In this document: in pieces, positions 1 through 64,000 of the stretch
How positions within the stretch are numbered: the stretch's first letter is position 1
How the letters are laid out: every line of letters begins with the position of its first letter
Translations under genes and position numbers: made by a program
The notes under the pieces: model-generated
Databases searched by the model: none
Told to the model about the DNA's origin: nothing
What the model saw: only the letters and a program-made list of their open reading frames with translations
NCBI GenBank assembly: GCA_963707955.1
Contig: OY970176.1
Coordinates: 352,001-416,000 of the forward strand
Length of the DNA stretch: 64,000 bases
Direction: 5' to 3'
Origin: Candidatus Bathyarchaeota archaeon
GTDB lineage: Archaea; Thermoproteota; Bathyarchaeia; Bathyarchaeales; Bathycorpusculaceae

Positions 1-825
1 TCAAACGTCCTTGCAGGCATGAAGCACTGTATTCCGGTGTTCGGAACAATGGCCCACTCTTACGTTATGTCCTTTGACCATGAAATCGATGCCTTCAGAA
101 CTTTCGCGAACACCTTTCCCGAAAACTCAACCCTCCTCATAGACACCTACGACGACCTGAAAGGCGCAGAAAACGCTGCGACCGTCGCATTGGAATTGCA
201 GGAAAAAGGGCAAAAATTGAGTGGGGTTCGACTCGATAGCGGCGACCTAGTGAACTTGAGCATCAAGGTCAGACACATCCTAGACGCTCATGGGCTTCAA
301 TACGTCAAAATCTTTGCAAGCGGAGACCTAGACGAATACGCGATCGAAGACCTCACGAAGAAAAAGGCCAAAATTGATGCATTCGGTGTGGGAACAAGAA
401 TGAGCACGTCCTATGACAGACCATACGTGGACGTCGTGTACAAGCTGTCGGGCAAAGTGGAGCATGGAGTGTTTGTTCCAGTGATGAAACTGAGCAAAGG
501 CAAGATAACCTTGCCTGGAAAGAAACAGATCTTCAGAAAGCGAAACAAGGAAGGAAGATACCTCAAGGATATTATAGGCCTGGAAAACGAGAAAGTCAAT
601 GGAGAACCTCTGCTGGTGGAGGTCATGAAGAAAGGCCGCATAACCTACGACGTCCCAAAGTTAGAAGAAACAAGAAGAGTCACCATACAGAACCTTTCGC
701 TGCTCCCAGACAAGTACAAGAAACTGGCAGGCGCCGCTTTGTATCCAGTCGAACTGAGCGCTGCGCTGAGAAAGATCAGGAATCAGTTGGAGAGGCAGCT
801 GAGGCGACAGGAGTACTCAGCTTGA
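1..825 (+). CDS. pncB: Nicotinate phosphoribosyltransferase (5'-truncated by window edge)
   Basis: Frame open from base 1 (SNVLAG); motifs GTMAHSYV, LLIDTYD, GVRLDSGDL, IFASGDLDE, FGVGT, VYKL. Confidence 0.93.
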   Translation, partial: SNVLAGMKHCIPVFGTMAHSYVMSFDHEIDAFRTFANTFPENSTLLIDTYDDLKGAENAATVALELQEKGQKLSGVRLDSGDLVNLSIKVRHILDAHGLQYVKIFASGDLDEYAIEDLTKKKAKIDAFGVGTRMSTSYDRPYVDVVYKLSGKVEHGVFVPVMKLSKGKITLPGKKQIFRKRNKEGRYLKDIIGLENEKVNGEPLLVEVMKKGRITYDVPKLEETRRVTIQNLSLLPDKYKKLAGAALYPVELSAALRKIRNQLERQLRRQEYSA

Positions 826-1026
826 CGCCAAATCCAGCGATGTTTTTCGGCCTTTTCTACGGCAGCTTGTTCGTCTAGAGTATTCATCTTGTCGTTCTCC
901 ATCGGAATCTTTCCGTCAAACTATGACAGTGCCTGTATCGCTTTCTTCTGCTGAGTAGACGATGTGGCGTAGATGTGGTGCAAGGGTCTAAGATGTGGCT
1001 TTGAAAAAGTCAACTGCGACTATGTC
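817..1026 (-). pseudogene. C-terminal remnant of an amidohydrolase (MTA/SAH deaminase-like)
   Basis: Minus strand reads DIVAVDF/SKPHLRPLHHIYAT...*FDGKIPMENDKMNTLDEQAAVEKAEKTSLDL with a frameshift and a stop; resembles the amidohydrolase C-terminal pattern PHLxP...VDGK.LME....TLDE. Confidence 0.55.
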
Positions 1027-1165
1027 AAAACTTCAAAGATGCAGCCGTAGAACGCAAGGATTCAGAAACTAACAAAAACTGTGCCGAGCAGCGTCTAACA
1101 TCTTCACTTTATGCTCCGTTGAGCCTTCTCGACCTTACTGACGAAATGAAAATGGAAGTGGGGGT

Positions 1166-1579
1166 TTAGATCATCGCTTTGGGTTCTTCAATTCTTCGCA
1201 GGAGAGGACGCAAGGCTGAGTGTGAGACATTTTCCTCTGCTGGTCCGTTCTTCAACATGACTGGGGAGCCTATTTTTCTGCATATGAAGTTGAGCGAATC
1301 TTCAGTGAAGTTCAGTAGGTTTTGTCCCTCAGTCGTTAGTTTGTACACTTTTCTGGGTCTTTCGGTGGACATCTCCCAGTCGCTCTTAACGAAACCTTTC
1401 TTTTCTAATGTTCCAAGTAAGGGGTAGATTGTGCTGGGTCCGAAATAGACTCCGAACGTCTTACGGATCTTAGTGATTATCTGGTATCCGTGCATCGGTT
1501 GTCCGTTGAGGAACTGGAGTATTATGAGGTCTAGAAGGCCTTTCATCAACTTTGTTTGAACTTCTTTTGAGTTGTTCAT
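1166..1579 (-). CDS. PadR-family transcriptional regulator
   Basis: KGLLDLIIL, PMHGYQI, GPSTIYPLLGTLEKKG, RPRKVYKLT; start taken at MNNSKE. Confidence 0.9.
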   Translation of the reverse strand: MNNSKEVQTKLMKGLLDLIILQFLNGQPMHGYQIITKIRKTFGVYFGPSTIYPLLGTLEKKGFVKSDWEMSTERPRKVYKLTTEGQNLLNFTEDSLNFICRKIGSPVMLKNGPAEENVSHSALRPLLRRIEEPKAMI

Positions 1580-1640
1580 TTCGAACACCTTTCTTTCTCT
1601 TGTATGCCTGTCCAACAGTTTGCCTGTTAGACGTGGCTAC

Positions 1641-1664
1641 GATATGTCTCTTACGAGACGTATC
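1641..1664. promoter_or_regulatory. Palindromic candidate operator between divergent PadR genes
   Basis: GATATGTCTC-TTAC-GAGACGTATC, 9/10 inverted repeat in the divergent intergenic region. Confidence 0.45.
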
Positions 1665-1824
1665 TTGAGTCTCTATATACACTAGACACGGATATAAACG
1701 TTGATGCGCATCCCAAACATAAAAAAGCATAAAGAAGCATACACAGCAACGTCAGCTTTTACGTAAGTCTAATAAACTCAGACATGAACCACTACAAAAT
1801 AAGCCACGGCTAGAACGTGAAAAA

Positions 1825-2151
1825 GTGGCGGAGATCTTCAGAAAGGAAATTGTACAACGCATCACCAGAAACTTGCTCGACATCCAGGTACTGAGGCTAG
1901 TTCAGACCGAACCCATGTGGGGCTACAAGATTAAAAAGCAGGCAGAAGCAAAATTCGGCGTAAGACTCAGGCATGGAGCACTCTATCCGCTTCTCAACGA
2001 ACTTGAACAAGAGAGCTTCATAATAGGCCAAAACCAGCGACAAGGTGGAAGAAAAAGAAGAGTGTACCAAATCACTAGGAAGGGCGAAGAGTACTTAGAA
2101 GCGTACAAAAGCGTTCTAAAACAACAGTTAGAAGGAAACGACACGAGATAG
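1825..2151 (+). CDS. PadR-family transcriptional regulator
   Basis: PMWGYKI, HGALYPLLNELE, RKRRVYQITRKG. Confidence 0.9.
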   Translation: MAEIFRKEIVQRITRNLLDIQVLRLVQTEPMWGYKIKKQAEAKFGVRLRHGALYPLLNELEQESFIIGQNQRQGGRKRRVYQITRKGEEYLEAYKSVLKQQLEGNDTR

Positions 2152-2190
2152 GTTCTACTTGGATGAGATTGATACTGTCCGGTTTTAAAT

Positions 2191-2634
2191 ATGACAAATA
2201 ATAGGCATGAGATCATGGGAACGCAGAAAAGTCAGAAAAAATCTGGAATGCTTGTGGAGGAACTGAAAGAAAGAAGCAGTAAAGCACTCGAACTTGCAAG
2301 GAAAGCAATTCTTGCTGAAAAAACACAGTGTGGAAAAGTGCTAGAAGCGTTAGAATACTACACTTTGCACTGAAACGACTTCACTCATCCTGGTTTTTTT
2401 TCAATAGCATGCGAGGCTATTGGCGCAGATCCAGATAGTGTTTTGCCAGTTCAGGCGGCCATAACGATGATGGCCGCGGCTTTTGACATTCACGACGACT
2501 TCATCGATGAATCAAAGGCAAAACATGGAGTCCTAACGGTTTTCGGAAAGTTTGGAAAGAACGTAGCTCTCCTTCTGGGGGAAGCCTTTCTGACAGAAGG
2601 TTTTACATGCCCGCTCTATAAAGAGCGACCGTAG
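2191..2634 (+). pseudogene. Truncated paralog of the downstream polyprenyl-synthase-like gene
   Basis: In-frame YYTLH*NDFTHPGFFSIACEAIG...AAAFDIHDDFID aligns with HYFSYWNDFSHPGIFSIACEAVG...AAAFDIHDDIVD; TGA at 2371-2373 replaces Trp; similarity ends near 2607. Confidence 0.85.
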
Positions 2635-2700
2635 AATAACCTCGGCCATGATGTTGAAGCAGTTAGCTCTTAAATAGAACTGGCAGTCAGAACTAGAGCC

Positions 2701-3699
2701 ATGAACCCCAAGAACAGCCACAAACAATCAGAAGCCATTATGAAGGAACTCAGCAGACGGAGCAGGGAATGCCAAGACTTTGTAAGAAAATCCTTGTTGT
2801 CCGAAAAAATTGAACACAAAGAACTCCGACACGCACTGGAGCACTACTTTTCATACTGGAACGATTTCAGCCACCCCGGAATCTTTTCAATAGCCTGCGA
2901 AGCCGTTGGAGAAGACCCCACCAATCAAATAGAAGGCCAAGTTGCGATGGCAATGCTGGCGGCAGCCTTCGACATACATGATGACATAGTCGATGGTTCA
3001 AAAGCCAAACATGGCTACCCGACAGTTTTCGGCAAATACGGGAAAAACATTGCACTTTTGCTAGGAAATGCGTTTATGATAGATGGCCTCACTTTAATGG
3101 GTAAGGCAGCCAGTAGTCTACCTCATGAGAAATCCAAACAGATCTTCACTGTCTTGAAGACCTCACTTTTTGAAGTTGGAAACGCTCATGCTTCGGAGCT
3201 CCGTCTTAGACGGAGATTGGATGCTTCTCCTGAAGAATACATGAAGATATTGCAGAAGAAGGCAGCAAGCATCGAGGTGGACATGCACGTTGCGGCTCTG
3301 CTTGGTGGAGGAAACTCCAGAGAGGCTGAAGAGTTGGCACGATACGGAGGGATTTTGGGAACATTGGCCACGCTAAGGGAGGAATTCATAGATATTTTCG
3401 AGATCGAAGAACTGAATCAACGGATTAAGGCTCAGGCTTTACCCATTCCTGTGTTGTATGCCTTCCAAGACAAAGAGTCAAGGAAAAAAGTAGAAAAACT
3501 CATAGATAAAGGCGAACTCACGAGCAAGGATGTCGAGAGGCTGCTTGATATTGTCTTGGAGTCAGAATCCGTGGAACGACTGCGAATGTATATGTCGGAT
3601 CTCGTGGCCAGAGCGAATGCAATAACAACTAACGTACGAAATGAAGCGACCAAGAGCCTCCTTAGAAGAATAGCAGCAAGCACTCTTGAGGACTTGTAA
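2701..3699 (+). CDS. Divergent polyprenyl synthetase / class I isoprenoid-synthase-fold protein
   Basis: First Asp-rich motif IHDDIVD; ALLLGN; KKAA; second motif altered to LREEFID. Confidence 0.75.
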   Translation: MNPKNSHKQSEAIMKELSRRSRECQDFVRKSLLSEKIEHKELRHALEHYFSYWNDFSHPGIFSIACEAVGEDPTNQIEGQVAMAMLAAAFDIHDDIVDGSKAKHGYPTVFGKYGKNIALLLGNAFMIDGLTLMGKAASSLPHEKSKQIFTVLKTSLFEVGNAHASELRLRRRLDASPEEYMKILQKKAASIEVDMHVAALLGGGNSREAEELARYGGILGTLATLREEFIDIFEIEELNQRIKAQALPIPVLYAFQDKESRKKVEKLIDKGELTSKDVERLLDIVLESESVERLRMYMSDLVARANAITTNVRNEATKSLLRRIAASTLEDL

Positions 3700-3869
3700 A
3701 ACCTATGAGGGCAAAGCCCTAAACAAGGGGAAAAGTCCTAACTGGAACCGTGCGCGCTTTCTGTTTCTTCACCTTTACCTTCATCTCAATCCCTCACAAT
3801 AATATCTGTTCAACACATCTACTACTTAAGAGTTTTTGTTGAACATGAATACTGCTGGAAAGTTAAGAA

Positions 3870-5117
3870 ATGTTTTATGTACAGAAATCATTCCTATATA
3901 GCGGGTCGCCGGGCCTTATGCACCAAGCGAGGATTTTCAAAACTAGAGTTCCAGTTAAGAAGTTCGCTCCGGTTCTCGTTCTAGTGCTCAACAGCGTAGT
4001 ATGGTACACGTTGACGATTGATTTGTTAGGCAACTATGTCAACCAAGATCTCTTAATCTTGGGGGTGCACTATGCAGGAATCGCTTTCGCAGCCATTGTG
4101 GGGGCATCATTGTTCAGGCGTTCAAGAGAAACTTGCCTTTTGTTATGGGCGCTTCTTGGGGCAGCCATGACCGCATTATTACCCGCTATTAGTAGTAGCA
4201 ACGTCCCAATCAGCATCTTGATATCGCTTCTGTTTGGGGCCTCCACAGGTATTGGTCTTCCATCATGCCTCGCATATTTCGCAGACGTGACAAACGTCGA
4301 AAACCGTGGAACCTACGGGGGGATTACATGGGGCACTGTTGGTTTCAGCGTCCTCGCACTTGCTTTGTTGATAAGCAGCCTTGGCACAGCCCAAGCGTTC
4401 GAAGTGCTTGCATTATGGAGATTTCTCGGTTTTGTCGCATTTTTCTGCCTGTCGAGGATTCAAGGGAAGATATTACTTGCTTCTCCCGTTCCCTCTTACC
4501 GCTCAATATTTGGCAGAAAAGACATGCTCCTGTATCTGCTTCCATGGGCTATGTTTTCACTAGTGAACTTCGCTGAAACGCCTATACTCAGGAATTCCTT
4601 TGGACCAAACGCTACTCTTGCTGGATTTGTCGAACTTGCAATATCGGGTTTTTTTGCAGTAGTTGGCGGAATACTGGCGGACATCGTAGGCCGAAAAAGA
4701 GTGATTATTACTGGCTTCGTCATTTTGGGTATCGAATACGCCGTTTTTGGCCTTTTCTCGGCAACCCAGGCGATTTGGTACGTGTATATGGTGTTTGATG
4801 GCATTGCTTGGGGGATGTTTGCTGCGGTTTTCTTCATGACAATGTGGGGAGATCTCGCAGACAACAATCAGAAGGAGAAATATTATCTTCTGGGAGGCCT
4901 TTCATATCTTCTCGCTAGTTTTCTTTCAGACGTCGTGACACCGTTCCTCGGCGTCATTCAAGCTGCCGCCGCGTTCTCATTGGCTAGCTTTTTCTTGTTC
5001 TTGGCTGTTTTGCCCCTGATGTATGCCCCTGAAACCTTGCCAGAGAAAAAGATCCGAGAAAGGGAACTCAGAGGCTATTTGGAAAAGGCGAAGAAAGTCA
5101 AAGAGAAATATGTTTAA
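3870..5117 (+). CDS. MFS transporter
   Basis: About 12 hydrophobic segments; GILADIVGRKR MFS motif A; start may be at ATG 3918. Confidence 0.85.
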   Translation: MFYVQKSFLYSGSPGLMHQARIFKTRVPVKKFAPVLVLVLNSVVWYTLTIDLLGNYVNQDLLILGVHYAGIAFAAIVGASLFRRSRETCLLLWALLGAAMTALLPAISSSNVPISILISLLFGASTGIGLPSCLAYFADVTNVENRGTYGGITWGTVGFSVLALALLISSLGTAQAFEVLALWRFLGFVAFFCLSRIQGKILLASPVPSYRSIFGRKDMLLYLLPWAMFSLVNFAETPILRNSFGPNATLAGFVELAISGFFAVVGGILADIVGRKRVIITGFVILGIEYAVFGLFSATQAIWYVYMVFDGIAWGMFAAVFFMTMWGDLADNNQKEKYYLLGGLSYLLASFLSDVVTPFLGVIQAAAAFSLASFFLFLAVLPLMYAPETLPEKKIRERELRGYLEKAKKVKEKYV

Positions 5118-5150
5118 GAACAGCTTGTTCTTTTCGTGGATGGAAGAGGC

Positions 5151-5360
5151 ACGTTCTTTCGCGCGATATTGACAACTGAGTTCAATCTGCGGTGCAAATA
5201 CCGTTTTGGCGAGGCGTAGAAGGATGTGGATGAGGACTTTTTTAATTTAAGTTGACTAGTCACTGCCAATGAGAACAAGCTCCAGTGGTGACTGGTTGGA
5301 TAAATTCTGCAGGAAAGACCCTAATTGCATCCTACCCTTTAACCTGGAGAGCCATTGTTC
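5151..5360 (+). pseudogene. Decayed 5' copy of the radical SAM gene at 7183
   Basis: FFRAILTTEFNLRCKYRFGEA*KDVDED...SLPMR...LDKFCRKDPNCIL../GEPL matches MFFHLILSTECNSKCRYCYGEAVDD...SLPRE...LDRFCRHDPDCVLTFYGGEPL. Confidence 0.8.
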
Positions 5361-5631
5361 TGTGCTGTTGAAATAAAGCGCGCGATAGAACTGGAAGAGT
5401 CGTCTTCTCCAGACTGTCAACGGCAAGGTTATCTTCATGCTCACATCAACCAGCGAGACTTACGACATTCTTCCTGTCTCAGAAGTCGGACTATTGTCCT
5501 CTCCAGCACAACATTTCCCTTTTCTTTCAAGTTCACATACTGGATGGCAACCATGACAAAGAGAAAATAGAAAAAGGCTTTTTGTCCTCATCATCCTATC
5601 ATATCAAAGTGAGAGAACGAACCTGCGACCA

Positions 5632-6831
5632 ATGGTGAAAATGATGGCGGAGAACGGAGTTATGCGGCATTTGAAGGAACTTTCTGTGACTATCGGTCCA
5701 AGGGGGCCCACTTCTCAAAACGAAAAGAAGGCTGGTGTGTATATAGAGCAAACTATGAAATCGACTGGAATGAGTGTGAATTCGGAGAGATTTGAGTCAA
5801 TAACCTCGTTCTCTTGGATTGTCGTCACATATGTTGTTCTTTTTGTGACAGCAGTAGTTGTCTTTCCAGCAAGCGCGCTAGTGGCGTTCCTCCTAGACTT
5901 GATGACGGTCGCAATCTTCCTAGAGGAGATGAACCTAAAACATGTTCTGTCAAGACTAATGCCAAAGGGAGAAAGCAGGAATATTATTGGAAAAATCATG
6001 CCGAAAAATACTCCAAAGAAACTAGTTGTTCTCACAGGACATTACGACTCAGCCAAACCTTTGCCATTTTTCCATCCTGCCATAGTAAGATATGTTGACC
6101 GTCTCGTTGTCGTTGCTTCGTTGTCAATGATCCTAACAACCGCATTGTACGGACTTGGAGCCTTGTTCCAGTTCTTGGCTCCTATGAAAATGTTCTCCGT
6201 CTATTTTTGGTATGCTTCATTTTCCTTTATGGGATATCTAGGCCTCATAGGTGGGGGTATGGCTTATGGTGAACTTTTCACCAAACCTACCAATGGGGCA
6301 AACGACAACGCCTCAGGAATCAGCGTGATTCTCAGCATCGGCGAAATCCTCTCAAAAGAACCGTTAAAACACACAGAGATTTGGTGCGTAGCAAGTGGCT
6401 GCGAAGAAGCTGGAACAGTTGGGATGAGACGGTTCCTCGATAAGCACGCGGCAACACTGAAAGACAGTTTTGTGTTCAGTGTCGACTGTGTTGGGATTGG
6501 AAACCTAAGATATGTCGTCAAAGAAGGACTATTAAAAACCATCAGCGTGCCTGAGGAACTAGTAAACCTTGTAAGCGAAACGGCATCCAAGAACCCTGAA
6601 CTGAAAGCCAGTCCGATATTTCTCAAATACAAGGCAAGTGATTCTTATCCTGCACTTTCAAGAGGGTTGAAAGCTACATGTATTATATCGGTAAACGAAA
6701 AGAACCTGCCTTTAAACTGGCACTGGCGAACCGATGTATATCAGAACATCGAAGAAAATGCCCTAAAGAAAGCGCGGAAATTCATGTTAGAAATTCTTAG
6801 AACAATCGACACTCCGCAACATAGTTGTTAA
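5632..6831 (+). CDS. M28-family metallopeptidase with membrane segments
   Basis: GHYDS, GANDNASG, GCEEAG, DCVG, WHW.TD zinc-ligand motifs; several TM helices. Confidence 0.85.
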   Translation: MVKMMAENGVMRHLKELSVTIGPRGPTSQNEKKAGVYIEQTMKSTGMSVNSERFESITSFSWIVVTYVVLFVTAVVVFPASALVAFLLDLMTVAIFLEEMNLKHVLSRLMPKGESRNIIGKIMPKNTPKKLVVLTGHYDSAKPLPFFHPAIVRYVDRLVVVASLSMILTTALYGLGALFQFLAPMKMFSVYFWYASFSFMGYLGLIGGGMAYGELFTKPTNGANDNASGISVILSIGEILSKEPLKHTEIWCVASGCEEAGTVGMRRFLDKHAATLKDSFVFSVDCVGIGNLRYVVKEGLLKTISVPEELVNLVSETASKNPELKASPIFLKYKASDSYPALSRGLKATCIISVNEKNLPLNWHWRTDVYQNIEENALKKARKFMLEILRTIDTPQHSC

Positions 6832-6971
6832 TACAGGTTCTTGCTTCCTACTGCAACCTGGACCGCGTGTTATCCATACTCAGTTTGACTCCTCTCCCTG
6901 TCTTCATCTAAAGTATGAAGTATTTAGGAATCTTTTGCCGCGCACTTGAAGCTCGTAGGGGTTGTTGGGTG

Positions 6972-7150
6972 GTTAACCCCTGTGTTGGAATAATTCAAAT
7001 AGCAACGGCGTTTTCTTGGGCTAGCATTTTCTTGTTTTCGGCTGTCTTGCCGTTAATGTACGCTCTGGAGACTTTGCCTGAAAAGAGGATTAGAAAGAGT
7101 TGAAGGAATACGTTGAGAGAGCGACGAAGGCTAAGCAGAAATATGCTTAA
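6972..7150 (+). pseudogene. Decayed 3' copy of the MFS gene
   Basis: GIIQIATAFSWASIFLFSAVLPLMYALETLPEKRIR/..LKEYVERATKAKQKYA* vs GVIQAAAAFSLASFFLFLAVLPLMYAPETLPEKKIRERELRGYLEKAKKVKEKYV*. Confidence 0.85.
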
Positions 7151-7182
7151 AGGCGAGTTTATTTCTTCTATGATATGAAATC

Positions 7183-8307
7183 ATGTTTTTCCATTTAATA
7201 CTGTCCACTGAATGCAATTCGAAGTGTAGGTATTGTTACGGTGAAGCGGTGGATGACATGGATGATGATTCTTGGGATGCTGAAGTTGATTATTCGCTGC
7301 CGCGAGAAATGAGCTACGATGTCAGTGTGCTAGATAGGTTTTGTAGGCACGATCCTGATTGTGTATTGACCTTCTACGGTGGAGAACCGCTGCTTTGCGT
7401 CGACTTGATCAGGCGAGTTATGGATGGTGTGAGAGCCAAGCTTTTCATGATCCAAACGAACGGTTTGCTCCTTGACCGCCTTGAACCAAGTTATGTTAAC
7501 CGTTTCCATACGATTCTGGTTTCGGTCGACGGTGATGAAAGCCTAACTGATTTCTACAGAGGAGAGGGCACCTTCAGGAAAGTTGTTGACAACCTAAGAC
7601 TGATAAAGCACAATGGTTTCGAAGGCGAACTCATCGCCAGAATGACGGTCATGGAAAACACTGATATTTACAAACAGGTGAGATGGCTTCTGGAGAACGA
7701 TGTGTTTCCTTTTTCTTCCGTTCACTGGCAGATAAACGCTGGGTTCTGGAAGAACGATTATGCACGGAGGGATTTCAAGAGGTGGAGCGAAGAAAGCTAC
7801 AACCCGGGCATACGAAAACTCGCTGAGTTCTGGGTTGATTGTATGGAAGAGAAAGGTGTTGTTCTCCGGCTCTATCCTTTGCTGGGTATTGCTCAGTCTA
7901 TTCTTTCGGGAGAAAAAGAAAGCCTCCTGCGCTGTGGAGGAGGATGGACAAACTATGCGATACAGACTGATGGCCATATCATTCCATGCCCAACGATGTG
8001 GGGAATGAAGGATTACTACCTGGGACACATCAGCACTGCTGACCCTTTAAAACTGAACAGAGTGTTTGTGGGCGAGCCGTGCACGAGGTGCAGCACTTTT
8101 GGTTTGTGTGGCGGCCGATGCTTGTATGCAAACGTATTGAAACGTTGGGGGTCTGAAGCCTATGGCCAAGTGTGCAAAACCGTGAAGAGCCTGATTGACG
8201 CAGTTTTGGACCAGCTGCCGAGGATACAGGAGCTTATTCATCATGGAAGGGTCAAGTTGAGAGACTTTGAATATGTCAAGTACAATGGTTGCGAAATAAT
8301 TCCGTAA
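7183..8307 (+). CDS. Radical SAM/SPASM protein (AF0577/TIGR04084-like)
   Basis: CNSKCRYC, FYGGEPL, QTNG; SPASM-type LRCGGG...DG.I.PCP...CTRC...CGGRC; C-terminal EIIP. Confidence 0.85.
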   Translation: MFFHLILSTECNSKCRYCYGEAVDDMDDDSWDAEVDYSLPREMSYDVSVLDRFCRHDPDCVLTFYGGEPLLCVDLIRRVMDGVRAKLFMIQTNGLLLDRLEPSYVNRFHTILVSVDGDESLTDFYRGEGTFRKVVDNLRLIKHNGFEGELIARMTVMENTDIYKQVRWLLENDVFPFSSVHWQINAGFWKNDYARRDFKRWSEESYNPGIRKLAEFWVDCMEEKGVVLRLYPLLGIAQSILSGEKESLLRCGGGWTNYAIQTDGHIIPCPTMWGMKDYYLGHISTADPLKLNRVFVGEPCTRCSTFGLCGGRCLYANVLKRWGSEAYGQVCKTVKSLIDAVLDQLPRIQELIHHGRVKLRDFEYVKYNGCEIIP

Positions 8308-8362
8308 CACGTCCTAAGATCTGAGAACTGTTATTAGGCAAACACCCGTAAATCGGTACAAG

Positions 8363-8698
8363 GTGAACCGTTTGTCTGTGACTCTTCGCGACGCTCAGCA
8401 TCTCTGCTGGAAAAACTTCAGGAAAATCAATGAGAAGCTCGACCCCGAAAGGGGCAGAGGTTGGACTCCGTTTGTGATGGTCACCGACCTTCTTGAGGAA
8501 GCAGGCGAAGTCGCTGCAGTGGTCAAGGGTTTGGAGAGGTTCAAGCCGCCAGAAAAACCCAAGACGAAGGATATGTTGGCCACTGAGCTTTCGGACCTTC
8601 TTTACATAATTTTCGTGTTGGCTGAGCATTATGGGATAGAGCTGGAAGAATCTTTTCTTCAGACTGTGAATGACTACATGCTGAGATTCATCAAGTAG
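8363..8698 (+). CDS. MazG-like nucleotide pyrophosphohydrolase
   Basis: LLEEAGEVA...ELSDLLYIIFVLAEHYGIELE. Confidence 0.85.
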   Translation: MNRLSVTLRDAQHLCWKNFRKINEKLDPERGRGWTPFVMVTDLLEEAGEVAAVVKGLERFKPPEKPKTKDMLATELSDLLYIIFVLAEHYGIELEESFLQTVNDYMLRFIK

Positions 8699-8857
8699 CC
8701 ATGTGCAAAGGTTTTCTAATGGAAGCTGCTGATTGCCATCCCTGTTTTTCATGGGAAAATGTTAGTTTTCCACGTCTCGCGCCCATGTGCAACATCTGAT
8801 TCTTTCAACATTCATCAAACAGCCTCAAAAAGTCAAATTATGACAAAAAGCATTGCT

Positions 8858-8998
8858 GGAGCGCAGGGTTTGATCGAGTGTGCTGTGGGGAAGCCCTCCA
8901 TTTGAGGGGGAAGGTTAAGCGAAGCTTGACGGGCGATAGACACGTGCAGATTCCTTGTCCTGTTTCCAACTTCTTGAATTCGGCCTGAATCCTGCTCC
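8858..8998 (+). ncRNA. Candidate structured RNA of unknown family
   Basis: Closing stem GGAGC(GC)AGGGTTT/GAATCCTGCTCC, inner stems, hairpins CCCTC/GAGGG and GTTAAGC-GAA-GCTTGAC; several G-U pairs favour the + strand. Confidence 0.4.
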
Positions 8999-9080
8999 TT
9001 TTCCGAATCAGGAGTTAGAATCTCTGAGGGATAAGTTATTTATGTCTATTCATCGCTATTTTGTTTTTGGAGATGAGTGG

Positions 9081-9341
9081 TTGACTGAAGAAAACGTCGT
9101 CGAAGTGGGACAGATAACGCATTTTTTCCCAAAGATCAGCGTCGCTGTCATCGAACTCAGGAAACCTTTGAAGGTTGGCGACACCATAGCTGTAAAGGGT
9201 CCAACAACGGATTTTGAACAGCCTGTTGAGTCGATGCAGATCGAGCACAAGGACGTTCAGAAGGCCGAAGCAGGGCAAAGCATCGGCTTAAGAGTTGCCC
9301 AACGCGTAAGAGAAACAGACTTAGTGTACAAGAAGCTGTAG
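9081..9341 (+). CDS. Small beta-barrel protein (translation-factor-like / peptidase U32 C-terminal-like)
   Basis: VGQITHFFPKISVAVIEL...LKVGDTI..KGPTTDFEQ.VESMQIEH...GQSIG; TTG start after GGAGATGA. Confidence 0.75.
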   Translation: MTEENVVEVGQITHFFPKISVAVIELRKPLKVGDTIAVKGPTTDFEQPVESMQIEHKDVQKAEAGQSIGLRVAQRVRETDLVYKKL

Positions 9342-9920
9342 GCAAGCCCCCCTTTTTCCACTGTTTGTCTGGCCGGTTCTTCCCAGTCAGTTGCGCATCC
9401 GCCTTCTGGAACAAAAATTATCGTTGCTTCATGCGAAAATAGGCATTCGCGGGTTTTCTCTTATGCTGATGAACATCTCTGACTTCGTGTATGCTTGAAC
9501 TGCAACTTGGTTGTAGAATCTGCCCGCGATGGGATGATGGACCATTTCCATGAGCGGCTTGAATCCTTTCACTGGAAACTCGCCGCACTTCACTCTTATC
9601 ATTTAGTCAACGGCATTGATGACATCAAGAATAGAAGCGCCATCACCGAAAGAAAGTCGCAGACCGCTAGGAAAAACCCTGCTTACATTGCTTTGTCTGA
9701 TAATCAAAGTGACGGCCTTCAAGAGACAACCCGCAGCATGACCTCGCATCAGGCAAATTTGGGTTGGTAGAACTAAATAATCCATCTTCGAAAAGTCTCA
9801 CATGAAAACGTAGGGTGACGATCGACCCGCTAGGCAAAGGGACAGGCGTTTCTACAAGCTCTGAGCAAAGCGGACGAAACCAGAAGACCGCGCGAATGCA
9901 TAGTGCACCAAAAAGTTACG

Positions 9921-10077
9921 ACCCTTGCCCAGACTCTCGGCCCAGCCCTCGATACGCACTTGGCCTCAAGCCCACACAAATCCAGTAGGGCCTTCATCAG
10001 CGCCCACGTGCAGTGCTAGTACCCTAGGGGGGAGGGTGGAATAGACGAGGCCAAAACGCGAATACAGGGATGTAGCG
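9921..10077 (-). repeat. Dispersed ~160-bp repeat, copy A
   Basis: Reverse complement of 26382-26543, with an identical 25-nt block CGCTACATCCCTGTATTCGCGTTTT and further conserved blocks. Confidence 0.85.
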
Positions 10078-10263
10078 GTCCCTGAGAATAGAAAAGAAGC
10101 AGTTGAAGGATGAAATGAAAATGCAAACACATGCCGAGTCCAGCCAGGGCACGTGCCAGATGGACACGCTGACAAACGTATACCTTCAACACACGGACTG
10201 GAAATTTCGACCTGACAACCCTGTGACCCAAACCTAGCCCGCGAGTGTGAGGAAACAAGCGGA

Positions 10264-11553
10264 CTATTTAACGATCTCGCCTGCGAGATAGGTTGGAAAT
10301 GCGCCTGTAACTCTTACATTCAACGTCTTGCCGAGCAAATTGTCAGCGCTCTTAACCGTGACAGGCTTGTACGCAAGATTGCGTCCAACCCAAGAACCTG
10401 AGGCCTTGCCAATTTCGTCGACGAGGATGTCACCTTTCCAGCCAACCCACTGCATGTTCTTCTCATGTGCTACCCGTCTCGCAAGAGCTGCTGCAATCCC
10501 GCTTCTGCGTTTGATGTCGAATGGAAATACGAAGTCTCTCTGCATCTCGACCGCAGCTGTTCTCGGTCTGGCAAAAAACTTCGACACATTAACTATATCG
10601 GGCTTCGCCTCTTCAATCAAACGCAAAGTGCGCTCAAAATCCTCTTCACCCTCACCTGGAAAACCGCAAATAACGTCTGTAGCAACAGTCAACTCTGGAA
10701 ACCGAGCCCTAAACGTGTCCACGACCCCTCTGAAATCATTAACAGAGTAAAATCGCTGCATCCGTCTCAAGATTCGATCGTCGCCACTCTGGACGGGCAG
10801 GTGAACGAACTTGAAAATCTTCCTTTCACGAAACACGTCGACCAGTTCGTCCAGGATATCCATAACCATGTTTGGAGTCATCATGCCAACTCGAACCCTG
10901 AAATCTCCATCAACCCTGCACAGGGAGTGCAGAAGCTCAACCAGACTTGTGCCAACGTCTCTTCCATAGCACGCAGTGTCCTGTGACGTCAGCCAAAACT
11001 CGCGAAAGCCCCGACCCACGTCTTCCACAACTCTTTCAACTATCTCCTGAACGGCGTAGCTTCGCAAGCGACCTCTTGCAAAAACTACGCAACAGTACGC
11101 ACATGAACCGAGACAACCATAGCCAATGGGGACGACGCTTACAACCGAGCTTTGCTGCAGCCGGGGCAGTGCAAGCGTGGGCATGCTTGATGAACGCCCA
11201 TCAAGAGTCATCACTTTCTCACCGCTCAGGACACCGCTCACAAGTTTAACGATCGTTTCACCAGCCGCTGGACCAGCAACTCCGTCAAACTTTACTTCTG
11301 CCAGTAGCCTCTCAAGATTGATCAACGGCAAGCATCCGGCAACGATCAACTTCTTGCCTTCAGAAACCCGTCTGCAAATCTCGATCATGCGATCTTCAGT
11401 TGGGCCCTTCACAGCACACGTGTTGTAAACAACCAAGTCGGCACTCGAAACCGAACCTACCAGCTCGTGCCCAGCCTCAGTTAGGCACCCAGCTAGAACC
11501 GCTCCGTCCGCCTGGTTTGTGGAGCAACCAAAACTTCGAACGAGAACTCGCAT
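10264..11553 (-). CDS. tRNA methylthiotransferase (MiaB/MtaB family)
   Basis: SFGCSTN, YNTCAVKGPTE, AGCLP, GCLGSCAYC, PVQSG, C-terminal TRAM domain. Confidence 0.9.
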   Translation of the reverse strand: MRVLVRSFGCSTNQADGAVLAGCLTEAGHELVGSVSSADLVVYNTCAVKGPTEDRMIEICRRVSEGKKLIVAGCLPLINLERLLAEVKFDGVAGPAAGETIVKLVSGVLSGEKVMTLDGRSSSMPTLALPRLQQSSVVSVVPIGYGCLGSCAYCCVVFARGRLRSYAVQEIVERVVEDVGRGFREFWLTSQDTACYGRDVGTSLVELLHSLCRVDGDFRVRVGMMTPNMVMDILDELVDVFRERKIFKFVHLPVQSGDDRILRRMQRFYSVNDFRGVVDTFRARFPELTVATDVICGFPGEGEEDFERTLRLIEEAKPDIVNVSKFFARPRTAAVEMQRDFVFPFDIKRRSGIAAALARRVAHEKNMQWVGWKGDILVDEIGKASGSWVGRNLAYKPVTVKSADNLLGKTLNVRVTGAFPTYLAGEIVK

Positions 11554-11759
11554 ACCATTCCATCGACACACCTTGAATGCTTCAACAAGGAATAAAAACA
11601 TAGGGGTTCAGGCACTAGAGAATTTACAGAAATCTGCGAGAGAAGTTAGGCAAGCTTTAAAAACCCAATGGCTGACATGTTAAAGGCATATTTACAGCAT
11701 GTTATAACGAAGTATAAGCGCACGCAGAGTTTTATAGCCCACACAGAGGGAGAGGTGCA

Positions 11760-11915
11760 TTGAAGTTAATAACACTCTACGTGCCCGAAACTTATCTGAA
11801 AGCCTTAGATCAACTAGTGGTCGAGAGGTTCTATCCAAACAGAGCTGAGGCTATCAGAGTTGCGATCCGTGACTTGATAAACGACGAACTTTGGAGGAGG
11901 GACCGAGTTGACTAA
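11760..11915 (+). CDS. Ribbon-helix-helix regulator, CdrS-like (51 aa; missing from ORF track)
   Basis: TTG start after GAGGTG; MKLITLYVPETYLKALDQLVVERFYPNRAEAIRVAIRDLIN; overlaps the ftsZ start as in archaeal cdrS-ftsZ2 operons. Confidence 0.85.
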   Translation: MKLITLYVPETYLKALDQLVVERFYPNRAEAIRVAIRDLINDELWRRDRVD

Positions 11916-13029
11916 AACGCGTCGTACCGAAAGCGCTCTCAACTACACTTGGCGCTACACGACGGATCAAGGAACTCAGCAACCCGATTACTGCCGTATT
12001 GCGGTGATAGGAGTTGGGAGAGCAGGCAACGACACAGTGACAAAACTGATGAACACGGGTGCGACCTTTGCCCACTGCATTGCCATGAACACTGACGCGG
12101 CGCATCTGAAAGCATCAAAGGCCAGCCAAAAGATTTTGATTGGAGAAAAACTCACTAAGGGCCGAGGGGTGGAGGGCGATCCTGTGCTAGGCAGGGCAGC
12201 GATCGAGGAGTCTAAAAAAAGTGCTGAAGACATGCTTTCAGACATTGACATTGCCTTCATAACCGCGGGGCTGGGCGGTGGAACGGGGGCAGGTGCCGCA
12301 CCAGTTGTTGCAGGGATTGCAAAGCGAAAAGGAGCGGTAACCATAGGTATTGTGACAATGCCGTTTAAAAAAGAAAAAGGCCGCGACAAGTATGCAGCCG
12401 AGGCTTTGGCGGAAATGCGGAGACAGTGCGACACGTTAGTGGTGATCGACAACGACAAGCTTATGCAACTTGTTCCTAACCTTCCAATAGGCGACGCCCT
12501 TAGAGTAGCGGATCAAGTCTTGGCAAACATGATAAAAGAGATCGTTGAAACGATCTCGACGCCAAGCCTTATCAACCTCGACTTTTCAAACTTCAAGACT
12601 ATTGTCACCCACGGCGGGATGGCTGTCGTCGGAGTCGGCGAATCGGATGCGCCGAACAGAGCAGAAGAGGCTGTGCGAAACGCTTTGAGAAACCCTTCGT
12701 TGGACGTTGATTATGCTGGGGCTACTGGGGCCCTGATACACGTCATTGGTGACAACCGTATGACCATTGAAGAGGCAAACCACGTCGGCGAAATAGTCAC
12801 AGAAATGATGGACAGAAATGCCCTCGTCATCTGGGGTGCAAGCGTGGACCCACAGCAAGAAGGCAGGCTGAAAGTCACCTTGGTAATGACAGGTGTGAAC
12901 TCCGCTAACAGCCTAAGAAGCGTTGGAGCAATAGCCCCACAGCTTTTCAATTTGGAACGAAACGCAGAACCTGAAAGGCCAATAGACATAAAACTAGATC
13001 TGTACCAAATGGAATCCGATTCAAAGTAA
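11908..13029 (+). CDS. ftsZ: Cell division protein FtsZ (divergent, FtsZ2-like context)
   Basis: AMNTD, AGLGGGTGAG, VIDND, INLDF, VIWGA, VMTGV. Confidence 0.9.
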   Translation: MTKTRRTESALNYTWRYTTDQGTQQPDYCRIAVIGVGRAGNDTVTKLMNTGATFAHCIAMNTDAAHLKASKASQKILIGEKLTKGRGVEGDPVLGRAAIEESKKSAEDMLSDIDIAFITAGLGGGTGAGAAPVVAGIAKRKGAVTIGIVTMPFKKEKGRDKYAAEALAEMRRQCDTLVVIDNDKLMQLVPNLPIGDALRVADQVLANMIKEIVETISTPSLINLDFSNFKTIVTHGGMAVVGVGESDAPNRAEEAVRNALRNPSLDVDYAGATGALIHVIGDNRMTIEEANHVGEIVTEMMDRNALVIWGASVDPQQEGRLKVTLVMTGVNSANSLRSVGAIAPQLFNLERNAEPERPIDIKLDLYQMESDSK

Positions 13030-13191
13030 CAAAACAGTTCGTCGAAATAGCTCTTTAAGTGCCCTCCCTAAGCATGGCCCAACATCTTTTTTGCGGACAC
13101 AAGTGCGAATATCTGTGTTTGCCATATTGCCTAGTTTGAAATAACGCTCTAATGCCTTCTCGACTCTCGCTCTTGTAATAGAGGAAAAAGT

Positions 13192-13380
13192 ATGGTTGAC
13201 TGTCCAAAGTGCGGAGAGCCTATGGCGAAGGGAAAAAAAGGCAAGTACTTCTGTGAAAGCGCAAATTGTCCGGTCATATTTGTACGATGCCCTTCTTTCC
13301 CCAGCAGAACGAAGCTTGTCTCCTCATCATTAGCAACAACCATTCAGTCCGAAGCGTTCTCACCCCCACCGACTATTTAG
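13192..13380 (+). CDS. Small zinc-ribbon protein
   Basis: CPKCG...YFCESANCPV; purine-rich RBS-like stretch upstream. Confidence 0.55.
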   Translation: MVDCPKCGEPMAKGKKGKYFCESANCPVIFVRCPSFPSRTKLVSSSLATTIQSEAFSPPPTI

Positions 13381-13619
13381 GTCTGCAACGACTGAAGAGA
13401 ATCCAAACATGGACATGAGCAAATACAGTATTCCTTATCCATGGTTCTCGTTTGAAGAATATGATATTTGGCTTTAGGATAAAGAGCTTGCGAAATGCCT
13501 TTCTCAGCTTGTCCAACCGCAACACACAGGTTTGACGAGAAGTACTTTTGCAAAGCACATTGATAACAATAGTAAACGACTCTCTTTTCGCTTTTCTCCG
13601 CTGCGCGCGTTGAGCAGGA

Positions 13620-13928
13620 GCATGTGTGTTCCCAAATTTCCTTTTTAAAGCGTGAAAGAGTTAGGCTAGGCAAGCAAGCCGGTAAATGTTGAATCATATT
13701 TGGATCATATGGTGGACCCGGGGGAGGAAGAGTGAGAGCACAAGCAAACGGAAAACCCTAAAGGTTTAATGGCTTGCGGGCGGTTTCTCCAAACGCCCTT
13801 TTCAACCACGCTAGCACGCTACGCCCTCCAAGCGATGCTTGTTCGATCCGAGACAAATTACCGTCCAGATACTTGGCAAAGCCAGAAAAACAAAGCCCCA
13901 CAGACGAATTTGGGAACGCGCCTGCGCG
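13620..13928. mobile_element. MITE-like element related to the IS at 37078
   Basis: Ends GCATGTGTGTTCCCAAATT and (rc) GCAGGCGCGTTCCCAAATT resemble the IS end GCATG(C/T)GTGTTCC(T/G)AAATT; no transposase inside. Confidence 0.55.
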
Positions 13929-14236
13929 ATTGCTTAGGTGATGATCCAGTTGTCTGGATTCTGGTACAGCACTTTGGCATCGCCTTGCCACAGTAGGTCG
14001 GCAAGCACGAGAAATTCTTTGCTTGGAAGCCTCTTGCTCATGTCAATCATCCTTCTGAGTATCGTAAATTCTAATATAAACCGTGTTGCAGACATCAAAA
14101 CATATCCAATACTGACACATTCCACAGGCAAACTCGGCTTTCAAGACCTCAAAAAATATGTGAGAACTCGGCACTTTTGAAAAACGGTGCGAATGCCTAG
14201 CGTGATTACCATTGGCGTTCTGCTTCTCTGTTTTGT

Positions 14237-14896
14237 CTATGTTTCTCCTGCGGGCCCGAATCTCCTGCGTAAGACAGTGATCTCCCTTTTCAATCTCACA
14301 GCTAGAGGTATTGCCTTGCCGAAGGGTTGGCACTGTTTCCTTTTTATTGCGTTGACTATGTCATCGATGTCAGGCTCAGCATCTATCAGCGTGTAGGCGC
14401 AACCTATTTCAGGACCGTAATGGGCGTCGCTGCCGGCTACGCGTGCTATTTTAAGCCGAGAGGCAATCTGTTCACCACGCTTTACTGAGTGCCTGAAAGG
14501 AATCGCGGATGAGTTTATCACTTCGACGGCGTCAAACATTGAAGTCGTATGATTGCCCAAACTTCCTTTGAACATGGCTCCTGGATGACACGCAATTGTG
14601 ATTCCCCCCGCATTATGAATTCTGTCCACAGTTTCCTCGGCTGTCAGTCCCCTCGCCACTGGATCTTGAATGTTAAGTGCGAGGATGTGGCCGTCCGAGC
14701 TCGTGATCTCCATCCCTGGCAGAATGAGGAAATCTTTTTCCTTGGACATTCTTAGTGCGCTGTCAAGTCGGTCATGGTCAGTAACAGCAACGCCATCCAC
14801 ACCTCTTTTTTTGGCGTAGTACGCAACCTCCTTCGGTGTGATGAGGGAGTCGACCGAATAAATGGTGTGTACGTGTAGGTCGATCTTTAATCGCAA
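14237..14896 (-). CDS. PHP-domain phosphoesterase
   Basis: DLHVHT..S.D, VTDHD, GME, CHP, GSDAH. Confidence 0.88.
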   Translation of the reverse strand: MRLKIDLHVHTIYSVDSLITPKEVAYYAKKRGVDGVAVTDHDRLDSALRMSKEKDFLILPGMEITSSDGHILALNIQDPVARGLTAEETVDRIHNAGGITIACHPGAMFKGSLGNHTTSMFDAVEVINSSAIPFRHSVKRGEQIASRLKIARVAGSDAHYGPEIGCAYTLIDAEPDIDDIVNAIKRKQCQPFGKAIPLAVRLKREITVLRRRFGPAGET

Positions 14897-14919
14897 ATTC
14901 TCAAAGCCCCAGCGTGATT

Positions 14920-16617
14920 TCAGACCGCATTTGCCAATTTCTCCCTCACTTTTTGGAGCTTCTCTTCCAACTCTTTAGGGTTATCGTCTATTTTTCTGAA
15001 CAACGGTCTTGCCTTTGCAATCCTGTGGTCCGGTAGAAATGGCTTCAATGCTTCGTCCCATTTCTGTTGATGAACGCTTTCGGGCAAGTTGAGTGTCTTC
15101 CATATTTCTTCAGCCGCAACTGGAACGAATGGAGCTGAGGCAATTGCCAACGCCTTGACGACTTGAGCTGACACATATAAGACGTTCGCAGCTTTTTTTC
15201 TATCCTTTTTGATGAGGTTCCACGGTTCTTTTTCGTTCAGGTACTGATTTCCTATTCTGCTGATGCTTATCATCGTGTTTGCTGCGGACTGCAATCTGCA
15301 GGCTTCAATTTCTTTGGCGATTGTTTCTGTCTTTTCTTTAAGGGTATTCAGGATTTGTGCGGCATCTTCGTCTGGTACTTCAGCCTTGGGGATCACGCCA
15401 TCGAACTGAGAGCTGATGAACGTTAAGGTTCTGTGTATGAAGTTGCCGAAAGTGTCGTTTAGGTCGGCGTTAACCTTCTCAGTGAACAGGCCCCATGAAA
15501 AGTTTGAATCTTTCGTTTCTGGCCTCGTCGCCATTAGGAAGTAGCGCCAGTAATCTGCGGGAAAGAGCTCTAACGCTTCGTCAATCCAGATGCCCACCCT
15601 TTGGCTCTTGGAAGCTTTTTCGCCTTTGAACTGTAAGAATTCTGTCGCTGAAACGTTCCAAGGCAGGTTGTAGCCTTCGCCTGAGGCCAGCAACAGGGCT
15701 GGGAGGATTATCGTGTGAAAAGGAATGTTGTCTTTTCCTATGAAATAGTATGTTTTGGCCTCTTTGTTAAACCAGTACTCTTTCCATCTCTCCGGTTGTT
15801 CACGGTTCTTGAAGTATTCGATCGTGGCTGACACGTAGCCTAGGACGGCTTCTACCCACACGTAGATTTTCTTATTCTCTGCACCTGGGAAAGGGGCTTG
15901 AATTCCCCAAGTGAGGTCCCTCGTCACTGCTCTGGGCTTCAACCCTTCTCTTATCAGGCTTATGCTGAAGTTTTTGGTGTTGCTGGCTAATTGTTCATTA
16001 TTGCTGAGGTAGTCGCTGATCTGTTCGGAAAGCTTGGGCAGGTCAAAGTACCAGTGTTTAGTCGTCCTCAAGACTGGTGTGCTATTGCAGATGGCGCAGT
16101 AGGGCTCTATGAGCAGCGTTGTTTCTAGTAGTCTTCCACAGTTTTCGCACTGGTCTCCACGGGCGTGTTCATAACGACAGTATGGACATTTTCCTTCAAC
16201 GTACCTGTCGGGGAGAAAGCGACCACATTTCTCACAATAGAGCATTTCAGTTTCTTGCGTGAAAATATACCCGTTGTCATAGATTTTGGTCAGAAAGTCC
16301 TTAACGAATTCCTCGTGCACAGGGTTTTCCGTTCTCGTGTAGTTGTCAAAGGATATTCCCCAGACCTTGAATAGCTCAACAATCTTCGCGTGGTTTCTGT
16401 CCGTCAGTTCTTTCGGAGAGATGCCTAGCCGTATGGATTCGACCTCCACCGGGGTGCCGTGTTCGTCTGAGCCGCTGACCATGACAACATCTTCACCTTT
16501 CAACCGGCAGTATCTAGCGAACACGTCTGCGGACAGGATTGAACCTACCAGGTTGCCTAGGTGCGGAGTGCTGTGCAGGTAAGGCCAAGCGGACGTGACC
16601 AGCGTTTTGAGTCTCAA
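14920..16617 (-). CDS. metG: Methionine--tRNA ligase
   Basis: TSAWPY, HLGN, GSDEHG, zinc-knuckle Cys pairs, IGKDNIPFH, KASKS. Confidence 0.95.
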   Translation of the reverse strand: MRLKTLVTSAWPYLHSTPHLGNLVGSILSADVFARYCRLKGEDVVMVSGSDEHGTPVEVESIRLGISPKELTDRNHAKIVELFKVWGISFDNYTRTENPVHEEFVKDFLTKIYDNGYIFTQETEMLYCEKCGRFLPDRYVEGKCPYCRYEHARGDQCENCGRLLETTLLIEPYCAICNSTPVLRTTKHWYFDLPKLSEQISDYLSNNEQLASNTKNFSISLIREGLKPRAVTRDLTWGIQAPFPGAENKKIYVWVEAVLGYVSATIEYFKNREQPERWKEYWFNKEAKTYYFIGKDNIPFHTIILPALLLASGEGYNLPWNVSATEFLQFKGEKASKSQRVGIWIDEALELFPADYWRYFLMATRPETKDSNFSWGLFTEKVNADLNDTFGNFIHRTLTFISSQFDGVIPKAEVPDEDAAQILNTLKEKTETIAKEIEACRLQSAANTMISISRIGNQYLNEKEPWNLIKKDRKKAANVLYVSAQVVKALAIASAPFVPVAAEEIWKTLNLPESVHQQKWDEALKPFLPDHRIAKARPLFRKIDDNPKELEEKLQKVREKLANAV

Positions 16618-16757
16618 TGTGGCTCCAACATCCGTCGATGCGATTACTACACATTAGAAGTTCAATTACTTAGACTATTCGTTTCTCTTGCAACTGGAGC
16701 TTCCCGCTTTTAGTGATCCTAGAAAGGCGGTGCCCGCTTATACAGGAAACTCGTGAG

Positions 16758-17795
16758 TTAGCAAACGTCTACAGTGGGACTTATTTTAGTTAGATCGTTC
16801 AACACTGCGTAAGCCGTCTGCCTGAGACCCGAAAACTGTGCTGAGACAAAGACTTGCTGCGATGTCTTGAACGAAAGTTTCAACCCCATATGTCCTCCGT
16901 TGACTGTGGCCAAAGGGTCGTCCAGCGGTATGAGCCGTGGTTCGACATGCATTTCAAGCTTGGTTCCTCTCTTTGAGATTTCGCACACCAATTTCACTCT
17001 TCTGTTCAGTTCTTTGGCTTTCTCAACCATCGGCCCCACGTTTCTTATTCCTTCTACCTTCACGTTCTCCAGTTTTGCGTCGTTCTTGAAGAGCGAATTG
17101 GCCAGCATCACTACTTTTCTGGCCGCATCTATTCCGTCTACATCGTCAGAGTAGTTTGTCTCGGCCCACCCTGCTTCTATTGCATACTTCAAGGCTTCTT
17201 GGAAATCTCTGCCCCTCTCCATTTCGCCTATTATGAAGTTCGTTGTAGCGTTGAGTATCCCTTGAAGACTCAGAAGCTCATCAGCCCTGAAACATGAATC
17301 AATCAGGCAGAAGATGGGAACATGAGCTGCAACCGTTGCCTCGTAGAGGAGCTTGACATGATTGCTTCTGGCCAGCTTCGTGAGGTTGCTGTATGCGACG
17401 ACAAGAGGACCCTTGTTGGCCGTGACAACGTTCTTTTTCATCATCAAGGCGGTCCTAATGTGGGATAGGCCTGGCTCACCTGACGGTGTAGACGGCGTCA
17501 GTTCCACGACTACGTCGCTTTCGATGTCGCTAATGGCCTCTGATGCTGTGTATCCATTAACATATTGACTGGCGCCTTTCCATCGATTATCCTTATGCTT
17601 CAACACTTTTCCTAAATCTAGACCTTTCTCATCCACTGCCGTCCCTTTCGAATCGGAAATTGAAACCAGTGTGAGATCGACTCCCAGAGCTTTCAGAGTG
17701 CCTTGTTTCTCTCTTACTAGAGAGAGAAGACTCTTGCCAACATTTCCCAAGCCTACGAGTTGTATCTTCATATAGGAAGTCTTGTCGTCGCCCAT
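16758..17795 (-). CDS. hom: Homoserine dehydrogenase
   Basis: GLGNVG, VVTANKGP, YEATV, GILNATTN, DVDGIDAARK. Confidence 0.9.
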   Translation of the reverse strand: MGDDKTSYMKIQLVGLGNVGKSLLSLVREKQGTLKALGVDLTLVSISDSKGTAVDEKGLDLGKVLKHKDNRWKGASQYVNGYTASEAISDIESDVVVELTPSTPSGEPGLSHIRTALMMKKNVVTANKGPLVVAYSNLTKLARSNHVKLLYEATVAAHVPIFCLIDSCFRADELLSLQGILNATTNFIIGEMERGRDFQEALKYAIEAGWAETNYSDDVDGIDAARKVVMLANSLFKNDAKLENVKVEGIRNVGPMVEKAKELNRRVKLVCEISKRGTKLEMHVEPRLIPLDDPLATVNGGHMGLKLSFKTSQQVFVSAQFSGLRQTAYAVLNDLTKISPTVDVC

Positions 17796-18275
17796 ATTTT
17801 AGACTTCGTTCATTCTTTTTGTTGATTGCGGAATTAGGCTCAAAAGATCAAACAAGTGCAAATCTTGCTTGAGGAAATTTGAAATAGTTACAGATTGCGA
17901 GTCAAGGATAGTGAGAGTTTTGATTCAGCTCTTGCGCACAATAAACGACAACAAGAATGATGCAAATAGACAGATCATTCCCGCAAGGAACATCGTCGCA
18001 GCGGTTCTCCATGGTTCCTCGGGAGTTGGACAGACGCCATGGGAGAAGGAGGAGAACGCTGAGAATAGGAACGTCGTTGAACCCAAAACCATGAATCTTC
18101 GGTTGAAGCAGCCTCCTCGCCGTGAAGACCAGTAACCTACAGAAGCCTCAGGCTGAGTGGACCTGATGTTCTAGAATAGGAAGTCTTTGATCAGTCTTAC
18201 AAAATTCTCTTCAAATTCCCCTTGACAAGCACAAAAGATTTCTATAGTGTTCGCAGTTTAAGGAACTGAGGAACA

Positions 18276-18638
18276 ATGTTGGATAGTGTTAATGAGTTCA
18301 AAAAATATCGCGAACGAATGAATTCACGAATCCTCTCTGGCGGAAACCTTGGAATCAAACGGTTCTTTGCGTTAGACAACCAAGCTTACGAAAAAGGTGT
18401 GTTGGATGTTAAGACTAAGGAGCTACTGGGACTAGTTGCATCCATGGTATTACGCTGCGACGACTGCATTTCTTATCATGTCATCCGCTGTGTTCAGGAA
18501 GGCGTCAGCGACGAGCAGTTCTTCGAGGCCCTGAACATCGCATTGATCGTCGGTGGCTCAATCACCATTCCCCACATTCGACGGGCGGTGGAAACAATGG
18601 ATCAATGCAGAGAGAAGCAAAAAAACAAGGGACATTAG
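18276..18638 (+). CDS. Carboxymuconolactone decarboxylase / AhpD-family protein
   Basis: KTKELLGLVAS.VLRCDDCISYH. Confidence 0.85.
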   Translation: MLDSVNEFKKYRERMNSRILSGGNLGIKRFFALDNQAYEKGVLDVKTKELLGLVASMVLRCDDCISYHVIRCVQEGVSDEQFFEALNIALIVGGSITIPHIRRAVETMDQCREKQKNKGH

Positions 18639-18963
18639 ACGCCTTTCTTGGAAAAGAACACTGCTGCCAAAAAGAAAAAGGAAGAAGACTATGCTGTGTG
18701 CCCAAAGTTGGCAAGTATTACTATGTCAAAACCTTCGACCGTGCCGTCGCCGTTCAGATCGGCTTCGGGATTCCAGTTTGGATCTCCGGGGTGAGCACCG
18801 AAGGCTTTAGCAGCCAATATTGCATCGCGCGCGCTGAGACTATTATAAGCGTTCTAGAATAGTCCTCTATCGAAAATCCACAGCTCCTATGGTCGAGTTA
18901 AGGGTCGGCAAACAAACCTGGATGTTGACCCGAGCAGCCAATTTCCCTTTTCAAACCGATACA

Positions 18964-20226
18964 TCATTGCCGAGCATCGGAGGCAGCAGTTTTGGTCAAT
19001 CCGCGCAACATCTCCGTCAATCTACCCGCCGAAACCTCTGACCGTACTCCCCTTGAACTGAAATGAGTCGACGAGGCTTGAAAACCTTCTTTTCGCAACG
19101 CTTCGATGACAACCTTGACAGGTGGAACTGGCAGGTTTAGGACATCACACATCTTGTCAATCACAAAGTACGTGAACGGAGCGCTAGACTCACTCTTGAT
19201 CAAGCTCAACGTTTTCGCTATTTTTACCCCAAATCTTAGCCTCCTTTTTCGACTTTCCTGTTCCATCATATCGCAGAAACCAGTGTCAAACAACTTCCCG
19301 AGCCACAGAGGGCCAGCAGCCCTCAGCCTTGAGCCGCACTCTCTGCACTCTCTCGAATGATCAACTTCGAACAGGCCCTTTTTGGTTTCCCTGTGGAAGC
19401 ATTTGAAGCAGTGTAGGACAAAACCCATGTTTCCCATGCTTTCATCAGCGCTTTTTGCTCCATACTTCACGGTTGCGTAAACCCTAGCGTAATGTTCTCC
19501 CCGATGCGTGAAGACCACGTTCACGCCTAGATCGTGCTTAGCAGCTACGGTGGTCAGACATCCAGCTATCAGTCTCGCAGCTAGTTCATGGCAGTATTCG
19601 GTTCGCAGAGGGTTTCCACCGTATTTTCTCATACATGCTCTTGGGTGAATCCCACACAGAGATGCCATGTCAGTAGCTGTAAGAGCAAGAAGACCCCCAT
19701 CACGCAGGGCGCGAACCGCGGAATCGAGGAATGGCACTGGGGAGCCGAAGGGGTCGATATCTATGAAGTCAAACCGCATGTGCGGAGCGCTGTAACTGCT
19801 CAGGACAAAGTTTGCTTCTTTCTTTGTCACGGTAATGCAATTAGCAAGACCGTTCATCTGCACGTTGTAACTTGCAAGGCGGAAAGCCTGCTCATTGATG
19901 TCGTTCAACACAGTTTTTCCCACTCCTTCGACTTCCACGGCAAATCGTATGCCTCTCAAGCCGCAGCCAGTCAAGGGTTCGCACACAGAGATCTTGCGCT
20001 CAATTTTTCTCTGATACGCTTGTAGTGCCAGAACAGCTAAGTCGCGATTAAATTCCATGACGGGGTTGTAGAACACAGGGGCCTTGGAAGGCGCATAATC
20101 AGAAGGCAGCTTCACGAACGCCTTAAGTTCGGGAACCAAAACCTTGACTCTGCCCTCTTCGATGATCTGTGTAGGAAAATTCGGTTTGAAACTCTCAAGA
20201 ATCACGTTGCGGTTGTTCCTCAACAT
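18964..20226 (-). CDS. trm1: tRNA (guanine-26 N2)-dimethyltransferase
   Basis: VFYNPVMEFNRD, DIDPFGSP, ALTATD, CFKC..CRECG, GPLWLG. Confidence 0.93.
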   Translation of the reverse strand: MLRNNRNVILESFKPNFPTQIIEEGRVKVLVPELKAFVKLPSDYAPSKAPVFYNPVMEFNRDLAVLALQAYQRKIERKISVCEPLTGCGLRGIRFAVEVEGVGKTVLNDINEQAFRLASYNVQMNGLANCITVTKKEANFVLSSYSAPHMRFDFIDIDPFGSPVPFLDSAVRALRDGGLLALTATDMASLCGIHPRACMRKYGGNPLRTEYCHELAARLIAGCLTTVAAKHDLGVNVVFTHRGEHYARVYATVKYGAKSADESMGNMGFVLHCFKCFHRETKKGLFEVDHSRECRECGSRLRAAGPLWLGKLFDTGFCDMMEQESRKRRLRFGVKIAKTLSLIKSESSAPFTYFVIDKMCDVLNLPVPPVKVVIEALRKEGFQASSTHFSSRGVRSEVSAGRLTEMLRGLTKTAASDARQ

Positions 20227-20264
20227 GGTTACGGAAAACTCTTTAAGACAATATTAGACTTCTG

Positions 20265-20840
20265 GTGTTGAGCGAAGAACAGTTGAAGAAACGTCTGTTA
20301 CTCATAACAGGCAGTCCAGGCGTCGGCAAAACAACTCTTTTGCTGAAGGTTATTGAGGCCTTGAAAGCTAAGGGTTACAGGGTCGGAGGAATGATAAGCC
20401 GTGATGTTCGCATGTCTGGAAGTCGCGTCGGTTTCGAGGTAACGGACTTGAACAGTAACAAGAAGGGTTGGCTAGCGAGCGTGCACCAAGAACGGGGCCC
20501 GCAAGTTGGAAAATACCGCGTTGACATTGATGACCTGAATGAGGTAGGTGTGAAAGCTATACTGGAAGCTTGTGAAAAACTTGACGTTGTCGTCATTGAC
20601 GAGATTGGACCAATGGAGCTCTTTTCAGAACAGTTCAGGGAAACTGTCAAAAAGGCTGTTGAAAGCAAGAGGCTCGTTGTTTCTACGATTCACCGGAAAA
20701 TGGGTAACGAGTTGATAGACAGTATAAAGAAAAGAGAAGACGCTAAAATACACATTCTCACTTACGTTAACAGGGAGCATGTGCTTGAAACAATCATTAG
20801 AGAGGCATTGGACTTTCTGTGGAAGGTTGATGCTGAATAA
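20265..20840 (+). CDS. Nucleoside-triphosphatase (THEP1/NTPase_1)
   Basis: GSPGVGKTT, RVGF, VGKY.V, IDEIGPME. Confidence 0.9.
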   Translation: MLSEEQLKKRLLLITGSPGVGKTTLLLKVIEALKAKGYRVGGMISRDVRMSGSRVGFEVTDLNSNKKGWLASVHQERGPQVGKYRVDIDDLNEVGVKAILEACEKLDVVVIDEIGPMELFSEQFRETVKKAVESKRLVVSTIHRKMGNELIDSIKKREDAKIHILTYVNREHVLETIIREALDFLWKVDAE

Positions 20841-20891
20841 AGGGTTATAACTTTGAAGCCAAAATAACTCTTGAAGAAGAGACTGGTTCTG

Positions 20892-21554
20892 ATGTTGGTA
20901 GCGGGCGTCGACGATGCAGGCCGTGGCGCCGTGATTGGCCCGTTGGTTATCGCAGGCGTTTTGGTCAAAGAAGAGGATTTGCCGAGGCTTAAAGAATTGG
21001 GTGTTAAGGATTCTAAGCTCTTGTCTCCGCACAGGAGAGAGGTGCTGGCACCTGAAATCAGAAAGATTGTTCAGAAATATGCTGTGCTGAAGCTTCAGCC
21101 AGAAGAGATAGATTTGGTTGTGAAGAGCGGCCGGAAGCTTCACAAGTTGAACTGGTTGGAAGCGCAAACCATGGCAAGGGTAATAGAGACACTTAAACCG
21201 GACAGGGTTTACGTCGATGCTTCTGACGTTTTGGAAGAGCGGTTTAAACAGCACATCCTAGAGTGTATGTCTTTCAGAGTTGACATTATCTCTGAACACA
21301 AGGCCGATCGAAACTACGTGGCGGTTTCAGCAGCTTCGATAATCGCTAAAGTCGAGAGGGACCGAGAAGTTGCAGAGCTCGCGCGGGTCTACGGAGATTT
21401 TGGATCGGGCTATCCCTCGGACCAAAGAACAATGAATTTTCTGAAACAGCTGGTGGAGAGAACGGGGGAGTACCCTGAATTCATAAGAAAGTCGTGGAAA
21501 CCTGCGAAGAAAGTCAAGGACGGAAGAGGTTCGCATCAGACGAAGCTTGCTTGA
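20892..21554 (+). CDS. rnhB: Ribonuclease HII
   Basis: AGVDDAGRG.VIGP, VKDSK, VSAASIIAKV, GSGYPSD. Confidence 0.95.
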   Translation: MLVAGVDDAGRGAVIGPLVIAGVLVKEEDLPRLKELGVKDSKLLSPHRREVLAPEIRKIVQKYAVLKLQPEEIDLVVKSGRKLHKLNWLEAQTMARVIETLKPDRVYVDASDVLEERFKQHILECMSFRVDIISEHKADRNYVAVSAASIIAKVERDREVAELARVYGDFGSGYPSDQRTMNFLKQLVERTGEYPEFIRKSWKPAKKVKDGRGSHQTKLA

Positions 21555-22497
21555 AGTTTGCAATTAGGTCTTCTGGACCCTTGATCCTGGAAAACTCTTC
21601 ACTGCTGATGCATTGAATATCCTTCTCTCGTACTCCTTGACTTTCAGTAATGAGAATAGGATGAGCCTTCACGATTCTGCTTACGCTTAGAATCTCGTCA
21701 ACTCTTCTATTCAGCTCCTGTTCCTTGTCGTTAGCGACTCCGCCTATTATCTGAACGTCTTCTTTCGGCACACTCAGTACGAAGTCAAAAGGCGCCTTCT
21801 TTACGGTTGTGACGTGCAGTGGAGCAAGCCTCTTTAGAATCATGTTCAGGAACTTGCTCTTGGCAAAAACACGTCTAGCGCTCGTCAAGATGTATTGTTT
21901 GCGTCGAGCGCTTGACTCTTGAAAGATGTCCACTGGCTTAGCCACTGGGATTCCGAGGGTCCATATCAGATTGTAAGCCGCGGATACGGAAGCCTTGGCT
22001 AGGCCCCTTTCATAGCCATAAACGGTTCTTCGCGACATACCCACCATGTCAGCCGTTTCCCCGACTGATAGGTCCATTTTCTGTCTCCTCTGCTTGAGTG
22101 CTTCTCCGTCGATTTCAACGTAGTAACCGCCAGGGCTGGCCTGAATCAACGGACGAACGTTGTGGAGCACAACGTTCTCGAAAGTTCTTGCCGTGACGGC
22201 GAGGATGTTATGTCTTCTGTAGATCGTGTCGTCCTCAAGAGGTTTTTCCCGTGCCTCCTCGCCAATCAGCAAGGAAGCGGCTGAGAAGTTTCTTGCTATT
22301 TCTCCGAGCTCTTGGGAGTCATTCAGAGACATATTCCCGATGTCATGCTGAATCTTGATGAAGATTAGACTCTTTTCTCTCCTTGCTGCGAAGTCGAAGC
22401 AGCTCGGACGAGATGTGCATGTTTGGGAGACGGTGAAACCAGCTTGTCGTAGAAGGGCTTCTGCAGTTTCTAAGTGCTCCCTTCCCCCATGAGCCAT
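21514..22497 (-). CDS. Archaeal HTH (cro/C1) transcriptional regulator, COG1395-like
   Basis: CFDFAAR, PGGYYVEIDG, HTH SRRTVYGYERG, APFD. Confidence 0.8.
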   Translation of the reverse strand: MAHGGREHLETAEALLRQAGFTVSQTCTSRPSCFDFAARREKSLIFIKIQHDIGNMSLNDSQELGEIARNFSAASLLIGEEAREKPLEDDTIYRRHNILAVTARTFENVVLHNVRPLIQASPGGYYVEIDGEALKQRRQKMDLSVGETADMVGMSRRTVYGYERGLAKASVSAAYNLIWTLGIPVAKPVDIFQESSARRKQYILTSARRVFAKSKFLNMILKRLAPLHVTTVKKAPFDFVLSVPKEDVQIIGGVANDKEQELNRRVDEILSVSRIVKAHPILITESQGVREKDIQCISSEEFSRIKGPEDLIANFKQASSDANLFRP

Positions 22498-22563
22498 ACA
22501 ACCGCCACGTTAAACATGAATTACATTGTGAGATATAAACAATGCTTGTCTTCTAGAACTCAG

Positions 22564-23259
22564 TTACACGTGAGCCACGATCATGGCATGCGCTTTGTCG
22601 TAAGGTTCCAGATGCACGACTTCTTCAACCTTGAAACCATGGTTCTCTAGGACCTTGACTTCGCGCTTGTAGACTTCAGCGGGCTCCTTTGTCACGTCTA
22701 TACTCTGCGCCTTCACTGCAAGCATCACCCATCCGGAGTCTTTGAGGAATTGGTCTGCGTTGTCTGCCAGAACCTTTGCTTGTTCAGGCTGGGCTATGTC
22801 GCAGTAGATGTCATCAACCTTTCCGCGTATGAACATCGCATATTTCTGGGGAAAACGAGCATCTTCAAGGATCGGCGACATGTTCATCCTGTAGGTGCAC
22901 ACGTTGTCAACCAGATCTCTTATAGATCGGGAGGCGAACTCTACGCAGTACATGTGGCCTTTTTCTCCGATGATGTCCGAAACGTGGCTCGCTGTTGTTC
23001 CCGAAGCAGCTCCCAGATAAAGAACCACATGCTTTGGTTTGACCGGAACCGTTTTCAAACCTTTCAGGATTGCTGCCGCCAACTTACTTCTAAACGCGTC
23101 CCAGAGTCTGTATTCGACACGTTCGCACCGTATCAGCCTTTCACCGTAGACGTTTCTTCCCGGTGCCAGGTTTCTAGTGGCTAGTCTTCGCGCGCCATCC
23201 TCAAGAGTCACATCATATACTTCGGCAAATTTCGGATGCGGTTTGACCTTAACGATCAC
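22564..23259 (-). CDS. flpA: Fibrillarin-like rRNA/tRNA 2'-O-methyltransferase
   Basis: VYGE, RSKLAA, VLYLGAASGTTASHVSD, DIAQP, LEPYDKAH; GTG start overlapping the nop5 stop. Confidence 0.95.
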   Translation of the reverse strand: MIVKVKPHPKFAEVYDVTLEDGARRLATRNLAPGRNVYGERLIRCERVEYRLWDAFRSKLAAAILKGLKTVPVKPKHVVLYLGAASGTTASHVSDIIGEKGHMYCVEFASRSIRDLVDNVCTYRMNMSPILEDARFPQKYAMFIRGKVDDIYCDIAQPEQAKVLADNADQFLKDSGWVMLAVKAQSIDVTKEPAEVYKREVKVLENHGFKVEEVVHLEPYDKAHAMIVAHV

Positions 23260-24481
23260 GCCTGTGTTTTCCCCATTTCTTCCTGTCTCTGGGCTTTTCA
23301 TGTCTAGGTCTGCTAACTGGCAACTGAGGCGGTTGATCATACTTCTGGTGGATCTCTTCGATTCGTCTGTCCATGTTGGCTTTCAGCTCTTTACCTATGG
23401 ACCTGCCTCCGAAGGCGTCTGCCCTGGCAGCTATGGCCAACTTTCCTGCGATGGCCCTAGCGATTTTCCCTCTCTGCCATTTCTTCGCGTCATGCAACAG
23501 CGTGTGCTGGAAAATTAACCCGTGCTTCGGCGGCCTCGTACCAGTTTTTAATGAGCGGAACAGGGCTTTCTCAGCGCCTAGGACCTGAATCGTGCTTGCC
23601 GGCCTCTTGGCCAGATTCATCAGGCCTCCTGATAACGCTATTAAGCGCGCCCCTAGAAGCGAGCCTACCAAGTATTTTGTGTTTGGTGCAACCTCTTCCA
23701 TGGTTGAGTCCAAGTAGGTTTCCAAATTTTGACGAATTTTGTACAGGTTCATAATGTTGCTGCACAATGCCTGAATCTGTTTTAAATCGGCATCGTCGAG
23801 GTCTGCGCCCATTGATTTTTCTGCAACCTTTGCTATCGCTTCGGCCTTTGATTTCGGAACTTCCTCGCCTTCAAGCCTGTCGATTGTGAAGTTGTCCTTG
23901 TTGCCCAGTTTGACCACGAGCCGCGCGTACGTCTCATGCTTGTCCAGCAGACGGTCCAGCTCGGGGAAGTGTATGCCGTACCATTCTCTCACCCTAGCCA
24001 TGAGCATGTTTATGGTCTTGTCCAACTCGTCCAAGCTTTGGATGGCTTGGGCAACGACGAGGTCTCTTTTCTCGACGGCTCCTTTGACCCGTAGCTTAGT
24101 GATTTCCATCGTGACGTTGTGGGTCCACAGGGCAAACTCGTCAGCGTCTTTGACGAACCCGGCTTTGACCGCAAACCTTTCAGGCTTGGACCGAAGAAGT
24201 TCCCCCGCGTCTGAAGGGTTCGACACTTCAACTTTGATCCCGAGTTTCTTTTGAACTTCGTCGGCAAGGTTTGCGTTTTCGAAGACGAAATCGTCGTAGC
24301 CTTTTTCCCTGAGCGCACTGATCAGGCTGGAGACCTCTTCAGTCATCTTTCCAGCTTCCATCTTAACGAGGGTTTTCGCTGCGCTCTGCGGGTTCTTTGG
24401 GAATAAGACTGTCGCTATAAGCTTGTTTTCCGCGTCGAAAGCCAGTGTTCCAAAGGAGCCCTCAACTATCGTCACTTTCAT
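23249..24481 (-). CDS. nop5: C/D box RNP protein Nop5 (Nop56/58)
   Basis: REWYG.HFPEL, PASTIQVLGAEKALF, PKHG.IFQH. Confidence 0.95.
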   Translation of the reverse strand: MKVTIVEGSFGTLAFDAENKLIATVLFPKNPQSAAKTLVKMEAGKMTEEVSSLISALREKGYDDFVFENANLADEVQKKLGIKVEVSNPSDAGELLRSKPERFAVKAGFVKDADEFALWTHNVTMEITKLRVKGAVEKRDLVVAQAIQSLDELDKTINMLMARVREWYGIHFPELDRLLDKHETYARLVVKLGNKDNFTIDRLEGEEVPKSKAEAIAKVAEKSMGADLDDADLKQIQALCSNIMNLYKIRQNLETYLDSTMEEVAPNTKYLVGSLLGARLIALSGGLMNLAKRPASTIQVLGAEKALFRSLKTGTRPPKHGLIFQHTLLHDAKKWQRGKIARAIAGKLAIAARADAFGGRSIGKELKANMDRRIEEIHQKYDQPPQLPVSRPRHEKPRDRKKWGKHRRDR

Positions 24482-24625
24482 TCGAATGCCTCAGCACTAC
24501 TATTGCAGAGGTTAGTGTTAATAAAAACTTACTGGGGTCAGGGAGTCCGCCGTTCCAAAGCGTCTCTTTAGTAGAACTAATATAATTGGTAGGCTTAATA
24601 AGGAGCTGGCCAAGGTGCAAAACGG

Positions 24626-25546
24626 GTGAAAGACGCTGGTTTGGGCGTTGATCTGGCGGGTTTGAGGCTTGCCAATCCGACCATGTTGGCCTCTGGGATT
24701 TTAGGTTACTCCGTTGAAACGCTGTCAAACATCGTTAAGGCCGGAGCGGGAGCGGTGGTGACTAAGTCAGTTTCAGCGAAGCCAAGGGAAGGTTACGCAA
24801 ACCCAACGGTTGTCCAAGCAGACTGCGGTTTGATCAACGCGGTTGGGCTTCCAAACCCTGGGATAGAGGAGTTTGCCAAGGAGATTCGCCGTGCGAAAGC
24901 CATCGCGAGTGTGCCTCTCGTCGTCAGCGTCTTCGGTTTTTCGGCTGAAGAGTACGCGTCAGTGGCAAGAAAAGCCGTCGGTGCAGGCGCGGATGGAGTG
25001 GAGCTTAACGTTTCATGTCCACACGTCAAGGACACGGGTTCGGAGATCGGTCAGGACCCGAAGATTCTAACTCAGGTCATTCGAAAGGTCAAGGCCTCCG
25101 TGGATAAACCTGTGCTCGTAAAGTTGTCGCCCAACGTCACGAGCATGTCAGACGTCGCAGGTGCCGCTGTGCGTGCTGGGGCGGATGCCTTGACGGTTAT
25201 GAACACGGTGAAAGCGATGGCCATAGACGTTGAAACAACGATGCCCGTCTTGGCGAACAGAGTAGGAGGCTTGTCAGGCGCAGCAGTGAAACCAATCGCG
25301 CTTAGGAACGTTTACGAAGTTTACGAGCAAGTCGATGTTCCAATAGTAGGCTGCGGAGGAATAACCAACTGGCGTGACGCGGTGGAATTCCTCTTAGCAG
25401 GGGCTTCAGCTGTTCAAATAGGCACGGCGATAGCCAATGAAGGGCTCGGAGTGTTCAGGGCAGTTACTCGCGGAATAGGTGTATACCTGAGAAAGAAAGG
25501 TTTGAGGAGCGTGAGTGAAATCGTTGGTCTGTCACACCGCAGCTAA
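24626..25546 (+). CDS. pyrD: Dihydroorotate dehydrogenase catalytic subunit
   Basis: LASG, VTKS, NAVGLPNPG, ELNVSCPH, KLSPN, GGLSG. Confidence 0.95.
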   Translation: MKDAGLGVDLAGLRLANPTMLASGILGYSVETLSNIVKAGAGAVVTKSVSAKPREGYANPTVVQADCGLINAVGLPNPGIEEFAKEIRRAKAIASVPLVVSVFGFSAEEYASVARKAVGAGADGVELNVSCPHVKDTGSEIGQDPKILTQVIRKVKASVDKPVLVKLSPNVTSMSDVAGAAVRAGADALTVMNTVKAMAIDVETTMPVLANRVGGLSGAAVKPIALRNVYEVYEQVDVPIVGCGGITNWRDAVEFLLAGASAVQIGTAIANEGLGVFRAVTRGIGVYLRKKGLRSVSEIVGLSHRS

Positions 25547-26348
25547 CCAGCTTAGGACCAAGCCCATCATCAACATAAGAGCAGAGAGCCCAACGGTCAA
25601 GACTTTTGTCTTCAAAGACGAACAGTGTGCAAGGGCCAAGGCGGGCCAATTCTTGATGCTGTGGATTCCCGGCGTGGATGAGATCCCGCTGAGCATCATG
25701 GATGCGAGAGAGGATGGAAGAGTCGCTGTTTCCGTCAAGGCTTTGGGTGAAGCCACTGTAGCGTTGCACCAGAAAAGAGTAGGCGAACCTGTCGGCGTGC
25801 GAGGCCCGTTTGGCAATAGCTTCACATTGAACGGACGCAAACCTCTCATAGTAGGCGGTGGGACGGGGATCGCGCCGCTCATGTTTTTGACCAGGAGGTT
25901 GATTTCAAAGGCAGTGAGCACGACGTTTGTGTTGGGGGCAAAGACAAGAGACGAATTGCTGTTCAGAAGCGAATTGGAAAAGCTTGGAGCGAAAAGGGTT
26001 CGTCTTGTGACGTCGACGGAGGACGGGAACTGCGGCCTCACGGGATTGTGCACTGAACCTTTAGAGCAGATGTTGGCTAGAGAAAGGTTTGACGTGATCT
26101 ACGTTTGTGGGCCCGAGCAGATGATACTGAAGGTTTTTGAGTTGGCTGAACAGCGCGGCGCAGAGATGCAGGCAAGCTTGGAACGCCTGATGCGATGCGC
26201 CATCGGCCTGTGTGGAAGCTGTGTGATCGGCAAGTACAGAGTCTGCGCGGACGGACCCGTGTTCACTTCAAAACAGCTTAGGCATGTTAGGAACGAGTTC
26301 GGTTTATCCAAGCGGGACCGATGCGGAAAAAAGGTGCCGCTCGACTGA
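25515..26348 (+). CDS. pyrK: Dihydroorotate dehydrogenase electron-transfer subunit
   Basis: GQFLM, RGPFG, GGGTGIAP, CGP, MRCAIGLCGSC...VCADGPVF. Confidence 0.93.
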   Translation: MKSLVCHTAANQLRTKPIINIRAESPTVKTFVFKDEQCARAKAGQFLMLWIPGVDEIPLSIMDAREDGRVAVSVKALGEATVALHQKRVGEPVGVRGPFGNSFTLNGRKPLIVGGGTGIAPLMFLTRRLISKAVSTTFVLGAKTRDELLFRSELEKLGAKRVRLVTSTEDGNCGLTGLCTEPLEQMLARERFDVIYVCGPEQMILKVFELAEQRGAEMQASLERLMRCAIGLCGSCVIGKYRVCADGPVFTSKQLRHVRNEFGLSKRDRCGKKVPLD

Positions 26349-26381
26349 GCCTGAGCGGTGTCGATACGAATTTGTGGAATA

Positions 26382-26543
26382 CGCTACATCCCTGTATTCG
26401 CGTTTTTCCCCTTCTATTCCACCCTCCCCCTCCCCCCTAGGGTACTAGTACTGCATGTAGCCATTGGGCAAGGCCCTACTGACTTGACGCGGGTCTCAAG
26501 CCAAGCGCGTATCGAGGTCTTGGGGCAGAGTCTCGGCAAGGGT
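26382..26543 (+). repeat. Dispersed ~160-bp repeat, copy B
   Basis: Inverted homolog of 9921-10077. Confidence 0.85.
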
Positions 26544-26626
26544 AGTGACTGTCAATGCGCTCAACCGTCACGCGTATTCTGGTTTCATCTGCCCCATTCA
26601 GAGCCTGTCAACTTGCCTGTCCCTTC

Positions 26627-26833
26627 TAGCGCGCATGCTTGTTCCTAAATTCCTAGATTCCGATCAAGAGGAAGGCATGACGTTTTTCGATGGTGACCGT
26701 CACGGTTCGGCTGGGTTCTTGCTTGCTCACACCCTCCCCCCCGGGTATCCTATATGATCCAAATATGATTGAAGAGCAAAATGAGCAGCACAAGCCACTT
26801 CCCAAAAGAATTCAGGAACACGCTAACGCGCGC
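26627..26833. mobile_element. MITE-like element related to the IS at 37078
   Basis: Left end TAGCGCGCATGCTTGTTCCTAAATTC is nearly identical to the IS left end; right end (rc) GCGCGCGTTAGCGTGTTCCTGAATTC. Confidence 0.65.
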
Positions 26834-26985
26834 ATTGGATAATCTGTTTCTCGACACTTTTTGCTGACAAGCCAGTTCAGCTTTTCAGTTTGTGGATGTT
26901 CAAACAGGTTTCCTACCCTTAGAAAGCCGGCGAGTCTACATTGAACAGCTGGATTACGTGCCGAGGCCGAAACGGGAGTTGATGC

Positions 26986-27165
26986 TTATTCCTTTACTTG
27001 CTTGTGTCTGGAAACACGCCAAGCATTGAGCCAAAGAAAAACAGCCCAGACAGACACTATTACCCAATTGATTACTGATAAGGACAGGAGGTTGAAAATC
27101 AAGAACGATAAGGACAAAGTTAAGAATATGCCGACAATGAAGGCAAAAGGACTGTCTTTCCTCAA
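26986..27165 (-). CDS. Small membrane protein (59 aa, 2 TM; missing from ORF track)
   Basis: TTG start after AGGGGT; MRKDSPFAFIVGIFLTLSLSFLIF...WVIVSVWAVFLWLNAWR. Confidence 0.5.
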   Translation of the reverse strand: MRKDSPFAFIVGIFLTLSLSFLIFNLLSLSVINWVIVSVWAVFLWLNAWRVSRHKQVKE

Positions 27166-27320
27166 TTTACCCCTAACGATAAGTACTTTCTGCTATCCTA
27201 TAAGCATTCGTTCACGGCTCGATAGCGCGCGCGGGGTCAGCCCTTCCTCAGGCGTTCACGCAAAACTTTTCAAACACTGACTGATTTGCACTGGACCTGC
27301 GAGTGCGAGCATGCGCAACG

Positions 27321-27590
27321 TCATTCTTCACCAGTTATTTCCAAGATCACTCTTCCCTTAGGGTCTGGGCATTCCACGTCGATAACCTTGGGTAGCCAAT
27401 CGTTGGGTTCATCTGTTTTTCTCTGCTTAGCTGGCAGCAGTGGAAGCAGGCTGGAGAGGGCATAAATGCAAAAGTGCTTGTTCTCTCCGGGGAAGCTCAG
27501 TTTTCCGCCTTCAAGTCTGAAGCAGTCTCCGACTTTATGCGTGTCGCACGAACCACCGATTGCTTTAACTCTGACGATTAGAGTTTTCAT
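27321..27590 (-). CDS. TIGR04076-like protein
   Basis: GSC..HKVGD.F, FCIYAL..LLP, ECPDP. Confidence 0.75.
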   Translation of the reverse strand: MKTLIVRVKAIGGSCDTHKVGDCFRLEGGKLSFPGENKHFCIYALSSLLPLLPAKQRKTDEPNDWLPKVIDVECPDPKGRVILEITGEE

Positions 27591-27695
27591 GACGGTTCCA
27601 AAATGGATAAAAACAGCTTTCAACTTAAAGGTTTCTCACATAGAGTTTACCAACATCGTGTTGAACTTTCGTGGATGGAGACGTAGTTTTTCCAG

Positions 27696-28169
27696 ATGAA
27701 GAGAATATTGGTTAACGTTGACCGATGCTCTGGATGCAGAATGTGCGAATTAGCATGCTCGTTCAAACATGAAAAAGGGTTCAGGCCTTCCGCGTCGAGG
27801 ATAACCGTTTTGAAAGAGGACGGTTTAGGCTTCGACCTACCAGTCATGTGCTGGCACTGTAACCACTGCAAGCCAGCAGAAAGCTGCCCCGCAAACGCAT
27901 TGCAAAGAAACGCAGAAGGACTCATCTGCGTAGACGAAGAGAAGTGCACTGGCTGCGGTAACTGCGTTGAATTATGCCCTTCGGGCGCGATTAAACTTCA
28001 TCCCAATAAGCATATTCCTTTGCTATGCGACCAGTGCGGCGGAAGGCCGTTGTGTGTCGAAAAGTGCCCCACAAAAGCGTTAACGTACGCGGAAACGGAA
28101 AGACAGCAGCCTAAATCGTCGAACAGGGTTCTTGAAGAAACGTCTAGAAGGTGGAGGGTCACTGGGTAA
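27696..28169 (+). CDS. 4Fe-4S dicluster ferredoxin (AOR-associated)
   Basis: CSGCRMCELAC, CWHC, CTGCGNCVELCP, CDQC...CVEKCP. Confidence 0.9.
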   Translation: MKRILVNVDRCSGCRMCELACSFKHEKGFRPSASRITVLKEDGLGFDLPVMCWHCNHCKPAESCPANALQRNAEGLICVDEEKCTGCGNCVELCPSGAIKLHPNKHIPLLCDQCGGRPLCVEKCPTKALTYAETERQQPKSSNRVLEETSRRWRVTG

Positions 28170-30099
28170 GTATTTTGGCTACGCTGGCAGAATTCTCAGA
28201 GTAAACCTTACAAAGAACAAGGTTAGCATCAAGCCCACCGAAAAAAGATTGATAATGGAGTTTCTCGGTGGAAGAGGCTTCAACTCGAGGAGGCTCTACG
28301 AAGAAGTTCCCAAAGACGTCACTCCACTCTCCTCTGAGAACAAGCTCATGTTTGCGACGGGTCCTCTTGTCGGCACGGCTTTCCCTTTAGGAGCAAGATT
28401 CAACGTCAGCGCGAAGTCTCCGCTCACAGGAATACTGGGAGACTCAAATGCTGGAGGCCATTTTGCAGCGGAAATCAAGTTCGCCGGGTACGATCAGATA
28501 ATAGTTGAGGGAAGAAGCCCGAAGCCCTGCTACGTTTTCGTCCAAGACCAAGAAGTCAAAATCAAAGACGCAGAACATCTCGTGGGAAAAGACGTTTACG
28601 AAGCAACCGAAACCATAAGAAAAGATCTAGCGGACCGACACGTTCAAGTGGCAACGGTTGGTCCAGCAGCCGAAAACCTTGTCCTCTACGCGGGAATATT
28701 TGCTAATTTTGTTAGGCCGGCTGCCAGGACTGGAATGGGCACGGTTATGGCTTCCAAGAACCTGAAGGCCATAGCGCTGAGGGGAACGGGCAGCATCAAC
28801 ATCGCTGACTCCAATGCTTTCTGGAAAATCGTTGAAGAAGTGGAAAGAGAGACCTACGCTCATCCGCAGTACTGGCCGCGCAGAGAGATGGGAACGACCA
28901 GAATTCTAAGCCTCGCCGACAAGCTTGGGTTTCTGCCCACGAGACACTTCACCTCAGCCACTTTCGAGCACGCAGCCGAGGTGAGTGGTGAAAGATTGGC
29001 AAGAGAATACAACGTGAAGAACCGGGCATGCTTCTCATGCATAGTTCCGTGCAGCAGGATCTACACGATAAGAGAAGGAGATTACGCTGGCCTTCACGGT
29101 GAAGGACCGGAGTACGAGGCCCTGAGCAGTTTCACTGCCAGAGTTGGAAACGCAAACCTGAACCTGGCGTTGAAGGCTGTTGACCTAACAAACAGGCTGG
29201 GCCTGGACGCGATAACAACCGCCGAATGCATCGCCTGGGCAATGGAGCTCTATGAAAGAGGGCAGTTGACGAAAAAGGAAACAGGCGGGCTTGAACTGAA
29301 ATGGGGTAACGAAGAGGCAATACTCGGGCTGATCGCAAAAATAGCTTACCGAGACGGGTTTGGAGACCTGCTTGCTGACGGAGTGAAGAAAGCAGCCGAA
29401 AAACTTGGAAAGGGAAAGGAAATAGCTTTTCACGTGAAGGGCCTAGAGCTCATTCAGGCTGACCCTCGAGGCTTGAAGGGTTACGGCTTAGGCTACGCGG
29501 TCTCAAGCAGGGGAGCAGACCATTTGAGGTCCGAGCCTTTCCTAGAGCTAAGCGACGACCCAGACAAAGGCTTGAAAATGTTCGGCGTCCGCGAAGCAAC
29601 TCAGAGGCTCGCCTACAGAGGAAAGGGCAAACTGATACGTTACTGCGAAAACTGGTGCGCAATAATAGACTCCTTGGAAATCTGCAAAAACCTGGCCGAA
29701 AACATGGAACTCCTGCCCCTGGACAGAGCAGCCGAGATAACGAAGGCCGCAACGGGCTTTCCCTTCACAGAAGACATGATGTATGAAATCGGAGAAAGAA
29801 TAGTCAACCTTGAAAGAGCCTATCTTATCCGAGAAGGAATCACGAGAAAAGACGACTACTTACCAGCAAGATTCTTGAACGAACCTCTACCCGACGGAAA
29901 CTCGAAAGGATCAGTGTTCGAGATGGAGCCCATGCTTGATGAATACTATATGGAAAGAGGATGGAACTCCAACGGAGTCCCGAAAACAGAAAAACTGAGA
30001 GAAACGCGCCTAGAATACGTAATCCAAGATTTGAAAAGAAGCGCCATTCGAACCACGAAGAAAAAGAAAGTTAAAAAGTATGTAGAGAAAAATTATTAA
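28132..30099 (+). CDS. aor: Aldehyde:ferredoxin oxidoreductase family (tungstopterin)
   Basis: GYAGRILRVNL, KSPLTG..DSNAGG, RTGMG.VM.SKNLKAI, CFSC.VPC, EGPEYE, RGADH, DEYY.ERGW; start possibly CTG at 28162. Confidence 0.9.
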   Translation: MKKRLEGGGSLGKYFGYAGRILRVNLTKNKVSIKPTEKRLIMEFLGGRGFNSRRLYEEVPKDVTPLSSENKLMFATGPLVGTAFPLGARFNVSAKSPLTGILGDSNAGGHFAAEIKFAGYDQIIVEGRSPKPCYVFVQDQEVKIKDAEHLVGKDVYEATETIRKDLADRHVQVATVGPAAENLVLYAGIFANFVRPAARTGMGTVMASKNLKAIALRGTGSINIADSNAFWKIVEEVERETYAHPQYWPRREMGTTRILSLADKLGFLPTRHFTSATFEHAAEVSGERLAREYNVKNRACFSCIVPCSRIYTIREGDYAGLHGEGPEYEALSSFTARVGNANLNLALKAVDLTNRLGLDAITTAECIAWAMELYERGQLTKKETGGLELKWGNEEAILGLIAKIAYRDGFGDLLADGVKKAAEKLGKGKEIAFHVKGLELIQADPRGLKGYGLGYAVSSRGADHLRSEPFLELSDDPDKGLKMFGVREATQRLAYRGKGKLIRYCENWCAIIDSLEICKNLAENMELLPLDRAAEITKAATGFPFTEDMMYEIGERIVNLERAYLIREGITRKDDYLPARFLNEPLPDGNSKGSVFEMEPMLDEYYMERGWNSNGVPKTEKLRETRLEYVIQDLKRSAIRTTKKKKVKKYVEKNY

Positions 30100-30111
30100 A
30101 AACGCGCGCCC

Positions 30112-30252
30112 CATGTCGGCAATCGCATTCAAGGTGCTAACTATCATTGCCCAGCGTGCAAGATTTGCGTCTGCTTCGGCTGCGGGTTGAAAATGATAAG
30201 CAAAGAAAACTATCCTCTCAAGTGCCCAAAGTGTGGCGCAAAACTTCAATAA
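30112..30252 (+). pseudogene. Start-less Cys-rich zinc-finger ORF fragment
   Basis: HVGNRIQGANYHCPACKICVCFGCG...LKCPKCGAKLQ*; no start codon upstream of the Cys motifs; bracketed by CG runs. Confidence 0.55.
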
Positions 30253-30385
30253 CAGCGCGCGCCTCGTGTCTCTTTGCTCAAAATGCGTCATCAAAAAATT
30301 ACCAAGCAAATCAATTTAGGAACGGATACGCACACGAACTGTTAGCGTCAAGGCTTACATAGTTCTTGTATGAACAGACAGGAAT

Positions 30386-31812
30386 CTAATCGAACCTGAC
30401 TCCTCGCCTAATTTCACTGATAACAGTTTTGATCCTAGGAATGTTGGTAAGAAGTACGGCGGTTCTGTAATGGCTCTTGGCCATTCTCGTTATTTGTTTT
30501 AGAAGTCTTCGGGGCGAAGATAGAATTCTCGGAAATAATCGTATATCATGGAGCGAATTTCTTCATATGGAACAGTGTTTGGCGAAACATCTGGCACGTA
30601 AACGCTTGCCTCCCAACACTCATCCTCATTGATCAGCCCCCTTTCCACCAAGTCATTCCAAATCTTTGTTCCAGAAATAGCACTGAGAATGTTTAAGGAG
30701 GGTATATCAATGTCTAGTTTTTGCGCAAACTTTAACGTGTTTTCTACTTCGCTTTTAGTTTCATCGGGAGCCCCAACTATAAACGAACCTACGATGATGT
30801 CTACACCAGCCTTTCTGGCTTTGCGTACAGCGTTGACGGATTCTTCAGGGGTTATCCCTTTATTGTAGTAATCTAGAATTCTCTGGTTCGCGCTTTCTAT
30901 CCCGAAATAAAGATTACTAAACCCAGCCTTCACCATGTGTCTAAGCATGTCGTATTCAGAGTTGTCAACTCTTGAATCACAAAACCATCGAATGCCCAAT
31001 CCTTCCTTCCTGATTTTCTGACAAAGCGTCTTGACTCTTTTTCTGTTTAGGGTAAAATTGTCGTCGACCAACAGAATTTCCTCATAACCTTCGCTTCGAA
31101 GCATTTGTAATTCGCTCATGATATTCTCAACAGACCTCGGTCTCCAAACCCCTCCAACAAATTTCCGGCATCCACAAAAAGCACAATGGAAAGAGCATCC
31201 CCTCGATGAAAGAAAGGTCGTAAACTTTCTCGTGGCAACCTTCACTCCGAAAATCGTTGATGTATATTCAGCATTCATCAGGTGCCGATCAGGAAAAGGA
31301 AGCTCATTAATGTCTTTGATGAGAGGCCTATCTGGAGTAGAAACGATTTCCCCATTATGCCTGAACGTTATACCGTCAACTTTTCGGATATCGCCTCCTT
31401 TCTCCAAACACTTTGCAAGATTAAGGCTCGTGTATTCTCCCTCTCCTCGAACGATCACGTCAACACAGGGATACTTTCTGAGAATCCTATTGTCGTTGAA
31501 GGTCGCGTGGTAGTTTCCCATAACAATCGTGACATTGGGATTCCATTCCTTCACGAGCTCCGCAATCTTCGGCGCCTCCGTCGCAGCACTCTGCAAAACC
31601 GAAAAACCCAAGATACCAGGATCTTCCTTCTTGACCCAGCTCAAAGCTTGCTCACGAGAGAAACCCTTTGCCGTTTGATCCAGCAAGGAAACATCTATCC
31701 CCTCCTTCGTCAGAACGCCCGCGATGTACAGCATACCCAACGGCGGCCAAGCCTTTGCGCACATATCCGCACTGCCCGGAGCTTGGCTCGGGTTTATGAA
31801 TGAAAACTTCAG
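30386..31812 (-). CDS. B12-binding radical SAM protein, probable frameshift near 3' end
   Basis: PPLG, GNYHAT, RGEGE, SRGCSFHCAFC, DDNFT, GIES; annotated stop at 30499, but the shifted frame continues RLLKQITRMAKS...VRFD* to 30386; likely CTG start after GAGGTGA. Confidence 0.85.
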
Positions 31813-32166
31813 ACAGCTCACCTCACACAATGCATGAACCGCGCGCCCCGGTTCTGCCAAGTCTTCGGTTGATGCTTCTCAAGCAATTCTGTTCTTTACC
31901 CATGTTTTCTCACATCACTCTTTAACTGTCCATAGTAATTTTCCAAAATAAAGCTGTTGCATGTACTCTTTATATTGCATAACGTCTCTTGGGCTATTTA
32001 CAGTGACTGCGTGAGCCCGCGCGCGCGATGTGTGCGCAATAAGGCGCTGTGGGCCATAGTGGTTGGCAGAAAGACATAACTCAACTCTGCTGTAAATTGG
32101 AGATTAGCGCGCGCGAAAGTCTTTTAATGAGAACCTGACTCGCTTGATCTTGAGGAGCCATTCAAC

Positions 32167-33660
32167 TTGCGAAATGACGTCATACTCACTGCTGATAGCA
32201 CGCTGATGAGTAATTATCGTCGCAACGAATTCTTGGGCTTCGGCACATGCGCGCCTCCGAACTTCATTCCGGACGAGCTATACAAGTGGCTTTTCTTCCC
32301 TCCCATCCAGCAGGTAGATGACGTTCCGGCAGCCGCCCCGTACGGTTTGAGAAAGATCGAAGCTCAACTATTGAGCGAAGGATTCGACGTTCGAACCGTT
32401 TCGCCTAATCATCTTAAGAATCATGTGGCCGAAGCGAAGGTGCTAGGCATACACGTCATGGACCCGTTTGGCTTAGGACCCGCCTCAAGCACCTTGGCAT
32501 TTATTCTTAACAAAGAGCCATTCCTTGCCAAGTACTTTCGCGTGTTGCTAAGTCAGCCGCCGGTTAGAAAGGCAAAAAAGAACGGCTTGAAAATCATCGT
32601 AGGGGGACCTGGAGCCTGGCAGTGCCGATACAGGCCAAAGTTTGTTGACAAATACGGGATCGACTGCATAATCGCAGGAGAAGCCGAGAAGTTTGTTGGA
32701 AAAATCTTCAAAGCGGCTATCGAAGGCCAGCCGGTACCGAAATATTACGAGTCCAACATCGAAGAGAGCCCAAAAGTGGAAGAGATTCCTGAAATCGTCA
32801 ATCCTTCAGTAAACGGCCTGGTAGAAATTGGCCGAGGATGCTGCAGAGGCTGCAAGTTCTGCAGTGTAACGATGAGGGCTTTGCGTTGGTACCCGATGGA
32901 AAAGATCCTCCGTGAAATCGACGTGAACATGAAGGTCGGTGGCATAGAAGGAACAATCCTCCATGCGGAGGATGTCATGCTCTACGGCTCCAAGAACACT
33001 TCGCCAAACGGTGAAAAACTCATCAAACTGCATGAAACGGTCGTCAAAAAATGCAAAGGAGTGACGTGGAGCCACTGTTCGCTGGCGGCTGTTGCAGCGG
33101 AACCGAAGCTTTTCTCAAAGACGGCCGAAATCATAAAACAGAAACAACCATGGTGGGGAGTTGAAATAGGCATTGAAACCGGCTCTCCGAGGCTGATAGG
33201 GAAAATCATGCACTTGAAGGCTCACCCGTTCAAGCCCGAAGAATGGCCCGAGGTTGTCCGAACAGGAATGGGGCTAATGCACGACAACGGACTCGTCCCT
33301 GCTGGCACGTTGATCGTGGGAACTCCTGAAGAAAAAGAAGAGGATCTAATAAAAACCATGGAACTACTAGACGACCTAAAGGGGATGAGAAGCCTCATCG
33401 TGCCACTATTCTTCGTTCCCATGGGAACACTGCAACATGAAGACTGGTTCAAAGGAACACAAATGACAGACCTGCACCGAGAACTGCTGATAAAGTGTTT
33501 TCAGCATGATTATTACTGGCTCTATAACCTAATGGATATGGCATTCGCTGGAAGATGGCAGGGAAAAGTGCTAGAGCCTTTCTTCAAGCTCTTCGCATAC
33601 ATAGTGAAATTCAAAGCAAGACAGTCTGGAATCAACCTTACTGTCGACGAACAGACTTAA
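32167..33660 (+). CDS. Radical SAM protein resembling the Grs/Gms (GDGT-modifying) family
   Basis: VILTAD, APYGLRKIEA, MDPFGLGPASST, GGPGAWQ, VEIGRGCCRGCKFC, GIETGS, VPLFFVP; family assignment is recalled from memory and not searched. Confidence 0.65.
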   Translation: MRNDVILTADSTLMSNYRRNEFLGFGTCAPPNFIPDELYKWLFFPPIQQVDDVPAAAPYGLRKIEAQLLSEGFDVRTVSPNHLKNHVAEAKVLGIHVMDPFGLGPASSTLAFILNKEPFLAKYFRVLLSQPPVRKAKKNGLKIIVGGPGAWQCRYRPKFVDKYGIDCIIAGEAEKFVGKIFKAAIEGQPVPKYYESNIEESPKVEEIPEIVNPSVNGLVEIGRGCCRGCKFCSVTMRALRWYPMEKILREIDVNMKVGGIEGTILHAEDVMLYGSKNTSPNGEKLIKLHETVVKKCKGVTWSHCSLAAVAAEPKLFSKTAEIIKQKQPWWGVEIGIETGSPRLIGKIMHLKAHPFKPEEWPEVVRTGMGLMHDNGLVPAGTLIVGTPEEKEEDLIKTMELLDDLKGMRSLIVPLFFVPMGTLQHEDWFKGTQMTDLHRELLIKCFQHDYYWLYNLMDMAFAGRWQGKVLEPFFKLFAYIVKFKARQSGINLTVDEQT

Positions 33661-33866
33661 GCGCACGCGGAAAATTTAAGATATAGACTTTAGCCGTTTA
33701 AAGACGCGTACGCCCATGATAATTCACCTAGGCATGCATTTAGCCACCTTTAGTGCAATCCAAGGAACAACGTAGAAATGATGACTTTTCCCCGATAACT
33801 TATTTTCAGCGGTCAACTTTGTCTTGGCTATGGCTGCTTTTACAAGGTTGCGCTGAACTTCTTTTG

Positions 33867-34070
33867 CTATCTCAGATATTCAACTTTGCGCTTGTGATAT
33901 AGCTTGCATTCTTTGACGACTTTTTTCAAGTATCGCGGCGGATACATCATACCCATCCCTGCCAGCAACATGAGTTGCGTTGCCTGATCCTGCCTTGTTT
34001 CGCTGTATTCTGGGCATCCTATGCATTGATCGGGGAACTCATTGAAGCACACACGTTGTACTTCCAACAC
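33867..34070 (-). CDS. Small Cys-containing hypothetical protein
   Basis: GGGGG RBS then GTG/TTG; VCFNEFPDQCIGCPEY...KECKLY. Confidence 0.45.
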   Translation of the reverse strand: MLEVQRVCFNEFPDQCIGCPEYSETRQDQATQLMLLAGMGMMYPPRYLKKVVKECKLYHKRKVEYLR

Positions 34071-34356
34071 TATTCCCCCAGCGCGCGCGCTCGGGATATC
34101 TTCTTCCTTATATAATAAAGAGGTCAAACGAAGATATTAAGATGTATGGAGCTGTCTTCTATCCTCGCCTGATCTGAAAACTCGGGAACGTTCATGCGCC
34201 CTCGCGCGCGCGGGAAAATTATCCTAAAGTTTTACCCTTAGGGGAATTCTATAGATTATCGCCTCGCTCTTGGGTTGGAGCAGGCGTCTCTTAGAACGCG
34301 CTACGAAATCATAATGATCATCCGCTTATTCATGCACGCACAAGAGGAATCGAAAA

Positions 34357-35997
34357 CTATGCTTCCATACTAGAAAAGAGTTTCTTTACACCTCGCATGC
34401 AATAGTGACGCATCAACACAAGAAACAATGTTCCAATTGCCAATGTCAATATAATTGTCAACAATACTGATCCAGTTGCTCCGCCTCCCAACCCAGTTAA
34501 TAATCCCGTGCCTTCGTACAAAATCAAAGGAGTTAGAATCGCCACCGTAGCCAAGCCTCCCAAAACGAAGGCCACTATGAATCCTGTAAACGTAAGGTAT
34601 CTTGCTCTTGGTCCAACGTTAAAGCTGGGATATCGTGAGCCTGTTCCAAGCCCCACATAACCCTGTATTATCATATTGAAGGCCGCAGCAACCAAAGTAG
34701 CCAAGAACTGCCCCGCCGCAACAGGAGCCAGGAACTGCATGAGCAAAGCGATTGCCACGATGCCTGCCCCTGAAAAAATCCACGGAAGAAAAAGCTTTCC
34801 GAGAACCAATTCGTCAGCCGAGATGGGAAGCATATAGATGTTAGCGATCGAGTTTCCCTCCTGTCCTATACTAATTGAAGAAAGCATCATAGGCAGAATA
34901 AGCGATGTTTCAGCCAGAAGAACCAGACTCACGCCCGACAAAGCTTCCCCTGGATTCGCGCCGCTTGTCAACACTGGGAGCAAGGAGGCCACTACAAGCA
35001 ACACGGGTATGGCCAAGAACCTTGCCATTTCCCTCCGTCTCGCGAGGGATCTCAATTCTTTGGAGGCTACTGCGAACGCGACGGAGTCAAGCCACAAAAA
35101 TGATTTTCCTTGAGGGACATAGACGGTTGATGTGGATAAGGTAATGGTGACAGGTATGGGAGACCAATACTTGGCTCTTAGTCGAGTTGCAGCTTCAAAA
35201 ATCAGGAACGTGAAAAAGAGGGAAAGCAGGGCAAAAATGGTCGCTCTAGCCATATCCGGAGTCAGGAAGGACACGATGGCGACTGAAGGCCAGATTACAG
35301 GCAGGAACCAAGCCAAGCTGACGCCCGCCGCTATGCCTGAAAGGGCCGTGTAAAGAATGTATGGGTTAAACGCTATTTGCACCGCGACCAACAAAACGAC
35401 GACGAGGGCAATGCGTAATATGACGCCGAGTCTTCCGCTCTTCTTGTAAAGCGTGGTGGAGATACGGTTCATCACGGATCTCAACGCCTCCACTATCACT
35501 GCTCCCCAAACATAAGCCATGACAGAAATCAAAATGAAAAAGGGAACAACCGAAGACTCACCGAAGTTCAGAGCGAGCGGTATGGTGACCCCCAGACCAA
35601 TAAACAAAAAGGGCGAATAGGTGAGCTCCAACGAAACGCTTGACGCCACAACATATTCTATAGGAGACACTGGAAGCCAATTCACCGCTTCGCTCGAGGC
35701 AAGACCGCCCGTCTGCCCAAGCTCAAACAGTATCCCCGCCAAAATAACCGCCGAAGTGAGAATGACCGGCAGCACAATGAGGGACTGAACTGCGACCGGT
35801 CGAAACGAATTCATTAAATCAGCAGGAACCAAAGGGAGAGCATACACTAGAAACCCGAACGGAACGGCAAAAAGAACTATGTCAACAGCAACTATTATGA
35901 GGGGATTTGAAAGGCGACTTCTCCGCCCATAACGGCTCGCTCTGAAGTATGATTTGAAGAGAACAGTTGCGAGGCTTTTGACCGTTGACCATTTCAA
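34357..35997 (-). CDS. ABC exporter permease
   Basis: Multi-TM protein (WLPVSP, SIGQEG..LPIS..LGK); overlaps the ATPase gene. Confidence 0.8.
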   Translation of the reverse strand: MKWSTVKSLATVLFKSYFRASRYGRRSRLSNPLIIVAVDIVLFAVPFGFLVYALPLVPADLMNSFRPVAVQSLIVLPVILTSAVILAGILFELGQTGGLASSEAVNWLPVSPIEYVVASSVSLELTYSPFLFIGLGVTIPLALNFGESSVVPFFILISVMAYVWGAVIVEALRSVMNRISTTLYKKSGRLGVILRIALVVVLLVAVQIAFNPYILYTALSGIAAGVSLAWFLPVIWPSVAIVSFLTPDMARATIFALLSLFFTFLIFEAATRLRAKYWSPIPVTITLSTSTVYVPQGKSFLWLDSVAFAVASKELRSLARRREMARFLAIPVLLVVASLLPVLTSGANPGEALSGVSLVLLAETSLILPMMLSSISIGQEGNSIANIYMLPISADELVLGKLFLPWIFSGAGIVAIALLMQFLAPVAAGQFLATLVAAAFNMIIQGYVGLGTGSRYPSFNVGPRARYLTFTGFIVAFVLGGLATVAILTPLILYEGTGLLTGLGGGATGSVLLTIILTLAIGTLFLVLMRHYCMRGVKKLFSSMEA

Positions 35998-36758
35998 AGC
36001 TTCAATGCCTCAACAATCTTCTCCGTGTCCTCACTGCCCGTAAGCTTCAGGAAAGTATCCTCCAACGTTGAACCGGGCATCCCAGCCTTTGATCTCAGTT
36101 CCTGCACCGTCCCCTCGGCAATGATGCTTCCCTCATTCATGATAGTAATCCTGCTGCACATGGCCTCTGCAATTTCAAGAATGTGTGTACTAAACAGAAT
36201 TGAAACGCCTTCGCCAGCCAAGCGCTGAAGGACATCCTTAACGATCTTGGCTGACCTAGGATCTAAACCGTTCAACGCTTCGTCCAATACGAGGGCACGT
36301 GGACGATGAAGCAGAGCCGCCGTAATTGCTATTTTTTGCTTCATTCCTTGGGAGAAGCCGCTCATAACCTCATTCACGTGCTCATTCATTTGCAGCGCCT
36401 TAAGCAGCTCATCAACCCTCTCTCGCCGAACCTTCAGGTCGATGCCATACGCCGTGCCTACAAAGTCCAAGTACTCCGAAGCCGTCAGGTACTCATAAAG
36501 ATACGGCAATTCCGGAACATAGCCCACAAGTCTTTTCGCCTCGATAGGCTGCCGCAACACGTCCACGCCGCAAAGGCTGATCTTGCCATAATCAGGCTTA
36601 ACTATACTCATGACCATCTTCATGGTCGTGCTTTTCCCCGACCCATTCGGACCGAGAAGACCATGAACCTCACCCGGCAATACGGAAAGTGTCAGATCTT
36701 TTACAGCCACGTTATCACCGAAGGATTTCGTCACAGATTCTAGCATTATCCCGTCCAT
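35994..36758 (-). CDS. ABC transporter ATP-binding protein
   Basis: GPNGSGKST, FSQGMKQK, VLDE, STH. Confidence 0.92.
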   Translation of the reverse strand: MDGIMLESVTKSFGDNVAVKDLTLSVLPGEVHGLLGPNGSGKSTTMKMVMSIVKPDYGKISLCGVDVLRQPIEAKRLVGYVPELPYLYEYLTASEYLDFVGTAYGIDLKVRRERVDELLKALQMNEHVNEVMSGFSQGMKQKIAITAALLHRPRALVLDEALNGLDPRSAKIVKDVLQRLAGEGVSILFSTHILEIAEAMCSRITIMNEGSIIAEGTVQELRSKAGMPGSTLEDTFLKLTGSEDTEKIVEALKL

Positions 36759-37077
36759 AAGTTATCCCAAACCTCATTCCCAATGTTTCCAGGCGCACTA
36801 CCACGGCCCACTGAACGAGCATACTTTGTTTTAAACTTTCTTTTTTGGGTATATAGCTTAATCTTTTTCGCCGTAGCGCATGACCTCAAAGCCCAGTTCG
36901 CGCGCTAACATAGAGATAAGGCGTATACTCGATTCCGATAATCTCCATATACGTAGCCTATTATGATGATTTCTACTCTCCCCCTCTTTCCATTACCACA
37001 AACACCTAGCATGGCTGAACCGAGTGTACTGCCCTGACAATGGCCAACTTTTCCCACAGCAGGGCATCATCGTCACG

Positions 37078-38161
37078 TAGCGCGCATGCGTGTTCCTAAA
37101 TTCGATTTCTAATTGTATCAGGTGAGTCGCGTATCTCTCTCTTGAGGTGAGTCATGAGGAGATACGAGACTCTTGAGACCTTGTTTGGCAAGGTCGACTT
37201 ATCCTTTGCTGAGACAGTGCTTAATGAGACTTACCATGCGAAGGATTCTGTCGGCAGACCACCTAGAAGCCCTCTTGGCGTCTTCAAGGCTCATTTGCTC
37301 AGAAGGCTGAGGCACGTTCCAAGCGACAGGATGCTCGTGAGGCAGATGTGGAAGGACCCGAGGTTGAGGCGAATCTGTGACATAGAAGAAAATGAACCTC
37401 CATACGGCATAGCTGTCCTGTCTCGATTCAGGAGTAGGGTTGGGCCTGAAAGGCTGATGCGAATCGTTGATCACGCCATCGAGACGCTCGTAGAGAAAAG
37501 AAGAATCAAAGGAGAAACCTTGGCTTTGGATTCAACGTTCATCAAAGCGTGTAGCCGTCGAAACCTTGACAATCGTACAGGCTACAGTGACCCTGAATCG
37601 AGGGTTGGAAGAGCAGTCAAAACGAGAGATCTGGGCTACAGGCTTCACTTGGCCGTGGACTGTCGAAGCGAATTGCCCGTTGCTATGACGGGCCCCGGCA
37701 AACGAGAACGAGAAGAAACACTCTCTCAAGCTGCTTGAGAAGGCTTCACGCCACGTGAAACCTGAGAGGTTGGTTGCTGACCCACAGTACAGTTCCCAGA
37801 GCCTGCGAGACGCAGCCCTTGAGCAAGGAACGGTGCCTGTCATTCCTTACCCGCGAAACCAGCAGAAAGGCGTCAAAGGTGTTCTCAGAATCGACAGAAA
37901 ATTCAGGAGCCACGGGCCTCAACAGCTCAGACGAGCCTACAGAAGGCGCGCGGCAGTCGAACGAGTCTTCAGCAGACTCAAGAACCTCGCAGGCTTAACC
38001 CTGCACAACCTGAGAGGACTGGTCAAAATAACGTTGCACGCTCAGCTCTGCCTGCTCATCATGCTCTTCACAGCCCAAGCCGCCATAAACACGCACAGAC
38101 CAAGCAAAGCCCGAAGCATAAGATACTTCGCAAACTAATTTCGGAACACACATGCGCGCTA
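37078..38161 (+). mobile_element. IS5/IS1182-like insertion sequence (~1.08 kb)
   Basis: 23/25 terminal inverted repeat TAGCGCGCATG(C/T)GTGTTCC(T/G)AAATT (37078-37102, 38137-38161) enclosing a DDE transposase. Confidence 0.88.
37154..38138 (+). pseudogene. DDE transposase with frameshift near 37690
   Basis: GRPP, SDR, LALDST, GYRLHL, LVADPQY, AAVERVF; frames join as MT/APANENEKKH. Confidence 0.85.
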
Positions 38162-38282
38162 TTTAAGTTAAAGACACGACGCACGCTTTCGACCTGTGGG
38201 GGCCAGTTGCATAAACGATTAATACTTGCTCTGCGACAGTTTATTCTGTGGGTTCCATAGTGAGTGGGAACGGGAAAGGAAA

Positions 38283-39959
38283 ATGAGGCAAACTCTGCCT
38301 TTAATGGTTGCCGGATTCTTGCTTTTCGCCGTGCTCTTTGAACCTGCTTTTTCACTGGTGCAATTTGGACCGCTAGGCAAGACGCAAGGTTTGTCAAGTA
38401 TTTCCCAGACAAGTAGTGTGCCGCATATCGTGGTTGATGGAAACCTCAGTGATTGGGCAGGAGTCTACCCCATCATCAACGGGACGAGCGGAGATAGGAA
38501 CGACCCCTACTTTTACGGAATCATCGAATGCTACATTCTGGTCGAGGAAGGCCAGCTTTATTTCGTCTTCCAGAAGAAGCCCGGTGGAAGCGACAGCTGG
38601 CAAATGTTCTTTGACACTAACCTGCCCAGCGAGACAGGTTATCCAGTAAACAATATGAGGGCTGATTATATGCTTGACATGGAAGGGCCTACGCTGAGCA
38701 AATGGAGTGGAACCGGATTTAGTGAAGTCAGCGCTCCTAACGGCTCAGTAATCGTTGCATGGGGAGCAATTGGCGGAGGATTAGACTCGAAAGAATGGTT
38801 CGAAGGAAAGATCAATCTGAATGCCCTTGGCAACCCAACAGTCCTCGGCCTCGTCTTCGAATTGCCATATGAACATTTGGTCGCGCCTGAGACGGGCTAC
38901 ATCGTAGTTGTACAGAGTCAGAGCCTCAGCTTCGCAGCTTCCTACACGGGGGCACCGACACTTCATTATGGCCAACCTGTCGACATGGTCTTCAACTTGT
39001 TGAATTTCGGACCTTCCGACTTGAGCAACGCTGACCTAGAAATCAATCTGCCCAAGGAACTCGCCGTTACATCAGGCCAAACGGGTTGGCAAGGAACGAT
39101 TCCAGAAGGCGTAAGACTCACGCTGGATTTCGAGGCTGAACCACTCAATTACGGACGAGCCATGAGCTACTCTAACTTCGCTTGGGTTGACTCCTCCTCT
39201 GGCGAAAACCGGACCGTTAACGTTCCATCCACAACGCAGACCGTGCCCAGCGTTTCTCTCGACCTAGAGGCTCCAGCCAACATGACTGTAGGAGTGGAAT
39301 CCTCGATCAACATCACCATCACCAATCTAGATCCTCTAACAGCGCCCTTGACCATCGAGACAGACCCCCGCTACAATCACGGATTCTTGCTCGAAAGCCT
39401 TTCACTCGCGCTCTCGCCCAACTCAACGGTACGGCTTCTCTCTTTGCCGGTCATGCCAACCACTTCAGGTTACGACCCGCTCTATATCACTGCAGTGTTT
39501 CAGGAAGAAAGCGTAGGTGGGGCAAGTTCGGAAGTAATGGTCAATGCACCCCAAATCTACGTGACCTCCCTCAATATGTCAAGCGAGATGCAGGTGGGCA
39601 CAGCTTATTCCATTTCTGCCGTAATCGAAAACGAAGAGAACGTCTCGTACGGAGTCTCTTTCTCGATAGACCCTGGCCCTGGTCTTGTGTGCGTGAACGG
39701 CCAAAGCGTAAACATCACTCTCCCCGCAAACAGCAATACCACGATTACTGTTCTGATGAAAGCGGAGAAAACAGAATACTCATACGCCACTGTGCATTTG
39801 GACGGTGCCTACGGCCAGATAGTATATCCGCAATACTTCAACATCAACTTGGAACCGGCACCGACTAACACACCGATGCTGATTGCGGCGACGGTAATCA
39901 TCGTGCTGATCTTCGCGGCTGTGTTGGCGTTGAAAAGAAAACCATTTCAGAAAAACTAG
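38283..39959 (+). CDS. Secreted, C-terminally anchored surface protein with Ig-like/carbohydrate-binding-like domains
   Basis: Signal peptide, IVVDGNLSDW, N/S/T-rich beta domains, C-terminal TM plus KRK. Confidence 0.7.
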   Translation: MRQTLPLMVAGFLLFAVLFEPAFSLVQFGPLGKTQGLSSISQTSSVPHIVVDGNLSDWAGVYPIINGTSGDRNDPYFYGIIECYILVEEGQLYFVFQKKPGGSDSWQMFFDTNLPSETGYPVNNMRADYMLDMEGPTLSKWSGTGFSEVSAPNGSVIVAWGAIGGGLDSKEWFEGKINLNALGNPTVLGLVFELPYEHLVAPETGYIVVVQSQSLSFAASYTGAPTLHYGQPVDMVFNLLNFGPSDLSNADLEINLPKELAVTSGQTGWQGTIPEGVRLTLDFEAEPLNYGRAMSYSNFAWVDSSSGENRTVNVPSTTQTVPSVSLDLEAPANMTVGVESSINITITNLDPLTAPLTIETDPRYNHGFLLESLSLALSPNSTVRLLSLPVMPTTSGYDPLYITAVFQEESVGGASSEVMVNAPQIYVTSLNMSSEMQVGTAYSISAVIENEENVSYGVSFSIDPGPGLVCVNGQSVNITLPANSNTTITVLMKAEKTEYSYATVHLDGAYGQIVYPQYFNINLEPAPTNTPMLIAATVIIVLIFAAVLALKRKPFQKN

Positions 39960-39995
39960 GAAAGAAAGTGTAACCGCGCGCGGCTTAGCGTGCTG

Positions 39996-41282
39996 TTATG
40001 TAAGCAGTTTCGTTACAAGATATTTTCTTATTTTCCGGTAAGCCTCTATTCTTTGTTTGCCTGTGAATTCTGGGGTTTCAAAAACAGGGTAGGCCCCTTC
40101 AACATCATCTATGGGCCAGTCTAGAAGCTCCTCTTTATCGTAGCCGATCCAGTGGCCGTTCTCGTCTACCCAACTCCAAAACTCTGTTCCAGGAATAGGC
40201 GTAGCTAAGCTCAAATGAACTCCGTCAACCTTCGTTCGCTCAACAAACTTTCTTGTTTTGTCAACAACTTTCGGGGTGTCGCCTGGATTTCCAACCATGA
40301 AAAAAACATTAGCTTTGATCCCAGCTTCACGCGTTTGCCTGATTGCTTTGTCCACTTGATCCAGGGTTATGCCCTTCTTTATTCTAGTCAAGACGTCAGG
40401 GTCTGCTGATTCGACACCGTAGTTAATTGCAGTGCATCCAGCCTTCTTCATTCTTGCTAGTAGTCCTTCAGTTACAGAGTCAACCCTTATGCCGTTCCAG
40501 AAATAAAGGCTAAGCTTCCATTTTCTCGCAATTATTCTTTCAAGAATCTTCTCAGCCCTGTCTAAATCAAACGTGAAATTATCATCTAAGAAACTGACGT
40601 CCCTAACTCCGTAGTGCTCTCTCAAGTGCTGGATTTCTGTCAGCACGTATTCTGGGCTGTGACCGCGCCAACGCTTACCAAAAACTGAACGCGAACAAAA
40701 AACACATTGATAGGGGCACCCTCTGGAAGTGAAAAGGACCCCCGCGTTCTCGCCGTAAAGGTCCATAGGCAACTTTTCTCGGGCAGGAAAAGGCAAACTG
40801 TCTAAAGTCTCTACGGGGTCCCTTGGAGAATTACTCCTAATCTTGCTTCCATCGCGGAAAATCAAACCGTTTACATCACTTAAGCCATCCTTGTTTTGCA
40901 ACCTTTCTAAAAGCTCAACAAAAGTAACCTCGCCTTCACCAACAACAGCCGCGTCGATTTCCCGGTGCCTAACCAACATCGCCTCACCCATTATGCAGGC
41001 ATAAGGACCACCAACAACCACGAAACACTCAGGAAAATGAGCCTTGACCTTGCTGACAACAGCAAGAGCCTGATACGCATTTCCAATAGCACACGAAACC
41101 CCAACAACCTCAGGCCTGTCACGAGACAAGGATTCTTCAAAAGCTGTGAAAGACTCAACATTCAAGTCTGATATTTCAACTTCAAATCCTCTTCTCTTCA
41201 GCAACGCCGCCAAATATCCTAATCCAAGAGGGGGAACTCGGGATAAACCCTTGCCAAGGGGTTGAACCAAGATAACTTTCAT
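39996..41282 (-). CDS. B12-binding radical SAM protein
   Basis: PPLGLGYLAA, GGPYA, GEGE, SRGCPYQCVFC, DDNFT, GVES. Confidence 0.9.
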   Translation of the reverse strand: MKVILVQPLGKGLSRVPPLGLGYLAALLKRRGFEVEISDLNVESFTAFEESLSRDRPEVVGVSCAIGNAYQALAVVSKVKAHFPECFVVVGGPYACIMGEAMLVRHREIDAAVVGEGEVTFVELLERLQNKDGLSDVNGLIFRDGSKIRSNSPRDPVETLDSLPFPAREKLPMDLYGENAGVLFTSRGCPYQCVFCSRSVFGKRWRGHSPEYVLTEIQHLREHYGVRDVSFLDDNFTFDLDRAEKILERIIARKWKLSLYFWNGIRVDSVTEGLLARMKKAGCTAINYGVESADPDVLTRIKKGITLDQVDKAIRQTREAGIKANVFFMVGNPGDTPKVVDKTRKFVERTKVDGVHLSLATPIPGTEFWSWVDENGHWIGYDKEELLDWPIDDVEGAYPVFETPEFTGKQRIEAYRKIRKYLVTKLLT

Positions 41283-41545
41283 AATATTAGACAACTAACA
41301 GGAAATGCCAAATAAGCCTGCCGTTGACAATTGGCAATGCTTCCAAGCAAAGTCTACGCGCGCGAATGAGAATGGGTAAGCGTCAGGAAATTGAAACACT
41401 AATCAATGAAGAAGCTCTGCAGTTTGCTCAATATTTGAGAAATGAAAAACAAGATTGGATTGCTAGAGTTGTAAATTGGAATTAATCTACTTTCTGTGTG
41501 TGTGCGCGCGCTGTCTTCTTGAAAAAAGGTCTAGGTTGAACTAGG

Positions 41546-41788
41546 TTATTGTGTATTGCTAGGCGGTGGTGGTGTCTTCCGTGGTGGATAAAGTAACCCC
41601 AACGCCAAGAATATTATCCCTGCTACGTCAAGAACTATCCCTACGTTTTGATAGGGAGTAACTATTTGGGTTAAGACGCGCGCGGGAGGCTGGCCAACAT
41701 ATAGGGTTACTTGGTAAAATGAGGCGAACAAGCCTATCGCCAAAAGAATTATTCCCAAGATTACTAATCCTTTGTTTCTTCCTTCCAT
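41546..41788 (-). CDS. Small membrane protein (2 TM, Pro-rich tail)
   Basis: Two hydrophobic segments, PPPP tail. Confidence 0.6.
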   Translation of the reverse strand: MEGRNKGLVILGIILLAIGLFASFYQVTLYVGQPPARVLTQIVTPYQNVGIVLDVAGIIFLALGLLYPPRKTPPPPSNTQ

Positions 41789-42025
41789 ACTTTTTCCTTC
41801 ATGATTCCTATCATTTGTCCTCTGTTGTTGTGCAGATTAGATTTCTGACTCTAAGGTTCTAGCTAGTGATTCTAGTAGTTATGTGATTGTTACGGTTTCA
41901 GTAGCGCCTACGGATGAATTTGTGTTGCCTACTCGAATCTGTACAGCGCGCGCCTAATCAACGCCTTGACCATAGTGTATAGAAAGTCAGGAATAGGTCT
42001 TTTGATTCAGTTCGAGGAATTAACA

Positions 42026-42485
42026 GAAGTTGGGTTTGGGGATAAAGTTTTATCCAACCAACCAAACTGACGACGATGCCCTGCTGTGGAAAAAGGCAGT
42101 CATTGTCAGGGCAGTATACTCGGTTCAGAGCATAGTACTTGATCTCTGCAAAAGAGGTATTACGGGAAATCAGATCATAATAGGGTAGAGATATAGGTAG
42201 TATCGGAATCGAGTATACGGTCGCGTCAATTCCTTTTCAAGAATCTACCATAGGATGGCTGTATCTTTTTTGAGACGTCTTTATTTTTTCTTATTTGCTG
42301 CTTTTTTAGCGCATTGGGCACTGCAATATTTGTTTTTGTTATCTAATGTCGTAAAGACTTTTCCGCAAATTGAACATTTCTTTTGAATGATTCCCATTCA
42401 CTAGACCTCATCACTACAGTTACGATTCAACAAATATAAGATTGCGTTAGGTGGGGGTAAAGTTTTATCCCCAAACCCAAACTTC
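42026..42485. mobile_element. Mini-cassette bounded by attL/attR-like palindromic sites
   Basis: Sites TTGGGTTTGGGGATAAA-GT-TTTATCCAACC and TTAGGTGGGGGTAAA-GT-TTTATCCCCAAACCCAA; outer arms form a perfect 17-bp inverted repeat. Confidence 0.55.
42281..42397 (-). CDS. 38-aa zinc-finger microprotein
   Basis: MGIIQKKCSICGKVFTTLDNKNKYCSAQCAKK; GAGGT upstream. Confidence 0.6.
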   Translation of the reverse strand: MGIIQKKCSICGKVFTTLDNKNKYCSAQCAKKAANKKK

Positions 42486-42640
42486 CTCTTATTTCTCTTT
42501 CCTTCCCTTTCCTACCTATACTATACCTCTCTCTGACAGATCCATACAGACACACAGACAGAAGACAAACAAAAGCGCGCGCGCCAAGATTACTCCAACG
42601 TCATAAGAAATAAATTTAGGAAATAGTCGGTCTATCCATT

Positions 42641-43194
42641 ATGAAAACCACTGGATTTTTCTGGACTAGATTAAACCCTCCCCATAAAGGTCACATTAAA
42701 ATTATTAAAAGAATTCTAAAACAAGTAGATAATTTGATTGTAGTCATAGGAGTTTCACAATACAAAAATACAAAAAACAATCCATTTAGCGGGGAAGAGA
42801 GAAAGCAAATGTTGGAAGCATACTTAAAAGAAGAGGGACTAGATAAGAAGGTAAAAATAATTCCCCTTCCAGACAGTGAAGTGTCGATACAAGATGGAGT
42901 AAGATATGGTCTAAACAATACTCCAAAATTTGATGTCGCATTTTCTACACACGAAATAGAAGAACAGTTGACTCCGATAAAAATAGAAGTTGAAAAGACA
43001 CTAGAACAAGAATTGAATATTAGAAAAATTAAAATTGTTAAGTTTAAAAGAATGGGAACACTATCTTCTACGAAGATCAGAGAAGCTATAGCTTATGAAA
43101 AAAATGGGGGCATATGACAGGTAAGTCTGTCGTGAAAATAATTAAAGAACTAAATGGAATAGAAAGAATAAAGAAAGCATATAATAGTAGTTAG
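42641..43194 (+). CDS. Nicotinamide-nucleotide adenylyltransferase-like protein, AT-rich, 3' frameshift
   Basis: PPHKGH, NPFSGEER, SSTKIRE; an extra A in the A7 run at 43098-43104 restores W...VVKIIKELNGIERIKK* (stop 43192-43194). Confidence 0.75.
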
Positions 43195-43347
43195 CGCGCG
43201 CTTACTAAAAAATAGTATTTCATACAGGCCCTTTTTGAAGGGAAACTCGCGCTAGCATCAGTATGCCAAGCCCTTGAGGCGGGTACATTTAAGGAAACAT
43301 TTTTCAACGGGAACAGTCAGTAAACCGCCACAGGGAGTTGCCATCAC

Positions 43348-43854
43348 ATGCAACAACGGATGATTCGAAAGGAAGTAGTCGTCAACGCACCTGTGAAGGC
43401 GGTCTGGGACGCGTGGACCACGCCCGAAGGCGCCATCACCTTCTTCGCGCCGAGGGCTAACATCAGGCTTGCAGTAGGTGGACCGTACGAGCTGTTCTTT
43501 GACCTTGACGCTCCAGAGGGCTCACAGGGAAGCGAGGGTTTGAAGATACTCAGCTTTCTTCCCATGGAAATGCTCTCATTCGAATGGACTGCGCCGCCAC
43601 AGTATCCCACCGTTCGCAAAGGACAGCGCACGTGGGTTGTGGTTCAATTCTTCCCCCGTGGCCAGAATGAAGTTCAAGTCAGACTGACTCATCTCGGCTG
43701 GAAACAAGGCGACGAGTGGGACAAAGTGTTTCAGTACTTCAAACACGCATGGGACATCGTCCTCGGAAGATTAGAACACAGATTTTCTACGGGTCCCATC
43801 GACTGGAACAATCCTTACTCCATTCCCCAGAATGTGACGTATGAGGCCCCTTGA
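43348..43854 (+). CDS. SRPBCC/AHSA1-domain protein
   Basis: VVNAPVKAVWDAWTT, VGG.YE, LSFEW, VRLTH.GW. Confidence 0.85.
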   Translation: MQQRMIRKEVVVNAPVKAVWDAWTTPEGAITFFAPRANIRLAVGGPYELFFDLDAPEGSQGSEGLKILSFLPMEMLSFEWTAPPQYPTVRKGQRTWVVVQFFPRGQNEVQVRLTHLGWKQGDEWDKVFQYFKHAWDIVLGRLEHRFSTGPIDWNNPYSIPQNVTYEAP

Positions 43855-43963
43855 AAACAGACACGGTGCAATCGTACCATGGGACCCCACATCAAGTAAA
43901 CAGAAGTAAACAGATGGAAAGGCACGCGAGCCATGTTACGGAGATCTATCAATGGAGCGTGCG

Positions 43964-44155
43964 CTACGGATTTGCGTTCTCTGAATGCAACTGTCCACCG
44001 GTTGCCCAGTTGGTCTTCGGCACTTCGTAGATGATGACGGTTACCGCTTCCCTGGGGATGCCCAGTTCCTCAAGCACCCTCGTTATCCCTTCAACGACTT
44101 TCTTCTTGTTCTCTTCACTCATACCAGCCCAAAGAGAGACCTGAACCACGGGCAA
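43964..44155 (-). CDS. 4-oxalocrotonate tautomerase family protein
   Basis: TTG start gives Pro1: MPVVQV...EVPKTNWATGG. Confidence 0.88.
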   Translation of the reverse strand: MPVVQVSLWAGMSEENKKKVVEGITRVLEELGIPREAVTVIIYEVPKTNWATGGQLHSENANP

Positions 44156-44332
44156 TTCAGCTACCCCATGTAATGATACCTTTTTCCACATATAAAGGCA
44201 CAGCGCGCGCTGTCCTCATCTAAGCCTGTTTAGCTTCGATTCCAGAGCTTTCAGTTCGCAACACGCTTTTCGACCACATACAAGAAGACTTTAATCTGCG
44301 GCTAATCACACGATGATTGAGGGTAAGGAGCG

Positions 44333-44674
44333 ATGGAAGAAAAAGATTACTTAAAAAGATTCAACCGCTTGCTTGTTTGGCCGACGTTGGTTTTGTTCAT
44401 AATCTTGGCAATCTCAGGGTACGGTATCGTAAACCCTGTTGTGGTTCGCGAATTAACCGGAGGTCTTTTTGCTGATCGCTACCTTTCATTGCGCGTTCAC
44501 ACGGATGTAGTTCTTCCTGCTTTGACGTTACTCATGATTCACGTATTGATTGCAATCAGGTCAACTCTGATTCGCTGGGGTGTAAAAGAGAGCAATCTTT
44601 TGAACGCTTTTCTGATTCTTTTAGGAGCTTTCACGGTCGCGTTGCTCGTTCTAATGCAGGACCTAGCGCCCTGA
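44333..44674 (+). CDS. 3-TM membrane protein with His residues (possible heme-b partner)
   Basis: ISGYG, LRVHT, MIHV; directly upstream of the Moco-domain gene. Confidence 0.55.
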   Translation: MEEKDYLKRFNRLLVWPTLVLFIILAISGYGIVNPVVVRELTGGLFADRYLSLRVHTDVVLPALTLLMIHVLIAIRSTLIRWGVKESNLLNAFLILLGAFTVALLVLMQDLAP

Positions 44675-44687
44675 GGAGCTGAAGAAG

Positions 44688-45953
44688 ATGGGAAAGAAGC
44701 TTGGAATAGCACATATGGTCGTAATAATGGTTTTTGCTCTGATTACCGTCCTACCTGTGCAGAGGGGTGCTGGCGCACTCCAAACATCTGGAGTGTTAAG
44801 GATTTACGGTTTAGTGAATAGGCCTCTGAACTTGACCTATGATGAACTGTTTTCTTTTCCGATGGTTTCGGAAGTGGCAGAATTGAAGTGTGTGGATGGT
44901 TTTCCAGACGTGACTGGCAACTGGACAGGAATACCGCTTTTCTACCTCCTGACCTTGGCCCAGATTAACTCAGATGCATACAAGGTTGTCACGTACGGCT
45001 CGGATGGGTTTTCATCAGACCTTCTGGTCGAAGACGCTCTGAGGCCCACAACTATCCTTGCTTTGGAAGACAACGGAACAACGAGCGCGAGCGCGATAGA
45101 ACCATTGCCACGCCTCATCGTTCCCAACAATTGGGGTTACAAATGGGTCGCTGAAGTGGATGCGATTGAAGTGGTGAACTATGATTACAAAGGGACTTGG
45201 GAGAGCAGCGGATATTCCGATAATGGGACCAGACCTGGCAGCACGGCCTTGCCATCGATAACGCCCCCCCTGCAAGAGTTGAACTTTGCCTTTGGCAACC
45301 TGACCTTCAACGTGGAAGCCTTCACAGACGTTTCAATCAGCTCCTACATGCTCGATCATTCGCAGAAGCAATTAAGTCTGAACGTAACTGTGCCTTCTGG
45401 AATAGGAGGCTTTGCTGATTTCATACTGCCGCAAGACTTTCTAAAAAGTCCATACAGTGTTACCTTGGATAACCAGGCAGTTGACGTCATTGAAGCTGAT
45501 CTGAGCAATCAGTCATACCTATACGCCTCTATCCCAGAAGGTTTCAACGCTGTGAAGATTGTTGGTGCTGGAGTTTTCGGATTTGCGCCTGAAATCGAGG
45601 TGAGTGCCAGCCAAATTGTCAACGTTGGAGAGACTGTCATTTTTGATGCAAGCAAATCTGCCGCCTATGGAACAATAGTGTCGTATGAGTGGAACTTCGG
45701 TGACGGCACTAATGGAACCGGAGCGGTTGTGTCACACTCATACAACAAACTGGGGACATACCAAGCAGAGCTCAACGTCACCGACAACAATGGTTTAAGC
45801 AGTTCCGAAACGTTGACAATAACCGTTGAAAACCCGCCAGAGTACATCCCCCTCGCTGTGAAGGTGCTTCTGGCAGCAGTTCTAGGTTTACTCATCTTGA
45901 TGTTTGCAGTTCTGGTGAGAGGCAGAAGAAAAGAGCGTGTACCTAAGCAATAG
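44688..45953 (+). CDS. Sulfite-oxidase-family molybdopterin domain fused to PKD domain and C-terminal anchor
   Basis: GLVNRPL, LKCVDG, WTGIPL, RLIVP..WGYKW, WESSGYS; PKD YEWNFGDG..HSY...GTY; TM tail. Confidence 0.8.
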   Translation: MGKKLGIAHMVVIMVFALITVLPVQRGAGALQTSGVLRIYGLVNRPLNLTYDELFSFPMVSEVAELKCVDGFPDVTGNWTGIPLFYLLTLAQINSDAYKVVTYGSDGFSSDLLVEDALRPTTILALEDNGTTSASAIEPLPRLIVPNNWGYKWVAEVDAIEVVNYDYKGTWESSGYSDNGTRPGSTALPSITPPLQELNFAFGNLTFNVEAFTDVSISSYMLDHSQKQLSLNVTVPSGIGGFADFILPQDFLKSPYSVTLDNQAVDVIEADLSNQSYLYASIPEGFNAVKIVGAGVFGFAPEIEVSASQIVNVGETVIFDASKSAAYGTIVSYEWNFGDGTNGTGAVVSHSYNKLGTYQAELNVTDNNGLSSSETLTITVENPPEYIPLAVKVLLAAVLGLLILMFAVLVRGRRKERVPKQ

Positions 45954-46074
45954 GGATTCAGTTATTGACGTTGTGTCAAAAGCAGTTCTCAGTACGTGCA
46001 CTGACGTCATGATTTAAGGCTGAAAGACTTCTCTTGCTTGTTTCCTGCATAACAAATTATGTAACGCGCGCGCT

Positions 46075-46243
46075 AATCGTAGAAAGTCCAACCTTCACTT
46101 GTCCTTGGATATTGGTTCTCCTTCTCAGAAGATTGACAAAGGGATTGTCCAAATCTCGCATCTCTTCGTTTATTCCCTCAAAAAAGAGGTGCGGGGCTCT
46201 ACTCATTACGCTTCAGCGAATTTAGGAACAGGCATACGCGCTG
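46075..46243 (-). mobile_element. Degenerate left-end fragment of the IS5/IS1182-like element
   Basis: rc CAGCGCGTATGCCTGTTCCTAAATTCG then GAGCCCCGCACCTCTTTTTTGAGG...GAAGAGATGCGAGA aligns with IS ~37080-37190. Confidence 0.6.
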
Positions 46244-46282
46244 AAATATGATAACGTTTAAACTTTACCAAACCCCAGATCA

Positions 46283-46630
46283 ATGGGCAAGATGAAGGAC
46301 ACGGTCATGGGCAACCTGGAGATGCGCTTCTACAATCAGATATTCTGCCTTGCAAAAGCTTTGGATGAACATGGGATAATACTCAACTATGATGATGCGC
46401 AGATGGGTCGAGTAAGCCCAAAGCTTGTTGGCGAAGGGTTTGGAATTCCTCTCTCAAAGGTCTATCCCATAAAGGTGCCGGAGGATGTGAAAGAACAGAT
46501 GGCAGCCCTTGACATCAAAGACTTCTGGGATTTCTATTTCTACAGAGAAACGAAGGCTCTAAGAGAAGTTGCACTTGAGAAGAAAAAAGAAGAGGAAAAT
46601 CCTAAAAAGAAACACTGGCCCTTCGGATAA
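46283..46630 (+). CDS. Hypothetical protein
   Basis: 115-aa ORF with ATG start and TATA-like TTTAAA upstream; no family recognised. Confidence 0.55.
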   Translation: MGKMKDTVMGNLEMRFYNQIFCLAKALDEHGIILNYDDAQMGRVSPKLVGEGFGIPLSKVYPIKVPEDVKEQMAALDIKDFWDFYFYRETKALREVALEKKKEEENPKKKHWPFG

Positions 46631-46859
46631 AGTTTAGACACGAAAGATGCGCGCTCAAAGAACCGTTTGTTCTCGCGATTTCTCGACGAGGCATCCGAAA
46701 AGTTCGGAATCGATAACCGTCCAAACTCGCGCGATTTGTAATTCAAAAAGGTTATTTCCCAGTCTGTTGACGACATCTCCCGCACAATCCTCTCTTTTCT
46801 CTTCCTGCAGATAGACCTTTTGAATCCGCGTTTGTAATACTTTCTTCACGATCACTTCT

Positions 46860-47480
46860 TCATTTGGCAGGCTTAAGATTCGGTCCCATTTTCTTCAAAT
46901 AGTTGTCCACTCCGTCTCCGAGAACCCTCGTCAGCAGGTCCATCCGCACGCGCATGTACTCTTCTTGAAGTATGTCAAAATGGAAGGATCCCCATTTCTT
47001 GCCTGCCACGTAAACCGTGTTCCGTACAACTCCGCCTTTCTTGAAGCCGCAAGATTCAAGCGCCCTGTGAGCCCGCGTGTTGTATTCTACGCTCCACGCT
47101 TGGCAGTGCTCAAGGCCAAGGTGCATAAAAGACATTTCGAGCAGAGCGACAGTTATTTTCTTTCCTAAACCCTTCTCCCACAGTTCCTTCTTTCCGATGT
47201 AGGTGCCGACGTCCGCTCCTGGAACGTTACCCCAAACCTCCCTGCGAATGCTGGCGAAGCCTACAGGCTCGTTTAAGTCAATGTCCTCCACGATGAAAAA
47301 GAGGTTCTTCTCATTCTTCATCCATTCAGCAAACCTTTCCTCCAGCTGAGCCATCGAAGCCATATTCAACGGTTGACTTCTGCTGTACATCATCAACTCA
47401 GAATCGTTCTCCCAAACGTGCAACAACTTCAGATCTTCCTTCTCCAAAGGCCTGAACCTCAGACCAGCAAACTCAAACAC
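46860..47480 (-). CDS. GNAT acetyltransferase (RimJ/RimL-like)
   Basis: FRPLEKEDL, IGKKELWEKGLG, N.RA...ESCGFKKGG.VR; GTG start after GGGGTGA. Confidence 0.85.
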   Translation of the reverse strand: MFEFAGLRFRPLEKEDLKLLHVWENDSELMMYSRSQPLNMASMAQLEERFAEWMKNEKNLFFIVEDIDLNEPVGFASIRREVWGNVPGADVGTYIGKKELWEKGLGKKITVALLEMSFMHLGLEHCQAWSVEYNTRAHRALESCGFKKGGVVRNTVYVAGKKWGSFHFDILQEEYMRVRMDLLTRVLGDGVDNYLKKMGPNLKPAK

Positions 47481-47699
47481 CCAGATCACCCCTTTCGAAC
47501 TACTACGAAGGCAAAAATTAACCTTACCCTTAGCGCGCGCTAGCCGCTTAGATTGTCCTATGGAAAACAGGTCCCATATTCTAACGCGAGGCAGCACCCA
47601 TTACGATAGCCAGTAGCGCGCGTCTGTTTCTTCACGGCTGGTTACACCCCAACATTGCTATCGGCATTACTTGTAAGAAACAGTTTTCGCCCGCGCGCG

Positions 47700-48578
47700 C
47701 TACAGATGAGTTGCGCATTGCCTGCATTTAGAAGAGTGCGGCTTCCTCGAGTTTTTCATGTCTTCCGTGTCGAGGCTCCACCCTACGGAGCCGGTGTTCT
47801 CGACTACGCGTTCAGGTCTGGAAGCTCTCGGGATCGGAAAGATTGTTATGCTCTTGGTCATCAGCCAGTTGAGTGCGATCTGCACTCGCGTTTTGCCTCC
47901 GTGTTTGCGTGAAACTTCATCCATGGCGGCGGCGAGTTTCGTGTCGGGGTTGACCAGCTTGCCGTGGGCTATCGGCCTATAGGGCACAATGACTATGTGT
48001 TTCTGTTCGCAGTAGGGAAGCAGGTCCTTCTCTATTTTCCTCCTCATCAGATTATATTCAACCTGGTTGGAAGCAAGCTGTGTTGTCGAGAGCGCTTGCT
48101 CGGCGCTCTTGGTTTGCTCCAGGGAAAAGTTGCTGACACCCACATACTTGACTTTCCCGTCGGTCACAAGCTTTTCCATGGCTTTCATTGTTTGCTCAAT
48201 GGGAACTCTTTTGTTGGGCATGTGAATCTGGTAGAGGTCGATATAGGTGCAGTTCAGTCTTCGCAGGTTTCGGTCGGCAGCCTTCAGAACGCCGTTGTAT
48301 TTCAAATGGTTCCACAAGACCTTTGTGGCAATGAACAAGTTGTCCCTTTTGTAGCCTTTGATAGCCTCTCGAACCAGTTCCTCTGTCATGTAGATTTCGG
48401 CAGTGTCGATGAGGTTTATGCCGAGCTCCAGACCCTTCTTCAAGGCAGCTATCTTCTCGTCCTTACCTGCCCGATGGTGAAGAAGCAAGGCTGTGGCGAT
48501 GTACGCTGGGTCAAAGTATGTTCCCATACCTATGTTTGAGACTTTGAACCTCGTCCAACCAAACTCATGATATTCCAT
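47700..48578 (-). CDS. Aldo/keto reductase
   Basis: IGMGT, IDTAEIY, IATKV, DLYQIH, GVSNFS, NQVEYN, PIPRAS; 3' end probably frameshifted. Confidence 0.9.
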   Translation of the reverse strand: MEYHEFGWTRFKVSNIGMGTYFDPAYIATALLLHHRAGKDEKIAALKKGLELGINLIDTAEIYMTEELVREAIKGYKRDNLFIATKVLWNHLKYNGVLKAADRNLRRLNCTYIDLYQIHMPNKRVPIEQTMKAMEKLVTDGKVKYVGVSNFSLEQTKSAEQALSTTQLASNQVEYNLMRRKIEKDLLPYCEQKHIVIVPYRPIAHGKLVNPDTKLAAAMDEVSRKHGGKTRVQIALNWLMTKSITIFPIPRASRPERVVENTGSVGWSLDTEDMKNSRKPHSSKCRQCATHL

Positions 48579-48998
48579 AACAATCAAACTCCGCATTATC
48601 AGTTATTATAGTTCCTTATCAGCCGGCGCCCATCTGACAGTCCTACAGACGAAAGACCACAGAAAAAACGGATAATCAGGAAATCGGGCAATATCGCGCG
48701 CGTGCAAAAACTGGAAAGTCTCAAATCTTATATAGAAACTTAAAGATCTGCCAAAGGAAAACGAGTATTTCTTGAGGAACAGGCTTAGGCAGTCTGTAGG
48801 CAGAAACTTTGAGGTTCAACGGAGACGTATAGCAACGAAACTCGGAAATCATAGGCTTCAAAGAATCACCTTCCGAACCCTAGCGCGCGCAGAAACAGAC
48901 TTCGGAAAAAGTACTTCAATATACGCCGAAAGCAATTCAAAAAGGTTATATTCGGCCGAAACTACTCTGCTGTGTTTGCGGGTGCAATGTGATGCAAG

Positions 48999-51900
48999 GT
49001 GACCGCCAAATTCAAGACTGATTCTGAAAAAGGCCTCACCGTAGAGTATCGCCCGCTCGAACTTGAAGAAGAAATACGTCGATTCTGGGAAGAAAATCAC
49101 ACTCAACAGAGGCTGATGGAAGCCAAGGAGAAAAACAACAAGGGCCTCCTAGGCTACGTTGAAGGACCCCCAACACTCAACGGCGTGCCACACGTTGGCC
49201 ATGCAAGAGGCCGAGTGATGAAAGATCTGCGCTACCGATGGAAGACGATGCAAGGTTACTATGTACCGTTCTGGGGAGGATGGGACTGTCAAGGGTTGCC
49301 TGTCGAGTTGGAAGTTGAGAGACAGCTCGGCGTTAAGAACAAGCGGGAGTTTCTTGACAGAGTCGGTGAGGAACATTTCATACAAGAGTGTAAAAAAGCC
49401 ATAATGAAGTATCAGAAAGCATGGGTGGAAGCTGACCGAAAACTTGGCATCTTCATGGACCACAGCAGAGCATACTGGACGTACTTGGACAGCTACATCG
49501 AAAGGGAATGGCAATACCTCAAACATGCCTGGGACCAAGGCTTACTCGAAGAAGGACATTACGTCGTGGCCTACTGCCCCGGATGCCAAACAAGTCTAAG
49601 CAACGCAGAAGTGGGCTACGAGGACACGTACCAGCTGGTAGAAGACCCAAGCCTCTACTTCAAGTTCAAAATCGCTGACAAGCCGAACGAGTACTTTCTT
49701 GTCTGGACCACGATGCCATTCACGCTTATCACGGACACCATGCTTGCCGTTCGACCAGAAGCTGAGTACGCAAGAGTGCAAGTTGGTGATGAAGTGTGGA
49801 TTCTCGTGAAACAACGCGTTGAACCAGTCATGAAGGAACTAGGCATAGAAAAGTGCACAATAAGCGCAACTGTTACCGGCAAGAGCCTCGAAAACACGAA
49901 ATACGAATACCCCTTTAGGGAAATCGTCCCGAAACAAGTGGAGCTTGAAAAGAGTCACCCATCAGTGCACAGAGTTGTGTGCGAGGACTTTGTGGACGTA
50001 GACACAGCAACGGGCGTAGTTCATCTCTCTCCTGGAAACGGTGAGGAAGACTTCTTCGCTGCACAGAAGCGCGGAGTGCCGATATTCGCACCTTTCGACG
50101 ACGAAGTCAAATTCACAGGTGAAGGGGGAAAATTCTGCGGCGTGTTCGCAAGAGACACCGACTACATGGTTATCGAAGAACTTCGAACAAGAGGATTGCT
50201 CGTCGAAGTAAAACCCGTGAAACACGAATATCCGACATGCTGGCGATCCCACCACAAGCTGGTCTGGCTTGCAAGAAAAGAATACTTCCTCAGGACAGAC
50301 AAGATAAATGGCAAGGTGTTAGAAGCCGCGGAAAAAGTGGCCTACTTCTACGATGAAACCAAGAACAGGTTCATCAGCTTCCTGAAAGAAGGCAAACCCT
50401 GGTGCATATCCCGAGAGCGCGTCTGGGGAGTTCCTCTACCAGTTTGGAAATGCAGAGAATGCGGGACAAAGACCATAGTGGCAAGCAAGAAAGAGCTTCT
50501 TGAAAGGGCAATTGAAAAACCGCGAGGAGAATTTGAGCTGCACAAGCCGTGGGTCGACCGAATAACCTTCAAGTGCCAGAAGTGCGGAGGCACCATGCAT
50601 AGAGAAGACTTCGTGCTCGACACGTGGCACAACAGTGGAGCTTCACCCTACGCAAGGTTTACTGACGAAGAATTCTCGAAGTACGTACCAGCTGACTTCC
50701 TCACGGAAGGAGTCGACCAAACCCGCGGATGGGCAAATTCGCTCTTACTGGAATATGTCATACTTACTGGAAAGGCTGAAGCGCCCTACAAGGCGTTCCT
50801 TTTCCAGGGACTAGCGCAGGACGCAAATGGCAGGAAGATGAGTAAAAGCCTCGGAAACGTCATCGAAGCCAACAAGCTGCTGGAGAAGTATTCAGCAGAC
50901 ATATGCCGGTTCTACAGCTTACGCAAGTGTTCGCCGATTGACTTCATCAGCTTTGACCCGAACGAGCTAGGCCGCAGAACTTATCAAATACTCTCCACGC
51001 TGTACCATCTCAACAGGTTCTTCTTGCAGAACGCGGAGTTCGACAACTTCAACCCTCAGAGACAAACTCTGCAATGGGCAAGAAAAGGAAAACAGCTGAG
51101 GAACCCGGACTTCTGGCTACTTTCAAAGCTTCAGGAAACGATAGACACGTACACGGCCAAGCTGGAAACGTGTGAATTCAACCTCGCAGTTGCTGTCTTG
51201 GAAGACTTCGTCATAGAAAGCCTGAGCAGGCTTTACGTGCCCATGGTCCGCAAAGAACTGTGGACCGACGACTCAGAAACTCTTGACCGAAGGCTAGCAG
51301 TGTATGCAACTCTATGGCACGCTTTGAGGACCATGACAGTCTTATTCAACCCAGTGACGCCTTATCTCAGTGAAGCCTTGCACCAGAAAGTCTACAGAAA
51401 ACTGGATCCTGAGCTGCCAGAATCGGTGAACTTTGAAAGCTGGCCAGAGTCAGACAAGAAACTGCGAAATAAGACGCTGGAGGAAGACTTTCAGACGCTG
51501 TTCAAATGCGTTTCACTTGTCTATTCTGCAAGACAAAACGCTGGACTGAAAAGAAGATGGCCCTTAGACAAGCTGGTCGTGGTCGCCCCAGAGAAAGTGT
51601 GTGCAGCCTTGAAGAGCGTTGAAGAACTGTTCCTCGAGCTTGCAAATGTTAAGGCCGCAGATTACGCAACTGGAAAAGCTCCACAGCACGCAACTTCAGA
51701 AGGATGGATGTTCGCGTCTGAGGGCGACGTTCAGATCTTCTTGGATGTTCATCGTGACGAACGGCTGCTCGGCGCGGGTCTGATGCGTGACCTCGCTCGA
51801 AGGGTTCAAGCCCTTAGAAAGGAGCTAGGTTACGTGCCAACGGACATTCTGGAGGCGGTTTACATATCTGAACTCGACGAGGAAAGCATCAGGCTATTAG

Positions 51901-52058
51901 AGCCGCATCTACTTCAGATGAAAGAACTTGTCCGCGCAAAAACCGTGCATCTACAAGGAAGCCGCGCAGAAAAAGAGATGCAATGGCACGAGTCTCAACT
52001 GGACGAAAAGAAAGTCTCGATTGCAATCTCTCCAGGAACAGCGAAGCAACCATCGTAG
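48999..52058 (+). CDS. ileS: Isoleucine--tRNA ligase
   Basis: EGPP, HVGH, GWDCQGLPVE, WTTMPFTL, TGVVH, WCISRER.WG, EGVDQTRGW, KMSKS. Confidence 0.96.
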   Translation: MTAKFKTDSEKGLTVEYRPLELEEEIRRFWEENHTQQRLMEAKEKNNKGLLGYVEGPPTLNGVPHVGHARGRVMKDLRYRWKTMQGYYVPFWGGWDCQGLPVELEVERQLGVKNKREFLDRVGEEHFIQECKKAIMKYQKAWVEADRKLGIFMDHSRAYWTYLDSYIEREWQYLKHAWDQGLLEEGHYVVAYCPGCQTSLSNAEVGYEDTYQLVEDPSLYFKFKIADKPNEYFLVWTTMPFTLITDTMLAVRPEAEYARVQVGDEVWILVKQRVEPVMKELGIEKCTISATVTGKSLENTKYEYPFREIVPKQVELEKSHPSVHRVVCEDFVDVDTATGVVHLSPGNGEEDFFAAQKRGVPIFAPFDDEVKFTGEGGKFCGVFARDTDYMVIEELRTRGLLVEVKPVKHEYPTCWRSHHKLVWLARKEYFLRTDKINGKVLEAAEKVAYFYDETKNRFISFLKEGKPWCISRERVWGVPLPVWKCRECGTKTIVASKKELLERAIEKPRGEFELHKPWVDRITFKCQKCGGTMHREDFVLDTWHNSGASPYARFTDEEFSKYVPADFLTEGVDQTRGWANSLLLEYVILTGKAEAPYKAFLFQGLAQDANGRKMSKSLGNVIEANKLLEKYSADICRFYSLRKCSPIDFISFDPNELGRRTYQILSTLYHLNRFFLQNAEFDNFNPQRQTLQWARKGKQLRNPDFWLLSKLQETIDTYTAKLETCEFNLAVAVLEDFVIESLSRLYVPMVRKELWTDDSETLDRRLAVYATLWHALRTMTVLFNPVTPYLSEALHQKVYRKLDPELPESVNFESWPESDKKLRNKTLEEDFQTLFKCVSLVYSARQNAGLKRRWPLDKLVVVAPEKVCAALKSVEELFLELANVKAADYATGKAPQHATSEGWMFASEGDVQIFLDVHRDERLLGAGLMRDLARRVQALRKELGYVPTDILEAVYISELDEESIRLLEPHLLQMKELVRAKTVHLQGSRAEKEMQWHESQLDEKKVSIAISPGTAKQPS

Positions 52059-52326
52059 CGCGCGCCGAAGTTGAAGGTCTGATAAAAAAAGGTTCTACCG
52101 AACAAGACAAGATGAATGGCCATTTCAGAGAGAAGAACCGGATTGAACATATCTTGGGACGTTTGAGGCATCGCACATGAGCCGCTAGTTTGTTTCAAAA
52201 TCAAATTAGTGTTCTAGCGTAAGTCGTACCGTTCATCCTACAAGTGATTTCTGATCTTCGAGCGCCAGAAAAATGAGACCGAAAGCTATATCTTTTCTTA
52301 ATCGACGTTCCTTCCGAAAGAAGGTA

Positions 52327-52401
52327 GGGCCGGTAGTTCAGCCTGGTATGAACGCCGCATTCGCAATGCGGAAGTCGTGGGTTCAAATCCCGCCCGGTCC
52401 A
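52327..52401 (+). tRNA. tRNA-Ala (anticodon CGC)
   Basis: Acceptor GGGCCGG/CCGGTCC with G3:U70; anticodon arm CCGCA-TTCGCAA-TGCGG; T loop TTCAAAT; CCA not encoded. Confidence 0.95.
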
Positions 52402-52626
52402 CTGAACTCTCTTTTCTGAAAAGAGGTTTCATCGAGAAAATGGGCTTAGCGCGTGCGGTGACACCGGAGGCGGTTCTGACTCGGCTGCGATAGTTAAAGC
52501 AACATTGACAACTGACATGCTTGGCCCGCACGTATAAAAGAGATTGGAAATTCGTGAAATCTTCGATGCCCCCCTGGAAGAAATGGTGAAGATGAACACG
52601 TCAGTAGAGGTCAACTCCGAAAAGGT

Positions 52627-53421
52627 TTAGAACCATGATAGGGTTCCATTCTTTCTAGCAGTTCTTAGGCACCATGAGTAGATGAGATAGCCTAATGGCA
52701 GAATTATGGCGCACATGAGGGTTAACGTGAGGAGTTCCGGCAGAATCGTTTGTATGGACCGACCGATCATCATAAGCCTGATGCATGTGAAAAAATAGTA
52801 TTGCGGTACAAAGTAGGCGATTACCCGAAGCGGGTAAGGCATCACCTGAGGCGGGAAAAGAACGTTGCCAAAAACGCTTGTCAATATGCCCATCAGCCAC
52901 GTCACAGGGTCCCCTTGCTTTACCACTATCAGTATGCCTGCGCCTATCATACTGAAGCCTACGAGCGTGCTTATGCCTAACCCCAATACGAGCACTGTCC
53001 CGACGATGTTGACACTGAGCACGACCCCAAAGGCCAAGGAACCTACAGCCAAGTATATGACGACAACAACCGTGCTCCATATGAACCCCCAAGCGGAACT
53101 CCCGATAATGAAAGTGCCCAAGCCTGTCGGAGAAACCAAGACTTCCTCCAACTGCCATGGGGTAGCGGTAGCCTGAACGAGCGTAAGGGCCTGGCCTATG
53201 TACGTGCTGAAGGCGACGCCTATCACCAAGTAGTCTTTGAAGGAAATGTGGTACATTTCAAGGACACTCTGCATGCTTGCGTTGCTGCCCAAGTATGCGT
53301 ATGACAGCGCTCCGAAGAGGGCGCCTAATACCATGAGAGCCATGTTTGTTTTATAGGTAGAGAAGGATGTCATGTCTCTCTTTATGAAGTAGTAGATTTT
53401 TTCGAATTCTTGTAACTTCAT
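52627..53421 (-). CDS. ABC-2 type permease
   Basis: Six TM segments, LEEVLVSP, FPPQVMP; overlaps the ATPase stop. Confidence 0.85.
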   Translation of the reverse strand: MKLQEFEKIYYFIKRDMTSFSTYKTNMALMVLGALFGALSYAYLGSNASMQSVLEMYHISFKDYLVIGVAFSTYIGQALTLVQATATPWQLEEVLVSPTGLGTFIIGSSAWGFIWSTVVVVIYLAVGSLAFGVVLSVNIVGTVLVLGLGISTLVGFSMIGAGILIVVKQGDPVTWLMGILTSVFGNVLFPPQVMPYPLRVIAYFVPQYYFFTCIRLMMIGRSIQTILPELLTLTLMCAIILPLGYLIYSWCLRTARKNGTLSWF

Positions 53422-54452
53422 TTTTCCAAGCCTGTTCCGGTTAACTCTATGAAGGCGTCCTCCAACGTTGGTTCTTCCACCCTCAAATCAATCAACTGGA
53501 TTTTCTCTTTGAAGAAAAAGTCGAGAACCATCGGCAGTGAGCCTATGCTCTCAAGGTGGAGGCGCAAAAGCCGTTGGCCGAGCACGGAGTCTTCCACCTC
53601 ACTTACCATGTCGACCACGCCATCCATAGTTTTTATTGCTTCTATTTGGGCATCCGTGATGGACTTTAATCTTATTTCTACAACTTCACCCTTCTTTGTT
53701 ACACGCTTAATGGCGTCAGGGGTATCACAAGCGATGAGTTTTCCCTTGTTCAGTATGCCTATTCTGTCGCAGATTTGAGACGCCTCTTCAACATAATGCG
53801 TCGTGTACAGAACTGTTTTGCCGGCTTTTCTGCTAAGGTCGTTTCTTATGAACTCCCTCAAAGTCCTGGAAGATAACACGTCCAAGCCTACGGTCGGCTC
53901 GTCAAGAAGCAAAATGGGCGTATCTGGAAGTAACACCCTTGCCAAGGCCAGTTTTCTCTTCATCCCACCTGAATACCTCTGGTAGCGTTCAAAGGCCTTA
54001 TCCTTCAAACCCACCAAGTCTAAAACCTCCATAATTCTCTCATGCCTTTTGCTCTTCGGAACGTTGTAGATGGCGGAGAAGAACTCAAGGTTCTTGTAAC
54101 CGTTAAGCCTCCAGAACGCACCCCTTTCACCTACGCTGAAAAGGGCGCCTATCGACCTCTTAACATCCATTTGTTCGTGGACAACATCGAAACCGTTCAC
54201 GAAGGCGTTCCCCTCATCCGGAGGCAGCAAAGTGCACAGAACCTTCACCAACGTTGTTTTTCCAGCCCCATTAGGCCCGAGCAAACCAAACAATTCGCCT
54301 CTTCTGATTTCCAGGTTGAGATGGTCGACCGCCGTCACCATCTTAGGTTCTTTCCGATTGAAAAGGGAGCTTCGAGCCTCTGAATTCCCGTCCCTCGACT
54401 TGAATAACTTAGTCAGATCATGCGTTTCTATGGCTACGCCCGAATTCATCAA
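53418..54452 (-). CDS. ABC transporter ATP-binding protein
   Basis: GPNGAGKTT, YSGGM, LLDEP, TTH, PTLEDAF. Confidence 0.92.
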   Translation of the reverse strand: MMNSGVAIETHDLTKLFKSRDGNSEARSSLFNRKEPKMVTAVDHLNLEIRRGELFGLLGPNGAGKTTLVKVLCTLLPPDEGNAFVNGFDVVHEQMDVKRSIGALFSVGERGAFWRLNGYKNLEFFSAIYNVPKSKRHERIMEVLDLVGLKDKAFERYQRYSGGMKRKLALARVLLPDTPILLLDEPTVGLDVLSSRTLREFIRNDLSRKAGKTVLYTTHYVEEASQICDRIGILNKGKLIACDTPDAIKRVTKKGEVVEIRLKSITDAQIEAIKTMDGVVDMVSEVEDSVLGQRLLRLHLESIGSLPMVLDFFFKEKIQLIDLRVEEPTLEDAFIELTGTGLEK

Positions 54453-55313
54453 GCCTCAAGTCTCTGACCGCAATCCCCTTTCCATCAGAAATCATGAGCC
54501 ATCACCCTTAAAGCTTGCCCCATACAAGCCGACAATGCACACCTGCCTCCCCCTAAAGCGCGCGCTTCCTCTGCGAGACCATAATGAGTTATCATACCCC
54601 TAGTTCTTCCAGGTCTTACGGGATTGTCAGAGAGCAACGCGCGGCTAGTGAAATCATCACATGCAACGGAGCAAAGAGCCTTTTGAATTCGAGAATATGC
54701 CACGTGGCATAAGGAAACGACGCGCGCTAATGCTTAGCTGAAACTTGGAAAAGTCTAGTTATTTTGCTATCGGTTAACCGAAGTGAAAAAATTAAAGAAA
54801 GGAAAATTGTTGAGGCAAAGCAGGATTAATGAGACAAACCATGTGTTATATGAGCATTGGTTCCAGCAGTAGCTGCCGCCCTTAGAAACACAGTTCTCGC
54901 ATTCGAGTCTATCAAAAAACTTGATTATTTCAACCCCCCTATTATTCTAACCGTTGAACTTCCATTTTTACTTTATGGTATTTCGCTCAATATTCAGAGG
55001 CAGCAGTGTGCAAGAGCCAAGACAACGCCAATAGTGGTGACTAGTTAGTTACTTTGCACAGCAGTTCTTTTTCAAGCGTGTCTTCTTCTATCTTCAAGGT
55101 TCTAAGCTCGTCCTTTTTCAGTATGGCCTTCAGTTCGCAGCGCGCGCCTGGCAACGGTCCAACGCGCGTTTCTTATCTCGAAGATTTCGCCTAGGCGAAC
55201 AGTTCTGAGCGCGCTTCATGTTTGCAGATTATTAGGGATCTGCAGGTAAGATTTTTAAGACTGGGGCAGAATGAGTTGCCTTCATCAGAACCGAAAATTA
55301 GGAGTGATTAGAC

Positions 55314-56342
55314 GTGTCCGCAACGGAAGCTGGAACCACGATGTCTTCTATCATTGTGAAGGTTGAGAATCTCTCGAAGATTTTTGGCAAGTTGAAGGCC
55401 GTCGACAACGTAAGTTTTGAAATCAAAGAAGGGGAGATCTTCGGTTTCGTCGGCCCCAACGGGGCTGGCAAGACCACAACTATCAACATGCTCACGACCC
55501 TGCTTAAACCTACATCGGGGAACGCGGTGGTCTGCGGCTACGACATATTCAAGCAGCCGAACGAGGTGCGAAGAAATGTTGGCGTTGTGCCTCAGGAGTA
55601 TACGGCTGACGAGGACATGACTGGAATTAACAACGTCCTTCTCTGCGCTGATCTTTACGGCATACCGAGAAGTGATTCCAAGCCACACGCAGAAGAGCTA
55701 CTCAAGCTGGTAGAGCTTCAAGACGCTGCAAAAAGGAAGGTGAGCACCTACTCCGGAGGAATGCGCAGAAGACTGGAGCTCGCCTGCGGCTTGATCAATT
55801 ATCCAAAACTGCTGTTTCTGGATGAACCAACCCTCGGGCTCGACGTTCAAACACGCACCGTGGTCTGGAAGTATATCAAAATGCTAAAAACCGAATACCA
55901 CATGACTCTTTTTATGACAACCCACTACCTTGAAGAGGCTGACACACTCTGCGAGAGAATTGCCATAATCGATCACGGCAAAATCATAAAAATTGGCTCA
56001 CCCGAAGAGCTGAAGGAAAGCATTGGCGGAGACGTCATTGTGGTCACCCTCAAGGAAACAGAGCCGGACATTTCATCCGAGATTGCTGACATCAAACTGG
56101 TAAACGACGTTCAGAAGAACGACAAGAATTATCGCATCAAGGTGCAGCTCGGAGAGGAAGCTTCTCCGCAAATTACGGATCTGATTCGATCCAAAGGGCT
56201 TCACGTGACGAAAATCTCGTTGACAAAGCCAACCTTGGACGAGGCATACTTGGAATTCACTGGTCGCAACCTAAGAGAAGAAGAAGCTGACAGGATGCAG
56301 CTGTTTAGACAACGCGCAACGGTGAGAAGAGCAAGATCGTAG
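55314..56342 (+). CDS. ABC exporter ATP-binding protein (DrrA-like)
   Basis: GPNGAGKTT, YSGGMRRRLE, FLDEPT, TTHY, PTLDE. Confidence 0.92.
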   Translation: MSATEAGTTMSSIIVKVENLSKIFGKLKAVDNVSFEIKEGEIFGFVGPNGAGKTTTINMLTTLLKPTSGNAVVCGYDIFKQPNEVRRNVGVVPQEYTADEDMTGINNVLLCADLYGIPRSDSKPHAEELLKLVELQDAAKRKVSTYSGGMRRRLELACGLINYPKLLFLDEPTLGLDVQTRTVVWKYIKMLKTEYHMTLFMTTHYLEEADTLCERIAIIDHGKIIKIGSPEELKESIGGDVIVVTLKETEPDISSEIADIKLVNDVQKNDKNYRIKVQLGEEASPQITDLIRSKGLHVTKISLTKPTLDEAYLEFTGRNLREEEADRMQLFRQRATVRRARS

Positions 56343-56354
56343 CGGTGACAGAGT

Positions 56355-57281
56355 ATGGAAAAAATCAAACCGACAAAAAGCAAAGAGGCAGTACGAGAAG
56401 AACAGCCCAGAGTGGTTTCTGCAGAAAAGCAGAGGAATGGCAGAGCTTCTCCTAAACTGAGCAGGAGCCCCGTGCATGGATTATGGGCGTTGACGAACAG
56501 AGATTTGAGAAAGTGGTACACGAACCCAGTCCAGCTATTCACATCGTTAATCCAGCCGGTGGTCTGGCTTGCACTGTTCGGTAAAGCCTTAAACTTTGGA
56601 ACATTTATTTCTGGATCAGGAGCTTCGGTGGCCGAGCAAAACGCAATTCTGTTGAACTATTTTGGTACAACTAGCTACTTTTCATTCTTAGGTTGTGGAA
56701 TGCTTGCTTTCGTTGTCCTGTTCACTTCCGCGTTCAGCGGAATGTCAGTCGTGTTTGACCGCAGGTTCGGTTTCCTGAACAAGGCCCTTAGCACGCCTGT
56801 GGCGCGCGGAGCGATTGTGATGGGAAAAGTCCTCCAAAGTGTGGGCAGGTCACTGATTCAATCGGCCATAGTTCTGGTGATCGCAGTAATACTCGGGATG
56901 GAGACGGCTCATTTCACCGTCCTCGGCATTGCAGGCGCATTCGTCATCATCTTCCTCATGGCCACGGGATTGTCTGCATTATTCACGATGCTCGCGTTGA
57001 GATCAAGTGATTGGCAGACGCAAGTGGCCATCATCAACCTGATAAACCTGCCACTGCTGTTCGCTAGCAACGCACTGTTCCCAGTAAAGATCATGCCGAC
57101 TTGGCTTCAAGACATCGTGAAAGTCAACCCGGTCAGTTACGCTAATGATGCAGTGAGACAACTGCTGATAGGCGCGACGGGCATGAGCAGTCTTTGGCTG
57201 GACTTTGCGGTCTTGATTGGATTCGCCTTTGTGTTATCTGCAATTGGAATCGTCCTCTCTTGGAGACTCCTCTCCAAGTAG
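56355..57281 (+). CDS. ABC-2 permease (DrrB-like)
   Basis: LIQPVVWL, DRRFGF, PLLFAS.ALFP, NPVSY. Confidence 0.9.
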   Translation: MEKIKPTKSKEAVREEQPRVVSAEKQRNGRASPKLSRSPVHGLWALTNRDLRKWYTNPVQLFTSLIQPVVWLALFGKALNFGTFISGSGASVAEQNAILLNYFGTTSYFSFLGCGMLAFVVLFTSAFSGMSVVFDRRFGFLNKALSTPVARGAIVMGKVLQSVGRSLIQSAIVLVIAVILGMETAHFTVLGIAGAFVIIFLMATGLSALFTMLALRSSDWQTQVAIINLINLPLLFASNALFPVKIMPTWLQDIVKVNPVSYANDAVRQLLIGATGMSSLWLDFAVLIGFAFVLSAIGIVLSWRLLSK

Positions 57282-57464
57282 CCCCGACGCAGGAGCGCTC
57301 TCAAACAGGAGCTGCAACAGCAGGCCTAATCGGAGGAGTATCAGCAGTCGGAACGGGAGGTTTCCTTGTGCGCGCGCTCATAAGATACTAAGCAAACCGA
57401 TTAAGGAATAGGCATGCCCGCGTTCCTGAACATTTCAGTTCAACAAATGAGGATGCTACCGCGA

Positions 57465-57485
57465 AAAAAGAGAAAAAAGGGGTGT
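57465..57485 (-). terminator. Archaeal oligo-T terminator of the G1 peptidase gene
   Basis: rc CACCCCTTTTTTCTCTTTTTT just after the stop codon. Confidence 0.5.
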
Positions 57486-57498
57486 TGGCTCGCTAAAC

Positions 57499-58341
57499 TC
57501 ATGGACCTGCGCTTGCCCACGTAACGGAGAAGCTTGATCCATCAGTGGACAATAGTGATGGCACAGCTTTGGGGACGATAGTGTAGCCGTGTGTGCGGAA
57601 GTTATATGCAAGGGTAGCCATCGTTATCGTTTGAACGTTTAAGCCAAAGGATCCGATGTACCCCGTAACTCCGCCTATGGTGGCATAACAGGTTCCTGCA
57701 ACGTTTGTGTAATCTTGGCCAAAGTTTACCGTACCGAAGTTTGCAAGCGGCAAAACTCCTCTGTAGGATGATGGGGCCTCTGCGATCCATTCAGCTGAGG
57801 ATTCCGTGGCACCTGAAACTGTAGTCGGTTTACTGGTCCAAGAAGTTGATTTACTTGTAGTAGGATTAGTATCTGTTATAGAAACCACAAATTTGCTGCT
57901 CTGGTATGTCACGGTTGCAGAGATTACATCGCCCGGAGATATTGACAGTGCGGTTATTTGATACATTGGGTTCGGATAGAACTCATACCAAGCGTAGTAC
58001 AATGCTCTTCCATTCTGGATGTCGGAATCGGTTCCTATTTGCTCTACAGTATTTGAGCTGAAACCGTCAATGCCTACCCAGAAGGACGAATATGCAGTTG
58101 TTCTCCTATTGCCGGTGACTGTGGGGACTGTCCATGATCCTTGAACCGAAGTCACTGAGCCTGTTGAACCTGTTACGGCGTATCCGCTCCAATTGGTGCT
58201 GTACCAGCTGCTGCCATTGATGCTTTCTGTACTCATTCCCTGAGCCGTTATTAGGCTTGAGAGAGCTAATGCAGGGCAAAACAAGGCTAATAGTACGAGC
58301 GAGCCTACGAAAAATGTAGTTAGTGCAGTTGAGGTTTTCAT
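57499..58341 (-). CDS. Secreted glutamic peptidase, family G1 (eqolisin)
   Basis: STNWSGY, WVGIDG, catalytic-type EQIGT and SAEWIAEAP, AWYEFYP; signal peptide. Confidence 0.88.
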   Translation of the reverse strand: MKTSTALTTFFVGSLVLLALFCPALALSSLITAQGMSTESINGSSWYSTNWSGYAVTGSTGSVTSVQGSWTVPTVTGNRRTTAYSSFWVGIDGFSSNTVEQIGTDSDIQNGRALYYAWYEFYPNPMYQITALSISPGDVISATVTYQSSKFVVSITDTNPTTSKSTSWTSKPTTVSGATESSAEWIAEAPSSYRGVLPLANFGTVNFGQDYTNVAGTCYATIGGVTGYIGSFGLNVQTITMATLAYNFRTHGYTIVPKAVPSLLSTDGSSFSVTWASAGP

Positions 58342-59076
58342 AAAACTTCATCCTTTTCTTGTCTATAATTACACTGCAAGGACAGCCGCGTGGCTGGATA
58401 TAAATTTTTTTCAGAATTCGGCTGGGTCGCGCGTTGCCTTGTCCCCAAAATGGTTAAAAATGGTTACAAGTCCGTTTTTGCCTATTTAAACCTATAATGG
58501 AATTCTTTGAGCAACGCATTTCGGCTACCCTCAAAGACGGCAAACCGAGTTCACCGTGCTTCTGGGCGAAGTGGGTTTTACCCATAACACTTTGCAACAA
58601 CATCTTCACGGTTAGCAACTTGAGGCCTTGTTGTTAAGGAGAAAATGGCTTCAAACAATCTAGGAAGACGCCAATTCACCTACCACGTTCAATCTGCAGC
58701 AGCAAAGCAGGTGACGGCTGCACTTCAAAACCAGCGCGCGCTACGCGTTTTTTATTACAGTAGCATCGCCAGTCTGCTGCTTTGGTTCCTCGGTGCCTAA
58801 TGGAAGGAGTCAAACACGCGTGCGGACTGTGAGGGTGGCGACGTGAAACATGATTGTTTCTCCCATCTCCCCCTTAGCGAGGTGAGCATGGTGCCGCCAA
58901 CGAGATGAAGAATCCGCACGCGCCAAGTAAACTCTCGATAACATCAGACATATGCGTTCTGGAACGCAACTATAGAAAATTCATCTAGAACCTAGATCTA
59001 TTGCGCCAACCACTTCTTGGGACAAATCAGCGCAGGCGTGGCAGGGAGCATTCGTGAACTGAGGAAGAAAGAAAAG

Positions 59077-59517
59077 TCATTCGCCCGGCAAGGGCACGAT
59101 AGGCAGCCTATTTTCTTTCGGTGAGTATGTCGGAATATACGCGTAGGGTTCCTCTCCGCCTGGATAAACCCGTCCATCAGGAGGAAGCACGTTCACACTT
59201 GTCGGATCGTTTCCTGAAGTCTGGGACATGTTCTGACCATTTGGTGTTCCGACGGGAACGCCGTTAGGAACAGTCTCATTGGTGCTCTTCGAGTTTCCTT
59301 CAGGCAAATTTCCGCCTCCTCTTTGTCCCCCACTAGAATTAGTGTCCACATTTTCCTTGCTAGGCGAAGCGTTGCCGATTACAGTCTCGTTCGGCTGACT
59401 ACTGGTCTCTATGAGTTTTTCCTCGGACGTTTGTTTGATCTTTGCAGTTAGGCACGTTGAACTCGCAGCAAGTAGAACTGTCACAAGCATTAGGACAAGA
59501 ACCACTAATATTTTCAT
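59077..59517 (-). CDS. Secreted low-complexity hypothetical protein
   Basis: Signal peptide followed by N/S/G/P-rich sequence. Confidence 0.6.
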   Translation of the reverse strand: MKILVVLVLMLVTVLLAASSTCLTAKIKQTSEEKLIETSSQPNETVIGNASPSKENVDTNSSGGQRGGGNLPEGNSKSTNETVPNGVPVGTPNGQNMSQTSGNDPTSVNVLPPDGRVYPGGEEPYAYIPTYSPKENRLPIVPLPGE

Positions 59518-59597
59518 CCTGTTCTTCTCATGTATAAATAGAGCGTTCTCTCTAGAAAAAGATTGCCCTTGTTTTGATGTTACGCGTCAGCTACGCA

Positions 59598-60209
59598 TCA
59601 GCTGCGCTTTCTAGGTCTTTGCTGAGGGTAAAAGAATGCAGAGACTATTGCTCCAAAAACAGCTGTTCCTAAACCTACGTACGCGAAATTTGAGTTTATC
59701 AGGGCTGCTTGGTATGGGACTCCGTATGTCTGGATTTCGGTCCAGGCTTTGGTCACGTTTGCTATGATCTGAATGGGGGAATCAGAGGATGCATTTCGAG
59801 CGAGAAATATGAGGTAGTAGCTTCCAGGTTGTGCTAATCTGACTGTTGGGCTCCAGGTTGTGTTGACAGAATTAGTATCTTCCAGAGATAGGTAGGTTAC
59901 GTCTGGTTGATCTGGCTGGATCGCGTGAGTTGGGTCTGTGAAGTTGGCTATTGAGAAGTTGAAATTTCCGTTGCCTGCTGCAAGAATGTTCAGTTTCTGA
60001 CCAATACTAATTTGAAATTGCACCATTTTGTCTTGTGATTGGTGTATTTCGAAGGAATAGTCCATGATGATTTGGGACTTTGGAACTTCCTGGATCTCGT
60101 CTCGCGCAAAGGTGAAAACAGGTCTCGAACAAATAGCCAAGGCAGCTCCCACCAAAATCAAGATAAGTCCAGCCAGAAATGCTCGCGAGCGCATTTTCTT
60201 ACGGACCAT
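59598..60209 (-). CDS. Membrane protein with extracellular beta domain
   Basis: N- and C-terminal TM segments; GSYYLIF. Confidence 0.65.
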   Translation of the reverse strand: MVRKKMRSRAFLAGLILILVGAALAICSRPVFTFARDEIQEVPKSQIIMDYSFEIHQSQDKMVQFQISIGQKLNILAAGNGNFNFSIANFTDPTHAIQPDQPDVTYLSLEDTNSVNTTWSPTVRLAQPGSYYLIFLARNASSDSPIQIIANVTKAWTEIQTYGVPYQAALINSNFAYVGLGTAVFGAIVSAFFYPQQRPRKRS

Positions 60210-60418
60210 ACTACAAAACCACTTTGAGTCGTCTTCAATGAATTAATAAAATATGGAATCCTCGAAAATAAACGTGTTTGTTTCACAGTAGGCGACTTTC
60301 CTTTCTAGCTAGTAGAAGCTAAATATGCCTACAAATCGCATAGAAGAAGGTTCCACAAAATTCAAATGCAAAGAACGCTCTATGTTTCTATGCCTAAATA
60401 AAATAGGAGAAGGGAAAA

Positions 60419-62476
60419 ATGAAAAAGATAATATCAATAGCACTGATACTAGTCTTCGTTGCATCAACGATCTTTGTTGTAACACCATTCAACATAAAAG
60501 CAGCAAACGCTGCAGCATCAGACAACTACGTTGCCCTCAATGACGCGCAAGTTGCTCCGAAAGGCAACGTTGTATTGCAAGATCCTCTTGTACCTGATTC
60601 CGACCCTGTGCCATACTATTCTATTGGCAGTATCGTGACATGGGTAACCGCGAACACCTATACGGGCGGTTACTATACCCAGCGCTTCATACTAGTGGCC
60701 ATTGGCACCTATGGTGAGATTTGGGTAGCTTGCGATTCGGCTGGGATTTACCAACTAAATTGGCCCAGCGGGGACTCTAGACCCACTCCACAGATATTGA
60801 GCAATGAAATAGCATTCTACATGAACGAGTTCGACACTCTTATCTATCCCACGGACATCAAAGACTTCGGTGTTCCAGCAGTCCGCGACGGCAATGCCGC
60901 CCACTATGGACCTGCAGGACGATACAATGGAACCACGCGCGTAGCGATTCTGATTGAGAATATCATAGACGAAAACTATTATGACCCGACCTATCCATAC
61001 TACGTTGCTGGTTTCTTCGATCCTGGAGTAGATTACTATGTTGGCAGAAACGTTGTGACCATTGATTCCTACGCGTGGGAGCATCGACTGGGACCCCTCG
61101 GAACCGTGTGGACTGACAGCATAGCTGTTAATCGCCCGTACGTTTACGACAGCACTCTGGCACATGAGTTCCAACACCTAATACATGCAGACTGGAACCC
61201 AAGCGACCCTTCGTTCATGAATGAAGGCTGCAGCATGTATGCAGAATATCTCTGCGGCTTTGGAATCGACTCGAACTACGTCAACAGCTACCTCTACACG
61301 CCCGACAACTCTCTCACAGAATGGAGTGACCAAGGTGACATAAACATACTCGCCGACTACGGCGCCGCACTAATGTGGGTGTTGTACCTGAACGACCATT
61401 ATGGTGGAGTAGCTACCATAACCTATTTCGTCCAGAACGGAATACCAGGAATCGACGGAGTAAACGCTGCATTGGCTCATTTCGGCTACAAACATACCAC
61501 ATTCGATGATGTCTACCACGATTGGAGGATCGCAAACCTCATACACACAGACTTTCCTGGTTGCACAAAATACAACTACAAGAGCCTGAACTTGAACGAT
61601 CCAATATACATTTCTGCATTCACACACACGATCAGCGGCCTGCCAGTTCCACAAACTAAAGGCACAGACTTCGGGAACACATTCACGGATCTAGGCTACG
61701 ACACAGGCGTATCTGAGGTTGGACCTTATGGCTCAGACTACATAAACTTCACAAACTGGAAAACGCCAGGCTTCATTTACTTCCAAGGCGACCAATACGC
61801 AACATTTGGCTGGACACAATCTGGCGGTGTATGGTGGTCAGGCTACGGAAACATGATGGACGCACAGCTCATCAGCCAAGCGGTTTCAGTGACCAGTTCA
61901 AACTCGATGCTTACGCTTGTAACAAAATACGGCATGGAAACCACCTATGACTTCGGATTCGTCCAAGTCTCAACGGACAACGGAAAAACATGGACATCAC
62001 TGTCGAACAGCTACACAACTTCTGACTATCAGACAGACGTTCAGGCAATTATAAACAACATGCCAGGACTCAACGACTACAACCCAGACTGGCCAAGCTA
62101 CACAACGATGACATTTGACCTCTCAACTTATATAGGAAAGACAGTGCTCATAAACTTCCGCTACATGACCGACGAGTACACCAACTATGAAGGCTGGTTC
62201 ATACAAAGCGCAAGCGTGGGCACCACAGCGCTGACGCTAACTCCGACCTATCCGAAAGCAACGTACCAAGTCACAGTGATCCAAGCATTTGTAACTCGCG
62301 GAAAGACACAGTACTTGCCATACGACATGTGCTTAACGAAAGACAACAAAGGAATGGGCATCGGTGCCGCGATCAAGCCTGACTACGTCCTCCTGGTAGT
62401 TAGCCCAACGATGCATCAAGGGTTCGCTGACTACAAGTTCCAAGCGACGAAAGTTCCGCTGTTCAAATTCTGCTGA
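60419..62476 (+). CDS. Secreted zinc metallopeptidase (M30/immune-inhibitor-A-like)
   Basis: Signal peptide; AHEFQHLIH, MNEGCS; InhA-like C-domain YDFGFVQVSTDNGKTW, FDLS.Y.G, FRYMTD. Confidence 0.8.
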   Translation: MKKIISIALILVFVASTIFVVTPFNIKAANAAASDNYVALNDAQVAPKGNVVLQDPLVPDSDPVPYYSIGSIVTWVTANTYTGGYYTQRFILVAIGTYGEIWVACDSAGIYQLNWPSGDSRPTPQILSNEIAFYMNEFDTLIYPTDIKDFGVPAVRDGNAAHYGPAGRYNGTTRVAILIENIIDENYYDPTYPYYVAGFFDPGVDYYVGRNVVTIDSYAWEHRLGPLGTVWTDSIAVNRPYVYDSTLAHEFQHLIHADWNPSDPSFMNEGCSMYAEYLCGFGIDSNYVNSYLYTPDNSLTEWSDQGDINILADYGAALMWVLYLNDHYGGVATITYFVQNGIPGIDGVNAALAHFGYKHTTFDDVYHDWRIANLIHTDFPGCTKYNYKSLNLNDPIYISAFTHTISGLPVPQTKGTDFGNTFTDLGYDTGVSEVGPYGSDYINFTNWKTPGFIYFQGDQYATFGWTQSGGVWWSGYGNMMDAQLISQAVSVTSSNSMLTLVTKYGMETTYDFGFVQVSTDNGKTWTSLSNSYTTSDYQTDVQAIINNMPGLNDYNPDWPSYTTMTFDLSTYIGKTVLINFRYMTDEYTNYEGWFIQSASVGTTALTLTPTYPKATYQVTVIQAFVTRGKTQYLPYDMCLTKDNKGMGIGAAIKPDYVLLVVSPTMHQGFADYKFQATKVPLFKFC

Positions 62477-62501
62477 GAACGCGCGATAAGCTGACCCCGC
62501 A

Positions 62502-62531
62502 GCCAAAAAGACCCCCCCCCCTTTTTTGGTT
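62502..62531 (+). terminator. Terminator after the metallopeptidase gene
   Basis: GCCAAAAAG-AC10-TTTTTTGGTT stem plus pyrimidine tract. Confidence 0.5.
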
Positions 62532-62911
62532 CAAAGGACGCGGGCTCATTTAGAAACTTGATTAGATGCTCGGAAGAGCGAAGAAAGAAGCCAGATTGTA
62601 GGCTTCGTTCGTCTCATTCCTGCTCATTAAAGTTGATCTCATAGCAAGCATTTGGAGACCAAGCTTCAACTTAGAATTATGCAGCTAATACAGAACACAG
62701 GATTTCACGCTGTTTCGGATGAACAGGAACGAGTCCGTTTCGACAAGGTCTGATAGTCCAAAGAGAGCGCAAAACAGCGTGCACCCGCTAAATACGAAAA
62801 CAGACCAAAGCCTAGCATTTCGATTGCACGGAAGTCACTTCCCAAATCATGTTAAGGAAAACGTAGAAATACCTCGCTCATGAACATATTATCGGAGAGG
62901 AGGAAGAAAGG

Positions 62912-64000
62912 ATCCACAGAAGAAGTCCTGGCTTAGTCCTTGCCCTACTACTTGTTAGCACAGTAGCGTTGCTTTCTGGTCTTCAAACAGCAAAGGCGAT
63001 TTCAACGATATACATCCAAGCGGACGGAACCGTTTATCCGATAAGTGCGCCAATCCAGAGAAACGGAAACGTGTACACTCTCACTGGCAACATCAACAGT
63101 GAAACAGATGGCATCGTAATCGAAACGAACAACACGATACTAGAAGGAGCAGGACACTCGATTCAAGGGACAAACACTCCATCATCCAATGGAATATACT
63201 TATCAGGAAATTACAACGTAACGATCAGAAACATTGACATTAAAGGATTCGAATCTGGCATTCTGTTCGACGCATACTCAACCTACAACAACATAATAGG
63301 AAACACCGTTGAAAGCAACGTTTATGGAGTCAATTGTTGGGCATATGCAGACAACAACAACATCATTGGAAACAACATAACGGGAAACAGTCTCGCAGGG
63401 GCCTGGCTCGCCGGATCATCAAACGACACAGTGACTGAAAACAACATAGCTGCAAACGGTCTAGGAATCAACCTTCAAAGCTCTTCAAATGACAGTATCT
63501 ATCACAACAATTTTGTTGACAACCCAACTCAAACCAGCATCTATGACTCGCCTGGCACGTGGGACAACGGTTACCCTTCCGGAGGCAACTACTGGAGCGA
63601 CTACATCGGAACAGATTTGTATCGGGGCCCACACCAGAACCAGACTGGAAGCGATGGAATAGGTGACACGCCATACGTCATAGACGCGAACAATACAGAC
63701 AATTACCCCCTTATGGTTCCCTTCGGCTCAGGTCACGACGTAGCTGTCCCTGATGTTCAAACATCAAAAACCGTTGTGGGACTAGGATACAATATGTCAA
63801 TCACAGTCATCGTGGCAGACTACGGAGCATTCAACGAAACCTTCACCACAACGGTATATGCCAACACAACTGCCATTTACGCTCAATCCATGAACTTGGC
63901 AAGCGGCACGACAAAGACAATTACTTGCGCTTGGAACACGACGAACCTTGTTTATGGCAACTGCACCATAAGCGCTTACGCTCTGCCTGTTCAGGGCGAA
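62912..64000 (+). CDS. NosD/parallel beta-helix surface protein with CARDB-like domain (runs off window)
   Basis: TIYIQADG, GIVIE, Asn-rich repeats, IYHNNF, WDNGYPSGGNYWSDY, GIGDTPY, DNYPL, HDVAV; the signal peptide begins at ATC 62912. Confidence 0.85.
   Translation, partial: MHRRSPGLVLALLLVSTVALLSGLQTAKAISTIYIQADGTVYPISAPIQRNGNVYTLTGNINSETDGIVIETNNTILEGAGHSIQGTNTPSSNGIYLSGNYNVTIRNIDIKGFESGILFDAYSTYNNIIGNTVESNVYGVNCWAYADNNNIIGNNITGNSLAGAWLAGSSNDTVTENNIAANGLGINLQSSSNDSIYHNNFVDNPTQTSIYDSPGTWDNGYPSGGNYWSDYIGTDLYRGPHQNQTGSDGIGDTPYVIDANNTDNYPLMVPFGSGHDVAVPDVQTSKTVVGLGYNMSITVIVADYGAFNETFTTTVYANTTAIYAQSMNLASGTTKTITCAWNTTNLVYGNCTISAYALPVQGE

What the first reader, a model, noticed from the sequence alone, without database searches (positions are those of the whole stretch)
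18826..58741. Highly iterated CG-run palindrome that punctuates almost every gene boundary in the accessory half
Seen: alternating CG runs of 8 nt or more start at 18826, 27225, 30255, 32018, 32107, 34081, 34203, 39975, 41357, 41504, 41677, 41946, 42575, 43194, 44203, 46065, 47533, 47692, 48695, 48883, 52058, 54558, 55140, 57370 and 58734 (25 by manual count). There are also many 6-7-mers and degenerate forms. A rough expectation at ~24% each for C and G is about 1 run. 24 of 25 lie beyond 27 kb, and none lies inside a conserved gene. Flanks are biased toward TAG.../...CTA, with a perfect TAGCGCGCGCTA at 47531. Runs directly abut stop codons (ileS 52056, restored NMNAT stop 43192) and separate single-gene or operon modules of differing orientation and composition. 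Established: cyanobacterial HIP1 (GCGATCGC) is a comparable iterated palindrome, and (CG)n favours Z-DNA. Inference: an archaeal HIP-like system acting as a recombination/insertion site that shuffles gene modules, a protein-binding boundary signal, or the product of methylation-linked mutation bias. I do not know of a description of this motif.
Basis: partly seen in the sequence, partly recalled or inferred. Interest (0 to 1): 0.85.

Follow-up and report, generated by a model that had tools for sequence, protein, structure and literature searches.

The report
Transposon-linked GCGCGCGC palindrome marking DNA junctions
A Bathyarchaeia genus carries hundreds of copies of the palindrome GCGCGCGC, mostly between genes in variable DNA and at places where DNA was inserted, swapped or deleted, and the same motif forms the tips of a jumping-gene family, so it most likely records transposon activity and is not a gene-boundary signal.

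Summary
All 25 runs sit at the stated coordinates. GCGCGCGC occurs 23 times in the window against 0.78 expected from dinucleotide shuffles. It is the commonest octamer of the 2.35-Mb genome, with 464 copies. The consensus is (T)A-GCGCGCGC-T(A) with no further conserved flank. About 75% of the 455 runs are intergenic. Density is 7 times higher in strain-specific DNA than in shared DNA. The motif is genus-specific: AGCGCGCGCT has 7-114 copies in 11 of 11 genus genomes and 0-1 elsewhere.

Runs lie exactly at many indel and synteny breakpoints against 91-93% relatives. An IS5-like transposon, its MITEs and cargo-carrying composites all end in GCGCGC. MITE and solo run are allelic at one site.

My best reading, at about 45%, is that solo runs are scars of this GCGC-directed transposon system. 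The main rival is that the transposon merely targets runs of other origin. Neither a methylation origin nor a boundary-signal role is supported. "Almost every gene boundary" holds only locally: 11-18% of intergenic regions genome-wide carry a run.

The parts
18826..58741 (.). Span holding the 25 alternating CG runs of 8-10 bases. Starts: 18826, 27225, 30255, 32018, 32107, 34081, 34203, 39975, 41357, 41504, 41677, 41946, 42575, 43194, 44203, 46065, 47533, 47692, 48695, 48883, 52058, 54558, 55140, 57370, 58734.
18826..18834 (.). Run CGCGCGCGC at a derived deletion junction of about 1.06 kb.
   Evidence: G001 has an intact 394-aa gene here (L083 1702..2886, minus strand). The window keeps only a 42-aa C-terminal remnant (18689..18817, minus strand). 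G001 has only CGC and GCGC at the two breakpoints.
26625..26833 (+). MITE of about 205 bp: TA-GCGCGC-ATGCTTGTTCCTAAATTC ... GGAACACGCTAA-CGCGCGC.
   Evidence: 47 BLAST hits to window 26300-26900 in the genome, covering this MITE and a second repeat on its left. Inverted-repeat analysis. It is the first part of a 605-bp insertion, ending with the run at 27225, where G001 has 7 bases.
27225..27233 (.). Run GCGCGCGCG at the right end of the 605-bp insertion. Homology with G001 and G007 resumes right at it.
30078..43207 (.). About 13 kb present in the window and absent from G001 and G007, whose empty site has no run. It holds 12 of the 25 runs, radical-SAM/B12 genes, the broken IS and the NMNAT-like module.
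37078..38161 (+). IS5-like insertion sequence: TA-GCGCGC-ATGCGTGTTCCTAAATTC ... GAACACACAT-GCGCGC-TA. Its transposase is split into ORFs 37154-37738 and 37755-38138.
   Evidence: Pfam DUF772 (7.6e-11) and DDE_Tnp_1 (1.1e-11). Sequence. Intact 328-329-aa copies in G003 and G009. NCBIfam best hits are IS1182 and IS5, all below cut-off.
42575..43201 (+). NMNAT-like module bounded by runs 42575-42584 and 43194-43201.
   Evidence: The same module lies in another context in G007 (L114 about 1345-1999), again bounded by CGCGCGCG and GCGCGC. The window copy lacks the last 31 bases, and the run gives the G of the TAG.
44203..44210 (.). Run at which three genomes diverge. The left side is shared. The right side differs in the window, G001 (same run) and G007 (GCGCG).
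46210..46240 (-). Solo inverted-repeat fragment of the MITE family (…GGAACAGGCATACGCGC) at the start of a block shared with G001.
   Evidence: hit at genome position 398230.
52058..52065 (.). Run abutting the ileS stop. It replaces about 500 bp that G001 and G007 carry; a third relative (L002) shares the start of that segment.

Best explanation
GCGCGCGC is the junction signature of a GCGC-directed IS5-like DDE transposon system. That system comprises an autonomous IS of about 1.08 kb, MITEs of about 140-205 bp, and composites that carry cargo genes.

Shown:
- Every end of these elements carries a GCGC-type run at its very tip, with the same outer (T)A context as solo runs.
- Homology with relatives stops at the outer edge of those tips.
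- Deletions next to an element stop exactly at the tip.
- A MITE in one genome is allelic with a solo run in two others.
- Solo runs sit where DNA has been deleted, inserted or swapped.
- In four junctions the ancestral sequence had a plain GCGC-like tetramer at or within a few bases of the breakpoint.

Inferred: the transposase inserts at GCGC, preferably TA-GCGC-TA, with a 4-bp duplication. That gives GCGC+GC(tip) = 6 bases on each side of the element. When the element is later lost, or makes an adjacent deletion and is then lost, the two GCGC copies stay behind as (GC)4. Scars accumulate where they do no harm, in intergenic and accessory DNA, and then decay neutrally. Element copies and scars also supply portable homology, so genes between them get shuffled.
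For: 1. Element ends. 53 ends with a run: length 6 in 41, 7 in 8 and 8 in 4. The outer base -1 is A in 37 of 53 and -2 is T in 30 of 53. For solo 8-mers -1 is A in 166 of 231 and +1 is T in 162 of 231.
2. The transposase is real. Pfam DUF772 plus DDE_Tnp_1. Intact 328-aa copy in G003. A second, 43-54% identical IS in G000 also has GCGC-tipped repeats.
3. The run belongs to the element side. At the MITE at G000 597764-597969, G001 and G007 hold 2.25 kb without runs, and homology stops at the outer edge of both MITE tips. At G000 1023157, G007 has a 59-64-bp deletion ending exactly at the tip. In G007 a deletion of about 77 bp ends exactly at GCGCGCGC.
4. Allelism. G007 has a MITE where G000 has a 9-10-base run and G001 has TGCGCGCG. 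The G000 1.75-kb composite corresponds to GCGCGC-A-GCGCGCGC in G007. G007's CGCGCGCTAG, which matches the repeat tip, replaces 601 bp of G000.
5. Ancestral GCGC-like tetramers at or near breakpoints: GTA-GCGC-TAT (ileS), CTT-GCGC-TGA (18826), GTC-GCGG-ATG (G000 1702081) and TTA-GCGC-AG, the last about 3 bases from the aligned boundary.
6. Distribution. 0.41 runs per kb in G000-only DNA against 0.056 in shared blocks; in intergenic DNA 1.46 against 0.32.
7. Genus genomes with the transposase family have more runs per Mb (126-197 in G000, G001, G003, G007 and G009; 60 in the incomplete G006) than those without (26-141). Kin are not independent.
8. The unit length 8 = 4+4, G-start, is the modal class: 231 of 455.
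Against: 1. G004 (93% complete, 20 contigs) has 128 GCGCGCGC and 39 AGCGCGCGCT but no repeat-tip match and no DDE_Tnp_1 hit. G008 has 254 GCGCGCGC with 2 repeat-tip matches at the strict pattern, and G009 has 359 with 1. Scars there would have to be fossils or imported.
2. By my reading of the 30 rows, about 14 variable orthologous run sites exist between G000 and G007. None is a clean 4-, 8- or 10-bp indel. Most are substitutions, and some are multi-base same-length replacements.
3. Re-insertion into scars should give 12-mers. None exists; the maximum is 11.
4. The MITE/solo-run site is explained equally well by insertion into an existing run (9+4 = 6+7).
5. No clean, never-occupied GCGC empty site was found for any MITE.
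6. No excision joints were seen, though only contigs could be laid, not reads.
7. 17 of 25 clean large indels have no run at all.
8. The base-by-base arithmetic of the two window scars does not fit any simple scheme exactly.
9. The 4-bp duplication typical of IS5 is recalled, not tested here.
Confidence: 0.45

Rival explanations
1. Target model. Solo runs arise by some other, unknown genus-wide process. The IS5-like family has merely evolved to insert into them, centred, with a 4-bp duplication, much as some bacterial ISs insert into REP palindromes (recalled). The transposon is then a passenger of the motif and not its source.
For: Runs are abundant in genus genomes with few or no elements (G004, G008, G009). 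At G000 1646166 the run is present in G000 and G001 and the MITE only in G007, and 9+4 = 6+7 fits a 4-bp duplication. Flank-length sums at MITEs (12 in 9 of 14 pairs, 13 in 4 of 14) mirror solo-run lengths of 8 and 9.
Against: It leaves the origin of 455 runs, and of runs born at deletion junctions, unexplained. Adjacent deletions and homology breaks fall at the outer edge of the tip run, not at its inner edge. G001 and G007 have no run at the sites where G000 has the MITE at 597764. Two divergent IS lineages both have GCGC tips.
Confidence: 0.25
2. Structural or recombination hotspot. (GC)4 is a fragile or recombinogenic site (Z-DNA-prone, 8-10 bp of perfect identity in either orientation). 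Breaks and short-homology recombination therefore occur at its edges. Any DNA between two runs behaves as an exchangeable cassette, with or without a dedicated recombinase.
For: The NMNAT-like module is bounded by runs in two different contexts. At 44203 three genomes have three different right-hand sequences after the same run. Deletions end exactly at run edges. 8 of 53 collinear gap events have a run of 8 or more bases within 5 bp of a breakpoint; my own rough chance figure is about 6%, not a tool result.
Against: It does not explain how runs arise where the ancestor had only GCGC. 17 of 25 clean indels are run-free, and several show ordinary microhomology by eye. No genus-specific recombinase was identified; I searched only for Y1 transposase (0 of 31 genomes), DDE_Tnp_1 and C5 methylase. 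Z-DNA formation cannot be tested with these tools.
Confidence: 0.15
3. Mutation or repair bias, HIP1-style. Near-cognate alternating pyrimidine-purine octamers are driven to GCGCGCGC, or runs are methylated and decay, through a methyltransferase-linked short-patch repair.
For: Orthologous pairs differ only by transitions: CGCGCGCG/TGCACATG, GCGCGCGC/GCACACGC, GCGCGCGCG/GCACGTGCG. One-off transition neighbours are about 2.0 times expected, against about 1.3 times for transversions (my averages of the table).
Against: No PF00145 methyltransferase in G000, and only 2 of the 10 other genus genomes have one. GCGC, CGCG and CpG are at expectation. It does not explain runs at indel junctions or at element tips. 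The direction of the changes is unknown.
Confidence: 0.05
4. Functional boundary signal. The run is bound by a chromatin or regulatory protein and demarcates transcription units.
For: Intergenic location, some runs abutting stop codons, and a somewhat higher density between convergent genes (1.36 against 0.9 per kb).
Against: Only 11-18% of intergenic regions carry one. Sites are not conserved beyond neutral expectation. Density is 7 times higher in strain-specific DNA. There is no position preference within tandem intergenic regions.
Confidence: 0.05

Closest known systems
HIP1 (GCGATCGC) of cyanobacteria
   Same: An 8-bp perfect palindrome that is the top-ranked or near top-ranked octamer of the genome, lineage-specific, with no extended conserved flanks.
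   Different: HIP1 is linked to cognate methyltransferases and is common inside genes (recalled; I saw only the abstract of PMC6604393 in the listing). Here G000 has no C5 methyltransferase, about 75% of runs are intergenic, the motif is enriched in accessory DNA, and it is tied to transposon ends and indel junctions.
IS5-family insertion sequences and their MITEs, with palindromic 4-bp targets and 4-bp duplications (recalled from general IS knowledge)
   Same: DUF772 plus DDE_Tnp_1 transposase of 328 aa. Element of about 1.08 kb with inverted repeats of about 24 bp, non-autonomous MITE derivatives, and composites carrying cargo.
   Different: The tips and flanks are GCGC runs. Hundreds of solo (GC)4 copies exist without any element. 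NCBIfam scores are below every equivalog cut-off, so the subgroup is unassigned.
REP/BIME elements with RAYT transposases, and REP-targeting ISs such as IS1397 (recalled)
   Same: Hundreds of short intergenic palindromes specific to a lineage. ISs that sit in or on them.
   Different: No Y1/RAYT gene in any of 31 genomes. The motif is 8-10 bp, too short for a REP hairpin, and has no conserved flanking tetranucleotide beyond A/T.
Excision footprints of cut-and-paste transposons that retain target duplications (eukaryotic Tc1/mariner, hAT and P elements; recalled)
   Same: A short constant or palindromic scar left at former insertion sites. The scar equals duplicated target plus terminal bases.
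   Different: Accumulated genome-wide footprints are not, to my knowledge, described in prokaryotes. Excision was not observed here.
Integron attC sites and pdif gene modules
   Same: Short recombination-associated sites that bracket single-gene modules found in different contexts.
   Different: No integrase or Xer-type site architecture was looked for. The site is an 8-bp palindrome with no structured arms, and the modules are scattered rather than in one array.

Membership tests
HIP1-type highly iterated palindrome | Short perfect palindrome far above Markov or shuffle expectation, top-ranked oligomer. | tested here: met
   464 copies, commonest octamer. 23 against 0.78 in the window.
HIP1-type highly iterated palindrome | Association with a cognate DNA methyltransferase. 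| tested here: not met
   PF00145: 0 hits in G000; present in 2 of the 10 other genus genomes. N4/N6 methylases not searched.
REP/RAYT system | Y1 (HUH) RAYT transposase gene in the genome. | tested here: not met
   PF01797: 0 of 31 genomes; the control rings in 6 of 14.
REP/RAYT system | Imperfect palindrome of 20-40 nt able to form a hairpin. | tested here: not met
   No information beyond +-2 bases around the 8-mer.
MITE or IS terminal repeat (for the solo runs) | The run is flanked by the rest of a repeated element. | tested here: not met
   35 of 910 flanks cluster with another flank. No positional signal of the inverted repeat next to solo 8-mers.
IS5-family insertion sequence (for window 37078-38161) | DDE transposase with DUF772 and DDE_Tnp_1 domains. 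| tested here: met
   Intact 328-aa ORF in G003.
IS5-family insertion sequence (for window 37078-38161) | Terminal inverted repeats. | tested here: met
   GCGCGCATG(C/T)GTGTTCC at both ends. 52 matches in G000 and 88 in G001.
IS5-family insertion sequence (for window 37078-38161) | Score above a curated IS5 equivalog cut-off. | tested here: not met
   Best scores: IS1182 140.4 against cut-off 270; IS5_4 99.1 against 140.
IS5-family insertion sequence (for window 37078-38161) | Short target-site duplication. | tested here: inconclusive
   TA on both sides of the window copy, and GCGC on both sides if the tip is read as GC. 3 of 14 MITE pairs have TA on both sides.
Z-DNA-forming (CG)n tract | Alternating CG of at least 8 bp (sequence criterion). 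| tested here: met
Z-DNA-forming (CG)n tract | Left-handed conformation in vivo. | not testable with these tools
   No assay available.
DNA uptake sequence (DUS/USS) | Enrichment in core genome. | tested here: not met
   7 times denser in strain-specific DNA than in shared blocks.

The most novel reading that the evidence does not exclude
(GC)4 is a minimal, actively used recombination site of this archaeal genus. A single enzyme recognises an 8-10-bp palindrome and cuts at its edges; this could be the IS5-like transposase acting on bare tips, or an unidentified partner. Any stretch of DNA lying between two runs would then become a mobilisable cassette. That would be an integron-like gene-shuffling system without structured attC sites, one that also writes a permanent mark at every junction it makes.
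Probability: 0.12. Interest if true: 0.85.

Novelty: new variant of a known kind. Interest (0 to 1): 0.62.

Why it matters
If the scar reading holds, these genomes carry a readable record of past transposon insertions, deletions and cassette swaps. That is rare for prokaryotes, where cut-and-paste donor sites are usually thought to be lost or restored. It would give a simple marker for accessory DNA in uncultured Bathyarchaeia. It would also define a transposase with a 4-bp GC-only target. If the target or hotspot reading holds instead, the origin of the commonest octamer of a whole genus is still open, as it is for HIP1. Either way the motif explains much of the module-level mosaicism seen in this window.

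Tried and rejected
Rejected readings:
- Assembly artefact. Independent contigs and MAGs carry the runs.
- MITE or REP core. The flanks are unique.
- m5C methylation origin.
- RAYT.
- Double-tip palindromes GCGCGCWWGCGCGC as deletion products: 0 in G000.
- G024, the one non-genus genome with 53 GCGCGCGC matches. It has longer overlapping tracts and 0 AGCGCGCGCT, so it is a different phenomenon.

Tries that led nowhere:
- A multi-copy transposase in G000. None was found among 2137 ORFs of at least 100 aa at 60% identity.
- Polarising run births with flank patterns across the genus. Only the three closest genomes or one extra genome matched.
- Clean empty sites for G000 MITEs. Sites L119, L123, L124, L125 and L131 are all complex replacements or boundaries of variable DNA, and L127 is an old shared MITE.
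- An empty site for the window IS.
- Laid contigs showed no joint that removes the IS or the MITE. These are contigs only, so this says nothing about rare excision.

The chance expectations I give for breakpoint proximity (about 6-10%) are my own rough arithmetic and not a computed null. The script machine was lost before I could compute one. Supplements of papers were not consulted. I saw only search listings and abstract starts and read no paper.

Full report
**What is there.** The window is G000:C1:352001-416000 of a single-contig 2,346,764-bp genome with 47.9% G+C. The closest named relatives of its IleRS, at 92% identity and below, are all titled Candidatus Bathyarchaeia or Bathyarchaeota MAGs, apart from one differently labelled record.

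GCGCGCGC matches 23 times in the window. Dinucleotide-preserving shuffles give a mean of 0.78, and 0 of 100 shuffles reach 23.

Genome-wide, run lengths 4 to 11 number 7871, 1774, 510, 186, 267, 130, 56 and 2. The other five alternating dinucleotides decay smoothly. There are 455 runs of 8 or more bases, and 231 of them are exactly GCGCGCGC. That octamer, at 464 copies, is the commonest in the genome.

The flanks show A at -1 in 166 of 231, T at +1 in 162 of 231, T at -2 in 99 of 231 and A at +2 in 88 of 231. Nothing is conserved beyond that. Only 35 of 910 run flanks resemble another flank. The solo runs are therefore a short iterated palindrome in unique DNA and not the core of a longer repeat.

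**Where it lies.** I built a crude ORF map of my own: greedy longest ORFs, 2566 in number, covering 85% of the genome. On it, 78%, 70% and 69% of runs of length 8, 9 and 10-11 are intergenic, against 14% of 4-mers.

Density is 0.9 per kb in tandem intergenic regions, 1.36 in convergent ones and 0.88 in divergent ones. Only 10.9%, 18.3% and 14.8% of those regions hold a run. "Almost every gene boundary" therefore describes this window's variable part and not the genome.

Against 400 kb of G007 (91% identity), runs are 0.056 per kb in shared blocks and 0.41 per kb in G000-only stretches. In intergenic DNA the figures are 0.32 and 1.46.

**Taxonomic range.**
- GCGCGCGC has 29-434 copies in all 10 other genomes of the genus and 14 or fewer in the 8 other genera of the family.
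- One genome of the order, G024, has 53 matches. These include long overlapping tracts, and it has 0 AGCGCGCGCT.
- AGCGCGCGCT occurs 114 times in G000, against 3 for the reversed control. It occurs 7-92 times in the other genus genomes and 0-1 times elsewhere.

**Not an artefact.** Contigs of four public runs from one study cover 26001-46000, runs and IS included, with 0-1 differences per listed piece of the best holder. One of those runs may be the source of this DNA. MAGs from other assemblies carry the motif as well.

**Breakpoints in the window.** BLAST of the window against syntenic pieces of G001 and G007 gives blocks whose ends fall on runs: 18828/18831, 26627, 27223-27233, 43205-43208, 44207-44211, 46642, 52061/52066 and others. 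Flank mapping shows many runs with one flank homologous right up to the run and the other flank unrelated.

- **Run at 18826.** G001 has an intact 394-aa gene here, and the window keeps only its last 42 codons. The window state is therefore a derived deletion of about 1.06 kb with CGCGCGCGC at the junction. G001 has only CGC and GCGC at the two breakpoints.
- **Run at 52058.** The run replaces about 500 bp that G001 and G007 carry; a third 92% relative (L002) shares the start of that segment. The ancestral left breakpoint reads GTA-GCGC-TAT.
- **Run at 44203.** The window and G001 share the run and G007 has GCGCG, yet all three continue differently.
- **NMNAT-like module (42575-43201).** It recurs in another context in G007, again bracketed by CGCGCGCG and GCGCGC. 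The window copy is cut 31 bases short. It differs by one base in length near 43100. Read in the G007 frame, it stops at a TAG whose G is the first base of the run (read by eye).
- **Segment 30078-43207.** This stretch of about 13 kb is absent from G001 and G007, whose empty site has no run.

**Breakpoints genome-wide are a more sober picture.**
- Of 53 collinear gap events between G000 and G007:C1, 11 have a run of 6 or more bases within 5 bp of a breakpoint, and 8 have a run of 8 or more.
- Of 25 clean large indels, 6 have a run or a repeat-tip remnant in the short allele, and 2 have a run at or near the end of the insert.
- The other 17 have none, and several show ordinary microhomology by eye.

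The association is real but it concerns a minority of events. My chance estimate of roughly 6-10% is hand arithmetic, not a computed null.

**The transposon link.** A repeat of about 205 bp (for example window 26625-26833) has inverted repeats of the form (T)A-GCGCGC-(ATGCT or TAGCG)-TGTTCCTRAATTC. Among 53 such ends the tip run has length 6 in 41, 7 in 8 and 8 in 4. The outer context, A in 37 of 53 and T in 30 of 53, matches that of solo runs.

Window 37078-38161 is the parent type. It is a 1.08-kb element with the same repeats, flanked by TA on both sides. Its two ORFs carry DUF772 and DDE_Tnp_1. Intact 328-329-aa versions exist in G003 and G009. NCBIfam places the protein nearest IS1182 and IS5 but below every cut-off.

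A second, 43-54% identical IS in G000 also has GCGC-tipped repeats. A 1.75-kb composite with 168-bp repeats of this kind carries two unrelated genes.

Repeat-tip matches number 52 in G000, 88 in G001, 26 in G003 and 18 in G007. There are 0-2 in the other genus genomes. Outside the genus, 19 of 20 genomes have none and one (G026) has 2.

**How runs and elements relate.**
1. At G000 1646166, G000 has a 9-10-base run, G001 has TGCGCGCG, and G007 has a 184-bp MITE with tips on both sides.
2. The 1.75-kb composite of G000 corresponds in G007 to GCGCGC-A-GCGCGCGC. In another place G007 has CGCGCGCTAG, which matches the repeat tip, where G000 has 601 bp.
3. At the MITE at G000 597764-597969, G001 and G007 share a 2.25-kb segment without runs. 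Homology stops exactly at the outer edges of the MITE's tips.
4. Next to an old MITE shared by all three genomes, G007 has a 59-64-bp deletion ending exactly at the tip. A TTA-GCGC-AG lies about 3 bases inside the far end of the deleted stretch. In G007 a deletion of about 77 bp ends exactly at a GCGCGCGC.
5. In four junction events the ancestral sequence has a GCGC-like tetramer at or within a few bases of the breakpoint. GCGC occurs about once per 274 bp (8575 copies).

**Reading.** These facts fit a transposase that acts at GCGC and elements whose functional ends include the run. I infer, but have not shown, the following steps. Insertion duplicates GCGC, which together with a GC tip gives the 6-mers seen at element ends. 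Loss of the element then leaves GCGC+GCGC, the modal 8-mer. Adjacent deletions and recombination between copies give the module mosaic.

**What speaks against this.**
- G004 (93% complete, 20 contigs) has 128 GCGCGCGC but no repeat tip and no DDE_Tnp_1 hit. G008 has 254 GCGCGCGC with 2 strict repeat-tip matches, and G009 has 359 with 1.
- By my count, none of about 14 variable orthologous run sites is a clean 4-, 8- or 10-bp indel.
- No 12-mers exist.
- The allelic MITE site is equally well read as insertion into a pre-existing run.
- No never-occupied GCGC site was found for any MITE.

I therefore give the scar model 0.45, the pure target model 0.25 and a structure or recombination hotspot 0.15.

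**Other readings.** A methylation or repair origin is weak. There is no C5 methyltransferase in G000. GCGC, CGCG and CpG are at expectation. Transition-only pairs such as CGCGCGCG/TGCACATG do occur.

A conserved boundary signal is unlikely. By my count, about 8 of 22 orthologous sites are unchanged at 91% overall identity, which is close to neutral. Most intergenic regions also lack the motif. No RAYT gene is present in any of 31 genomes.

**Known or new.** Two full-text searches (GCGCGCGC with archaea; highly iterated palindrome, archaea, transposase) listed nothing on this motif. I saw only listings and abstract starts. The closest known things are HIP1, REP elements with REP-targeting ISs, IS5-family elements with palindromic 4-bp targets, and eukaryotic excision footprints. 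All comparisons with these are from recall.

I rate it a new variant of a known kind. It is a genus-specific iterated palindrome whose link to a transposon's ends, and to rearrangement junctions, can be seen directly.

**Limits.**
- The script machine was lost, so no computed null for breakpoint proximity and no genus-wide flank statistics could be made.
- Only contigs, not raw reads, could be laid.

Noticed in passing
window 42030-42480: A second, unrelated MITE-like element of about 450 bp with 26-nt inverted repeats (TTGGGTTTGGGGATAAAGTTTTATCC). Its ends recur many times at 85-100% identity in all five genus genomes searched.
   Followed up: partly
window 9833-10082 and 26371-26626: A repeat family of about 250 bp, with depth up to 22-24 in the self-BLAST and 73-82% identity, beginning ...ATACGCTACATCCCTGTA. 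One copy abuts the GCGCGC-tipped MITE.
   Followed up: no
window 46745-46765 and 48921-48945: The ileS promoter-proximal sequence AATTCAAAAAGGTTAT is duplicated. The two copies bracket a 2.2-kb insertion (GNAT acetyltransferase and aldo/keto reductase genes, five runs) that G001 lacks.
   Followed up: partly
window 42641-43194: The NMNAT-like (CTP_transf_like) gene differs from the G007 copy by one base in length near 43100, which breaks the frame (ORF ends at 43117). It also lacks the last 31 bases.
   Followed up: partly
window 41486-41511 and 42547-42584: Alternating purine-pyrimidine tracts (GT)n or (CA)n run directly into or close to two of the CG runs and form a 19-nt inverted pair about 1 kb apart.
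   Followed up: no
window 30499-31860, 32167-33660, 39996-41294: Three radical-SAM genes, two of them with B12-binding domains, lie inside the 13-kb strain-specific segment together with two large proteins (546 and 577 aa) without any Pfam match.
   Followed up: no
G000:C1:1559002-1560753: A composite with 168-bp inverted repeats carries a 284-aa and a 119-aa ORF, the latter cysteine-rich. No family search was run on them.
   Followed up: no
window 52327-52401: A tRNA gene, the only Rfam hit of the window, lies about 260 bp downstream of ileS. Copies or relatives recur on several contigs of the genus genomes.
   Followed up: no
L105 (G001:C7:4931-5887), G001:C6:37304-38281 and L106 (G007:C6:18719-19702): G001 and G007, but not G000, encode C5 DNA methyltransferases. 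Their specificity and neighbours were not examined.
   Followed up: no
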